NCBI GenBank assembly: GCA_026770705.1
Contig: JANJGN010000021.1
Coordinates: forward strand, 107,508,001 to 107,572,000
Source of the DNA: Isurus oxyrinchus
Lineage: Eukaryota
Length of the DNA: 64,000 nt
Reading direction: 5' to 3'
Part shown: in pieces, positions 1 through 64,000 of the stretch
Numbering within the stretch: position 1 is the first letter of the stretch
How the letters are laid out: each line of letters begins with the position of its first letter
Translations under genes and position numbers: made by a program
Notes under the pieces: generated by a model
Told to the model about the DNA's origin: nothing
What the model saw: only the letters and a program-made list of their open reading frames with translations
Databases searched by the model: none

Positions 1-216
1 TGTGATATTGTTGCTAACATATGAAGCCAGAATCTAAAGCTATCAATATCAGTAGCTAAACTCTGCTTTGCCCAGAGGACAGCTCGCTGTCACTCTATCT
101 CTCACTTTAAATCTTCAGAAAAAGTTTCTCTTTTAGACATTTCCTAATCACTGAATACTAAAATGTATAATGAATTATTTAAAGACAAGTTAATTTCATT
201 CTTTTTATCTTTTCAG

Positions 217-243
217 CCTTAATGAGGATGATTGATGCTAAAG
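217..243 (+). CDS. Gene A (butyrophilin-like or TRIM-like): penultimate 27-nt phase-1 micro-exon (xLMRMIDAK)
   Basis: Polypyrimidine tract plus ttttcag acceptor and AAG|gtaaga donor. 27 nt, phase 1-1. Splices in frame (G+TT=Val) to the B30.2 exon at 4036. Same size class as gene B micro-exons. Confidence 0.75.
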
Positions 244-639
244 GTAAGATTTGCACCTCACAAGTGATTCCTTATTGAGTTGTGCGCACATGAGTGTGTG
301 TGTGAGAGAGAGTGTGCACGTGGAATTGGCCTCACCTTTTAGTATCATAGCATCTTATAGTACAGGAGGAGGCCATTCAGCCCATTGAATTTGTGCCGAC
401 TCTTTGAAAGAGCTGTTCAATTATTCCCACTCCCCTGCTCTTTCCCCATAGCCCTGTAAATATTGCCCTTTAAGTGTTACCTTGTTTGATTGCTGCGTTT
501 TTTTTCAATGTTTTATCCCCCTCTTGTTTTTTAACCAATAATCATCAACCTGTGTCCTCTGTTCCCAGTGACAGGAGGGGCAGCAACAAAAATTAATAAG
601 GAGGAGCTATTAAAGCTCCTGAACATGTTTATCAAATCC

Positions 640-1765
640 CCCCTTGAGAACATACGAATTAGGAGCAGAAGTAGGCCACTCGGCCCCTCAAGCCTGCTGC
701 ACCATTCAATAAGATCATGGCTGACTGGATTTTTAACCTCAACTCCATATTCCCACCCAGCTCCGATAATCTTTCACCCCCTTGCTTATCAAGAAACTAT
801 CTCGCTCTGCCTTAAAAATATTCAAAGACTCTGTTTCCACCACCTTTCGAGGAAGAGATTTCCAAAATCTAACCACCCTCTGAGAGAAAATACTTCTCAT
901 CTCTGTCTTAAATGGGTAACCCCTTATTTATAAACAGTGACCCCTATTTCTAGGTTGTCTCACAAGATGAAATGTCCTCTCCACATCCAGCCTGCCAAGA
1001 CCCCTCAGGATCTTATATGTTTCAATCAAGTCGCCTCTTGCTCTTCTAAACTCCAGCGGATATGAGCTAGCCTGTCCAGCATTTCCTCTGGACAACCCGC
1101 CCAATCCAAACCTTCCCTGAACTGCTTTCAACAGACTTACATCTTTCTTTAAATAAGGTAACCAACAATGTACATAGTACTCCAGATGTGGTCTCGCCAA
1201 TGCCCTGTATAACTGAAATATAACCTCTCTACTTTTGTATTCAGTTCCCCTCACAAATGAAAATATTCTATTAGCTTTCCTAATTACTTATTGTACCTTC
1301 ACTCCAAACCTTTGCGATTTATTCACTAGGACGTCCAGATTCCTCTGCATTTCAGAGCTCTGCAATCTCTCACGATTTAGAAAATATGCTTGTTTTTTAT
1401 TCTAACTGCCATAATGAATCATTTCACATTTTCCCACATTATACTCCATTTCCCAGATCTTTTCCCAATCCCCTAACTTAACTATATCCCTTTGTAGCCT
1501 CCTTATGTACTCTTCACAAGTTACTTCCCTACTTTTCTTTGTATCATCAGTAGTAAATTTAGCAACTATACCTTGGATCCCTTCATCCAGATCATTCATA
1601 TAAATTTTAAAATGTTGAGGCCTCGGCACTGATGCCTGTGGCACAACACTTGCTCCATCTTGCCAACCAGAAAAAGACTCATTTATGTTAGCCAGTCAAC
1701 CTTCTATCCATCCCAATATGTTACCACTACAGCATGAGCTTTTATTTTCTGAAATAACCTTTGAT
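640..1765 (-). mobile_element. CR1-type LINE 3' fragment, degenerate
   Basis: ORFs IYMNDLDEGI..VAKF..DDTK and LYRALARPHLEY..RGDLIETYKILRGL, plus a CR1 3' tail. Confidence 0.88.
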
Positions 1766-2278
1766 GGCAGTGATGGTAACTAGCAGTGGAGTTGCTCTCC
1801 CTTTTAATTTGTTATTATCTAGCCATGGTTACTCTCCCCTTTAAGTAAATATCACCTTTGCAGTGCCCATATTTTTACAGAGAATTTTACAACATAGAAT
1901 CAGGCTCATAAGACCCTCTACCTGATCTAAAAGTTCTTGCCTCTACTCCGCGTATCAATAGCACACAACTTGGATATTGTTCCATTAACGTAGTACTTTT
2001 ATTAATAACACTAAGCAATAGTACATACTCTCAATACTGATTACTTAGTAGCCTGGTGGGCTGGAGATCGTCTCAATGGTCAGTCCATTGATGAGGTCTC
2101 CGTACATGACTTCAGAGAGCCTGACCAAACTATTGTACCCACTACAGCAGTGAAGTCTCTGAGTTCTGTGGCATAAAAGGTAATATCTGTTTTTAGCTCA
2201 TAAAATTGGTTTTCAATTCCATCAGTGTCATTTCCCCTGTCCTTATGTCCTGAGCCTGAAGAATTCTACTTTGTCATG

Positions 2279-3277
2279 TGTTACGACCACATCAGATGTT
2301 AATGCTGAGCAAGCCAGATACCAGGGGGAACCTGTCTTACTGATCATAAACCTGTTTTTTTTTTTTGAAAATGAGGAGGTAAAGCTACTGACCCCAAAAG
2401 CGTAGGACTCCAGTAACACCATTAGGATTTTAAAAGTTAAAAGATTTATTAAAAAGAAAAAATCTTAAGCACATAAGATTAAAGTTACACAATTACAGAA
2501 TAACCCCCAAAATACCCACATAGATTTTAAAACCATGAAAATCCAGTAATATTAGCCAAAGCAAAGAATTGGTGTCACTTTCATAATGGTATACCACACT
2601 GACTCCTCAAACACTTGCACTCAGATGTGATAATCCAAAAAGGTTCAGAATCAAATTGCTTTTTGAAAACGGAGACTTTTCTGGCTTGAAACTGGGTGAC
2701 TGCTTCATATTCAAAACTTTCACACCTTCTCAGCACACAGATGTGATCTTCAGGACATTTCCCCACATAGTCACATCAACTTGGCTAAACATCTTATTTT
2801 AAATATCTTTATCCCTTTCATCTCAAATTCCCTTGCCCTCAACTTCTCCAAACATAAAAATCTGTTAAGTTTTCCTATTAACTCTATTTTCGGGTCAATA
2901 AAATTTACTATATCTTCCCCTGTTTACTTAATGAAATCTTTGTAATTTGTAAAAGTTCCTCGTCACTTCTTCCCTTTTGCAATTCAACAGCGGAAAAGCC
3001 AAGTCTCCACTTATAATGAAATTTTAAATTCAGCCTATTTACTTGTAACTCGAACATACCATAAACCCTCATTACAAATGCATGAGCCGAACACCTTTAC
3101 CTTTCTATCTCTTGGTTTTCATAAACAAGCTGTCTCTATTAACCTCCCCTAGTTTAATGAATCATGGACACGGACACGGATGGACACACACACATGGACA
3201 CACACACACACACACACCTTCCTTTACAGAATCCCACCATAATCCGAAAATTATAAGTAAAAACAACCATCATCACA
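2279..3277 (-). mobile_element. Solo LTR-like element resembling 62072-62990
   Basis: tgttacga..tcatcaca termini, tttatt near the left end and a similar AT-rich layout. TSD not clear. Confidence 0.5.
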
Positions 3278-4035
3278 GCTGTTACCAATCCTCAGGCTGG
3301 TCCAGACATAAAAACAAAGAAAACTGCGGTCCAGACAGACGCCTTCGTTATGTCTGATGAGCACAAAAGGTGGTCAATCTTTCTCACAGTTCGAGGCCAG
3401 TTCTCCTGCCCAATTTAATTCATTTTGCAGACCCTGTTAATTCTGGCAAGGCTGTGTCGTCTCTAATTTACCCACCCTGCGTGGCACCCACAATGCAGCT
3501 CTTTGTGTCCCCTTCTCTTCGATGTTCAATGTTTACCACATGAGACAGACTCAGCATATACAGGGCTACCAAGCCACCAGTCTACATTCATCAATACAGG
3601 AGAAACAGAGAATCTGTTACATGGTTAAAAGTGATGAATACATTAAAAAGAAAACAAATAACCCATTGGCTTGCAGGCCATTCACCCCAACTAACCTGTG
3701 CTGGTGTTTAGCTCTACACAAACCTCCTCGACCCTCTTCGTCTCACCCCATCATCATATCATTCTATTCATTTTTCCCCCAATGTGTTTAAGCAGCTTCC
3801 TCTTGAATGTAAAATATCGGGCTTGTCCAACCCACATTTGGCCCGCAAAACCCATATAATGAGGCCCCAGAGCTACTGTTCAAAATGCCGGTTAGACAAG
3901 TGCGTAATGTTTGGCCGCAGTTCCCTCTCCTTTTAAAATCCTGGCTTGTGTTGTTAGCCTCCCTTTTAAACAGCACTAAACCCAGTCCAGTGTCTGGGGT
4001 GCTAAACCTGTCCCTTGCTTTTTCATCCTTTTTAG

Positions 4036-4547
4036 TTGACTTCACCCTGGACGGTGACACTGCGAATCCAAACCTCCAGGTATCTTCCGATACCGTGAGC
4101 TACCCTGCAGTAGGAAAGATTCCCGCTGGCGTGTCCAGGTTATCCGTGCTGGGAAATAAAGGCTTCACCAGCGGGAAGCACTTCTGGGTGGTGGAAGTGA
4201 ACAGTCAGACCCCCTGGGACCTGGGAGTAGCCAGGAAGACAATGGTCAGGGAGGACGAGCCAGCTTTGAGCCCTGAAAACGGATACTGGACGATTGGGCA
4301 CGACGGGCGAAAATACTGGGCGAACGACACCAGCCCCTTGGAAATCTCCCTCGAACAGAATGTCCAGGAGATTGGAATATACATCAACTGCCACGCTGGG
4401 AAGGTCCTTTTATGCGATATGGCCACCCGTTCCCACCTCCACACTTTCACTGACAGCTTCGAGGAGCCGATCTACCCTTTCTTCAATCTCTCTCAGTCTG
4501 GGGAAATGTTAATTTCTTCGTCGATCACGAACTCCCTCAGACAATAG
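4036..4547 (+). CDS. Gene A terminal exon: B30.2 (PRY-SPRY) domain; upstream exons lie outside the window
   Basis: ttttag acceptor at 4035. Translation VDFTLDGDTANPNLQVS...VLGNKGFTSGKHFWVVEV...WDLGVA...LSPENGYWTIG...IGIY...IYPFF carries the hallmark PRY/SPRY motifs. Stop TAG at 4545-4547. Confidence 0.92.
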
Positions 4548-4968
4548 TCCAAAACGCGTTGACCAGGCCATTGCATGTGATGCCATCGCTGTGTTGCGGG
4601 ATGATGATAATGTCAATCTCTTAAAGTCACAAGACCCAAACAGACACTAACTTACTCCCAGAGTTATCCCAAAACATTGGGAGTAGACGTTTCTCTCTTG
4701 TACTTGGCGTTATTCAACACTGGGAGAGGGGCAGGGGGCAGACTGCTTTGGGATAAAGGAAAACGGGGAATGGACTGCTCACCACAATTCCCTCCCTCCC
4801 TAATTACTCCCTCCCTCCCTAATTACTCCCTCCTTTCTTGGACTGAATCCGGTTTGGGTGAAATTGGTTTGCTCTGGACCTGGCCGATTTTTCATTGTCA
4901 TGGGGCCTGCCCTGTTCCCCAAACTTGGCCAAAAGTTTACTTTTCTCCCAATGGTTTAGAGTTTGAGC

Positions 4969-4974
4969 AATAAA
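4969..4974 (+). terminator. Candidate polyadenylation signal of gene A
   Basis: First AATAAA noticed after the stop codon, about 420 nt downstream. Confidence 0.4.
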
Positions 4975-5289
4975 CCCCTTCAGTGAGGGAAACGCTGCAG
5001 CATCTGATGTGCTGTCCTCCAGATGAGCCATTAAACCTGAGATTGACCCCGCGGATCCCATGGTGGAATTGCGAGGTTGGGCAAGGGGAGCTTCCTCCCC
5101 CACTCCACCGCCGCCACCACCACCACCAACCACCCCCCCCCCCCCCCCCCTCCCCCGCCACTGCTCGATGTTTGGATTAGAAGGGACCTGTTCACTAAGT
5201 GGCATCTGCATTTCAAAATAATTGTACTAATGACCTCTGACTTTGTTATTAAAGATACAAGTTAACAAACATAAACTCTTGGTTCTCTT

Positions 5290-5660
5290 AATTATACTTT
5301 GGATATGAGCAAAACTGGCCAGGCCAGATTTTATTGCCCTAGTTGCCCTCAAGAAGGTGGAGGTGAGCTGCCCTCTTGAACCGCTGTTTTCCATGTGGTG
5401 TAGGTACACCCACAGTGCTGTTAGGAAGGGAGTTCCAGGATTTTGACCCAGTGACAGTGAAGGAAGGACGATATATTCCCAAGTCAGGATGGTGAATGGC
5501 TTATAGGGCAACTTCCAGGTGGTGGTGTTCCCACCTACCTGCTGCCCTTGTCCTTCTAGGTGGTAGTAGTCATGGGTTTGGAAGGTGCTGTCTAAGGATC
5601 CTTGGTGAGTTCCAGCAGTGCATCTTGTCGATGGTACACACGGCTGCCAGGGCTTCTGAT
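5290..5660 (-). mobile_element. 3' fragment of the second LINE family
   Basis: Matches 13870-14220. Confidence 0.75.
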
Positions 5661-6019
5661 GTTTGAACTCAGGGTTTCTGAACTTGAAGCGAGTGGGCAG
5701 GTTAGTGCAATTAAAATATTCCTTGGATTGCACCTTTCAGGAGGTGGTCACTCCGCAGCTACAGAGAGTCTAGGGGACAGTAAATGGCTGGCCATCCAGC
5801 TGGGTCGGAAGAGACAGGAATTCTCCAGGAACGTGGCAACCTCAGGCCAGCTTTCCCTGCTGAATACCAGTGAAGGTGGCAGCACCTGGGGGTGGGGGAG
5901 TGCAGCCTAAAGCGCATCCACAAAGCAGCAGTGGAACTGCACACGGGGAGCCCAGCGACCTGGAGAAAGATCACAGGGAATTCTCGAGCCGGACGACAGG
6001 CAGGTATTTCTACAACTGC

Positions 6020-6935
6020 CTGATGTGAGAGCCATGTGCTGACTTGTCTCCCAGGCTAAAGCAACGTGACTGAAAGCACATGGGACTTTCCATGAGGGGG
6101 GAGAAGAACAGCCAGAAATGACCTTCTGTTATGGTATTAGCACCAAAATGTTTGAGGGCCGATAGTCAGGGCTTCCGCAGATTGTGACGAAGTTAAAAAA
6201 GCAGGACCTCGAGGGTATCAGTAAGCTGTGGATTACTCTCAGTGGTTACACTGGTCAGCCAGGCTAATGCACGGTTGGAGAAATGGTGCAGGAGTTAGGG
6301 TTTCAGATTCTTGTGGTATGGAATGAGCTCTGGGGCAGGGAAAACCTGTTCACAAGGGACAGGTTGTTCCTTGACAGCTGGGACCAATGTCCTCATGGGG
6401 AGGTTAGCTAGTGCAGCTGGGGTGTGGGATGGAGAGGTTGCAGCATCAGAGGTAAAACAAGGTATACAGAGGACTGGGAAAGGCAATTATCATTAGAATA
6501 GAGAGGGGATAGTGATGGGAGAAATGCAAAGCAGTCTAAGATGGATTTGCAGCGTGTGTGTAAATGCGCTGTGTGGGGTAAATAAGACGTGGGTGCTCCG
6601 GGTATAAGTCACCACGGGGGATGTTAAATGGCAATATTGGAGACCTTGAATGAGAGCAGGAATGGGAACTTAACGTTCCTGGCTACACTGTATTCAGGAG
6701 AAAGAGGGGAGAAAAAGCGGGGTTTGTGGCATTATTGATCACAGATTTAGTACTGGAGAGACCAAAGACGGAATCTATTTGGCTTGAATTAAGGAATATC
6801 AAGGGCACTCGTACATCAATGTGTGTAATCTATAGGCAGCTGAATGGTGTGAAGGAGATGGTGGAGCAAATCTATAGACAAATTAGCGAAATATAGAAGA
6901 ATGACAGAGCAATAATAATGGAGGACTTCAAATAT
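6020..6935 (+). mobile_element. Degenerate CR1 ORF1-end / ORF2-start fragment
   Basis: GTNVLMGRLASA resembles the CR1 ORF1 esterase C-terminus, followed by AP-endonuclease-like remnants. Confidence 0.5.
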
Positions 6936-7244
6936 AGAAAAGAATCAGAATGGTTACAGCACAAAGAGGCCATTTGGCCCATTGTCCATGCTGGCTCTTT
7001 GCAAGTTCAATTCATCGAGTATCACTCCCCTGCCTTTTCCCCAATAGTCCTGCAAATTCTTCCTCTTCAGATAATGATCCAATTCTCTTTTGAAAGCCCT
7101 GATTGAATCTGCCTCCACCACACTCTCAAGCCATTCATTCCAGATCAGAAACACTCGCTGTGGAAAAGGGGAATGGGACTTGCTACAGGTCATGACACGG
7201 GCAAGAGGATTTTGGTCGAGTTCAAGTTTACAGAGGGCAGAGCG

Positions 7245-7945
7245 TGGTAGAGCAGCCAGGAGTGATTTCGAATAGCTGAGTCTAGAGCTAATGAAGGCAT
7301 GGGTGAGGGTTTCAGCAGCCGATGAGCTGAGACAGGAGTGAAGTCAAGCAATATTACCCAGATGGAAACAGGCTGCTTAGCGAGGCATAAATATGAGGTT
7401 GAAAGTTCATCTTGGGGTCAGATGTGATACCAAGTTTGCAAAAGACTGGCTTAATCTCAGATGGTTGCTAGAGGGAGGTATAGAGTCAGTAGCTTGGAAA
7501 AGAATTTGGAGCAGGGGGAAAACACTAGTTTCAGCCTTCCAAAATTTAATTGGAGGAAATTTCTACTCATCCAGTACTCGATGTCAGACAAGCAGTCTGA
7601 TAATTTTGCAATGCTGGAGTCGACAAGAGAGGTGGTAGTGAGGTAGCGATGGGTGTATCAGTGTATCTCTGAAGCCTATTGCTGTACTTTCCCATGATGT
7701 AGATGAGGAACATGAGGGAGCCAATAGGTCTTTGGGGGAACATCAAAGACAATGGTGTGGGAGCTGGAAGAGAATCCATTGCAAATGATCCTCTGGCGAT
7801 GGTGAGATAAATAACAGAAACAGGTGAGGAGTCCCAGCCAGCTGGAGAGGATTTGGAGGAGGATGGTGTACATCAACCGTGTCAGAGGCTGCAGACAGGT
7901 CAAGAAGGACGAGGAGGGAAAGTTTACTTTTGTCACAGTCACCTA
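7245..7945 (-). mobile_element. L2-type LINE fragment
   Basis: SLLVLLDLSAASDTVD is an L2-type RT motif; the rest is degenerate. Confidence 0.7.
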
Positions 7946-8015
7946 GCATGGGAGGTCCAACTCAGTGTGGTCTCCTTCTGAGCTATTGGAGGGGAGGGAA
8001 GTGTGGTAATGCAAG

Positions 8016-8132
8016 AAAACCCAGTAAAATTTGGAAAAATGACTGGTACTGGTCCAAACTGGAGTTCCATTTTAAGGTACGCAAGACCAGTTTGGACCAG
8101 TACCAGTCATTTCCCAATTTTTACTGGGTTTT
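8016..8132. repeat. About 46-bp inverted repeat with a 24-nt spacer (MITE-like hairpin)
   Basis: aaaacccagtaaaatttggaaaaatgactggtactggtccaaactgg pairs with ccagtttggaccagtaccagtcatttcccaatttttactgggtttt. Confidence 0.8.
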
Positions 8133-8139
8133 TCCTCCT

Positions 8140-8492
8140 AGACAGTCGGATTCATTAGATCGCACTGAAGAGCTGGCAGCGACGCCTCGTTCGGTGTTAT
8201 GTGATTCTGGGATTACAGTTTTAAGAAACACACAGCGGGGAACGAGAATTGTCAGCAAGAAAGACTCACACCCGGAGAATGTGGGAGGGGTTCGTGTCCA
8301 GGTGGATCTGAAATCGCCCAGGTCTTCCTTTCCGTTTTCCGGCGGATGTTTCAAAGTGAAAGTGAAAGTGAAGAAAAAGGGTCAGGCTGGATTTTTTCGG
8401 AGTTTGGTCTGGCCTGTTTCTCATCCGTTTCTCCGCTTACAATTAAGTAAACCTATTGAAAGAGAGGGAGAAGGTGTTTGATGTAGCTGCAG
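8140..8492 (+). promoter_or_regulatory. Putative promoter and non-coding exon 1 of gene B
   Basis: Unique, locally CpG-rich segment between repeats. ETS-like TTCCG motifs at about 8330-8342, IRF element at 8353-8372, and a consensus donor CAG|GTGAGT at 8492/8493. The ATG exon of gene B begins with a splice acceptor (35396), so an upstream exon is expected. Confidence 0.6.
8353..8372 (+). promoter_or_regulatory. ISRE/IRF-E element (AAAGTG)x3, also matching the PRDM1/Blimp-1 consensus
   Basis: The sequence AAAGTGAAAGTGAAAGTGAA matches the IRF1/IRF2 GAAANNGAAA consensus in tandem. Confidence 0.7.
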
Positions 8493-9295
8493 GTGAGTGT
8501 TGACTGGTCACGCTGGGGAGTGGGGTCGCTCCGGCTTTGGGCTGGTCAGATCAGAGCCTCTGCTCAGGGTACAATGTTCAGGAGCAGGGTGGCGGCTGCT
8601 TGGCTTCCCCAATTCAATCGTTGTGTGTGTGTGAAACAGGAGCAGACCGGAGTTTCAGGGTCTCAGGACCATCTCTGAAACAGACCCAAAAATACCTGGA
8701 AAAACTCAGCAGGTCTGGCAGGATCTACAGAGAGGAACACAGTTAACGTTTCGAGTCCGAATGTTCAGAACAGGTTCTGTTGAAGGTTCAAAACAAAAAC
8801 AGAATTACCTGGAAAAAACTCAGCAGGTCTGGCAGCATCGGCGGAGAAGAAAAGAGTTGACGTTTCGAGTCCTCATGACCCTTCGACAGAACTTGATTTC
8901 GAGTCCAAGAAAGAGTTGAAATATAAGCTGGTTTAAGGTGTGTGTGTGTGTGTGTGGGGGGGGGGGGCGGAGAGATAGAGAGAGAGAGAGGTGGTTGTGT
9001 AGACAAACAAGCAGTGATAGAAGCAGATCATCAAAAGATGTCAGCGACAATGGTACAAAAGAACACATAGGTGTTAAAGTTGGTGATATTATCTAAACGA
9101 ATGTGCTAATTAAGAATGGATGGTAGGGCACTCAAGGTACAGCTCTAGTGGGGGTGGGGGGGAGCATAAAAGATTTTAAAATATTTAAAAATAATGGAAA
9201 TAGGTGGGAAAAGAAAAATCTATAAAATTTATAGGGAAAAAAAAGGAAAAAGGGGGAAACAGAAAGGGGGTGGGGGTCGGGATGGGGGAGGGAGT

Positions 9296-10473
9296 TCACG
9301 ACCTAAAGTTGTTGAATTCAATATTCAGACCGGAAGGCTGTAAGGTGCCTAGTCGGAAGATGAGGTGTTGTTCCTCCAGTTTGCGTTGGGCTTCACTGGA
9401 ACAATGCAGTAAGCCAAGGACAGACATGTGGGCAAGAGAGCAGGGTGGAGTGTTAAAATGGCAAGCGACAGGGAGGTTTGGGTCATTCTTGCGGACAGAC
9501 CGCAGGTGTTCTGCAAAGCGGTCGCCCAGTTTACGTTTGGTCTCTCCAATGTAGAGGAGACCACATTGGGAGCAACGAATGCAGTAGACTAAGTTGGGGG
9601 AAATGCAAGTGAAATGCTGCTTCACTTGAAAGGAGTGTTTGGGTCCTTGGACGGTGAGGAGAGAGGAAGTGAAGGGGCAGGTGTTACATCTTTTGCGTGG
9701 GCATGGGGTGGTGCCATAGGAGGGGGTTGAGGAGTAGGGGGTGATGGAGGAGTGGACCAGGGTGTCCCGGAGGGAGCGATCCCTACGGAATGCCGATAAG
9801 GGGGGTGAAGGGAAGATGTGTTTGGTGGTGGCATCATGCTGGAGTTGGCGGAAATGGCGGAGGATGATCCTTTGAATACGGAGGCTGGTGGGGTGATAAG
9901 TGAGGACAAGGGGGACCCTATCATGTTTCTGGGAGGGAGGAGAAGGAGTGAGGGCGGATGCGTGGGAGATGGGCCGGACACGGTTGAGGGCCCTGTCAAC
10001 GACCGTGGGTGGAAAACCTCGGTTAAGGAAGAAGGAGGACATGTCAGAGGAACCGTTTTTGAAGGTAGCGTCATCGGAACAGATGCGACGAAGGCGAAGG
10101 AACTGGGAGAATGGGATGGAGTCCTTACAGGAAGCGGGGTGTGAGGAGCTGTAGTCGAGGTAGCTGTGGGAGTCGGTGGGTTTGTAATGGATATTGGTGG
10201 ACAGTCTATCACCAGAGATTGAGACAGAGAGGTCAAGGAAGGGAAGGGAAGTGTCAGAGATGGACCACGTGAATATGATGGAGGGGTGGAGATTGGAAGC
10301 AAAATTAATAAATTTTTCCAAGTCCCGATGAGAGCATGAAGCGGCACCGAAGTAATCATCGATGTACCGGAGAAAAAGTTGTGGAAGGGGGCCGGAGTAG
10401 GACTGCAACAAGGAATGTTCCACATACCCCATAAAGAGACAGGCATAGCTGGGGCCCATGCGGGTACTCATAG
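9296..10473 (-). CDS. Truncated Penelope ORF: C-terminal RT plus GIY-YIG endonuclease
   Basis: AMSTRMGPSYACLFMG, catalytic RYIDD, FLDL, Cys cluster CPRKRCNTC and NLVYCIRC..LYIGET..RFAEH. The first ~26 aa of the listed ORF (10552-10474) come from the inverted arm. Confidence 0.9.
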
Positions 10474-11075
10474 CCTGCGGTCTGTCCGCAAGAATGACCC
10501 AAACCTCCCTGTCGCTTGCCATTTTAACACTCCACCCTGCTCTCTTGCCCACATGTCTGTCCTTGGCTTACTGCATTGTTCCAGTGAAGCCCAACGCAAA
10601 CTGGAGGAACAACACCTCATCTTCCGACTAGGCACCTTACAGCCTTCCGGTCTGAATATTGAATTCAACAACTTTAGGTCGTGAGCTCCCTCCCCCATCC
10701 CGACCCCCACCCCCTTTCTGTTTCCCCCTTTTTCCTTTTTCCCTATAAATTTTATAGATTTTTCTTTTCCCACTTATTTCCATTATTTTTAAATATTTTA
10801 AAATCTTTTATGCTCCCCCCACCCCCACTAGAGCTGTACCTTGAGTGCCCTACCATCCATTCTTAATTAGCACATTCGTTTAGATAATATCACCAACTTT
10901 AACTTTAACACCTATGTGTTCTTTTGTACCATTGTCGCTGACATCTTTTGATGATCTGCTTCTATCACTGCTTGTTTGTCTACACAACCACCTCTCTCTC
11001 TCTATCTATCTCTCCGCCCCCCCACACACACCTTAAACCAGCTTATATTTCAACTCTTTCTTGGACTCGAAATCA

Positions 11076-11114
11076 AGTTCTGTCGAAGGGTCATGAGGAC
11101 TCGAAACGTCAACT
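11076..11114 (+). ncRNA. Minimal type-I hammerhead ribozyme-like motif (mirror copy on - strand at 8855-8893)
   Basis: AGTT-CTGTCGA-A-GGGTC-ATGAG-GACTC-GAAA-CG-TC-AACT gives stem I AGTT/AACT, a core variant of CUGANGA, stem II GGGUC/GACUC, GAAA and a GUC site. Penelope terminal repeats are known to carry minimal hammerheads. Confidence 0.65.
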
Positions 11115-11834
11115 CTTTTCTTCTCCGCCGATGCTGCCAGACCTGCTGAGTTTTTCCAGGTAATTCTGTTTTTGTTTTGGATTTCCAGCATCTGCAGTTT
11201 TCTTTGTTTTTATCTCTGTTGAAGGTTCATTCGGACTGTGTTCCTCTCCGTAGATGCTGCCAGACTTGCTGAGTTTTTCCAGGTATTTTTGTTTTGGATT
11301 TCCAGCATCCGTAGTTTTTTGCTTTTATCTGAAACAGACCCCTTCGTCTCAGTCCTCTCCAACCAGCCCTGAAACTTACCATTACTCACTCAGTCTACAT
11401 TTCATCTAATCATCCACCCCCCCCCTCCCCCCCAAAAAAAAACAGCTCCATTCCGATAGGTTTCTGGTTGACTTTGATAGAAGGATGAGATTCTATAATC
11501 CTGGTCCCAGTCCGAAAGGGAATGCACAGATTTGCTTTTCTGTAGCACCTATCAATGTCTCAAAGTGCATTCCAACCAGTAGTCACTGCTATCATGTCAC
11601 AATTCGTACACAGCAAGCTCCCACAATAATCTGCCTTCACTGGTATTGTAGTTTTGAGGTAAATATTTAGCCCTGGTCATCAGGGAGAACTCAGTCACTG
11701 CCCCCACCACCGGCATTGTTATTGAGGAGGCTTTTGGTGGGTGGGGACTTCTAACAAGCAGTGGCCAGTGCAGTTGGTCCAAGTTGGGACTCCCTCCCCC
11801 AGTCTCATGGTCATCTTCCCACCTACAGCTCATC

Positions 11835-14800
11835 CAGGGTAATGATAGTATAAAGGGCAGAGAGAGGCAAGGATTCCTGGAGTGTGTTCAGGGAATTTCC
11901 TACAGAAGTAGGTTTCCAGTCCAGTGAGAAAGGAGGCACTGCGAGACCTTGTTCTTGGGGATGAGGTGGTCCAAGGGAATTGAGTGTCAGTAGAGGAACG
12001 TTTAGGGGACAGTGATCATTGTGTTACACGGTTTAGGCTGGTTATGGAAAAGGACAAAGGATAGTCCAGAATAAGAATAATTAACTGGGGGAAAACCTAC
12101 TTTAGCAGGGTAAGAACAAGTCTGGGCCAAATAAACTGGAGTCAAAAGTTGGCACAAAATACATTAGCTGAACGATGGGCTACCTCCAAAGGCACAGTAA
12201 AGGTATTTTCTCTCGGAAGGGAAGAGTCCCCGGATGACAAAAGAGATAGAAATTAAAATAAGGAAGAAAAAATGTGCTTATGAGAAGTGTCAGGTAGTAA
12301 ATACAATTGAGAACAGGCTGAATATAAAAGGTTCAGAGAAGTGAAAAAGCGAATAAAAGAAACAAAGAGGGAGTATGAAAAGAGACTGGCAGCTAACATG
12401 AAAGGGAATCCCAAAGTCTTCTATAGGCATATAAATAGTGAAAGGGTAGTAAAAGGAGGAGCGGGGCTGATTAGGGACCAAAAGGGGAATTTACACATGG
12501 AGGCAGGGGACATGGCTGAGATGTTAAATGAATATTGTCTTTACCAAGGAAGAAGATGCTTCCCAGGCCATGGTGAAAGAGGAGGAAATTCAGTCACTAG
12601 AAGTGTTTAAAATTGATAAGGAGACAAGATATCAGAGAGACTATCTGTACTTAAAGTTAATAAAGCACCGGGACCGGATGAGATGCATCCAAGGATACTG
12701 AGGGAAGTGAGAGTGGAAATTGCAGAGGCACTGGCTGTAATCTTTCAGTCCTCCTTAGACTCAGGGATGGTCCTGGAGGACTGGAGAATTGCAAACGTTA
12801 TGCCCTTGTTCAAAAAAGGGTATAAGGATAAGCTCAGCAACTACTGACCAGTCAGTTTACCTTCATGCTGGCGAAGCTTCTAGAAACAATAATTAGGGAC
12901 AAAGTTAATGGTCACTTGGGAAAATGCAGGTTAATTAAGAAAAGCCAGCATGGATTTCTTAAGGGGAAAATCATGTTTAACTAACTTTCTGGAGTTTTTT
13001 TAATGAGGTAACAGAGAGGGCCAATAAGGGTAATGCTGTTGATGTGGTGTACATGGACTTCCAAAAAGAATTTGATACAGTGCCACACAACAGATTTCTG
13101 AGCAAAGCTACAGCTCATGGAATAGAAAGGACAGTAGCAACGTGGATGCGAAATTGGCTGAGTAACAGAAAACGGAAAGTAGTGGTAAATGAATATTTTT
13201 TGGGCTGGAGGAAGGTTTGTAATGGAGTTTCCCCAGCTTTTCCTGGTAAATATTAATGAGCTAGACCTTAGTGTACAAGGCCCAATTTCAAAATTTGTGG
13301 ATGAAACAAAACTTAGTGAACTGAGAGGAGGTTAGTGTCAAACTTCAAAAGGACATAGGAAAATTGGTGCAATGGATGGACACAGATAGCAGATGAGGTT
13401 CAACATACAGAAATGTGAAGTAATTCATTTTGGTATGCAGAATATGCTGAGAGTATAAAATAAAGGGTACAGCTGTAAAGGGCATACAGAAGCAGAGGGA
13501 TCTGAGTGTATATGTGCATAAGGTAACAGGACAGGTTCAGAGAGCAGTTAATGAAACATACAGTATCCTGGGCTTTATAATAGTGGCATAGAGTACAAGA
13601 GCAAGGAGGTTATGTTGAACTTGTATAAAACACTAGTTCAACCTCAGCTGGATAAGTATTAGGTCCAGTTCTGGGTGCTACTCTTTAGGAAGGGTGTGAA
13701 GACATTGGAGGGAGTGCAGGAAAGATAGACGACAATGGTTCCAGGGATGAGGAACTTCAGTTATGAAGATAGTTTGGCGATGTTAGGATTGTTTCCCTTA
13801 GAGAAAAGAAGGCTGAGAGGGGATTTCATAGAGATTATTTTTAATTCATTCATGGAATGTGGGCGTCACTGGCTGGGTCAGCATTTATTGCCCGTCCCTA
13901 GTTGCCCTTGAGAAGGTGGTGGTGAGCTGCCTTCTTGAACCGCTGCAGTCCATGTGGTTTAGGTACACCCACAGTGCTGTCAGGAAGGGAGTTCCAGGAT
14001 TTTGACCCAGCGACAGTGAAGGAACGGTGATATATTTCCAAGTCAGGATGATGAGTTTCTTGGAAGGGAACTTCCAGGTGGTGGTGTTCTCATGTATCTG
14101 CTGCCCTTGTCCTTCTAGATGGTAGTGGCAGTGGGTTTGGAAGGTGCAGTCTAAGGAGCCTTGGTGAGTTCCTGCAGCGTATCTTGTAGATATTACACAC
14201 TGCTCCCACTGTACGTTGGTGGTGGAGGGAGTGAATGTTTATGGCTGGGGTGCCAATCAAGCGGGCTGCTTTGTCCTGTATGGCATCGAGCTTCTTAAGT
14301 GTTGTTGGAGCTGCACTCATCAAGGCAAGTGGAGAGTATTCCATCACATTCCTGATTCATACCTCATAGATGGTGGACAGGCTTTGGGGATTCAGGAGGT
14401 GAGTTACTCGCTGCAGAATTCCTAGGCTTTGACATGATTTTCGTAGCCACAGTATTTATATGGCTAGTCCAGTTCAGTTTCTGGTCAATGGTAACCCCCA
14501 GGATGTTGATAGGGGGAATTCAGTGATGGTAATGCCATTGAATGTCATGGGGCGATGGTTAGATTCTCTCTTGTTGGAGATGGTCATTCCTGGCACTTGT
14601 GTGGTGCAAATGTTACTTGCCACTTGTCAGCCCAAACCAGGATATTGTCCAGTTCTTGCTGCATTTGGACATGGACTGCTTCAGTATCTGAGGAGTCATA
14701 AATGGTGCTGAACATTGTGCAATCATCAGTGAACATCCCCACTTCTGACCTTATGATGGAAGGAAGGTCATTGATGAAGCAGCTGAGGATGGTTGGGTCT

Positions 14801-15360
14801 GGGACACCACCCTGAGGAACTCCTGCATTGATGTTCTGGAGCTGAGATGACTGACCTCCAACAACCACAACCATCTTCCTTTGTGCTAGGTATGACTCCA
14901 ACCAGTGCAGAGTTTTCCCCCGATTCCCATTGACTCCAGTTTTGCTAGGGCTCCTTGATTCTACACTCGGTCAAATGCGATCTTGATGCCAAGGGCAGTC
15001 ACTCTCACCTCACCAATCAAATTCATTAGGGGTCTGGGCAGACGAGATAGGGAGAAATTGTTCCCATTCATGAAAGGATCGCGAATGAGAGGGCACAAAT
15101 TCAAAGTAATTTGCAGAAGAAGCAATATTTTCACACAGCAAGTGGCTAGGGTTTGGAATGCTCAGGCTGAGAGTGTGGTTGAGGCGGGTTCAGTTGAGGC
15201 ATTCAAAAGGGATTTAGACTGTTACTTGAAAAGGAAGAATGTGAAGGGTTATGGGGAGAAGGCGGGAGAATGGCATTAAGTGAATTGCTCATTCAGAGAG
15301 CTGATGTAGACATGATGGGCTAAATGGCCTCTTTTTGCAGTGTAACAGTTCTGTGATTCT
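11835..15360 (+). mobile_element. CR1-type LINE ORF2, frameshifted and interrupted at about 13838-15012 by a second LINE
   Basis: KREYEKRLAANMKGNPKVFY, PGPD, VYMDFQK.FD.VPH. The copy resumes at about 15015 with RGHKFKV..FTQQV..AFKRDLD. Confidence 0.88.
13838..15012 (-). mobile_element. Second non-LTR (CR1/L2-group) family, 3' fragment nested in CR1
   Basis: ESYLAQRKMVVVVGGQSS..GVPQG..FINDLP..FTDDCT. Same family as 48200-51720, 5290-5660 and 63084-63230. Confidence 0.85.
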
Positions 15361-15854
15361 TTGTTCCACCATTACCCCTGTGCTTGCTGACCTATATTAG
15401 CACCTGTGAATGCCTCAATATTAAAGTTCTTCTTTTTGAACCCCTCCATGGTCTCGCCACTCCCCCTCCCTCTCTAATCTCCTCAGCCCCACAGCCCTCG
15501 AGAAATCAGTGTTCCTCTAATTCTGGCTTCCTGAGCACCCCTAATTTTAACCACAGAAACATTTAAATTTTCAGCATAGAACGAGGCCATTTGGCCCACT
15601 GTCTCAATGCTGACCCAAAAGGAGGCATACAGTCTAATCCTACCTCCCGGCCCTTGGCCTGTAGCCCTGGTCTGTAGTCTGTAGCTTACAGCACTTCAGT
15701 TGTATATCTGAGTGTTTTTAAAACATGATGAGGGTTTCTGCCTCTACCACTCTTTCAGACAGAGTTCCAGATTCCCAACTTCCTCTGCATGAAAATATTT
15801 CCCTCAAACCCCCTCTAAACCTCTTACCCTAAACCTGTACCTCTGTTTCTGATT

Positions 15855-16270
15855 CCTGGGATGAAGGGGTTATCTTATGAAGAAAGGCTGAACAGGTTGG
15901 GTCCATACCCATGGGAGTTTAGAAGCACAAGAGGTGATCTTATTGAAACATGTAAGATCCTGAGGGGACTTGATAGGGTAGGAGGATGTTTCCTCTTGTA
16001 GGGAGACTAAAACTAGGGGACATAGGTTAAAAATAGACAGAGATGAGGAGAAATATTTTCTGCCAAAGTGTCATCATTGTTTGGAATTCTCTTCCTCAGA
16101 AAGTAGTGAAGGCTGGCTCATTGAATCTATTCAAGGCAGAGCTAGACAGAATTTTTGTTAGGCAATCGAGGGTTAAGGGGAACAGAAGGCAAAGTAGAAT
16201 TGAGACCACAGCCAGATCAGCCATGATTTTATTGAATGGTGGAGCAGGCTTGAAGGCCCTACTACTGCTA
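15855..16270 (+). mobile_element. CR1 3' fragment
   Basis: MRRNIFCQ.V..VWNSLPQKVV..FKAELDR plus the tail. Confidence 0.75.
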
Positions 16271-17439
16271 AATTCCCGAGAGTCTTTTGTCAGGCTTACC
16301 AGCGACGTGCACCTCCCAGCGGAGCAGGCTTTGAGTGATTAGCACCTCAATGCCGGACGAGTTGGCTTGAGAGGACACCGCTGTTGGACCACCTTTCTTG
16401 CCGCTGGATATGAAGGGTCTGGCAAAGGCATGGATGGGGGCTGTGGTCAGGCAAATAAACACAGAGTAGGAGATATGGCCTGTGATGGTTGGGTTTCTGA
16501 GGTGTTCTTCCCCATATAGGCAAATGCCAACAGAAAATCCAGGCCATGGTTCCCTAAGGACAATCTTAAGACACAAAACCGCCTGATTATAGAGTATTAA
16601 AAAAATGGACCCTTCTGTTTAAAAACAATTCTGTCGAGTGTGGTTCCTGTGTTGGACTGATTTTTTTTTGTGTGCATGGCAAGTCCACAGCAAACATTCG
16701 GTCATCGTCCCTTAACTCAGAAAGCTTCCCCTTCCCTACATCCTCCCAGAGGGATTAGGTCAACGTACTGAACCCTCGTGATGTTGAACAGACTTGTATG
16801 GCGGCTCAAAGAATCTCACAGTGCAGCAGAGGCCCTTCGGCCCATGAGTCAAGTGTGAGAAAAGTTTTGAATGAAACTACTTTGGCCTGTAAAAGCTCAG
16901 GAATTCCAACGTAGCAACCCTGGAGAGAAGGAAGCCGGAGAGAGTCCTGGTCCATTATTTCTGCCAGGTCTCCTAGAGTCTTACTGCACAGGCCCACATG
17001 GACAAGCTGCTCCGAAACAGGTGCACAAGCTCTGCTGTGTTTTAGAAAAGGACAACACTAGGATTTTGTTGCTGGGATTTGCTCCATCAGTGGAATTTCT
17101 TGCCCAGTTGAAGGGGAGAAGTTTGTAGGCCCATGGGGAAAGGGGGCTAATTGGACAGCTCTTTCAAAGAGCCAGCACAGGCACAGTGGGCTGATTGGCC
17201 TCTTTCTCCACTATAGCATTCTATCACTTTGTAATTTTAAAGTGAATCAAAATCTTACTTTCGTGTGGTAAAGCTACAAACTTCAACCCAAATTGAACTG
17301 AACAATGATGTATCCAGCAAGTGGAGTGCATGTTCAGAATGGATGATTGGGTAAAGTCAGCTCCATGTACAATTTGATGAATGATTTCGTGTGTCAAATT
17401 ATTACCAATTTATTCCCACTGTATAGAATTGAAGATATA

Positions 17440-18150
17440 GAATAGAATCGTAGAATGGTTACAGGACAGAAGGAGGCCATTCAGCCCATTGCCTTATCCT
17501 CGCAGCCCTGAGAATTTTTTTCCTTTAGGTGTTTATCCAATTCCCTTTTGAAAGACATTGTTCAACCTGCCTCCACCCCCACCCTCTCAAGGCAGTGCAT
17601 TCCCGATGACAAGCACTTGCTGCGTGAAAACGTTTTGCCTCATGTACCCTTGCCTCTTTTGCCAATCATCTTAAACCGATGTCCTCTTGTCCTCGATCCT
17701 TGCACCCATGGGAACAGTTTCTCCCTATCGACCCGGTCCAGACCCTTAACGATTTTGAATGCCTCTATCAAATCTCTCCTCAAACCTTCTCCAAGGAAAA
17801 CAGGCCCAACTTCTCCAATCTATCTGGACAGCTGAAGTTCTCCATTCTTTCCTGCACCCCCTCTAGTACCTCCACCTCCTTCCTAAAGTGTGGTCCCCAG
17901 AACTGGATGCAATGCTCACTGTTGATACTGAACCACATTTAGCATAGCTACCCCTCAGCGCATGCACTCACTTTGGAATTTGCACCCTTTATTATACATT
18001 GGTTCTGCTCATTCATCCCACCAAACTGAATTGCTTCACACTTCCCGGCATTAAATTTCATCTGCCACGTGTCCACCCATCCCACCAATCTGCCCACGTC
18101 CCGGCGAAGTCTATTCCTATCCTCCTCACAGTTCAAAATGCTTCCAAGTG
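17440..18150 (-). mobile_element. CR1 3' fragment
   Basis: CEED.NRLRRDV..W.DTWQMKFNA.KC. Confidence 0.75.
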
Positions 18151-18394
18151 TGTCAGGGCCCTTTTAGTTTTGCTGCAGTCATGTTATGGGTTAAACCTAT
18201 CGCCACAAAGCAGGACGCGAGTTGGTGAATCAATTATTTTTCAGCTATCGGCATTTTTGCTATTCAGGTGTGTGAAGCTTTCCATTCAGTCAGTATTAAG
18301 TGTCTTGGGACATTAAAACAGTAGGTCATCCCAAAGGAGAGATGTGAAGCAACAGCAACCAGAGGGCATAGCTTTAAGGTGATCAGTGAAAGTG

Positions 18395-18705
18395 ATCCAG
18401 AACCAGGGGTCACTGTCTGAGGTTATGTGGTAAACCATTTAGGACTGAGATGAGGAGAAATTTCTTCACCCGGAGAGTGGTGAGCCTGTGGAATTCACCA
18501 CAACGGAAAGTAGTTGAGACCAAAACATTGTATGTTTTCAAGAAGGAGTTAGGTATAGCTCTTGGCGCAAAAGGGATCAAAGGATATGGGGAGAAAGCGG
18601 GAGCAGGCTATTGAGTTAGATGATCAACCATGATCATATTGAATGGCGGAGCAGGCTCAAAGGGCCGAATAGCCTACTCCTGCACCTATTTTCTATGTTT
18701 CTATC
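18395..18705 (+). mobile_element. CR1 3' end (same subfamily as 46141-46545)
   Basis: RTEMRRNFFT-coding sequence and a ctcctgc..ttctatgtttct tail. Confidence 0.75.
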
Positions 18706-19086
18706 TTAACCGACATGAGGAAAAACCATTAAACGCAACGAGAGATTAGGATTTGCAATGTCCCACCTGATAGGCTGCTGAATACAGAGCCAGTCTTAGC
18801 TGTCAAAAGGGAATTGGAAACATTGCACGGATGTGGGGCAGGAGGAGAGTGGGACTGACTGCATTGACCTTTGAAAGAGCCGGCGTATTTCGATGGGCTG
18901 ATTGGCCTCTTTCTATGCTGCATTGCCCTATGACTCCATGAAACAGTTTGCTGCACTGCTAGACTGTTCCCCTCTGGGGAGGTGACTGATTTCAAATTTC
19001 AGAGGAAGGGGAACGTGAGGGAATGTTAAGCAGTGGTTCATTTTACACTCCAAGGAATTGTTGATTTACAGACAGTCCCTGTGGCA

Positions 19087-21165
19087 GGTGTCAGTATTTA
19101 CAGGGGTCCCCAGGACCGTGTGCATATTTACAGGGGCCCCCGGGGGTGTGTCAGTATTTACAGGGGTCCCTGGGAGTGTGTCAGTATTTACAGAGAGTTC
19201 CCGGGGAGTGTGTCCGTATTTACAGGGGTCCCCAGGAGTGTGTCAGTATTTACAGGGGTCCCCAGGAGTGTGTCAGTATTTACAGAGAGTTCCCGGGGAG
19301 TGTGTCCGTATTTACAGGGGTCCCCGGGAGTGTGTCAGTATTTATGAGGTCTGTGGGGAGTGTGTCAGTATTTACAGGGGTCCCCGGGAGTGTGTCAGTG
19401 TTTACAGGTGTCCCCGGGAGTGTGTCAGTATTTACAGGGGTCCCTGGGAGTGTGTCAGTATTTACAGTGGTCCCTGGGAATGTGTCAGTATTTACAGGTG
19501 TGCCTGGGAGTGTGTCAGTATTTACTGGGATCCCTGTGAGTGTGTCAGTTTTTACAGATAGTTCCCAGGGAGTGTGTCAGTATTTACAGGAGTCCCCAGG
19601 AGTGTGCTTGTATTTATGGGGTCTCCAGGGAGTGTGTCAGTATTTACAGGGGACCTGGGGAGTGTGTCAGTATTTACAGGAGTCCCCAGGAGTGTGTTAG
19701 TATTTACGGGGTCTACAGGTAGTGTGTCAGTATTTACAGGGGTCCCCGGGGAGTGTGTCAGTATTTACAGGAGTCTTCAGGAGTGTGTTAGTATTTACGG
19801 GGTCTACAGGGAGTGTGTCCGTATTTACAGGGGTCCCCGGGGAGTGTGTCAGTATTTACAGGGGTTCCCAGGGAGTGTGTCAGTATTTACAGGGGTTCCC
19901 AGGGAGTGTGTCAGTATTTACAAGGGTTCCCAGGAGTGTGTTAGTATTTACGGGGTCTCCAGGGAGTGTGCCAGTATTTACAGGGGTCCCCCGGGAGTCT
20001 GTCAGTATTTACAGGGGTCCCCGGGCAGTCTGTCAGTATTTACAGGGGTCCCCGGGGAGTCTGTCAGTATTTACAGGGGTCCCTGGGGAGTGTGTCCATA
20101 TTTACAGGGGTCCCTGGGCGTGTGTCAGTATTTTCAGAAGGTTCCTGGGGAGAGTGTCAGTATTTACAGGGGTCCCCGGGGAGTCTGTCAGTATTTGCAG
20201 GGGTCCCTGGGGATTGTGTCCATATTTACAGGGGTCCCCAGGAGTGTGTCAGTATTTACAGGGTCTGTGGGGAGAGTGTCAGTATTTACAGGGTCTGTGG
20301 GGAGTGTGTCAGTATTTACTGGGTCTTTGGGGAGTGTGTCAGTATTTACAGGGTCTGTGGGGAGTGTGTCAGTATTTACTTGGTCTCTGGGGAATGTGTC
20401 AGTATTTACAGGGTCTGTGGGGAGTGTGTCAGTATTTACAGTGTCTCTGGGGAATGTGTCAGTATTTACAGGGTCTGTGGGGAGTGTGTCAGTATTTACA
20501 GTGTCTCTGGGGAGTGTGTCAGTGTTTACGGGGTCTGTGGGGAGTGTGTCAGTGTTTACGGGGTCTGTATGGAGTGTGAGAGTGTTTACGGGGTCTGTGG
20601 GGACTGTGTCAGTATTTACGGGGTCTGTATGGAGTGTGAGAGTGTTTACGGGGTCTGTGGGGAGTGTGTCAGTATTTACAGGGTCTGAATGGAGTGTGAG
20701 AGTGTTTACGGGGTCTGTGGGGAGTGTGTCAGTGTTTACGGGGTCTGTGGGGAGTGTGTCAGTATTTACAGGGTCTGTATGAGTGTGAGAGTGTTTACGG
20801 GGTCTCTGGGGACTGTGTCAGTATTTACGGGGTTTCTGGGGAGTGTGTCAGTATTTACGGGGTCTAAGTGATTGGGTCAGTATTTATGGGGTCTCTGGAG
20901 AATGAGTCAGTATTTACGGGATCTAAGGGGAGTGGGTCAGTGTTTACGGGGTCTGTGGTGAGTGTGTCAGTGTTTACGGGGTCTGTGGGGCATGTGTCAT
21001 TGTTTACGAGGTCTGTGGGGCGTGTGTCATTGTTTACGGGGTCTGTGGGGCGTGTGTCAGTGTTTACGGGGTCTGTGGGGCGTGTGTCAGTGTTTACGGG
21101 GTCTCTGGGGAGTGTGTCAGTGTTTACGGGGTTTAAGGGGTGGGTGCCACTGTTTACAGGGGTCT
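19087..21165 (+). repeat. 30/31-bp G-rich minisatellite, block 1 (about 70 units)
   Basis: Consensus GTGTGTCAGTATTTACAGGGGTCCCCGGGA, grading into GTGTGTCAGTGTTTACGGGGTCTSTGGGGA. Confidence 0.97.
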
Positions 21166-21902
21166 CAGATTTGCTGCATTCTGACTGGTTCCCAGGTTTG
21201 TGCTCTGACTGTCAGATTGTCAGTCATTGAGAATATTCCAGACTCAAAATTCTGTTAAAATGCTTTGACCCAAACGTCCCCAATTACGGACCACACCCTC
21301 CCTCAGTACAGAACAGCTCCTTTTATGAGTTACTTATAAGTGAGATAACTGGGAAACTTTGCAGTCTGTGTACAATGAACATGGGCCTCATCCCTGTTCA
21401 TTGTATTGTGATGAATAATTACAGAATGGACACACTGAACAGAGACTGCAGCCTAATAGAGGATAAAGGACACAGACTGATAAACCTGCGGGGGTGAGGG
21501 GTGTTGAGGGCAGGGAGGTGCTGGGGTGAGTGGGTGGGACACAGACTGTTTGCTAAACCCGGGAGTGGGGGCAATGTCCCACCTGATAAGCTGCTGAATA
21601 CAGAGTCAGTCTTAGCTTTCAAAAGGGAATTGGAAACATTGCACGGATGTGGGGCAGGAGGAGAGTGTGACTGACTGCATTGACCTTTGAAAGAGCCGGC
21701 GTTTTTTGATGGGCTGATTGGCCTCTTTCTATGCTGCATTGCCCTATGACTCCATGAAACAGTTTGCTGCACTGCTAGACTGTTCCCCTCTGGGGAGGTG
21801 ACTGATTTCAAATTTCATAGGAAGGGGAACGTGAGGGAATGTTAAGCAGTGGTTCATTTTACACACCGAGGAATTGTTGATTTACAGACAGTCCCTGTGG
21901 CA

Positions 21903-24900
21903 GGTGTCAGTATTTACAGGGGTCCCAGGAGCGTGTGCATATTTACAGGGGTCCCCGGGAGTGTGTCCGTATTTACAAGGGTTCCTAGGAATGTGTCAGT
22001 ATTTACAGGGGTCCCCGGGAGTGTGTCCGTATTCACTGGGGTCCCCGGGAGTGTGTCCGTATTTGCAGGGGTCCCCGGGAGTGTGTTGGTATTTACTGGG
22101 GTCCCCGAGAATGTGTCCGTATTTACAGAGAATTCCCTGGGCTTGTGTCAGTATTTACAGGTGTCACCGGGAGTGTGTCAGTATTTACAGGGGTCCCTGG
22201 GAGTGTGTCAGTATATACAGGTGTCCCCGGGAGTGTGTCAGTGTTTACAGGTGTCCCCGGGAGTGTGTCAGTGCTTACAGGTGTCCCCGGGAGTGTGTCA
22301 GTATTTACAGATAGTTCCCAGGGAGTGTGTCAGTATTTACAGGAGTCCCCAGCAGTGTGTTAGTATTTACGGGGTCTCCAGGGAATGTGTCAGTATTTAC
22401 AGGGGACCTGGGGAGTGTGTCAGTATTTACAGGAGTCCCCAGGAGTGTGTTAGTGTTTACGGGGTCTACAGGGAGTGTGTCAGTATTTACAGGAGTCCCC
22501 AGAGAGTGTGTCAGTGTTTACAGGGGTCCCCAGGAGTGTGTCAGTATTTACAGGGTCTGTGGGGAGAGTGTCAGTATTTACAGGGTCTGTGGGGAGTGTG
22601 TCAGTATTTACTGGGTCTCTGGGGAATGTGTCAGTATTTACAGGGTCTGTGGGGAGTGTGTCAGTATTTACAGTGTCTCTGGGGAGTGTGTCAGTATTTA
22701 TGGGGTCTCTGGGTAATGAGTCAGTATTAACGGGGTCTAAGGGGAGTGGGTCACTATTTATGGGGTCTCTGGGGAGTGTGTCAGTATTTACGGGGTCTCT
22801 GGGGTGTGTGTCAGTGTTTACGGTGTCTCTGGGGTGTGTGTCAGTGTTTACGGTGTCTCTGGGGTGTGTGTCAGTGTTTACGGTGTCTCTGGGGTGTGTG
22901 TCAGTGTTTACGGGGTCTCTGGGGAGTGTGTCAGTGTTTACGGGGTCTGTGGGGAGTTGTCAGTATTTACAGGGTCTCTGGGGACTGTGTCAGTGTTTAC
23001 TGGGTCTGTGGGGAGTGTGTCAGTATTTACGGGGTCTCTGGGGAGTGTGTCAGTGTTTACGGGGTCTAAGTGATTGGGTCAGTATTTATGGGGTCTCTGG
23101 AGAATGAGTCAGTATTTACGGGATCTAAGGGGAGTGGGTCAGTGTTTACGGGGTCTGTGGTGAGTGTGTCAGTGTTTATGGGGTCTGTGGGGCCTGTGTC
23201 AGTGTTTATGGGGTCTATTGGGAGTGTGTCAGTGTTTACGGTGTCTTTGGGGAGTGTGTCAGTATTTACAGGGGTCCATAGGATCCTGTCTGTATTTACA
23301 GAGAGTTCCCGGGGAATGTGTCAGTATTTTGAGGGGTCCCTGGTAGTGTGTCAGTATTCACAGGGGTCCCCGGGAGTGTGACCGTTTTTACAGGGGTCCC
23401 CGGGAGTGTGTCAATATTTACAAGGGTCCCCAGGAGTGTGTTAGTATTTACAGGGGTCCCCGGGGAGTGTGTCAGTATTTACAGAGAGTTCACATTGAAT
23501 GTGTCAGTATTTACAGAGAGTTCCCATGGAATGTGTCAGTATTTACAGGGGTCCCCGGGAGTGTGACCATTTTTACAGGGGTCCCCGGGAGTGTGTCAGT
23601 ATTGACAAGGGTCCCCGGGAGTGTGTCAGTATTTACAGGGGTCCCCGGGGAGTGTGTCAGTATTTACAGTGGTCTCCGGGGAGTGTGTCAGTATTTACAG
23701 GGGTCCCCGGGGAGTGTGTCAGTATTTACAAAGAGTTCACATTGAATGTGTCAGTATTTACAGAGAGTTCCCATGGAATGTGTCAGTATTTACAGGGGTC
23801 CACGGGAGTGTGACCATTTTTACAGGGGTCCCCGGGAGTGTGTCAGTATTGACAAGGGTCCCCGGGAGTGTGTCAGTATTTACAGAGTTCCCATGGAATG
23901 TGTCAGTATTTACAGGGGTCCCCGGGAGTGTGACCGTTTTTACAGGGGTCCCCGGGAGTGTGTCAGTATTTACAGGGGTCCCTCGGGAGTGTGTCCGTAT
24001 TTACAGGGGTCCCCGGGAGTGTGTCCGTATTTACAGGGGTCCCCGGGAGTGTGTTGGTATTTACTGGGGTCCCCGAGAATGTGTCCGTATTTACAGAGAA
24101 TTCCCTGGGCTTGTGTCAGTATTTACAGGTGTCACCGGGAGTGTGTCAGTATTTACAGGGGTCCCTGGGAGTGTGTCAGTATATACAGGTGTCCCCGGGA
24201 GTGTGTCAGTGTTTACAGGTGTCCCCGGGAGTGTGTCAGTGCTTACAGGTGTCCCCGGGAGTGTGTCAGTATTTACAGATAGTTCCCAGGGAGTGTGTCA
24301 GTATTTACAGGAGTCCCCAGCAGTGTGTTAGTATTTACGGGGTCTCCAGGGAATGTGTCAGTATTTACAGGGGACCTGGGGAGTGTGTCAGTATTTACAG
24401 GAGTCCCCAGGAGTGTGTTAGTGTTTACGGGGTCTACAGGGAGTGTGTCAGTATTTACAGGAGTCCCCAGAGAGTGTGTCAGTGTTTACAGGGGTCCCCA
24501 GGAGTGTGTCAGTATTTACAGGGTCTGTGGGGAGAGTGTCAGTATTTACAGGGTCTGTGGGGAGTGTGTCAGTATTTACTGGGTCTCTGGGGAATGTGTC
24601 AGTATTTACAGGGTCTGTGGGGAGTGTGTCAGTATTTACAGTGTCTCTGGGGAGTGTGTCAGTATTTATGGGGTCTCTGGGTAATGAGTCAGTATTAACG
24701 GGGTCTAAGGGGAGTGGGTCACTATTTATGGGGTCTCTGGGGAGTGTGTCAGTATTTACGGGGTCTCTGGGGTGTGTGTCAGTGTTTACGGTGTCTCTGG
24801 GGTGTGTGTCAGTGTTTACGGTGTCTCTGGGGTGTGTGTCAGTGTTTACGGGGTCTCTGGGGAGTGTGTCAGTGTTTACGGGGTCTGTGGGGAGTGTGTC

Positions 24901-27622
24901 AGTATTTACAGGGTCTCTGGGGACTGTGTCAGTGTTTACTGGGTCTGTGGGGAGTGTGTCAGTATTTACGGGGTCTCTGGGGAGTGTGTCAGTGTTTACG
25001 GGGTCTAAGTGATTGGGTCAGTATTTATGGGGTCTCTGGAGAATGAGTCAGTATTTACGGGATCTAAGGGGAGTGGGTCAGTGTTTACGGGGTCTGTGGT
25101 GAGTGTGTCAGTGTTTACGGGGTCTGTGGGGCCTGTGTCAGTGTTTATGGGGTCTATTGGGAGTGTGTCAGTGTTTACGGTGTCTTTGGGGAGTGTGTCA
25201 GTATTTACAGGGGTCCATAGGAGCCTGTCTGTATTTACAGAGAGTTCCCGGGGAATGTGTCAGTATTTTGAGGGGTCCCTGGTAGTGTGTCAGTATTCAC
25301 AGGGGTCCCCGGGAGTGTGACCGTTTTTACAGGGGTCCCCGGGAGTGTGTCAATATTTACAAGGGTCCCCAGGAGTGTGTTAGTATTTACAGGGGTCCCC
25401 GGGGAGTGTGTCAGTATTTACAGAGAGTTCACATTGAATGTGTCAGTATTTACAGAGAGTTCCCATGGAATGTGTCAGTATTTACAGGGGTCCCCGGGAG
25501 TGTGACCATTTTTACAGGGGTCCCCGGGAGTGTGTCAGTATTGACAAGGGTCCCCGGGAGTGTGTCAGTATTTACAGGGGTCCCCGGGGAGTGTGTCAGT
25601 ATTTACAGTGGTCTCCGGGGAGTGTGTCAGTATTTACAGGGGTCCCCGGGGAGTGTGTCAGTATTTACAAAGAGTTTACATTGAATGTGTCAGTATTTAC
25701 AGAGAGTTCCCATGGAATGTGTCAGTATTTACAGGGGTCCACGGGAGTGTGACCATTTTTACAGGGGTCCCCGGGAGTGTGTCAGTATTGACAAGGGTCC
25801 CCGGGAGTGTGTCAGTATTTACAGAGTTCCCATGGAATGTGTCAGTATTTACAGGGGTCCCCGGGAGTGTGACCGTTTTTACAGGGGTCCCCGGGAGTGT
25901 GTCAGTATTTACAGGGGTCCCTCGGGAGTGTGTCCGTATTTACAGGGGTCCCCGGGAGTGTGTCCGTATTTACAGGGGTCCCCGGGGAGTGTGTCCATAT
26001 TTACAGGGGTCCCTCGGGAGTGTGTCAGTATTTACAGGGGTCTCTGGATGTGTGTCAGTATTTACAAGGGTAACCCAGGGAGTGTGTCCGTATTTACAGG
26101 GGTCCCCGGAGAGTGTGTCCGTATTTACAGGGGTCCCCAGGGAGTGTATCAGTATTTACAGAGAGTTCACATTGAATGTGTCAGTATTTACAGAGAGTTC
26201 CCATGGAATGTGTCAGTATTTACAGGGGTCCACGGGAGTGTGACCATTTTTACAGGGGTCCCCGGGAGTGTGTCAGTATTGACAAGGGTCCCCGGGAGTG
26301 TGTCAGTATTTACAGGGGTCCCCGGGGAGTGTGTCAGTATTTACAGTGGTCTCCGGGGAGTGTGTCAGTATTTACAGGGGACCTGGGGAGTGTGTCAGTA
26401 TTTACAGGAGTCCCCAGGAGTGTGTTAGTATTTACGGGGTCTACAGGGAGTGTGTCAGTATTTACAGGGGTCCCCGGGGAGTGTGTCAGTATTTACAGGG
26501 GTCCCCAGGAGTGTGTTAGTATTTACGGGGTCTGCAGGGAGTGTGTCTGTATTTACAGGTGTCCCCGGGGAGTGTGTCAGTATTTACAGGGGTTCCCAGG
26601 GAGTGTGTCAGTATTTACAAGGGTTCCCCGGAGTGTGTTAGTATTTACGGGGTCTCCGGGGAGTGTGTCAGTATTTACAGGGGTCCCCCGGGAGTCTGTC
26701 AGTATTTACAGGGGTCCCCGGGGAGTCTGTCAGTATTTACAGGGGTCCCTGGGGAGTGTGTCCATATTTACAGGGGTCCCTGGGCGTGTGTCAGTATTTT
26801 CAGAAAGTTCCTGGGGAGAGTGTCAGTATTTACAGGGGTCCCCGGGGAGTCTGTCAGTATTTACAGGGGTCCCCGGGGAGTGTGTCAGTATTTACAGTGG
26901 TCTCCGGGGAATGTGTCAGTATTTACAGGGTCTGTGGGGAGTGTGTCAGTATTTACAGTGTCTCTGGGGAGTGTGTCAGTATTTATGGGGTCTCTGGGTA
27001 ATGAGTCAGTATTAACGGGGTCTAAGGGGAGTGGGTCACTATTTATGGGGTCTCTGGGGAGTGTGTCAGTATTTACAGGGTCTCTGGGGTGTGTGTCAGT
27101 GTTTACGGTGTCTCTGGGGTGTGTGTCAGTGTTTACGGTGTCTCTGGGGAGTGTTTCAGTGTTTACGGGGTCTGTGGGGACTGTGTCAGTGTTTACGGGG
27201 TCTGTGGGGAGTGTGTCAGTATTTACGGGGTCTGTGGGGAGTGTGAGAGTGTTTACAGGGTGTGTGTGGAGTGTGTCACTGTTTACGGGGTCTCTGGGGA
27301 CTGTGTCAGTATTTACGGGGTTTCTGGGGAGTGTGTCAGTTTTTACGGGGTCTAAGTGATTGGGTCAGTATTTATGGAGTCTCTGGAGAATGAGTCAGTA
27401 TTTACGGGATCTAAGGGGAGTGGGTCAGTGTTTACGGGGTCTGTGGTGAGTGTGTCAGTGTTTACGGGGTCTGTGGGGCATGTGTCATTGTTTACGGGGT
27501 CTGTAGGGCGTGTGTCAGTGTTTACGGGGTCTGTGGGGCGTGTGTCAGTGTTTACGGGGTCTCTGGAGAGTGTGTCAGTGTTTACGGGGTTTAAGGGGTG
27601 GGTGCCACTGTTTACAGGGGTC
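21903..27622 (+). repeat. 30/31-bp minisatellite, block 2 (about 190 units), with an internal ~1.95-kb tandem duplication
   Basis: Same unit. Identical variant order recurs at offsets of 1968 and 1939 nt (22327 vs 24295; 23070 vs 25009). Confidence 0.97.
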
Positions 27623-28358
27623 TCAGATTTGCTGCATTCTGACTGGTTCCCAGGTTTGTGCTCTGACTGTCAGATTGTCAGTCATTGAGAATATTCCAGA
27701 CTCAAAATTCTGTTAAAATGCTTTGACCCAAACGTCCCCAATTACGGACCACACCCTCCCTCAGTACAGAACAGCTCCTTTTATGAGTTACTTATAAGTG
27801 AGATAACTGGGAAACTTTGCACTCTGTGTACAATGAACATGGGCCTCATCCCTGTTCATCGTATCGTGATGAATAATTACAGAATGGACACACTGAACAG
27901 AGACTGCAGCCTAATAGAGGATAAAGGACACAGACTGATAAACCCGCGGGGGTGAGGGGTGTTGAGGGCAGGGAGGTGCTGGGGTGAGTGGGTGGGACAC
28001 AGACTGTTTGCTAAACCCAGGAGTGGGGGCAATGTCCCACCTGATAAGCTGCTGAATACCGTCAGTCTTAGCTTTCAAAAGGGAATTGGAAACATTGCAC
28101 GGATGTGGGGCAGGAGGAGAGTGTGACTGACTGCATTGACCTTTGAAAGAGCCGGCGTTTTTCAATGGGCTGATTGGCCTCTTTCTATGCTGCATTGCCC
28201 TATGACTCCATGAAACAGTTTGCTGCACTGCTAGACTGTTCCCCTCTGGGGAGGTGACTGATTTCAAATTTCAGAGGAAGGGGAACGTGAGGGAATGTTA
28301 AGCAGTGGTTCATTTTACACTCCAAGGAATTGTTGATTTACAGACAGTCCCTGTGGCA

Positions 28359-31300
28359 GGTGTCAGTATTTACAGGGGTCCCAGGAGCGTGTGCATATTT
28401 ACAGGGGTCCCAGGAGCGTGTGCATATTTACAGGGGTCCCAGGAGCGTGTGCATATTTACAGGGGTCCCCAGGAGTGTGTCCGTATTTACAAGGGTTCCT
28501 GGGAATGTGTCAGTATTTACAGGGGTCCCCGGGAGTGTGTCCGTATTCACTGGGGTCCCCAGGAGTGTGTTGGTATTTACTGGGGACCCCGGGAATGTGT
28601 CCGTATTTACAGAGAATTCCCTGGGCTTGTGTCAGTATTTACAGGTGTCACCGGGTGTGTGTCAGTATTTACAGGGGTCCCTGGGAGTGTGTCAGTATAT
28701 ACAGGTGTCCCCGGGAGTGTGTCAGTGTTTACAGGTGTCCCCGGGAGTGTGTCAGTGTTTACAGGTGTCCCCGGGTGTGTGTCAGTGCTTACAGGTGTCC
28801 CCGGGAGTGTGTCAGTATTTACAGATAGTTCCCAGGGAGTGTGTCAGTATTTACAGGAGTCCCCAGCAGTGTGTTAGTATTTACGGGGTCTCCAGGGAGT
28901 GTGTCAGTATTTACAGGGGACCTGGGGAGTGTGTCAGTATTTACAGGAGTCCCCAGGTGTGTGTTAGTATTTACGGGGTCTACAGGGAGTGGGTCAGTAT
29001 TTACAGGAGTCCCCAGGGAGTGTGTCAGTATTTACAAGGGTCCCAAGGAGTGTGTTAGTATTTACGGGGTCTCCGGGGAGCGTGTCAGTATTTACAGGGG
29101 TCCCCGGGAGTGTGTCTGTATTTACAGGGTCTGTGGGGAGTGTGTCAGTATTTACGGGGCCTCTGGGGAGTGTGTCAGTATTTACGGGGCCTCTGGGGAG
29201 TGTGTCAGTATTTATGGGGCCTCTGGGGAGTGTGTCAGTATTTACGGGGCCTCAGGGGAGTGTGTCAGTATTTACTGGGTCTCTGGGGAATGTGTCAGTA
29301 TTTACAGGGTCTGTGGGGAGTGTGTCAGTATTTACGGGGTCTCTGGGGTGTGTGTCGGTATTTACGGGGTCTCTGGGGAGTGTGTCAGTATTAATGGGGT
29401 CTAAGCGGGGTGGGTTAGTATTTATGGGGTCTCTGGAGAATGAGTCAGTATTTACGGGATCTAAGGGGAGCGTGTCACTATTTATGAGGTCTCTGGGGAA
29501 TGTGTCAGTGTTTACAGGGTCTCGGGTGTCTGTCAGTGTTTGTGGTGTCTCTGGGGTGTGTGTCAGTGTTTACGGGGTCTCTGGGGAGTGTGTCATTGTT
29601 TACGGGGTTTCTGGGGAGTGTGTCATTGTTTACGGGGTCTCTGGGGAGTGTGTCATTGTTTACGGGGTCTCTGGGGAGTGTGTCAGTGTTTACGGGGTCT
29701 GTGGGGCGTGTGTCAGTGTTTACGGGGTCTGTGGGGCGTGTGTCAGTGTTTACGGGTTCTGTGGGGCATGTGTCAGTGTTTACGGGGTCTGTGTGGCGTG
29801 TGTCAGTGTTTACGGGGTCTGTGGGGCGTGTGTCAGTGTTTATGGGGTCTGTGGGGAGTGTGTCAGTGTTTACGGTGTCTTTGGGGAGTGTGTCAGTATT
29901 TACAGGGGTCCATAGGAGCCTGTTTGTATTTACAGAGAGTTCCCGGGGAATGTATCAGTATTTTCAGGGGTCCCGGGTAGTGTGTCAGTATTTACAGGGG
30001 TCCCCGGGAGTGTGACCGTTTTTACAGGCGTCCCCGGGAGTGTGTCAGTATTTACAAGGGTCCCCGGGAATGTGTGAGTATTTACAGGGGTCCCCGGGGA
30101 GTGTGTCAGTATTTACAGAGAGTTCACATTGAATGTGTCAGTATTTACAGAGAGTTCCCATGGAATGTGTCAGTATTTACAGGGGTCCCCGGGAGTGTGA
30201 CCATTTTTACAGGGGCCCCCGGGAGTGTGTCAGTATTGACAAGGGTCCCCGGGAGTGTGTCAGTATTTACAGGGGTCCCCGGGGAGTGTGTCAGTATTTA
30301 CAGTGGTCCCCGGGGAGTGTGTCAGTATTTACAGGGGTCCCCGGGGAGTGTGTCAGTATTTACAGAGAGTTCGCATTGAATGTGTCAGTATTTACAGAGA
30401 GTTCGCATTGAATGTGTCAGTATTTACAGAGGTCCCCGGGAGTGTGACCGTTTTTACAGGGGTCCCCGGGAGTGTGTCAGTATTTACAGGGGTCCCTCGG
30501 GAGTGTGTCCGTATTTACAGGGGTCCCCGGGGAGTGTGTCCGTATTTACAGGGGTCCCTCGGGAGTGTGTCAGTATTTACAGGGGTCCCTGGATGTGTGT
30601 CAGTATTTACAAGGGTAACCCAGGGAGTGTGTCTGTATTTACAGGGGTCCCCGGAGAGTGTGTCCGTATTTACAGGGGTCCCTCGGGAGTGTGTCCGTAT
30701 TTACAGGGAGTCCCTGGGGAGTATGTCTGTATTTACAGGGGTCCCCAGGAGTGTGTCAGTATTTACAGAGAGTTCGCATTGAATGTGTCAGTATTTACAG
30801 AGAGTTCCCATGGAATGTGTCAGTATTTACAGGGGTCCGCGGGGAATGTGTCAGTATTTACAGGGGTCCCCAGGGAGTGTGTCAGTATTCACAGAGAGTT
30901 CGCATTGAATGTGTCAGTATTTACAGAGAGTTCCCATGGAATGTGTCAGTATTTACAGGGGTCCCCGGCGAGTGTGTCAGTATTTACAGGGGTCTCCGGG
31001 GAGTGTGTCTGTATTTACAGGGGTTCCCATGGAATGTGTCAGTATTTACAGGGGTCCCCAGGGAGTGTGTCAGTATTTACAGGGGTCTCCGGGGAGTGTG
31101 TCTGTATTTACAGGGGTCCCCGGGGAGTGTGTTTGTATTTACAGGGGTCCCCGGGGAGTGTGTCAGTATTTACAAGGGTCCCCAGGAGTGTGTTAGTATT
31201 TACGGGGTCTACAGGGAGTGTGTCAGTATTTACAGGGGTCCCCGGGGAGTGTGTCAGTATTTACAGGGGTCCCCAGGGAGTGTGTCAGTATTTACAAGGG

Positions 31301-34075
31301 TCCCCAGGAGTGTGTTAGTATTTACGGGGTCTCCGGGAAGTGTGTCAGTATTTACAGGTGTCCCCGGGCAGTCTGTCAGTATTTACAGGGGTCCCCGGGG
31401 AGTCTGTCAGTATTTACAGGGGTCCCTGGGGAGTGTGTCCATATTTACAGTGGTCCCTGGGCGTGTGTCAGTATTTTCAGAAAGTTCCTGGGGAGAGTGT
31501 CAGTATTTACAGGGGTCCCCACGAGTGTGTCAGTATTTACAGGGTCTGTGGGGAGTGCGTCAGTATTTACAGGGGTCCCCAGGAGTGTGTCAGTATTTGC
31601 AGGGGTCCCCAGGAGTGTGTCAGTATTTACAGGGTCTGTGGGGAGTGTGTCAGTATTTACCGGGTCTCTGGGGAATGTGTCAGTATTTACAGGGTCTGTG
31701 GGGAGTGTGTCAGTATTTACCGGGTCTCTGGGGAGTGTGTCAGTATTTACGGGGTCTCTGGGGAGTGTGTCAGTACTTACGGGGTCTCTGGGGTGTGTGT
31801 CAGTATTTACGGGGTCTCTGGGGAGTGTGTCAGTATTTATGGGGTCTGTAGGGAATGTGTCAGTATTTACGGGGTCTAAGAGGAGTGGGTCAGTATTTAT
31901 GGCGTCTCTGGAGAATGAGTCAGTATTTACGGGGTCTAAGGGGAGTTGTCACTATTTATGGGGTCTCTGGGGAATGTGTCAGTGTTTATGGGGTCTCTGG
32001 GGAGTGTGTCAGTGTTTACGGGGTCTCTGGGGAGGGTGTCAGTGTTTACGGGGTCTCTGGGGAGTGTGTCAGTGTTTACGGGGTCTCTGGGGAGTGTGTC
32101 AGTGTTTACGGGGTCTCTGGGGACTGTGTCAATGTTTACAGGGTCCCTGGGGACTGTGTCAGTGTTTACGGGGTTTCTGGGGACTATGTCAGTGTTTACC
32201 CGGTCTGTGGGGAGTGTGTCAGTGTTTATGGGGTCTGTGGGTCGTGTGTCAGTGTTTACGGGGTCTGTGGGGCGTGTGTCAGTGTTTATGGGGTCTGTGG
32301 GGCATGTGTCTGTGTTTACAGGGTCTCTGGGTAGTGTGTCAGTGTTTACGGGGTCTTTGGGGAGTGTGTCAGTATTTACAGGGGTCCCCGGGAGTATGTC
32401 CATATTTACAGGGGTCCACGGGAGCGTGTCCGTATTTACAGAGAGTTCCCGGGTAATGTGTCAGTATTTTCAGGGGTCCCCGGGAGTGTGTCAGTATTTA
32501 CAGGGGTCCCCGGGAGTGTGACCGTTTTTACAGGGGTCCCCGGGAGTGTGTCAGTATTTACAGAGAGTTCCCTGGGCTTGTGTCAGTATTTACAGGTGTC
32601 CCGGGGATGTGTCAGTGTTTACAGGTGTCCCCGGGAGTGTGTCCGTATTTGCAGGGGTCCCCGGGAGTGTGTCCGTATTTACAGAGAGTTCCCTGGGCTT
32701 GTGTCAGTATTTACAGGTGTCCCGGGGCATGTGTCAGTGTTTACAGAGGTACCTGGGAGTGTGTCAGTATTTACAGAGAGTTCTTGGGGAGTCTGTCAGT
32801 ATTTACGGGGTCTCGGACGTGTGTCAGTATTTATAGAGTCTCTGGTGAGTGTGTCAGTATTTACAGGGATCCCCAGGAGTGTGTCAGTATTTACGGGGTC
32901 TCTGGGGAGTGCGTCTGTATTTAGGGGGTCTCTGGGGAGTGCGTCTGTATTTACAGGATCTGTGGGGAGTGTGTCAGTATTTAGGGGTCTCAGGCATGTG
33001 TCAGTATTTATAGGGTCTCTGGGGAGTGTGTCAGTATTTACAGGGGTCCCCGGGAGTGTGTCAGTATTTACAGGGGTCCCCGGGAGTGTGTCAGTATTTA
33101 CAGGGGTCCCCGGGAGTGTGTCAGTATTTACAGGGGTCCCCGGGAGTGTGTCAGTATTTACAGGGGTCCCTGGGAGTGTGTCAGTATTTACAGGTGTCCC
33201 TGGGTGTGTGTCAGTATTTACAGGGGTCCCTGGGTTTATGTCAGTATTTACAGGGATCCCTGGGTGTGTGTCAGTATTTACAAGGGTCCTTGGGTTTGTG
33301 TCAGTATTTACAGGTGTCCCTGGGTAAGTGTCAGTATTTACAGGGGTCCCTGGGAGTGTGTCAGTATTTACAGGGGTCCCTGGGGAGTGTGTCAGTATTT
33401 ATAGGGTCTCTGGGGAGTGTGTCAGCATTTACAGGGGTCCCCGGGCATGTGTCAGTATTTACAGGGGTCCCGGGGATTGTGTCAGTATTTACGGGGTCTC
33501 TGGGGAGTGTGTCAGTATTTACGGAGTCTCTAGGGAGTGTGTCAGTATTTACGGGGTCTCTAGGGAGTGTGTCGGTGTTTACGGGGTCTGTGGGGAGTGT
33601 GTCAGTATTTACGGGGTCTGTGGGGACTGTGTCAGTATTTACGGGGTCTGTGGGGAGTGTGTCAGTGTTTACGGGGTCTCTGGGGAGTGTGTCAGTATTT
33701 AGGGGGTCTCTGGGGAGTGTGTCAGTATTTAGAGGGGTTCCTTCGTGTGTGTCAGTATTTACAGGGGTCCCCGGGCATGTGTCAGTATTTAAAAGGGGTC
33801 CTGGGGAGTGTGTCAGTATTTATTGAGGGGTCGTGGGAAGTGTGTCAGTATTTACGGGGTCTCTGGGAAGTGTGTCAGTGTTTACGGGGTCTCTGGGGAG
33901 TGTGTCAGTGTTTACGGGGTCTCTGGGAACTGTGTCATTGTTTACGGGGTCTCTGGGGAGTGTGTCAGTGTTTACAGGGTCTCTGGGGGGTGTGTCAGTG
34001 TTTACAGGGTCTCTGGGGAGTGTGTCAGTGTTTATGGGGTCTAAGGGGTGAGTGTCATTGTTTACAGTGGCCTCA
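28359..34075 (+). repeat. 30/31-bp minisatellite, block 3 (about 190 units)
   Basis: Same unit and the same sub-variants. Confidence 0.97.
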
Positions 34076-35431
34076 GATTTGCTGAGTTCTGTCTAGTTCC
34101 CAGGTTTGTGCTCTGTCTGTGGATTGTCAGTCATCGAGAAGATTCCGGACTCAAAATTCTGTTAAAATGCTTTGACCCAAACAACCCGAGCCACGGACCA
34201 CACCCTCCCTCACTACAGAAGAACCATTTTTATGAGTTTCCTGTAAGTGAGATAACTGGGAGACTTCGCACTCTGTGTACAATAAACCCGGGCCTCATCC
34301 CTTTTCGTTTTATTCTGGTGAATAATTACAGAATGGGCACACTGAACAGAGACTGCAGCCTAATAGAGGATAAAGGACACAGCCTGATAAACCCAGGGAG
34401 GGGGTTGGTTGTGGAGGGAGGTGCTGGGATGCGGGGGGTTGGACACAGACTGATGAACCCGGATGGGGGGGCAGGTGGGAGATGGTGGGAGAACACAAAC
34501 TTAAATATAAAAGCTGGACTGGATTAACGTATATTAGCACGTGTAAGAAGTGACATTTTGACTGTACATCACATACAAACACAAGTCTGTTCTTTGTGTT
34601 TCTGAACTGAACATGGAGGCCTACTCTCCCGGGCTGGATAACTGGACCACAGATTGCTGACCCCATTGACCCCGGATAAACAACATCTGGATTTCAAAAT
34701 TCCCAACCTTGTTTCCAAATCACTCCACATCCTTGCCTCTCCCGACCTCTGTTAGTTCCAGAGCGCACAAACAAAAATACACCTTCTGTGATATCTGATC
34801 TTCTCTAATTCTAGCCTCTTGTACTTTAATCGCTCCATTATTGTTGGCCCTGCTTTCTGCTATCTCAGCCCGGAGCTCTGGAATTCCCTGCCTAAACCTC
34901 TCCACCTCTCTACTCTGCTGCCCTCCATCAGAACATTCCTCAAAACCTCCCTCTTTGACCAAGCTTTGGTCATCTGACCAAATTTCTCCTTATTTGATTG
35001 TGTCATACTTTGTTTTTCTTTGTATTGCTCCTCTGAAGCACGTTGGGATGTTAAAGGGGCTATATCAATATAAGTTGTTGTTGTTGCAGTGGTTGCTTCA
35101 GACCAGTCACTCACACTGACAGCTTCAAGAGACACTGGCTTCCCAACCTCCCTGTGTGCGATGTCCCTCAGCGAGGACCCAGCAACTGCCGACTGATTCT
35201 CACTTCTTGACTGTCCGGCCGTGTCCAGGTTGTTTTGGGACTGTCAATCCGGTCTTCTTTTCCCATCCCTCTGCAGGAACCCTGCCTCTCCCACCCTGTG
35301 CTCCAAGCTCACCAAAGCTTCTTGAGGTGGCTGGGAGAGCCTTTGGACAGTGAAGAAGCTTCATGTCGAACCCTAACGCGACCTCTTGTCTTTCAGGGCC
35401 CGCGCGGTCAGGCTTCAGAATTTCATCGAGG

Positions 35432-35501
35432 ATGTTCAGGCGGATGGGGCCCCAAGCCCTGTTTCTGATTCTCCTCTTCAGGATCCATTCTGCACTTAGA
35501 G
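35432..35501 (+). CDS. Gene B signal-peptide exon (MFRRMGPQALFLILLFRIHSALR); exon starts at 35397
   Basis: tttcag acceptor at 35396, ATG at 35432 (AGGATG, purine at -3), hydrophobic core LFLILLF, donor AG|gtgaga, phase 1. Confidence 0.8.
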
Positions 35502-35592
35502 GTGAGAGAAACCACTGCTGAAATACCTCAGCCCCCTCGCTTCACATTGACGTTCACACGAGGAATGTATTTTTAGCAGGTCCACTGCCAAC

Positions 35593-36334
35593 TGTTACAA
35601 TCCCCGGAGAGACCGATAACTTTTAAAAAGAGATATAAATTTCCTCGTGATCTATGCAAAGAATCACAGGACAAGATTTCATGTTTTAAGACTCTTACTG
35701 TAACAAACACATTAAAATCAACATTGACCAACCATTACGTACAGAAATGGTATTCCCATTAACTTCTTAATACAACCAAAAATCCCACTCCACATTTATA
35801 TAATTACACCACACCCTCAGAGAAATGTCATTTTGTATTAAGTCCCAAGCTCCTCCCAGATTCAACAGCTGTCCCATGAGGGTGTATCTTACAGTCTCCT
35901 TTCTTTAAAAAAAAAGCCCCCTTCACTCAATCTTCTGATCATAATCCAATTGACTTCCAGAGGCAAGGTTCCCCCAGCGACACCTTGGTTCTCAATTCTT
36001 CACAATGTTTGTTCCCTTGCACAGGGGTTCCATCCTCACCAGTACTCTGCTCAGTATTTAACAAGGAAACAGTCCTTTTCTTCAGCACCTGCTGCTGGTC
36101 CTCTTCCCCAAATTCTCTGTCTGACAGGCTCTGAGAGTCCCTTGTGTTAAAACGTACACCTTATTTTCAATAAGTTTCGACATGGGCCCCTGCCCCATAG
36201 TGTCCAGGTCACATGGCCTTGTCTCTGGGCAGGTTTTGTAGAAGGCCACACCTCCCCCAAATGACACTATTTTATTTTGACTTAAATGACACAGGTTAAA
36301 CGTAACTCTCCCATAACGTCTGTCATTTGTAACG
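35593..36334. mobile_element. LTR-like or TIR element in the intron after the signal-peptide exon
   Basis: Termini tgttacaa / ttgtaacg. Flanks ctgccaac / ctgcccac match at 7 of 8 positions. Confidence 0.5.
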
Positions 36335-37410
36335 CTGCCCACAGTTCAGGCTGGGTGCGAAGTCCCTCATTGTGAATAGCCAGCATTGTAACTGGCTGAA
36401 TCTCCCTTCATTGCTAATCTTCAATTACTGAGATGCGGACAAAGAAAGGTTTGCATTTCCATAGCACCTTTCACGTCCTCAGGATGCCCCAAAACTCTTC
36501 ACAGCCCATGCAGTACTACAAATTTTTTTGAAGTGTAGTCACTGTCGTGACCTGTCATAAGCTGCGGTCCATTCTCAGAAAGAGAGTGCAGCACTCATTC
36601 GGTACCGAACGCATTTATACTCTTACGTCTTTGGAGTGGGGTTTTGAATCCGCGACCTTTTGACTCAGAGGCAGAGGTGAAATGAGCTGAGCCACGGCTA
36701 ACTATTGTGTGTTTACTGTGGTAAAACATCCCAAGATACTTAACCAGAGGAGAAATTCCTTCAGTCAGAGGCTTGTGAGTCTTTGGAATTCCCTAAGCTG
36801 TGGATGTCCGATTGTTGAGTATACTGAAGGCGGAGGTTGTTAGGTTCTTGGGCACTAAGGGAATGAAGGGATATGGGGAGCGGACGGGGAGGTGGAATGA
36901 GGTAGCAAAATGACGGAATAGGCTCGAGGGGCTGAATGGCCAACTGCTCTTGTTACTTATCGTCTTAACGAGCGTTATCAATCAGAGTTGGACACCACGC
37001 CACATTAAGTAAGGTAATCAAAAACTTAGTCAAGGGGGTAGGTTTTAAGGAGCATTTTAAAGGAGGAGAGAGAGGTGGAGAGGTGTGGGGCCCAGCCACC
37101 AATGGCAGAATGATGGGAGTGGGCGTGGGGGGGGTGGTGTTGGTGGCAGGGTGTGGGGGAGATGGGAAGGGGCTGGAATTGGAGGAACACAGTGATCCAG
37201 TTTATTGTCAATTGTCTGCCACATGTCCTGAGTACATCAGGGACTATACTTTAGAAAGCACTTCGTTTGCTGTAAAACGGTTTGGAACATCCTGTGGTAC
37301 GAAAGATGCTATATAAATGCATCTTTACGCGTGTATGGAAGTTGTTGTTATATTCCTGTTCTTAGTACATGGATTTAACGCCCAGTGTTTTTCTCCCCAC
37401 CTCTCCTCAG

Positions 37411-37764
37411 ATGTGTTCAGAGTTACTGGTCCTGAAGCCCCTGTCATTGCCATGCTTGGGGGGGTGGCAGTGTTGGAATGCCAGCTAATTCCGGAGAGAC
37501 CCCCGAATGGCATGGAATTACAGTGGGCCCGCAGTGATTCAGAACGTCATACCCCCATCCACAGGTACATCTTTGGGCAGGATGTGGAGGAGCAGTTAAC
37601 TGATGCCTACAGAGGGAGGACTGAGTTCTATAAGGATGAATTTAACCAGGGGAATGTCTCCCTCAAACTGAAGAATGTGAGGCTGCAGGATGAAGGCAGC
37701 TATCTGTGTATGGTCGAGCATGAGAACATCATCCAGCAAACATCCATTAAGCTGCAAGTGGCCA
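37411..37764 (+). CDS. Gene B IgV exon
   Basis: ctcctcag acceptor and A|gtaagt donor. DVFRVTGPEAPVIA..LECQL..MELQW..YRGRT..GNVSLKLKNVRLQDEGSYLC..LQVA is a BTN/MOG-type V-set domain with C-W-C and DxGxYxC. N-glycosylation sequon NVS. Confidence 0.95.
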
Positions 37765-37799
37765 GTAAGTCACACTGCTCACTAAAGAACCGTCTCTCC

Positions 37800-39510
37800 A
37801 CTCGATCAACACCTCCCGTCATCACTCACTCCGCAATCAGCATCCCCTCCACTCTCCACCTCTCCCCTCACTCCCTCTCCACTCCCCTCCTCTTTCCTCA
37901 CTCCCACCTCTCTCCTCACTCCCTCCTCACTCCCCTCACTGCCTCTCCACCCCCATCCACTCCACTCCTCTCCCCTCCTCTTCGGTCACTCCCCCTCCAC
38001 TCCCCCCTCCTCTCTCCTCACTGCCCTCCACTCTCTTGCACTCCCCCTCCACTTCCCTCTTCTCCGGTCACTCTCTCTCCTCATTCCCCTCCACCCCCTC
38101 CACTCCCCTCCACCCCCTCCACTCCCCTCCACACCTTTCCTCCCTCCCCTCCCCTCCTCTCCCCACCTCTCCCCTTACTCCCTCTCCACTCCCTCTCCAT
38201 GCCCTCTCCACTCCTCTCCCCTCTACTCCTCTCCTCTCACTCCCTTTCCACTCCCCTCCTCTCCCCTCACTCCCTCCACTCCCCTCCACGCCCACCACTC
38301 CCCTCCACGCCCACCACTCCCCTCCATGCCCACCACTCCCCTCCTCTCCCCTTACTCCCCTCCTCTCCCCTTACTCCCCTCCACTCCCTCTCCACTCCCT
38401 TTACTCCCTCTCCCATCATCACTCACTCCGCCATCAGTATCCTCTCCTCCCCTCCGCTCTCCTCCACTCATCTCGTCTCCCATTCCTTTACTTCTTCTCC
38501 TGCCATCACTCACTCTGCCATCAGCATCCCCTCCACTCTCCTCTTCTCCCCCCACTTCCTCTCCTCCCCTCACTTCCTCTCCACTCCCTTTACTCCCTCC
38601 CTCATCATCACTCACTCCGCCTTCAGCATCCCCTCCACTCCCCTTGTCTCACCTCCTCACCCCTCGTCTCACCTCCTCTCCCCTCCTCTCCCCTCCACTC
38701 ACCTCCTCTCCCCTCCCTTTACTCCGTCTCCCGTCGTCACTCGCTCCGCCATCAGCATCCCCTCCTCTCCTCTCACTCCCTCTCCACTCCCTTTATTCCA
38801 TCTCCCATCATCACTCACTCTGCCATCAGCATCCCCTCCACTCCCCTCACTTCCATTCCTCTCCTCTCCCCTCACTCCCTCTCCACTCCCCTTATTCCCT
38901 CTCCTGTCATCACTCATTCCACCATCAACTAACCCTCCACTCCCCTCATCCCTTTCCATCAACTCTCACCTCCACTTCCATCAGTCCGCCTCTTCTCCCC
39001 TCACTTTCCATCCACTCCACTCACTTTACTCTTCTCCCTCCTCACTCGTCCTTCTCTCCCTCACTCCCTCTCCTCTCCCTCACTCCCTCTCCTCTCCCTC
39101 CTCACTCCCCTCCACTTTCTTCACCTCTCTCTGCACCCCTCTCTTCCCCTCCACTCCCTCACTCCCCCTCCACTCCCTTCACCTCCACTGTGTTCCCATC
39201 AGTGCCCCTTCACTATCCTCACTCCCCCTTCTATCTCTTCCTCTCCCCTCACTCTCTCTCCACACCCCTCACTCCCCCTCCTTTTTCCTCATGTCCCCTC
39301 ACTTCCCCTCTATTCCTTTTACTACCCCTCCTCTCTCCTCACTCACCCTGCACTCTCTCGTTTTCCCTTCTCTCTCCTCCGCTCCTATCACTCTCCTCCA
39401 GTCTTCCTCTACTCCTCTCAATCTCCCTCCGCCACTACCACCAATCTCCCTCCCATCACTCTCCCCCATCCCTTCCACCCTTGCTGCCCTCTCCACCCAC
39501 TGTTGTCCTT
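37800..39510 (+). repeat. C/T-rich low-complexity tract with a recurring catcactcactccgccatcagcatcccctcc motif
   Basis: About 1.7 kb almost devoid of G on the + strand, directly after the IgV donor. Confidence 0.9.
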
Positions 39511-39529
39511 ACTAAACTTGAGTACAGCA

Positions 39530-40370
39530 TCAAAATGGAGAGGATTGCAACAAATTACAAGAGAACATTAATAAACGTGCTGCATGGGTAAATAATCAGA
39601 AAATGAAGTTGAACACAGATAAATGTGAGGCAGTATGTTGTGCAAGAAGAATAGGGCACCTTGGAAGGTGCAAGTCTTGGTGAGTAGAGAAACAAAAAGA
39701 TCCTGGAGTAAAATAATAATCACCAAAAGCTACATCACAGGTCAGCAAGATTGTTAAAAAGCAAACCAAGCACTAGGTTTTATTGCTAAAGGAATAGAAT
39801 TGTGAAGTTACACTAAAGCTGTATCAAACCTTGGTTAGACCAACACTGAGCAGTGCATACAGTATTTTTATAAAACAGATTATAGGAAGAATATAGAGGC
39901 ACTGGAGGGGGTGCAGAGCAGATTTACAAGGATGATTAGCTGAAATACCTGGACACACACATCAGGAAAGGGCTGATAGGCTGGGTCTCTTTTCTCTTGG
40001 GAAAAGGCGGCCAAGGTGGGACCGAATAGAGATCTTGAAAGTGATGCAAGTTTTTAACATCCCCCCCCACCAAGGGGGAAGAGAATAATGAGCGGCCATC
40101 AATATAAGATAGTCACCAAGAAATCCAATAGCGAATTCAGAAGGACCTTTTACTAAGAGTGGTGAAAATATGGAATTCGCTACCACAGGGAGTGAACAGT
40201 ATTTAACGGGAAGCTAGACAAGCAGATGAAGGAGAAGGGAATAGATGTTTCCAATGAGAGATTTAGATCAGAAAAGATGGGAGGAGATGCGAGTGGGGCA
40301 TAAGCACCAGCATCAACTGGTTGGGACGAATGGCCTGTTCCTGTAATGTATATCCCATACGATCCTATTT
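39530..40370 (+). mobile_element. CR1 3' fragment, degenerate
   Basis: Recognisable ORF2 C-terminal and tail sequence. Confidence 0.65.
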
Positions 40371-40374
40371 AGAC

Positions 40375-40885
40375 AGCTGAAGGCACGGCCGCCCATGCTG
40401 GAGCGATTAAAATCAGGGCTGGTCAAGAGGCCGCAATTGGGGGAGCACAGTTATCTCGGAGGGTTGTGAGATGGAGGAGCTTACAGAGACAGGGAGGGGG
40501 TTGGGGCGGGGCGAGACTGTGGAGGGATTTGAAAACAAGGGTGAGAATTTTAACACTGAGATGTTACTTGACCAGGAGTTGGTGTGGGTCAGCGAGCACA
40601 GGGCTGAGTACAGGTTAAGACTCGGGCAGCAGAGTTTTGGAATGACCTCAAGTTTATTGAGGGTAGAATGTGGGAGGGAGTCATTGGAATAGCCGAGTCT
40701 GGAAGTAACAAAGACATGGATGAGGGTTTCAGCAGCAGACGAGCTGAAATGGGGGTGAGGCCGTGTGATATTACGGACGTGGAAATAGGTGGTCTTAGTG
40801 CCGGCAGGAGTACGAGGTCGGGAGCTCATCTTGGGATCAAAGATGACATCAAATTTGCAAATGGACTGACTTAATAAACTATTAC
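40375..40885 (-). mobile_element. L2 3' fragment
   Basis: YFHVRNI.R....SSSAAETLIHVFVTSRL.YSN. Confidence 0.75.
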
Positions 40886-40899
40886 CATGGTCCGGTAGT

Positions 40900-40932
<33 letters not shown>

Positions 40933-41008
40933 GGAGTTTTGTTTTCACAGAACAACCACGTCTTCCCAGTGATTCCTTCCTCCTGACTGACAATTCTTCT
41001 AACCGTAG

Positions 41009-41296
41009 GCTTTGGCGACCGCCCTGCGATACGATTGGACGGCTACCGCGCGGACGGAATCGGGCTCCAATGTGATTCGTCCAGCTGGTACCCTGCCCCC
41101 GCGTTGTACTGGACAGACGAGAACGGCAAGGACGTGACGGACGAAGCCACGACCAAGCCAGTGCAGAGCACGGGGGGTCTCTACAGCATCTCCAGCACCA
41201 TTGAGGTAACGGGCGTCTCTGCCAGCAGCAACTTTAAGTGCCTGGTGAACAGCAACATCTTGAAACATTCGCAGGAGAGCAGCCTCCGGATCCCAG
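41009..41296 (+). CDS. Gene B IgC exon
   Basis: ccgtag acceptor and CAG|gtcagt donor. SFGDRPAIRLDGY..GIGLQCDSSSWYPAPALYWTDENG..GLYSISS..FKCLVNS is a BTN/B7-type C domain. 288 nt. Confidence 0.93.
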
Positions 41297-42582
41297 GTCA
41301 GTGTGGTGGCTGAGCGTGCAACTGTAGAAAAGTGAGGTTGCGCACTTTTATAGCGCGACCGCGGAACCTCCGAAAGCGCTTTGTGGCCAATTAAATACTT
41401 CCCTGATGTTTGTGTTCCCACTCCAGTGAGGTGAGCCCATCAGCCCTAGACTGACACTTCAGTGCCGTACTGAGGGAGTGCTGCACTGTCAGTGGTGCTG
41501 TTAAACTGAGGTCTCCAAAGTGGACATAAAAACCCCCATGGCACTATTTCAACGAGAGAGAGTAACTATTGCAAAGCAACCTCCAGGTTACATTCTCACC
41601 CTCTGTAAAGCTTAAAACTCCGTTCATCTTTTTAATTCAGTTAGTATCTGCCCACTACATTTCAGTGTCCTGTCTACATGGGACCCCGAAATCTCTTTGG
41701 ACTTCCACCGCTCCCAGCCTTTCAAAAAGTTACTCTGATCTCCCCCGTGGTTTTGGTCCAAATTGAATAAATGCGCCCCTAACTCTGTTGAACTCCACTT
41801 GCCACAGTTTCTCCTGCTCACTTAACCTATCGATGTTTATTTTCTGCTCATGTCCATATGGAGGGGATAGGGACTGGAGACTGTCAGCCACTCGGTATCG
41901 TGCCACGTATTTCAACAAAGAAGGGTATGAGGAGATCCTGATCCACCCCATCTGCGTTTGAAGAGCTAAAGCAGAAGAGAAAAGGCACCTTACGGGGTCG
42001 GTGACTGGAGGGTGGGAACTTCAGATCTTTGCCAAAGGGGCTGGAGGGCGGGGAGATTGGGAGCAGTATTCTAAGTGGAGAGCTCCACCAGAGGGCTAGC
42101 ACCTGCAAGACAGGCCGAGTGGCCTCCTACTGTGGTGCCAGTGTCATCGGCAATCGGGCTTTCCCTTCATGGGCGGGCTCAATCAGGATAGAGAAGGGGC
42201 CCTTTCCACACTGGTCCTCACCAACTCTAGGGCCATGGAATGGAAGGGGGTGGGACCTTTATTAACCAGGAACACCTGCTTCCCCCCACCCCCCCACCGC
42301 CAAGTCCAGGTAGAGAGGACATATTGAGAATGGGAATAAGTCAAATAGTTTCCTGACAGATCATCGTCAAGACTTATAAGTGGGCAGAGAACTAGATGGC
42401 CACAGCTCCAGGCTTCTAATTACTCCCCCCCCCCCCCCCCCCCACCCCCCTGCTTTCAGTTGGTGCTGGGAAGGTTTTGTTGGTGACACGAGCCTGTGTG
42501 GGAGTGAGCAAGACGCGGGCCTAAACGTCAGAGCCAGGGGTCAATTTAATAAACGGAGGCTTCCTTCTGATTCTGTTTCCAG

Positions 42583-42702
42583 ATGAATTCTTCCCCAGGA
42601 TGTCGAAATTCTTCACCGTTTTCATCCTGTTTCTCATCGTGCTCCTGGGATTAATGGCTGGAGCAGGGTACTACCAGTTCAGAAAGTGGACAGATATGAA
42701 AG
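42583..42702 (+). CDS. Gene B transmembrane exon
   Basis: tttccag acceptor and AAG|gtatga donor. DEFFPRMSKFFTVFILFLIVLLGLMAGAGYYQFRKWTDMK has the BTN-typical FFP before the hydrophobic helix and basic RK after it. Confidence 0.92.
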
Positions 42703-42714
42703 GTATGACGCACT

Positions 42715-43910
42715 GGCCATGGACAAGGCACCGTTGTGAGGCAGGGCATCATTTTGAGTCAGGGCTTCGAGACGAGGTGAAGACATGTGAGGCAGGGTGC
42801 CATTTTTGAGACGCGGGTGTCAATTTATGGAGGTGGGGCAATTTTGAGAGCGAGCACAAATCATGGAAATTGAGTAACAAGGGCACGGTTTTGAGACAGT
42901 GTGCCATTTCAATACAGGGAAGCATTTTGGGATAGGGGCACCATTTTGAGACAATGTGCCGCTTTCATACAGGGAAGCATTTTGATACGTGGCACCATTT
43001 TGGGCCAGAACACCATTCTATAAGACAGGGCGCCATTAAACAGGACACATTTTGAGGCAGGGTGACATTTTGAGAAATAGTGTCATAAAAAATGGACCAC
43101 ATTGAGAAAAGTGCCGTTTTCTTTGAAAAGAAGTAACTGGAACACCATTTGGAGACAGTTTGCCATTTGATGACAGGATATCATTTTGACACACGGTGCT
43201 ACTTTGATACAGGGCAGCAACTTGTGAAAAGGTACCACTTTGAGACAGGGCACCAGGTTGTCATTGTAAGACAGGCACCATTGAGAGGCCATCATTTTGA
43301 GACAGGGTGCCATGTTGAGACTGGTTGTCATTGTAAGACAGGGCACCATGGGAGAGAGAACCATGTTAAGAAAAGAGCACCATTATGAGACAGGGTGACA
43401 TTCTGACCCAGTGCCATTTTAAGGAAGTGGGGAAATTGAGAGACAGGAACACTTTTTGTGGAAATGCAGGAATTTAGGTATGGGGTGCCATTTTGATAGT
43501 TTTGATACTAGACAGCATTTTGCTAAATGGCACTATTGTGCATCATCCATGGCACCATTTTGATACAGGGTGCCATTTTCAGGCAGGGTACCATGAAGAA
43601 ATTATGCCATTTTGAGGAAAGTAGGCCATTGTGAGACAGGATGCCATTCTGAGAAAATGCAGCCATTTTGAAACAGGGTACCATTTTGATAGCGGACACC
43701 ACTCTGAGGGAGGCTGCTATGTGAGGCATTGAAAGACAAAATGCTGCAATTTTGATACAGTGCATCAATTTGAAACGGACCTCGGCGCCATTTTGAGACA
43801 GGATGGTATTCTGAGGAAATTATGCCATTTTGATACTTGGCGGACTTTTGAGACCGTTCACCATTCTGGGGTGTCAATTTTAGAAAAAAAGTTTGCCATT
43901 TTAAGATTTG
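42715..43910 (+). repeat. Degenerate ~20-22-bp tandem repeat (gccattttgagacaggg)
   Basis: Dozens of diverged copies begin just after the TM exon donor. Confidence 0.8.
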
Positions 43911-44499
43911 AGATGGAAATGAATCTTCCTTTCTTGAATTAAATAGTTAAATCGTGACAACTAAACAGTTACCTGTAAAGGGGTCTTCAGGAGTTGGGCT
44001 CTGTTGCCTGGGGACCAATTCCCTGAGAGGCGGGAGGGCTGCAGTGGGAAAGCGTGTGATCTAAGATGGTGGAGCTTAATCTAGTCAGTGACGGGAAATT
44101 TGCACGCTCGCTATTTCACAATATACTCTAATTAAATGGGGGAGAGAATTGGCTTTCACAAGAAAATCGTATGTTGTGTGCCATAACGCTGCTGTCCTTT
44201 AGTAAACAGTACATCAGCCGCCTTGCCCAGGAACAACTAATAAATATTCATGAATGTGTGTAGCATATGTGTGTGTTTGTGTGTGTGCACCAAGTAGTGT
44301 CTGTGTATGTACGTAGTATTTGTGTAATGTGAGTAGTATGTGTGTGCATAGTGTGTGCGTCTTTTGTCTGTACTGTGTGTGTGTGTCTGTCTGTCTTGCT
44401 GTGGTATGTGTACTGTGTGCGCATGCTCTGTGTGTGTTTGTGTGGCCTGTGTGTGTGTATTCTGTGTATCCTCTGTGTGTCCACCTTGGTGTCGTATGT

Positions 44500-44745
44500 A
44501 AAAACAAAGAAAACTGCGGATGCTGGAAATCCAAAACAAAAACAGAATTACCTGGAAAAACTCAGCAGGTCTGGCAGCATCGGCGGAGAAGAAAAGAGTT
44601 GACGTTTCGAGTCCTCTTGACCCTTCGACAGAACTTGATCATCAAGTTCTGTCGAAGGGTCATGAGGACTCGAAACGTCAACTCTTTTCTTCTCCGACGA
44701 TGCTGCCAGACCTGCTGAGTTTTTCCAGGTAATTCTGTTTTTGTT
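44500..44745. mobile_element. Young palindromic (foldback) Penelope-derived mini-element; 14-bp TSD
   Basis: About 107-bp near-perfect inverted arms around a 1-nt centre (44640), almost identical to the termini of the 8791-11214 element. TTGGTGTCGTATGT occurs at 44486-44499 and 44746-44759. Inserted in a (GT)-rich tract. Confidence 0.9.
44645..44683 (+). ncRNA. Minimal hammerhead-like motif (mirror copy on - strand at 44597-44635)
   Basis: Same sequence as 11076-11114. Confidence 0.65.
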
Positions 44746-44863
44746 TTGGTGTCGTATGTCTTGTGTGAGGTGTGTGTGTGTGTGTGTGGCGTCTGTGATT
44801 TTGTAGTGTATGTGTGAGATCAAACAGTGCAACGTATGTACAAACCTCTCTGTTCTCTTTCAG

Positions 44864-44890
44864 AGTTACGCAGTCGGCCAGCGCTTGAAA
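44864..44890 (+). CDS. Gene B micro-exon 1 (27 nt, ELRSRPALE)
   Basis: ctctttcag acceptor, A|gtaagt donor, phase 1-1, no stop. Confidence 0.8.
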
Positions 44891-45204
44891 GTAAGTAATT
44901 TAAACATTGCTCCTACCATCTTTATGTGCCCTCCATCAATTGTATCAGAGTGCCAGCCATGACCAATGGGTAGCACTCACACACGTAATTCAGAAGGTTC
45001 AAATCCCATTCTGGACACTTGAACGCAGTAATTAAGGCTGACACTCCCAGGGCAGTACTGAGGGAATGCTGCACCGTCATAGGTGCCACCTTCCTGACCT
45101 AGAAAATAGCTCGTGAAGAAATTCCACCACCGACCCCTTAACAATTTATCAAGGGGATGGGCCCTGCCAGCAATGCCCATACCTTGAAAGCAAATAAGAA
45201 AAAT

Positions 45205-46612
45205 GAGAACAGGAGGAGGCCATTCAGCCTGTTGGACCTGTTCCACCATTCATTGAGATCATGGCTGACCTAATGACCTGACCCCATTTGCCCACCTTTG
45301 CCCCATACCCCTTAATACCCTTGGAGAAATATACAATGTAAGGGAAATCAACCAATTTATACTGCATGAGAAGAGAGTGCTAATTCGTTGGCAAGTGGAC
45401 TCTGAATGGTAGTGGTGTTGCCTTCGAGTATGCACCAGTTGGTGGTGACTGACAGTTAACTGCCGAGCATTGTTTGAAATTTACACCACGCAGCTTGACC
45501 CTGATTGGCTGCCCAGTTTAAATTTTAAATAATGCTTGGCTGTTAACTGTCAATCATCATCAACTGCTGCATTCTCCATGGCAACACCCCTGCCAATCAG
45601 ACTCCACCTGCCAACGAAACAGCACTCTCTTCTCATAGAGTATAAATCGGTTGATTTCCCTGACATCGGTATTTTCTTGCGAATGTCCTGATGAGTGCAA
45701 GACAAAAAACTTTGACAAAAATTGTCTCTTTTTTTCAGCAATAAACAAGTTCTGTATTACTGAACGGCCTCTGGCTAACAAAAACCTATCAATCTCGGAT
45801 GTAAAGTTAACGGTTGACCCAGCACCAGTTGCTATTTCTGGAAGGGAATTCGAAACCTCCATCTCCCTTTGTGTGTAGAAATAACGCTTAATTTCACTTC
45901 CTGAAATGTCTGGCTCTAATTTTAACATGATGCTCCCCCATCCTACACCCGCCAACCAGCGGCAGTAGCTTCTCCCTGTTAACTGTTCCCCTTATTAATT
46001 TGAAAACTTGTGCCAAATTGCCCCAGAAGCTTCTAAACTCCAGGAAAAACAGCCCCAGTTTGTTTAATCGCTCCTTGTGGCTTAACCCTTGGAGTCCAGG
46101 TTTCATTCTGGTAAATCTACACTACACTCCTTCCAAGACCACAGAAACATAGAAACTAGGAGCAGGAGTAGGCCATTCGGCCCTTCGAGCCTGCTCCGCC
46201 ATTCATTATGATCATGGCTGATCATCCAACTCAATAGCCTGCTCCCACTTTCTCCCCATACCCTTTGATCCCTTTCGCCCCAACAGCTACTACTAACTCC
46301 TTCTTGAAGACATACAATGTTTTGGCCTCAACTACTTTCTGCGGTAGCGAATTCCTCAGGCTCACCACTCTCTGGGTGAAGAAATTTCTCCTCATCTCAG
46401 TCCTAAATGGTCCACCCTGTATCCTCAGACTGTGACCCCTGGTTCTGGACTCCCCCACCGTCGGGGACATCCTTCCTGCAACTACCCTGTCTAGTCCTGT
46501 TAGTTTTTTATAGGTTCCTATGAGATTCCCCCCCTCATTCTTCTGAAGGAGGTGGAGCTCAGAACAGAACACAGTATTCTAGATGTGGTTTAACAAGAGC
46601 TTGGCGTGGCTG
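45205..46612 (-). mobile_element. CR1 3' fragment with a nested younger CR1 (46141-46545) and a foldback element
   Basis: ERLNKLGLFFLEFR and SRTRGHSLRIQG..RTEMRRNFFTQRVV. Confidence 0.78.
45324..45765. mobile_element. Second foldback family (about 160-bp degenerate arms) with a hammerhead-like tail, inserted in a CR1 3' end
   Basis: gggaaatcaaccaatttatact..gagaagagagtgct..acagttaac versus gttaactgt..agcactctcttctc..agtataaatcggttgatttccc, followed by tgtc-CTGATGA-gtgcaagac..gaca at about 45684-45718. Confidence 0.6.
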
Positions 46613-46614
46613 TA

Positions 46615-46852
46615 ACAAAAACAGAAAATGCTGGAAACGCACAGCAAGTCTGGCAGCACCTGTGGAGAGGGAAACGGAGAGTCAACGTTTTGAGTCCATA
46701 TGACCCTTCTTCAGAGCTGAAGAGAAGTGGAAATGTGATGAAATTTATAATGTTTAAGGGAGGGGGGGGGTGGAGCAGGTGGAGCTGGATAGAAGGCCAG
46801 CGATAGATAGGGACAAAGGAGAGATTGACAAAATATGTCATGAACTAAAGGA
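46615..46852 (-). mobile_element. Penelope terminal-repeat fragment
   Basis: Similar to the Penelope terminus; degenerate hammerhead on the - strand (CTGAAGA-A-GGGTC..GACTC). Confidence 0.65.
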
Positions 46853-47043
46853 CATCTTATGTAGCTGTAGCCTGACTTCAATTTCTTTGTGGTTCTGGTC
46901 CTCTAGAAATGCTCATGACCTGGGCCGCCAACTCTCTTTACTAGTTAATAGTCAATTGCCAATAGTTAACTTGTTAACTCCTGTTAACCGCTGAGCTCGC
47001 TGACCTACACTGGCTCCCAGTCCCGCAAACCCTCGATTTCAAA

Positions 47044-47281
47044 CTAAAGCAAAATATCGCGGATGCTGGAAACCTGAAATAAAAACAGAAAATGCCGGAA
47101 AAGCTCAGCAGGTCTGATGGCATCTGTGGGCAGAAAGAAACAGAGTTAACATTTCGAGTCCGTCTGACTCTTCCTCAAGTCCTGAAGAAGACTCATGTTG
47201 GGCTTGAAACGTTAACTCCGTTTTTTTCTCCCCACAGACGCGGGCCAGGCCTGCTGAGCTTTTCCGGTGTTGTCTGTTTTC
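47044..47281. mobile_element. Older degenerate palindromic Penelope-derived mini-element within an L2 remnant
   Basis: Arms ..ggaaaagctcagcagg..gagttaacatttcgagtc and ..gaaacgttaactcc..cctgctgagcttttcc. Imperfect TSD aaccctcgatttcaaa / aacctcggtttcaaa. Confidence 0.7.
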
Positions 47282-47665
47282 AACCTCGGTTTCAAATCCC
47301 GCCTCCCCCTATCTCGGTAATCTTCCCCAATCCCACAATACCTTCGCGCTCATCGAATTCCGGTGTCTCGAGCTTCCCTGATTTTAGTCACTCCAACGTT
47401 TTTGGCTGGGCCTTCAGCTCCGGAAGGTCCTCTCCAAACTGCTCCGACTCTCCGCCACTCTCTCCATCTCCAAAAATGCAGCATAAATCTGACCAGCCTT
47501 TGGGAAATCTATCCTAATATCTCCTTATGTTGCTCGCTGTCGGATTTAGTTTGTTAACTCTCCCGTGAAGCGGCCCGGGATGTTTTATTATGCTTAAGGG
47601 GCTATGTAGCTACAAGTAGGAGTTGAGAATGGCTGCCCATTGATCTGTGTTCTCTTTTATTGCAG

Positions 47666-47692
47666 AATTCAAATCTGTAATGGAGCTACAAG
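47666..47692 (+). CDS. Gene B micro-exon 2 (27 nt, KFKSVMELQ)
   Basis: ttttattgcag acceptor, AAG|gtaaga donor, phase 1-1. Confidence 0.8.
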
Positions 47693-47892
47693 GTAAGAGC
47701 CAATTCACCCCTGTCGAGACTGCTCCTTGAATCGTAGAAATGCTTATCCACGACTGTCTGTGAATCGAGAATGTTCCAGAGCGTCCGGGTTAGAAAATCA
47801 GTGTAACACCCTAAAGCTTCCAGGTTTGTGTGGCTGGGACGCTGCATGTGTTCCAGAGCACTCCCTGAAGTCAATGGGATACTGGGGTTCTC

Positions 47893-48180
47893 GGGAGGCG
47901 ATGACGTAGTGGTATTGTTGCTGGGCTAATAATCCAGAGACCCAGGGTAACGCTTCGGGGACACGGGTTCAATGGTGAAATTTGAATCCAATAAAAATCT
48001 GGAATTAAAAGTCTGATGACCATGAAACCATTGTCAATTGTTGTAAAAACCCATCTGGTTCACTAACGTCCTTTAGGGAAGGAAACCTGCTCTCCTTACC
48101 TGGTCTGGTCTACATGACCCACAGCAATGTGGTTGACTCTTAAATGCCCTCTGAAATGGCCGAGCAAGCCACTCAGTAGT
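47893..48180 (+). mobile_element. tRNA-derived SINE-like repeat (second copy on - strand at about 51783-52042)
   Basis: A-box-like tgacgtagtgg and B-box-like gggttcaa; a clear dispersed inverted copy 4 kb away. Confidence 0.65.
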
Positions 48181-48199
48181 AACCAACTGCTACAAAGAC

Positions 48200-51100
48200 A
48201 TAAAAAAGGAATGAAACCAGATACAGTCATCCTCACGGAATCATACCATACAGATAATGTCCCAGACACCACCATCACCATCCCTGTGTATGTCTGTCCC
48301 GCAAGCAGGACAGACCCAGCAGTGGTGGTGGCACAGTGGTATACAATCAGGAGGGAGTTGCCCTGGGAGTCCTCAACATCAACTCCGGACCCCATGACAT
48401 CAGGTCAAACATGGGCAAGGAAACCTTCTGCTGATTACCACATACCGCCCTCCCTCAGCTGATGAATCAGTGCTCCTCCATGTTGAACATCACTTGGAGG
48501 AAACACTGAGGGTGGCAAGGCCGCAGAATGTTCTCTGAGTAGGGGACTTCTATGTCCATCACCAAGAGTGGTTCGATAGCACCACTACTGACCGAGCTGG
48601 CTGACTCCTAAATGACATAGCTGCTAGACTGGGTCTGCAGCAAGTGGTGAGGGAACCAACAAGAGGGAAAAACATACTTCACCTCATCCTCACCAACCTG
48701 CCTGCAGCAGATGCATCTGTCTATGACAGTGTCAGTAGGAGTGATCTCCGCATAGTCATTGTGGAGATGAAGTCCTGCCTTCACATTGAGGATACCCTCC
48801 ATCGTGCTGTGTAGCACTACCACCGTGCTAAATGGGATAGATTTCAAACAGATCTAGCAACTCGAGACTGGGCATCCACAAGGCGCTGTGGGCCTTCAGC
48901 AGCAGCAGAATCTGTAACCTCATGGCCCAGCATAGCCCCCACTCTACCATTACCATCAAGCCAGGAGATTAACCCTGGCTCAATGAAGAGTGCAGGAGGA
49001 CATGCCAGAAGCAACACCAGGCATACCTAAATTTGAGGTGTCAACCCGGTGAAGCTACAACACTACTTGCATGCCAAACAACAGAAACAGCAAGTAATGG
49101 ACAGGGCTCAGTGATCCCACAAACAACGGATCAGATCTAAGCTCTGCAGTCCTGCCACATCCAGTCGTGAATGGTGGTTGAAGCGGGTATTTCCTCCTAT
49201 CCAGCAATTACCACATAGGCCTGTTGAAGAGGTGAAACTACAATCCCCGATCACGCAACAACCACAGAGACTCAGGCTTCATTTCACCAGTTTTATTCAA
49301 GCATATACAAGGGAGCCACAATCATTCCTAAGAATGAAGACCCAGCTCCCAGACTGATTACATTTCACTACTTTTGTACTTTTTCTTATCACAATACATT
49401 TGAGTACATTTGAATATATCCAATCGGTAACCGACAGACCGGTCCCATGCTAACTCTATCCTATTGAGTACCTAAACAGGTGATTTTGCTAACCAATTAT
49501 TCTAAAGGGTGTATACATAATTATATTATCCAATCAAAATTAAAACACGTATGCAAGACCTTGGTTCTCACAACTCAGAATTGCTTGTGTTTCATCAAAG
49601 AACTCTCTTGTCTTTGTATGTCCTCCCATATCTCAGCTAAACCTTCTGCCCTGTCCCTATCTGAGAGAGGAGTATATCTAAACTAACTTTATGTTATGTT
49701 TTATCTCCAGTCCAGCTCTCAAGGCTTCGCCACATCATTGCATCACTTGAATGGTTCTGCCTGTGGCTGGACATTAGCTCATCTCTTGAAACTGTGTAAA
49801 TCGCACAAACTCAAGGCCCCTTTGTGTGTAATATACATCTGCTTACCCTAGCTGTCATTAGGTTTAGCATCCATGGCTGCTTGGAGATTTTAAGTGCTGT
49901 TCAGTAAATTCTTACAGTGTTCTCATTTAGCATTTTTAATTTTCCCCTAACAGAGGTTGACAATTAAATAACTCACTGGAGGAGGAGGAGGCTCCAAAAT
50001 ATCCCCATCTTCAATGATGGAGGAGCCCAGCACATCGGTACAAAAGATAAGCCTGAAGCATTTGCCACAATCTTCAGCCAGAAGTGTTGAGTGTGTAATC
50101 CATCTCGGCCTCCTCTGGAGGTCCCCAGCATCACCGATGCCAGTCTTCAGCCAGTTCGATTCACTCCATGTGATATCAAGAAACGGCTGAAGGCACTAGA
50201 TACTGCAAAGGCCATGGGCCCTGACAATATTGTGGCAATAGTACTGAAGACTTGTGCTTCAGAATTTCCTGCGCCCCCAGCCAAGCTGTTCCAGTACAAC
50301 ACTGGCATCTACCGAGCAAAGTGGAAAATTGCCCAGGTATGTCCTGTACACAAAAAGCATAACAAATCCAACCCAGCCACTTACCGCCCCACCAGTCTCC
50401 TCTCCACCATCAGTAAAGTGATGGAAGGGGTCAACAGTGCCATCAAGCGGCACTTGCTTAGCACCAACCTGCTCACTGACACCCAGTTTGGGTTCCGCCA
50501 GGGCCACTCGGCTCCTGACCTCATTACAACCTTGGTTCAAACATGATTAAAAGAGCTGAACTCCTGAGGTGAGGTGAGAGTGACTATCCTTAACATCAAG
50601 GCTACATTTGACCGAGTGTGGCATCAAGGAGCCCTAGCAAAACTGAAGTCAGTGGGAATCGGGGGGAAACTCTCCGCTGGTTGGAGTCATACCTAGCACA
50701 AAGGGAAATAGTTGTGGTTGTTGGAGGTCAATCACCTCAGCTCCAAGACATCACTGCAGGAGTTCCTCAGGATAGTGCCCTCAGCCCAACCATCTTCAGC
50801 TGCTTCATCAATGACCTTCCTTCCATCATAAGGTCAGAAATGGGGATGTTCATTGATGATTGCACAATGTTCAACACCATTCGCCACTCCTCAGATACTG
50901 AAGCAGTCCATGTCCAAATGCAGCAATATCCAGGCTTGGGCTGACAAGTGGCAAATAACATTCATGCCACACAAATGCCAGGCAATGACCATCTCCAACA
51001 AGAGAAAATCCAACCGAGAATCACTCCTTGATGTTCATTGGCGTTACCATCACTGAATCCCCCACCATCAACATCCAGGGGGTTACCATTGACCAGAAAC

Positions 51101-51720
51101 TGAACTGGACTAACCATGAAAATACTGTGGCTACAAGAGCAGGTCAAAGGTTAGGAATCGTGTGACGAGTAACTCACCTCCTGACTCCCCAAAGCCTGTC
51201 CACCATCTACAAGGTACGAGTCAGGAGTGTGATGGAATACTTGTCTGGTTGAATGCAGCTCCCACAGCACTCAAAAGCTTGACACCACCCAGGACAAAGC
51301 AGCCCGTTTGATTGGCACCACATCCACAAATATTCACTCTCTCCACCACCGACACTACAGTAGCAGCAGTGTGTACCATCTACAAAATGCGCTGCAGGAA
51401 TTCACCAAGACTCCTTAGACAGCAACTTCCAAACCAAAAACCACGACCATCTAAAAGGACAAGGGCAGCAGACACATGGGAACACCACCACCTGGAAATT
51501 CCCCTCCAAGCCACACACCATCCTAACTTGGAAATATATCACCGTTCCTTCACTGTCGCTGGATCAAGATCCTGGAACTCCCTCCCTAACGGCACTGTGG
51601 ATGTACCTACACCTCATGGACTGCAGCAGTTCAAGAAGGCAGCTCACCACCACCTTCTCAAGGGCAATTAGGGATGGACAATAAATGATGGTCCAGCCAT
51701 TGATGCACATATCCTGAGAA
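48200..51720 (+). mobile_element. Long degenerate copy of the second LINE family (endonuclease plus RT), containing a solo LTR
   Basis: PDTVILTES (APE), KAMGPDNI..YRP.SLLS.ISKVMEG..QFGFRQGHSA, GVPQ..FINDLP. Confidence 0.88.
49179..49952 (-). mobile_element. Solo LTR (774 bp) inserted in a LINE
   Basis: TG...CA termini. 5-bp TSD GTGGT/GAGGT. The LINE reads through when the insert is removed (gaatggtggt|tgacaatt). AATAAA on the - strand at about 49292-49297. Confidence 0.75.
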
Positions 51721-52166
51721 TGACCACATGTAGATGGCAGACTAGTAAAGTAAGCTTGACATGAAGGAATTAGTTTTTGTTCAGAGGGCATTTAAGAGTC
51801 AACCACATTGCTGTGAGTCTGGAGTCACATGTAGGCCAGACCAGGTAAGGACAACAGATTTCCTTCCCTAAAGGGCACCCAGATGGGTTTTTTACAACAA
51901 TGGCTTCATTAGACTTATAATTCCAGATTTTTATTGAATTCAAATTCCAGCAACTGTCATGGATGGGATTTGAACCTAGGTCCCCAGAGCATAACCCTGG
52001 GTTACTAGCCAAGCGACAATACCACTACACTATTGTCTCCCCCAAGGTTGGAGTCGTTGTCTAATGAGTTAATTGACTTTGTGCCAGTTGAGATATACTG
52101 GGCCTAGATATTGGCCTGTTACTCTGCTCATTCTTGATACATCTTTTCTGTGTTTTTTTTTTTCAG

Positions 52167-52187
52167 AGGTGCTCAAGGGCAATGTTG
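52167..52187 (+). CDS. Gene B micro-exon 3 (21 nt, EVLKGNV)
   Basis: Poly-T plus cag acceptor, TTG|gtgagt donor, phase 1-1. Confidence 0.8.
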
Positions 52188-52734
52188 GTGAGTTTTCCAA
52201 TTCAAACACTCAACTGGGCACTTGGGCAAATGTGTGTCAATGTCAGCCAGGCAGACATTTTCTGTTGCTTTCTCTTGTTTTGATGGGAATGCTCCTTTCT
52301 GTTCCCAAACCATGGAATAGTCCATGAGTCAGCTGACAATAAGTGTGCGGGCCAGTATTGCTGAACAGAGCAGGGCCCAGAGGCTGACAGGTTGACACTA
52401 GTTGGTGTCATCCCAAGTTCACTGGGGTTGAGCGAGGCTTATCCCCTCTTACACCCAAATCAGACAATGCTCAAACTGACCATCGCTTTTTCCACACCCC
52501 CTCCGCTGCCGACATCTCCTAATGTGCTCCCCTCCCAGGAGAGAATGCTACACCATGGCCTCCGGACAGGTCCTCATAATGGCCGTGACCAAGGAAGGGA
52601 TCTATTTCCAGAGGATCGAGGACAGTTGTGAGGCGTGACCCATTACCCCCAATCAACTCAGGCCCAGGCTCGATTCCAGTTAAGGCCCCAAGTTCAGGGG
52701 ACTGAAAAATAAACCCCCCCCCCCCCCCCCCCTT

Positions 52735-54183
52735 GAAAATGCTGGAAAAGCTCAGCAGGTCTGGCAGCATCCGTCAAGAGAGAGACAGAGTTTCCAGTCC
52801 ATATGACTCTTCCTCAGAGCTAAAGAGAAGTAGAATCGTGGTGGGTTTTATACTGTTTAAAAAGGGGTGGAGCAAAATAGAAGGTCAGGGATAGGTGGGA
52901 GCTCCAAAGACATTGACAAAGGTGTCGTGGGCACAAGACAAAGGGAATGTTAACCGTAGTGTTGAAGACGAAATAAGGTGCTGATAGTGGCAAGCTGTAA
53001 TGAGTGGTGTGCCACAGGGACAGTGCTGGGAACTCAACTGTTTACAATTTATATAAATGATCTGGATGAAGGGATGGATGGGATAGTTGCCAAATTTCCT
53101 GATGACACAAAAATAGGCAGGAAAATAAGTTGTGAGGAGGACATAACGAGGTTAAGTGAGTAGGCAAAGATCTGGTAGATGGAATATAACATGGGAAAAT
53201 GTGAAATTGTCCATTTCAGCAGTATTATCTAAATGGTGAGAGATTGCAGAGCTCTGAGGTACGGAGGGATCTGGGTGTGCTAGTGCATGAATCACAAAAG
53301 GCTAGTCTGCAAGTACAGCAAGTCATTAGGAAAGCTAATAGAATGTTATAATTTATTGCGAGGGGAATTGGATACAACAGTAGGAGGTTATGCTTCAGTT
53401 GTACAGGGCACAAGTGAGACCATATCTGGAGTTCTGTGTACAGTATTGGTCACCTTATTTAAGGAAGGATGCAAATGCATTGTAAGCAGTTCAGAGAATG
53501 TTTACCAGACTTATACCTGGAATGGGCGGGTTGTCTTATGAGGAAAGGTTGGACAGACTAGGTTTGTATCTGCTGGAGTTTAGAAGAGTAAGAGGCAACT
53601 TGATTGAAACATGTAAGATCCTGAAGGGTCTTGACAGGGTGGTTGTGGAGAGGATGTTTCCTCTTGTGGAAGAATCTAGAATTAGGGGTCAGTGTTTAAA
53701 ATAAGGGGTTGCCAATTTTAAAAAGAGATGAGGTGAAATTTTGTCTCTCAGAGAGTCATGAGTCTTTGGAATTCTCTTTTTGAAAAGGTGGTAGAAGCAG
53801 GGTCTTTGAATACTTTTAAGGCAGAGGTAGATAGATTCTTGGTAAGGAGGTGAAAGGTTATCAGGAGTAGGCAGGATGCAGATTTCAGGTTACTATTAGA
53901 TCAGCCATGATCTTATTAAATAGCGTTGCAGGCTCGAGGGGCTGAATGGACTACTCCTGCTCCTTGTTCATATGTTTGTATCACATAGCAGAATGTGTTA
54001 ATAGCAGAGCAAGGCTCAGTGCTTTGTGAAGGCAGAACAAGTGACAGATGGCCCTGTGTGGGGGGGATGTTGGGGAAAAAATTTAAAAAGTATATAAAAA
54101 AAGAAAATAAATTGGATTAAAGCAGGAGGAGAGAGTTCATGATCTGAAGTTGTTGGACTCAATGTTAAGCCTGAAAAGCTGTT
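52735..54183 (-). mobile_element. Penelope 3' fragment (52735-~52990 and ~53985-54183) interrupted by a CR1 copy
   Basis: The left part matches the terminal repeat. 54130-54183 resembles the ORF end at 9292-9341 (gagttca.ga.ct.aagttgttg.a.tcaat). Confidence 0.6.
52995..53982 (+). mobile_element. CR1 3' fragment
   Basis: LFTIYINDLDEGM..VAKF.DDTKIG and LSYEERLDRLGLY.LEFRR.RG.LIET. Confidence 0.88.
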
Positions 54184-54184
54184 C

Positions 54185-54830
54185 AGGGGACTGAGCTCAG
54201 ATCCTGGCCTGGCATGCCAAAGCTCAGATCCAGGCCCAAGGCTATAGGTTCAGGTCCGAGGCCTGATTCTATTGAATGGCATAGCAGGCTCAAGGGGCTG
54301 GGTGATCCACTCCTGCTCCTAATGTGTATGTTTGTATCCTCAGGCCAGGCCCAGTTTAGGCCTGAGGTCAAATCCTGGCTCCGCAGGTCTGAGCACAGTT
54401 CCAGTACTGAGGATACATCCAGGAAAGACAGGCATGAGCTCAGGTCAAGGCTCGATCTCAGATCTTGGTCTGATGCCTGGTCCAAGACCGAGGTCAGATC
54501 CAGGTCTGAGGCCTGGTCCAGGACCAAGCTCAGATCCCAGTCCAATGCCTGGTCCAAGACCGAGGTCAGATCCTGATCCAGGACTGAGCTCAGATCCAGG
54601 TCCGAGGCCTGGTCCAGGACTGAGGTCAGATCCAGGTCCCAGGCCTGGTCCAGGACCAAGCTCAGATCCCAGTCCAATGCCTGGTCCAAGACAGAGGTCA
54701 GATCCTGGTCCAAGACCTGGTCCAGGACCAAGGTCAGATCCAGGTCCCAGGCCTGGTCCAGGCCCAAGGTCAGACCCAAGTCTGAGGCTGGCTTTGGGCC
54801 TGAAGTATGGTCCAGGCCCAAGGCCAGTCA
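54185..54830 (+). repeat. 36-bp minisatellite (ggtccaggactgaggtcagatccaggtcccaggcct) built from related 6-mers
   Basis: Regular core at about 54440-54790, reflected as 12-aa periodic ORFs on both strands. Confidence 0.85.
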
Positions 54831-54964
54831 TTGTGAAAGATCTTTCTATCTCTCCCTGGATAGTGAAAACTTCATTTGATCCAGTTTCTGTAGATTTGTA
54901 CAAACACGAACATCATTTCTCTACCGTCAAACTAATTTGCTTCTTTTATTTTATTTTCCCTCAG

Positions 54965-54985
54965 ATAATGCTGAAGCTAATTTAC
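54965..54985 (+). CDS. Gene B micro-exon 4 (21 nt, DNAEANL)
   Basis: Branch-like actaat, long pyrimidine tract, tcag acceptor, C|gtaagt donor, phase 1-1. Confidence 0.78.
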
Positions 54986-55449
54986 GTAAGTTGCTCTCAG
55001 TCTATTGTGAGAGGGAAGTTTCCTCTCTCTCTTTCTCTTCCTCACACACACAAACACAGTCTCTCTGTCTCTGCATCTAGGGACATTTTACTACATTAAA
55101 GGGACTACATGAATACAAATTGTTGTTCATTCTTTCTCTGTCTCATAATCTCTCTCTCGATTTGGACTTGGGAATTGAAAATGAGAGCTGAAAGGATATA
55201 TCTATCAGCAAATACTGAACAGGAAGACTGAGGAGTGAAAAAGTTCGATTGGGTTGACGTGGAAAAGATGTTTTCATTGCTGGAGGAAAATATTGAGATG
55301 GACCTGTTGGGCTGAATGGCCTGCATCTATCCTGTGGACTTGATGTGTGTGTCTCTCATTCTGTCTCTCTCACTCTCTCACTCACTCTGTATGGCTCTCT
55401 CACTTTCTCTCTTACTCACTCTCTCTTTCATTCAGTCTCTTTCACTCTG

Positions 55450-55488
<39 letters not shown>

Positions 55489-55713
55489 TTTATTAGGAAT
55501 ACTATTGGATTTTCATGTCTGGAAGTAACAGCTGGGCTGAGACCAGGGTGAAGTTGGGCAGTGTGAGGGAAAGTGGAAATAGGCGGCCTTGTCGGGTCTT
55601 TCTGATTGGATGACCTTTGATGGAGGATGGTAGGCTTTCACATTTGAATGGAGCATTGAATATGTCACAGCAACCTGGTATTTTATTAAAAAGGTAATTT
55701 TTCTTCATTACAG

Positions 55714-55740
55714 TTCGTGAGAAGATGCTGTCTAAAATAG
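55714..55740 (+). CDS. Gene B micro-exon 5 (27 nt, LREKMLSKI)
   Basis: ttacag acceptor, AG|gtaagt donor, phase 1-1. Confidence 0.8.
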   Translation, partial: FVRRCCLK

Positions 55741-55865
55741 GTAAGTCTCACTGGGCAGTGCTGGCCTAAGAGTGTGTCGGTTTCTCTGCTTCCTTCACCC
55801 ACAGTGTGTTATACCATAGGATCTTCAGAGCCAAGCTCCTCCTGTCAGAGTGGGGCTGGATAAAC

Positions 55866-56100
55866 CTGTGGGTTATCTCACTGCCCTATCATTCACTGGG
55901 TACATGATTGAATCTAGTGTCGATATTTGGGGTAGGGTGTAGCTGTGGGTTACCACACTGTCCTAACGCTCATTGAAGGTGTGATTGAGTCCAGTGTGGA
56001 TCTGATGGGGTAGGATGGTGCTATGGGTTATCACAGCTCTATCGCTCAATGGAAACTAGTGTGGAAGATGGGACGCTCTTGGTTCTCTGGGTTAACACAC
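55866..56100 (+). repeat. Degenerate ~77-bp tandem repeat (about 3 copies)
   Basis: The pattern ct(g/a)tgggtta.c.cac...cta.c..tca.tg...tgattga.tc.agtgt.gat recurs. Confidence 0.6.
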
Positions 56101-56452
56101 CAGCTGCCAATGGAGTGTTACTGAACCTCCTGAATGTACCTGGACAGAGATTCCTCAATTCTCATCGTTAGAGCCAGAAGTTACAGATAAGAAAAGGCCA
56201 ATGATCCAACAAAGCCCATCCCTCCAGAAGGTTCAGTTCTTCCCATCAGCAACATTCCCAAATCTAAAATCCTTCCTTGACATGAATGGAAGGACAATGG
56301 CAGCCACTTGGTTTCTGGAATATTCTGCCCTGTGTTAAACTGAGGCTGAATATGTTAAAGGAATACTTGTCAAGATATGAATCAAACTGTGTTGTAGTGG
56401 ACTGAGGAACTGGTTTGATAATCATAAAACATTTACCTCTTTGTGTTTTCAG

Positions 56453-56479
56453 CTGCCGAGCGGGTCATCACTGCCGCAG
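56453..56479 (+). CDS. Gene B micro-exon 6 (27 nt, AAERVITAA)
   Basis: ttttcag acceptor, CAG|gtgaga donor, phase 1-1. Confidence 0.82.
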
Positions 56480-57083
56480 GTGAGAAACACTTTCCAGTCA
56501 TTTTCCTTACTTTCTTCCCAGGTTTCCCAGGCCTCAAATTGTGGGAATTCTCTCATCAACCACTCCCTTCAGGCTTAACATAACAAACGCTGGCCTTGGC
56601 AGCGGTGCCCAAACTCTGTGTAAGAATACAGGAAAAAAAAATCCTTTAATAATATTCAACTCACCAACTGAATCATTCCTTAATCTTCGAAATACAAGGG
56701 ACTACAAAACTGGACATCATTTAACCATTAGGCTCGGTTTATTCTGGTGCATCCCCCGCTCCAAGGCCAGTGTAGCCTTCCTCTGGTACTGTGCCCAGAA
56801 CACGGTTTCTGTAGATGGTGTCTGGCCACAGCGCTGTACAATTGCAGCAAAATTCCACCCCTTTGATTCTAGACCCCTTGAGATATAGGGAGAGGGCACG
56901 GGACATGGGACTAATTGAATAACTGTACCAAGCTGCTAACACACACGTGAAAGGCCAAGTGGTCTCCTCATTGCTGGACCGTGCCATGATTCCGTTAACC
57001 CCTTTGTGTACCTGTCCACTCATCCTCAGTGATTTTTGGACAATGGCAAAGTCCTGACCTGTGACCTCCTTTTGTGTTGCCAG

Positions 57084-57598
57084 TTCCTGTGACCTTCGAC
57101 CCCAAGACGGCCAACCCCTATCTGAAGGTCTTGGAGGACCGGCTGACCGTGATTTTCAACGACGATTGGCAGGAACTTCCACAAAGCTCAAAGAGGTTCA
57201 ACTCCCGTCTCTTTGTGATGGCGAAGGAGGGGTACAAGACAGGGAGCCAGTACTGGGAGGTGCTGGTGGGCAACAAACCAGACTGGGATCTGGGAGTGGT
57301 CAGGGAGTCCATTCCCAGGGACGACTGGGTTACCCTGAGCCCGGAGAACGGATACTGGACCATTGGGAAGCGTGGCGATTCCTACGAGGCCAATCTCACT
57401 TCTCCTGAATCCATCACGTGCAATTCAAGTGCTCAAAGGATCGGTATCTACCTGAACTGTGAGGATGGGGTGGTTCGGTTCTATAATGCCGATGACATGG
57501 TGCAAATCTACAACTTCAGCGCTACATTCACCGAGAAAATCTACCCATTCTTCAGCCCTTGGGGATCCCGAGAGGTCATGAAAATCTGTCCTTTGTAG
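57084..57598 (+). CDS. Gene B terminal exon: B30.2 (PRY-SPRY) domain
   Basis: ttgccag acceptor. VPVTFDPKTANPYL..RFN..GSQYWEVLV..WDLGV..LSPENGYWTIG..RIGIYL..VRFYN..IYPFFSP..ICPL followed by the stop. Confidence 0.95.
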
Positions 57599-58537
57599 GT
57601 CCGCGTTATCCAACTTGGGCTTACTCAAGGGATCTTGGACAATAAAGATGGGCAACATGAGAACATCTGAAGCCAATTCTCTTTCACAAAGGGAAAAAGA
57701 TGGCTGAGTATTTGTCAAGAAGTGACAAGGACAATGCCATTTGTATTTTAAAATGGACATCAGGGTTGAAAGCCTCGATGGTACGCTCACCAAAAGTAAA
57801 GACTTTGTGGGATCTGCACGACGACACAAATTGTTTGTGCAGAGGGAAACAAGTTTAACACCTTTGTTGTTCTCGCTCCACTATCCCTCCTGCCCTTGCC
57901 CCAGCTCCCAGGCCAATTCCCTCTGGAAGGTGTTTCTGGGGAGAGGCATGTGGGGAATCAAGAATAAAACTGGGGGGTTTGAATATAAGATAGTTCCAAA
58001 TGAACCCAAGAATGAACTCAATCCGTCCCTCCACCTATTTGTTCATCCAGCAGATAATCAAAATCCATTCATGCCAAATAGAGAATTCCTACTTCAAGGG
58101 GTTGGGGGCTGGGGGGGTGGGGAAGGTCAGGGATGAATGTAGCTGTTTGAGCCACCTCACATTGTCCAAACCAGTGGTCACACTCAGCTTTAGTGATGAA
58201 GGGAAACTGCGATGCCTGAGGCTGTCAATTAAACTCTCAGCATGATACAGCCAGCGGACTACCCAAAGATCAGTCTCCCAACCACTCTTTCTGGCTTCAC
58301 CCTTTTTCCATTCATTAAACACGATTCCTGAGGAATATTCCCTTGTCATTCCCTCCCCATTCCATTTCCTCCCCTTTCCTTTTTCATCTCTCTCAACCCA
58401 CTGGAGCACAATTTTTCCCCCCAGTTTAGAAATGGGCAGGAAGAGCCAAAAAGCTATTTGACTCCAGGGGCATCACGGCTGAGGCCCAGTTTCTGCGTCA
58501 CTTGGCGTCCTTGCCTTTTTCGGCAAGGCTCTGGGGA

Positions 58538-58765
58538 ATCAAAACAGAAAATGGTCGGGCAGCGCCTGTGGAGAGAGAGAGAAAGACAGAGTTAATGTTT
58601 CAGGCCGATGATGTATCATCAGAAATTGGAAGATGTTAGAAATGCAACAGGTTTTTAAACAAGTACAGAGGCAGGGAAAGAACTAAAGGAAGCTCTGTTA
58701 TTAGGTAGATGGCAGGAGAGATTAAATGGCAAAAGGGTTGACGGTGTAATGGGACAAATAAAGAA
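58538..58765 (-). mobile_element. Old Penelope terminal-repeat fragment
   Basis: aaacagaaaatg..gcagcgcctgtggagagag..agagttaatgtttcagg..tcatcagaa. The - strand carries a canonical CTGATGA...GAAAC. Confidence 0.55.
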
Positions 58766-58769
58766 ACAC

Positions 58770-59945
58770 TATCCTCCAGCTGGGTGGGACTGCTCTCCAT
58801 TCTTATCCATCTAATTATATTCCAAGAATCCTTGCAATGGCTTCACTTCCAGATCCCGCACCGTTGCTTCTGGTATCCGCCAAGGATCTATCCTTATCCC
58901 CCTCCTATTTCTCATCCACGTGCTGCCCCTTGGCAACATCATCTGAAACCACGGAAGTTAATTTTCACAAGCGCGCTGACAACCCCCAGCTCCAGCTTAC
59001 GGCCAACTTCCATCGATTCCCCCACTGTTGATAAACTATCCAACTGCTTATCCAACACCCAATACTGGATGGGCAGGAATCCTCTCCAGTTAAATTTTGG
59101 GAAGACTGAAGCCATTCTTTACAGTCCCTGTTCCAAATCCATTCCCAAGCTACTAACTCCATCCCTTACTCTGGCAGCCGTCTGAGAATAAACCAGCCTG
59201 TTCACATCTTGATGTTATATTTGACCCCAGATCAGCTTCCAAGCACAAATTCACACCATCATTAAGACTGCCTATTTCCATCTCCATCGCATCTTCCGAC
59301 TTCACCCCTGTCTCAGCTCATGTCCTCCTGAAACTCTCATCCAATGCCTTCATTCCCTGTTCCAACTCACTCCAGGCTGCTCTCCCACATTCTACCCTCT
59401 GTAAACTTGAGGTCATCCAAAAGCCCTGCTGCCCATGTCTTAACTTGCACTAAGTCTCATCACTTGCCACTCCTGTGCTCACTGACCTACGTTGGCCCTC
59501 AGTCAAGCAACATCTTGACTTTAAAATTCTCATCCTTGTTTTCAAATCCCTCTGTGGCCTCCCCGCCTCCTCCTTCCCCACCCCCGCATCCTCCACCCCC
59601 CCCCCCCCCCCCCCCCCCCGCACCCCCCCCCAATCTCTGTCACCTACGCCAGCCCCACAACCCTCCGAGTTCTCTGGGCTCATGTAATTCTGGCCCCTTG
59701 AGCAACCCCCATTTTAATTACTCTGCTATTGGTGGCTGTGCCTTCAGTTGCTTAGGCCCCAAGCTCTGGAATTCCCTCCCTCCAACTCTCTGCCTCTTTT
59801 TTATCCTTTAAGATGATCTTAAAATCAACCTCTTTGACCAAGATTTGGTCGTCTGGCTGAATATGTGGCTTTGTGTTGTGTTCTGCTTTGTAATCTGCGA
59901 AATGCCTTGGGATGTTTTGTTAATTTAAGATGTATAATTTGTTGT
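58770..59945 (+). mobile_element. L2 3' fragment
   Basis: WM..N.LQLN.GKTEAI, L.W..VKQ..DFKILILVFKSL.GL and AFS..GPKLWNSLP. Confidence 0.75.
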
Positions 59946-59992
59946 TATTCTAATCAACCTGTGACTGTTGAGAGATGGCAATGCATATTTGT

Positions 59993-60003
59993 AATAAAAT
60001 AAA
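59993..60003 (+). terminator. Candidate distal poly(A) signal of gene B (alternatives at 57641 and 57963)
   Basis: Overlapping AATAAAATAAA followed by a GT/T-rich downstream segment. Confidence 0.4.
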
Positions 60004-60619
60004 GCTTCACTCACAGAATTGGGAAGTGTCTTTTTACACTCTGTTGTGCAGTCACTGAAAAACAGCCGTTAGTTCAGTCCCAGATGAAGGCAGGTTGCCT
60101 ACTCTCCAGGAGTACCCTGGACTCTCCTGGAATTGAAGATTAATCCCCAGGATACTGCAGGGAAACAAAACCCAGGGAGGAAAATAAGTCGCCGGGATGT
60201 TTGAAGAATCACATTTGTTCAGCACTGTATGTTCACTAGTTATGAAAAGGGGCTTGGCAACCAATCAGGGATATGAAGATTCTGCTCGCTTTCTGATTGG
60301 CCATGGGAGGGTGGCTTGCCGTGAGGATGGGTGTTTAGGTGACCAATGGTGGGAGAGATTTTTAGAGGGTGGAGGGCTGTGGGGGAGCAGAGCAGTTGAA
60401 GGTCAGAGGTCATGTGATGAAACCTTCCGGGAGATGCCCAAGCAGAGTTGCCAGCACCTGTGACTTAATGATTATCTGACACTGCACTGCCCCCATTGTC
60501 GAATAGACTTGGGCGCTTGCTGTATGTGGCTCATTTTGTGCCCTTATTCTCCAACCTACATTCCCATCCTCCTTACCCACCAACAGCAGGGGCTCACAGT
60601 GTTTCCCCTGTGTTACCTC

Positions 60620-61345
60620 TAAAAGAAGGAACTTGCATTTCTCTTGCGCTTTTCATTATCTCAGGATTCCCCCAGAGCACTTAACAGCTAAAGACATGCA
60701 GGGCGCTGTTGTAATGCGGAAAATGCAAAAGTGAATTTGTGCACAGCAAGATTCCTGCTAACAGCAATGCAATTATGACCAGATCATCTGTTTTCATGAT
60801 GGTGATTGAGGGATAAATTTTGACCAGGATAACTCCCCTCCTCTTCCTCCAATCGTGGATGAACAAACTTTCACATCCACCCCAGAGTGCAGATGGGGCC
60901 TCAGTTCAACGTCTCAATCGAAAGGCAATAGTTCTGACAATGTCGCACTCCATCAGTACTGCACTGGCATGTCAGCTTGGATTGTGGGCACCATTGCCCG
61001 GCATAGGATTCAAATCTATGACCTTCTGAGCTGGAGATTGTAGTGTAAGGATATCCGGCATAGCGAGGGTTAATGTGGGAGTGGGAAACAGTACCGCCCA
61101 CGGTGTGATGTAAAGAGACACATGACCTGAGACTAGGGAGAGTTGTGCTCTGGACAGAGACCCATGTAGAAGCCAGCATGGAGTTAGCTCATAGTTTTGG
61201 GCCAAACTCTATATATACGTATATAGTTATGTGTTATCAATAAACACAATGTTCAACCTTACAAGATTCAGAATCTCTTTGTGAGACCTACTGAACAGAA
61301 CATATACAACAAGGATGAGCATGCTAACCATTGACTCAGGGCTAA
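60620..61345 (-). mobile_element. Deu-domain SINE-like copy (other fragments at about 4980-5050, 11480-11700, 36440-36700, 41445-41560, 44955-45090 and 63420-63690)
   Basis: Shared core cagtgc.gtactgaggga.tgctgcac.gtc..aggtgc, recalled as typical of DeuSINEs. Family name unverified. Confidence 0.55.
61039..61311 (+). mobile_element. Short solo LTR-like insert in a SINE
   Basis: tgtagt..acaaca termini, AATAAA at about 61239, interrupts a Deu-type SINE. TSD imperfect. Confidence 0.45.
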
Positions 61346-62071
61346 AGGAATCTATTGGTCTAGAAGGAAGCACCTGGTTGGCTGTGAGTCACTTTGGAAC
61401 ATGCTGAGGATATGAAAGGCTGTATAGGAATGTATAATGTTCTTTATCTAAGTTTATTCTGATCAACGTTTAAGGCAAAATCAACCTCTTGCAATCAAGG
61501 AACTGATGTTCATTTGTAAAAATGAAATCTGAGCTTAAAATAGCTTACATGTAGGTTTGAGTAAATGTAAAGGAACTGGGTAAAGGAAGCTGTTACATTT
61601 TAGAGATCCAGGTACTGTGGCCAAGGCAAATAGCCTTCAACCAAGTGAATGGAAAGCTATGAATGACAGTCACCTGAATTTACATTAATGATCCCAGTGG
61701 CTAAAGACTGTATACTGGCACACAGTTCCTATCTTGAGAATAGGAACATAGGGAATATGATCAGGAGTAGGCCTTTTGGCCCCTTGAGCCAGTTCTCTGC
61801 CTGAAGGCAAGTCCTTCACTGAAGTGCAGCAAAGTGCCATGGTGAGGAGACAGGCCCTGAATCTACTTAAGCCACAACAGGAATTGAACCCTGCACAGTT
61901 TGCACTGATCTAATCTGCACACTAGCTGCTTTGCCAACCGAGCTAACCTGCCTCCCCATTGCTAGGACTCTAGAAATCAGAATTTAGGCTTGTGTCTAAT
62001 TATACCTCTATAACATTGCTCATCTCCGAACCAGCCTCAGCTCATCTGCTGCTTGCCTAATCTACCATCCC

Positions 62072-62990
62072 TGTTATGAGGCAGCAGATGACATGTGCCA
62101 AGAGGATCAAATCCATGAGCAAAACTTGATCATGCTATCACAACAGTTTTGCAATTTGTATTTATTTCAAGATGCGTGTCCTGAATTCAGAAGTAATAAG
62201 TCCATCAAGACTGCAGAGATGTTAAAATAAATAAATTGAAATAAATTAAAATATTTATTAACAAAAGAGATTTCAAGCACATACATGGAACTATAAATTA
62301 CTACTATAATAATTCCTAAAATCCCTAATTAACCTGGCTCTTAGTTACACACCCTTTAAGGCAATGGTTCAAAAATAGATTTTAGATTTTAAACAGATCC
62401 AGCAAATTAACATAATACCCTGGACAGTGGAATTCGGAATGGCTCTCTCCAGCATCGGTTTCTGTACAGCAGGTTTATGCACAAATGCTGGAGGCTTCTC
62501 ACACTTCTGTTAGATCTTACAATGCCTTCCATTGACACATAGCCTCATTCTCCTTTATAAATGTTTCTCCCTTTTTAATATGTAAATTCCAATTTTTTCC
62601 GTATGTCTTTGGAACTTTACCTTTCTCATAATATAAATCTTTTCTTGTTGCCACTATATATTGTCAGTGACCCTTGAGAAAAATAAACACATTCCCAAGC
62701 TTGCTTGTCTGGCTATTTCTAAACAGACTGAGATCCCTTTGAAAACCAAATCCCCCTTTCTATCTAAAAATGCAAATTCCCTTTACACCTTACATGCTGA
62801 GACCCCAGCCATGTTTACTTATTAGCATATTAAAGTAACTTCTACACCTTACTTCTTTTGATAACTTCAACTTGCAGTCTGCTTGGCTATGAAATATAAT
62901 TAAATCACACAGACCTAACTATTTACCCCCATAAACCTACTTTACAATAGACCAGAAAAATAGTATGAAAATTATTATATCGTCATGACC
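62072..62990 (-). mobile_element. Solo LTR-like element (919 bp)
   Basis: Termini tgttatga / tcatgacc, perfect 5-bp TSD ATCCC, tttatt near the left end. Confidence 0.7.
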
Positions 62991-63877
62991 ATCCCATAAA
63001 TCACCCGACAAACTCTTAAATATCAAGAGATTTGCTATAAAAATTACAAGCTTTAATTTTTTAATTCCAAAATAAAATATATATGGGTCAAAATCCTGGA
63101 ACTCCCTCCCTTACAGCACTGTGGACAGCTCACCACCAGTTTCTCGAAGGGCAATTAGAAATGGGCATCTCTAAAAAAAACACTGTCTTAGCCAGCGACA
63201 CCCACATCCCATGGAAGAATGAAAAAAAGATTATGAGTTGGTTGATAAACCTCACAGGTAGATGATTTAATCTCAAACATGCCAGAGTTCTTTACAAATC
63301 CATATAAAATGCATCTGAAAATGCTTTGTAAAAACCTTTTTAAAAATTTACCCTGTTATCCCTTTGAAAAGAAACCGCCCTCCCACCACAGTCATGTAAG
63401 AATGTTAAAAAAACAAAAGAATTGCATTTCTATAGCACTGTCACCACCTCAGGATCCCACTAACCCCCCCACCCCACCCCACCCTCACCACATTCCCCCC
63501 CCAACTCCCCTCCCCCAGAGCATTTCACAATCAAAAATGTTTTGTGAAGTGTAGGCACCATTGCAATGTTGGAAACGCAGGAGGTAATTTGTGCACAGCA
63601 AGATCCCGCAAAGAGCAATGTGATAACAACCCGTTTTCCTGATGGCGATGAAGGGCAAAATGTTGTCCAGTTTTATTAATAGCTGACAGGGCTGCCTTCT
63701 TATAGGATGAAACCTAACCCACGTGTTACATCTCAATGCATTAATACATTAAAAATACATCTTTCCTCAGTGGAGTAACAATTATCACCTCCGAAGCTGA
63801 CTTCTTCATATTGTGATAGCTAAGACAATACAAACATAAGAACAATAGCTGATGGCTAAAGACTCTCTTATATGGGT

Positions 63878-64000
63878 ATAAAAGCAGAAAACTGCAGATG
63901 CTGGAAATCCAAAACAGAAACAGAAATACCTGGAAAATCTCAGCAGGTCTGGCAGCATCGGCGGAGAAGAGCACAGTTGACGTTTCGAGTCCTCATGAAG
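63878..64000 (-). mobile_element. Penelope terminal repeat of the young family, running off the window end
   Basis: Closely matches 44500-44620. Confidence 0.8.

What the first reader, a model, noticed from the sequence alone, without database searches (positions are those of the whole stretch)
217..57598. Tandem pair of B30.2-bearing butyrophilin-like genes in an apparently cartilaginous-fish genome
Seen: a complete spliceable SP-IgV-IgC-TM-stalk-B30.2 gene, and upstream of it the tail of a diverged paralogue with the same micro-exon plus B30.2 ending. The two B30.2 domains share LSPENGYWTIG and WDLGV. Established: mammalian BTN/BTNL proteins act as heteromeric pairs from linked genes (BTN2A1/BTN3A1, BTNL3/BTNL8, Btnl1/Btnl6) to select and activate gamma-delta T cells, and sharks have gamma-delta TCRs. 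Inference: this may be an ancient BTN heteromer / gamma-delta regulatory module. The ORF track misses it because six exons are only 21-27 nt.
Basis: partly seen in the sequence, partly recalled or inferred. Interest (0 to 1): 0.78.

Follow-up and report, generated by a model that had tools for sequence, protein, structure and literature searches.

The report
Shark butyrophilin gene pair
The window holds the end of one butyrophilin gene and all of a second, transcribed one in a shark; relatives are already annotated in other sharks, but the two genes sit side by side in sharks and rays, as cooperating butyrophilin pairs do in mammals.

Summary

**Gene B (35432-57598, + strand)** is a complete butyrophilin-type gene:
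- It has a leader, IgV, BTN-type IgC and TM exon, six phase-1 micro-exons (27, 27, 21, 21, 27, 27 nt) and one PRY-SPRY exon.
- Spliced contigs from RNA-like public runs of two related organisms join E7-E8-E9-E10-E11 at exactly the predicted GT..AG borders.
- Contig lengths and RefSeq orthologues (Heterodontus, Scyliorhinus torazame, 74% identity) fit the remaining exons.

**Gene A (217-243 and 4036-4547)** is the 3' end of a second butyrophilin, not a TRIM:
- Its B30.2 is 94% identical to Carcharodon carcharias "BTN1A1-like" proteins, which carry IgV-IgC-TM.
- It lies in a well-supported clade whose full-length members all carry Ig domains.

**The pair:** A and B are 40% identical. Each forms its own clade holding both sharks and rays. 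They are neighbours in Mustelus, two Chiloscyllium species, Heterodontus and probably Narcine. So the pair predates the shark-ray split.

**Limits:** the heteromer and gamma-delta T cell role was not tested. Butyrophilins in cartilaginous fish, and their place on the MHC chromosome, are already published (PMC12841164) and named in RefSeq. This is a new member of a known kind with a testable extra. Other notes of this scan list BTN/BG-like genes elsewhere in this genome, but not this pair.

The parts
217..243 (+). Gene A, last micro-exon (27 nt, phase 1-1, AG/GT borders); codes 8 whole codons of the stalk
   Evidence: Sequence. It is the only hit of the micro-exon rule on the + strand outside gene B. 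It matches the peptide just before the B30.2 domain of Carcharodon P0187 in 7 of 8 residues.
4036..4547 (+). Gene A, PRY-SPRY (B30.2) exon with stop codon
   Evidence: Pfam SPRY 1.1e-14, PRY weak. PDB best hit BTN2A2 at 1.4e-25. 94.4% identical over 160 aa to Carcharodon BTN1A1-like. Member of the A clade, support 100/99.
19088..34065 (.). 15-kb satellite of a 30-bp unit (494.5 copies, 77% matches) in the A-B intergenic space. Context only, not part of either coding region.
   Evidence: Tandem Repeats Finder. It produces dozens of spurious ORFs.
35432..35501 (+). Gene B, E1: start codon and signal peptide (70 nt coding, donor GAG|GTGAGA, phase 1). An AG at 35395-35396 suggests the exon starts at 35397, behind an upstream non-coding exon.
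   Evidence: Scan and sequence. The leader matches S. torazame P0161 in 14 of 23 residues and Heterodontus P0152 in 10 of 23. No reads were laid on it.
37411..37764 (+). Gene B, E2: IgV exon (354 nt, phase 1-1)
   Evidence: Pfam V-set 3.5e-14. PDB hits CD276, MOG, BTNL2, BTN3A. 74% identical to Heterodontus P0152. Borders.
41009..41296 (+). Gene B, E3: IgC exon (288 nt, phase 1-1)
   Evidence: Pfam C2-set_3 1.7e-14. PDB hits CD276, BTN3A, BTN2A1. 69% identical to S. torazame. Borders.
42583..42702 (+). Gene B, E4: transmembrane exon (120 nt, phase 1-1)
   Evidence: The only phase-1 exon candidate with a strong hydrophobic stretch and good splice sites (Kyte-Doolittle 2.72, donor 7 of 9). 56-59% identical to orthologues.
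44864..44890 (+). Gene B, E5: micro-exon, 27 nt
   Evidence: Collinear match to orthologue stalks (LxxRPxxx motif). No reads were laid on it.
47666..47692 (+). Gene B, E6: micro-exon, 27 nt
   Evidence: Weak sequence match, but its length fits exactly the gap between the E5 and E8 matches in Heterodontus P0152. No reads were laid on it.
52167..52187 (+). Gene B, E7: micro-exon, 21 nt
   Evidence: The E7|E8 joint 52186>54964 (GT..AG, cut +1) is seen in contigs of X4 and X6.
54965..54985 (+). Gene B, E8: micro-exon, 21 nt
   Evidence: Joints to E7 and E9 (tables 5 and 5c). 6 of 6 residues identical to Heterodontus.
55714..55740 (+). Gene B, E9: micro-exon, 27 nt
   Evidence: X4 joint 54984>55714. 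In X6 the 25 letters standing between 54985 and 56451 are this exon in organism B (table 5c).
56453..56479 (+). Gene B, E10: micro-exon, 27 nt
   Evidence: Joint 56476>57081 (GT..AG, cut +3) in X4 and X6. 8 of 8 residues identical to the B part of Chiloscyllium plagiosum P0159.
57084..57598 (+). Gene B, E11: PRY-SPRY (B30.2) coding part with stop codon
   Evidence: Pfam PRY 2.1e-14 and SPRY 5.1e-18. PDB best hit BTN3 at 1.1e-34. Covered by contigs of 4 of 4 runs laid. 73.5% identical to Heterodontus and S. torazame.
57599..58088 (+). Gene B, 3' untranslated region (minimum extent)
   Evidence: The X4 contig covers up to 57800, the end of the stretch laid, and has 288 more letters. The X6 contig has 1522 more (table 8).

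Best explanation
The window, from a lamniform shark close to the great white, holds two neighbouring butyrophilin (BTN) genes on the + strand.

Gene B is complete and expressed. It codes a type I membrane protein of about 500 residues: a signal peptide, a B7-like IgV-IgC ectodomain, one membrane span, a roughly 50-residue stalk, and a cytosolic PRY-SPRY (B30.2) domain. The stalk is built from six 7- or 9-codon micro-exons, the heptad layout typical of BTN genes.

Gene A is the last two exons of a second BTN. Its Ig and TM exons lie upstream of the window.

A and B are old paralogues (40% identity in B30.2). They arose before sharks and rays split and have stayed side by side since.

Shown: domain content, exon structure, splicing of E7-E11, orthology, conserved adjacency.

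Inferred from the mammalian family: the proteins sit in the membrane as coiled-coil dimers, present the IgV face to receptors on lymphocytes, and use the B30.2 domain as an intracellular sensor or adaptor. Whether the dimer is A with B is open. I put about 15-20% on an obligate A/B heteromer.
For: - Domains and borders of gene B.
- Micro-exons far above chance: (6 hits in 14.4 kb, against 1, itself gene A's micro-exon, in 49.6 kb of the same strand, and 2 in 64 kb of the other strand).
- Spliced contigs: in X4 (organism A, 1 other letter in 720) and X6 (organism B, 17 other letters and 1 gap in 720) they join E7|E8 and E10|E11 at GT..AG. E8|E9|E10 is seen through table 5c. Four intron bins have depth 0 in all four runs.
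- Contig length: the X4 contig has 914 letters in front of E11. E2 to E10 of the model sum to 912 (arithmetic mine).
- Orthologues of B with the same architecture: Heterodontus P0152, S. torazame P0161, and Pristiophorus, Mustelus, Pristis, Hypanus, Mobula, Rhinoraja. The E5, E8, E9 and E10 peptides match Heterodontus in order, with exactly the spacing that E6 and E7 need.
- Gene A: 94.4% identical to Carcharodon BTN1A1-like proteins that have V-set and C2-set_3 domains. The A clade has 14 rows with support 100/99 and the B clade 6 rows with 100/99; each holds sharks and batoids (the 87-row tree agrees).
- Adjacency: read-through models are A+B in C. plagiosum P0159 and A-Ig/TM+B in Mustelus P0190. 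Consecutive identifiers on one contig occur in Heterodontus (XP_067865485/6 and 487), C. punctatum (chiPu_0016831/2; XP_072406179 and 182/3) and Narcine (XP_069771711/712).
Against: - E1-E6 joints and any transcript of gene A were not seen directly. The one reads call covered 51900-57800 only.
- The runs are labelled 'RNA?' by guess. I call them RNA from the spliced joints and the empty introns.
- Gene A's Ig/TM exons are outside the window, so a truncated copy in this species is not excluded.
- Gene A's PRY is below Pfam's cut-off and lacks 5 residues present in Scyliorhinus. Mustelus lacks them too, and the Carcharodon sequence reads the same as the window there by eye.
- The position aligned with the His of the EWHIGV motif of alpaca BTN3 is Asp in B and in A. 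From recall, that His belongs to the phosphoantigen site, so a BTN3A1-like phosphoantigen sensor is not supported.
- PMC12841164 argues that BTNs persist in squamates without gamma-delta T cells, so a gamma-delta role cannot be assumed.
Confidence: 0.88

Rival explanations
1. A and B are an obligate heteromer, the elasmobranch counterpart of BTN2A1/BTN3A1 or BTNL3/BTNL8. They need each other to reach the surface and together engage a gamma-delta TCR.
For: Two distinct lineages are kept next to each other, on the same strand, in sharks and rays. Mammalian linked pairs do form heteromers: titles and abstract starts of PMC5798315, PMC4717187 and PMC7387338 in the listing, and PDB entries holding BTN2A1 with BTN3A chains and BTNL3 with BTNL8. 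By eye, the stalks of the A and B parts of P0159 are of similar length.
Against: There is no test of interaction, co-expression or receptor binding. Tandem paralogues often stay adjacent without pairing. A third BTN-like unit follows the pair in C. plagiosum and Narcine models, so the locus is a cluster rather than a strict pair. [quoted passage not shown]
Confidence: 0.17
2. Gene A in this species is a truncated or decaying copy: a B30.2 tail without a working Ig/TM part, or an unexpressed pseudogene.
For: Only two exons are visible. PRY scores below Pfam's cut-off. RefSeq models of the A type in S. canicula and Mustelus are short and lack Ig. No expression data were obtained for A.
Against: The 169-codon frame is open and 94.4% identical to the expressed-looking, multi-isoform Carcharodon gene, with a short end branch of 0.041. 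The short Mustelus model is an annotation artefact, because the A-type Ig-TM exons were attached to the neighbour's model P0190. The micro-exon keeps perfect splice sites.
Confidence: 0.08
3. Gene A is a TRIM (RING-B-box-coiled coil-B30.2) or another non-BTN B30.2 gene.
For: B30.2 domains of BTNs and class IV TRIMs are close. TRIM7, TRIM21 and pyrin score only a little below BTNs in PDB. In 157 proteins screened, 32 had a RING pattern and no Ig match, against 29 with Ig.
Against: None of the 14 rows of the A clade has a RING, and 10 of the 14 carry Ig domains. The other 4 are the window row itself and 3 short or partial models. The nearest relative (94%) has IgV-IgC-TM.
Confidence: 0.02

Closest known systems
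RefSeq 'butyrophilin subfamily 1 member A1-like' of Carcharodon carcharias (XP_041069412-419; P0187, P0170, P0169)
   Same: Orthologue or near-orthologue of gene A. It is 94.4% identical over 160 aa of the B30.2, and the peptide in front of it matches the window micro-exon in 7 of 8 residues. Isoforms X1 and X2 differ by 9 residues in the stalk, the size of one 27-nt micro-exon.
   Different: It is not identical, so the window is a different species, allele or very recent copy. The window shows only the last two exons.
RefSeq 'butyrophilin subfamily 3 member A1-like' of Heterodontus francisci (XP_067865487, P0152) and Scyliorhinus torazame (XP_072331698, P0161)
   Same: Orthologues of gene B, with the same order of leader, IgV, IgC, TM, stalk and B30.2. 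Identity to P0152 / P0161: IgV 74 / 73%, IgC 61 / 69%, B30.2 73.5 / 73.5%. Stalk length is the same as the six window micro-exons.
   Different: Different orders of sharks. Names were given by automatic annotation and do not mean orthology to human BTN3A1.
Human BTN3A1 / BTN2A1 (and BTNL3/BTNL8, mouse Btnl1/Btnl6)
   Same: Same architecture and same use of 21/27-nt heptad exons. They are the best PDB matches of the B30.2 (1e-34) and high matches of IgV and IgC. The genes are linked on the MHC chromosome (PMC12841164 for cartilaginous fish; unchecked scan notes for this genome).
   Different: About 40% identity or less. No orthology is shown. The His of the BTN3 EWHIGV motif is Asp here. Heteromer formation and a gamma-delta TCR role are shown in mammals only.
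Class IV TRIM proteins (TRIM7, TRIM21, TRIM39, A33-like) and pyrin
   Same: The PRY-SPRY domain has a similar sequence (E-values 1e-30 to 1e-18) and sits in a single 3' exon.
   Different: Gene B has Ig and TM exons and no RING or B-box. Gene A's clade holds no RING protein.

Membership tests
Butyrophilin (BTN/BTNL) family - gene B | N-terminal signal peptide followed by an IgV domain of the B7/BTN/MOG type | tested here: met
   Leader 35432-35501. V-set 3.5e-14. PDB hits CD276, MOG, BTNL2, BTN3A1.
Butyrophilin (BTN/BTNL) family - gene B | Membrane-proximal IgC domain of the BTN type | tested here: met
   PF22705 C2-set_3 1.7e-14. PDB hits BTN3A and BTN2A1.
Butyrophilin (BTN/BTNL) family - gene B | Single transmembrane segment between the Ig domains and the cytosolic part | tested here: met
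   Exon 42583-42702, hydrophobic window 2.72, phase 1-1. No dedicated TM predictor was run.
Butyrophilin (BTN/BTNL) family - gene B | Juxtamembrane stalk coded by short 21/27-nt phase-1 exons (heptad units). This feature is recalled from the mammalian genes; heptad repeats are mentioned in PMC12841164. | tested here: met
   Six micro-exons, four of them confirmed by spliced contigs.
Butyrophilin (BTN/BTNL) family - gene B | C-terminal PRY-SPRY (B30.2) domain in one exon | tested here: met
   PRY 2.1e-14 and SPRY 5.1e-18. BTN3 1.1e-34.
Butyrophilin (BTN/BTNL) family - gene B | One transcript joins the Ig exons to the B30.2 exon | tested here: inconclusive
   E7-E11 joints are seen. The link to E2-E6 rests on contig length (914 letters against 912 expected) and on orthologue models, not on laid reads.
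Butyrophilin (BTN/BTNL) family - gene A | IgV-IgC-TM exons upstream of the B30.2 exon | not testable with these tools
   These exons would lie outside the window. The Carcharodon relative (94% identical) and 9 other rows of the A clade have them.
Butyrophilin (BTN/BTNL) family - gene A | PRY-SPRY exon preceded by phase-1 micro-exon(s) | tested here: met
   217-243 and 4036-4547. SPRY 1.1e-14; PRY only 0.0035.
BTN heteromeric pair acting on gamma-delta T cells (BTN2A1/BTN3A1, BTNL3/BTNL8, Btnl1/Btnl6) | Two different linked BTN genes | tested here: met
   A and B are on one strand, about 31 kb between A's stop and B's start. Adjacency is conserved.
BTN heteromeric pair acting on gamma-delta T cells (BTN2A1/BTN3A1, BTNL3/BTNL8, Btnl1/Btnl6) | Physical heteromer, co-dependent surface expression, effect on gamma-delta T cells | not testable with these tools
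   This needs co-expression, co-precipitation and T cell assays. No multimer prediction is on offer.
BTN3A1-type phosphoantigen sensor | Basic pocket in the B30.2 including the His of the EWHIGV motif (residue role recalled, not from a call) | tested here: not met
   The aligned position is Asp in B and in A (WDLGV). The other pocket residues were not mapped.
Class IV TRIM | RING, B-box and coiled coil in front of the B30.2 | tested here: not met
   Gene B has Ig/TM exons instead. For gene A this was judged through its clade only: 0 of 14 rows with a RING.

The most novel reading that the evidence does not exclude
The A/B pair is a fixed two-gene unit, kept adjacent since before the shark-ray split, whose products work only as an A/B heteromer. 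If so, paired butyrophilins, not single ones, would be the ancestral way in which jawed vertebrates display a germline-encoded ligand to gamma-delta (or other innate-like) T cells. The mammalian BTN2A1/BTN3A1 and BTNL pairs would then be late re-inventions or descendants of that design.
Probability: 0.15. Interest if true: 0.7.

Novelty: new member of a known kind. Interest (0 to 1): 0.4.

Why it matters
Butyrophilins are central to how mammals select and trigger gamma-delta T cells, and they do so as pairs of different family members coded by neighbouring genes. How old that design is remains unknown.

The presence of BTN genes in cartilaginous fish is already in print and in RefSeq, so the genes themselves are not news. 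The added points are these:
- Elasmobranchs keep two distinct BTN lineages side by side in sharks and rays.
- At least one of the two (B) is transcribed, with all of its tested micro-exons used.

That gives a concrete, cheap experiment: co-express shark A and B, then test surface trafficking and binding to shark gamma-delta TCRs. It would show whether paired BTN action is ancestral.

The locus also shows how automatic annotation breaks on such genes (micro-exons skipped, neighbours fused, tails split off). That matters for anyone counting BTN genes across vertebrates.

Tried and rejected
**Leader inside ORF 37317-39515.** It reads through from an ATG into the IgV exon. I rejected it as the start. 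The only phase-compatible donor would leave a 24-nt intron, a strong pyrimidine tract with AG sits at 37410, and the leader at 35432-35501 matches the orthologue leaders. The rest of that 732-aa ORF is a CT-rich repeat in intron 2.

**Gene A as a B30.2-only or TRIM gene.** I took this seriously after the first word search gave only short models without Ig. It was rejected.

**'Gene A evolves unusually fast'.** The 87-row tree suggested this (end branch 0.41). It was an artefact of missing lamniform sequences; with them the branch is 0.041.

**Are A and B sister lineages?** Unresolved in both trees. The one Callorhinchus protein in my set falls in neither clade, so I cannot say whether the split predates chimaeras.

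**Species.** It could not be named, because run and organism names are coded.

**Literature.**
- (butyrophilin, shark, B30.2): 11 papers.
- (butyrophilin, cartilaginous fish, MHC): 10 papers.
- a loose six-term search, uninformative.
- (butyrophilin, heteromer, jawed vertebrates, gamma delta): 122 papers, 15 listed.
- None describes a conserved BTN gene pair or a BTN heteromer in cartilaginous fish.
- PMC12841164: I read parts 1-2 of 4 of the whole text, plus passages.
- PMC11788884, PMC7348870, PMC8664049 and PMC10751288: passages only. PMC10751288 has no BTN or TRIM in its main text.
- The heteromer papers: listing and abstract starts only.
- Supplements are closed. Figure S2 of PMC12841164 (its BTN tree) may already show the two elasmobranch clades.

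**Not done.**
- No structure prediction or fold search; they were not needed for the question.
Every search used single exons of the window or public proteins returned by the tools.

Full report
**1. What is in the window**

The 64-kb window has no N. The ORF list shows four informative frames on the + strand: 3885-4547, 37317-39515, 41035-41313 and 57074-57598. Pfam assigns them as follows:
- 3885-4547: SPRY (1.1e-14), with a weak PRY (0.0035).
- 37317-39515: V-set (3.5e-14).
- 41035-41313: the butyrophilin-type IgC family C2-set_3 (1.7e-14).
- 57074-57598: PRY (2.1e-14) plus SPRY (5.1e-18).

Solved structures give the same picture:
- The 57-kb B30.2 is closest to BTN3 and BTN3A1 (1.1e-34), then TRIM21 and pyrin.
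- The IgV is closest to CD276, MOG, BTNL2 and BTN3A.
- The IgC is closest to CD276, BTN3A and BTN2A1.
- The 4-kb B30.2 is closest to BTN2A2, pyrin, BTN3A and BTN2A1.

**2. Gene B model**

I read the borders from the sequence and scanned for phase-compatible exons.

| Exon | Coordinates | Content |
|---|---|---|
| E1 | 35432-35501 | leader |
| E2 | 37411-37764 | IgV |
| E3 | 41009-41296 | IgC |
| E4 | 42583-42702 | TM |
| E5 | 44864-44890 | micro-exon, 27 nt |
| E6 | 47666-47692 | micro-exon, 27 nt |
| E7 | 52167-52187 | micro-exon, 21 nt |
| E8 | 54965-54985 | micro-exon, 21 nt |
| E9 | 55714-55740 | micro-exon, 27 nt |
| E10 | 56453-56479 | micro-exon, 27 nt |
| E11 | 57084-57598 | PRY-SPRY and stop |

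Every internal border is AG/GT and every junction is phase 1.

The ATG at 37317, which reads straight into the IgV exon, is not the start:
- The only phase-compatible donor would leave a 24-nt intron.
- A strong acceptor sits at 37410.
- The 35.4-kb leader resembles the leaders of the orthologues.

**3. Are the micro-exons more than chance?**

I applied one fixed rule: length 21 or 27, at least 11 of 14 pyrimidines before the AG, and a donor match of at least 7 of 9.
- Between the TM and B30.2 exons (14.4 kb) there are six hits, all open in phase 1.
- The remaining 49.6 kb of the + strand has one hit, and it is gene A's micro-exon at 217-243.
- The whole minus strand has two hits.

**4. RNA evidence**

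The B30.2 exon with some 3' flank (57084-57700) is held by 16 listed runs from 6 studies and two coded organisms. None is on record as RNA.

I laid four runs (X4, X5 and X10 of organism A, X6 of organism B) on 51900-57800. All are Logan contigs.
- Contigs of X4 and X6 skip 52186>54964 (GT..AG, cut +1) and 56476>57081 (GT..AG, cut +3). These are exactly E7|E8 and E10|E11.
- X4 joins 54984>55714 with one letter between, which is E8|E9.
- X6 has 25 letters between 54985 and 56451. These are E9 in organism B, too short to be laid.
- Four intron bins have depth 0 in all four runs. I therefore treat the runs as RNA, although the tool calls that a guess.
- X5 and X10 show pieces of the B30.2 exon only.
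- The X4 contig (1919 letters, 1 other letter in 720) has 914 letters in front of E11. E2 to E10 of my model sum to 912.
- The X6 contig (3401 letters) has about 1160 letters in front and 1522 behind position 57800.
- So the 3' UTR is long. The 5' UTR in organism B is about 180 nt, if its exons have the same lengths.

The joints of E1 to E6 lie outside the stretch laid and were not seen.

**5. Gene A**

The exon 217-243 (27 nt) has a strong acceptor and donor. The B30.2 exon starts at 4036 behind a pyrimidine tract and AG. The junction codon is Val, as in gene B.

No other Ig or B30.2 exon is in the window.

**6. Relatives of gene A**

- *Word search with A's B30.2:* 10 proteins with E <= 1e-10 among 27 candidates. 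The best are three elasmobranch proteins at about 61% identity that RefSeq or GenBank models as short proteins without Ig.
- *Profile-free search of 1.84 billion representatives:* 3107 hits at E <= 0.001, of which 150 are listed.
- *Pfam on 10 of those 150:*
  - 5 have V-set, C2-set_3 and PRY/SPRY. They include the two closest full-length ones: P0020 of Chiloscyllium punctatum and P0040 of Pristis pectinata.
  - 2 have RING.
  - 3 have PRY/SPRY only.
- *Screen of all 157 proteins then held:* 29 with an Ig match, 32 with a RING pattern only, 96 with neither.
- *Second word search, with the B30.2 part of P0020:* 29 proteins at E <= 1e-30 among 848 candidates. It brought full-length A-type proteins of Rhincodon, Heterodontus, Cetorhinus, Carcharodon, Pristiophorus and Hemitrygon.
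- *Closest relative:* the window's A is 94.4% identical over 160 aa to the Carcharodon proteins and 83.5% to Cetorhinus.
- *Architecture of the Carcharodon proteins:* leader, IgV, IgC, TM and stalk. The peptide just before the B30.2 matches the window micro-exon in 7 of 8 residues.

So the window comes from a lamniform shark close to the great white, and gene A is a butyrophilin.

**7. Relatives of gene B**

| Orthologue | IgV | IgC | B30.2 |
|---|---|---|---|
| Heterodontus P0152 | 74% | 61% | 73.5% |
| S. torazame P0161/P0112 | 73% | 69% | 73.5% |

A third word search (9 proteins at E <= 1e-40 among 164 candidates) adds Pristiophorus, Mustelus, C. punctatum, Pristis, Hypanus, Mobula and Rhinoraja. 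No Carcharodon B-type protein came up.

In Heterodontus, the best ungapped matches of E5, E8, E9 and E10 lie at 285-292, 310-315, 317-324 and 326-333. That leaves exactly the room that E6 and E7 need with their split codons. E6 and E7 themselves match only weakly.

**8. Trees**

*First tree (87 rows).*
- Rows came from the 162 proteins with a B30.2 domain (226 domains).
- I kept all proteins with an Ig match or a species name, plus the first 22 RING-only proteins. I left out P0112, P0160 and P0162.
- The careful tree gives an A clade of 8 rows (100/99) and a B clade of 6 rows (100/100).

*Second tree (34 rows).*
- Rows came from 30 hand-picked proteins and included the new lamniform and other sequences.
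- A clade: 14 rows, 100/99, holding Pristiophorus, three batoids, Heterodontus, lamniforms, carcharhiniforms and orectolobiforms. Window A pairs with Carcharodon at 100/94.
- B clade: 6 rows, 100/99, holding four sharks and Narcine besides the window.

Both lineages therefore predate the shark-ray split. Whether A and B are each other's closest relatives is not resolved. The one Callorhinchus protein in the set falls in neither clade.

**9. Adjacency elsewhere**

- P0159 of Chiloscyllium plagiosum (1265 aa) is a read-through model. It holds a whole A-type protein, then a B-type protein from its IgV onward, then part of a third BTN.
- P0190 of Mustelus asterias (868 aa) is an A-type leader-IgV-IgC-TM, then filler, then a whole B-type protein. 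This also explains why the A-type tail there was modelled as a short protein.
- Consecutive identifiers on one contig link A and B in:
  - Heterodontus: XP_067865485/486 and 487.
  - C. punctatum: chiPu_0016831 and 0016832; XP_072406179 and 182/183.
  - Narcine: XP_069771711 and 712.

These last three cases are therefore inference from numbering.

**10. How it probably works**

Shown here: B is a transcribed type I membrane protein gene with a B7-like ectodomain, a stalk coded by six 7- or 9-codon exons, and a cytosolic B30.2.

Inferred from the mammalian family (recalled, and from the titles and abstract starts listed):
- Such proteins dimerise through the stalk and ectodomain.
- They show the IgV face to lymphocyte receptors.
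- They use the B30.2 as an intracellular sensor or adaptor.

A BTN3A1-like phosphoantigen pocket is not supported. The position aligned with the His of the EWHIGV motif of alpaca BTN3 is Asp in B and in A. The role of that His is recalled, and the other pocket residues were not mapped.

An A/B heteromer is possible and fits the conserved adjacency, but nothing here tests it.

**11. What is known**

- PMC12841164 (2026; I read parts 1-2 of 4 and passages) reports:
  - butyrophilins in all jawed vertebrates tested, including four cartilaginous fishes;
  - a variable number of heptads;
  - lineage-specific duplications;
  - location on the MHC class I chromosome in Hemiscyllium, Carcharodon and Hypanus.
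- PMC11788884 (passages) lists the Ig+SPRY pair as a gnathostome domain-shuffling product.
- RefSeq already names the orthologues.
- In four searches I found no paper describing two conserved, adjacent BTN lineages, or a BTN heteromer, in cartilaginous fish. Supplements were closed, and Figure S2 of PMC12841164 may show the clades.
- Unchecked notes of this scan place MHC class I genes 7.4-14.3 Mb, and a class II gene 27.8 Mb, before this window on the same piece. They also list other BTN/BG-like genes on other pieces.

**12. Verdict**

The tandem BTN pair, ancient and conserved, holds. The heteromer and gamma-delta function is untested.
- Novelty: a new member of a known kind.
- The conserved A/B adjacency is a modest new point that makes a long-standing question (how old is paired BTN action?) testable. 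Interest 0.4.

Noticed in passing
window 19088-34065: A 15-kb satellite of a 30-bp unit (494.5 copies, 77% matches, strong GC skew) fills half of the space between gene A and gene B. It produces dozens of long spurious ORFs on the + strand.
   Followed up: no
window 35380-35431: A pyrimidine tract and AG end at 35396, 35 nt before gene B's start codon. The organism B contig has about 180 nt of 5' UTR. Together these suggest at least one upstream non-coding exon; compare scan note s1-871263 at 8140-8500. The X4 contig begins only 2 letters before E2, which may mean alternative first exons or an assembly break.
   Followed up: partly
window 37765-39515 (intron 2): A CT-rich low-complexity repeat (periods 10 to 129) keeps the IgV frame open for 732 codons. 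It mimics a proline/serine-rich tail, but it is intronic according to the splice sites and the orthologues.
   Followed up: partly
window 52688-54263 (intron 7): Contigs of all four runs pile up here at depths of hundreds to tens of thousands, with many fixed differences. This is an abundantly transcribed interspersed repeat, not part of the gene. A 36-bp tandem repeat follows at 54458-54788.
   Followed up: no
window 35432-35501 versus P0187, P0168 (Carcharodon, Cetorhinus A-type): By eye, the signal peptides of the A-type and B-type genes are much more alike than the rest of the proteins (which are 40% identical in B30.2). This may point to gene conversion or shared constraint at the 5' ends.
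   Followed up: no
window 57270-57290 and 4215-4235: The residue aligned with the His of the EWHIGV motif of alpaca BTN3 is Asp in both genes (WDLGV). This agrees with scan note s1-871298 on a charge change in the pocket. The other pocket residues were not mapped.
   Followed up: partly
P0159 (C. plagiosum), P0190 (Mustelus), P0028 (Narcine), P0001/P0002, P0191: RefSeq and GenBank models of this locus are often wrong. Neighbours are fused into 868-1645 aa proteins, A-type tails are split off as 217-266 aa proteins with meaningless N-termini, and micro-exons are skipped (461-aa model). Counts of BTN genes in sharks taken from annotation will be off.
   Followed up: partly
window 9204-10773: A 418-aa ORF lies on the minus strand (9296-10552). 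It is flanked by near-identical ORFs in opposite orientation (9204-9554 + and 10468-10773 -), i.e. an inverted duplication. The scan's other notes call this a nested Penelope element.
   Followed up: no
P0187 versus P0170 (Carcharodon A-type isoforms): The two isoforms differ by 9 residues in the stalk, the size of one 27-nt micro-exon. Micro-exon skipping may therefore tune stalk length in the A gene.
   Followed up: no
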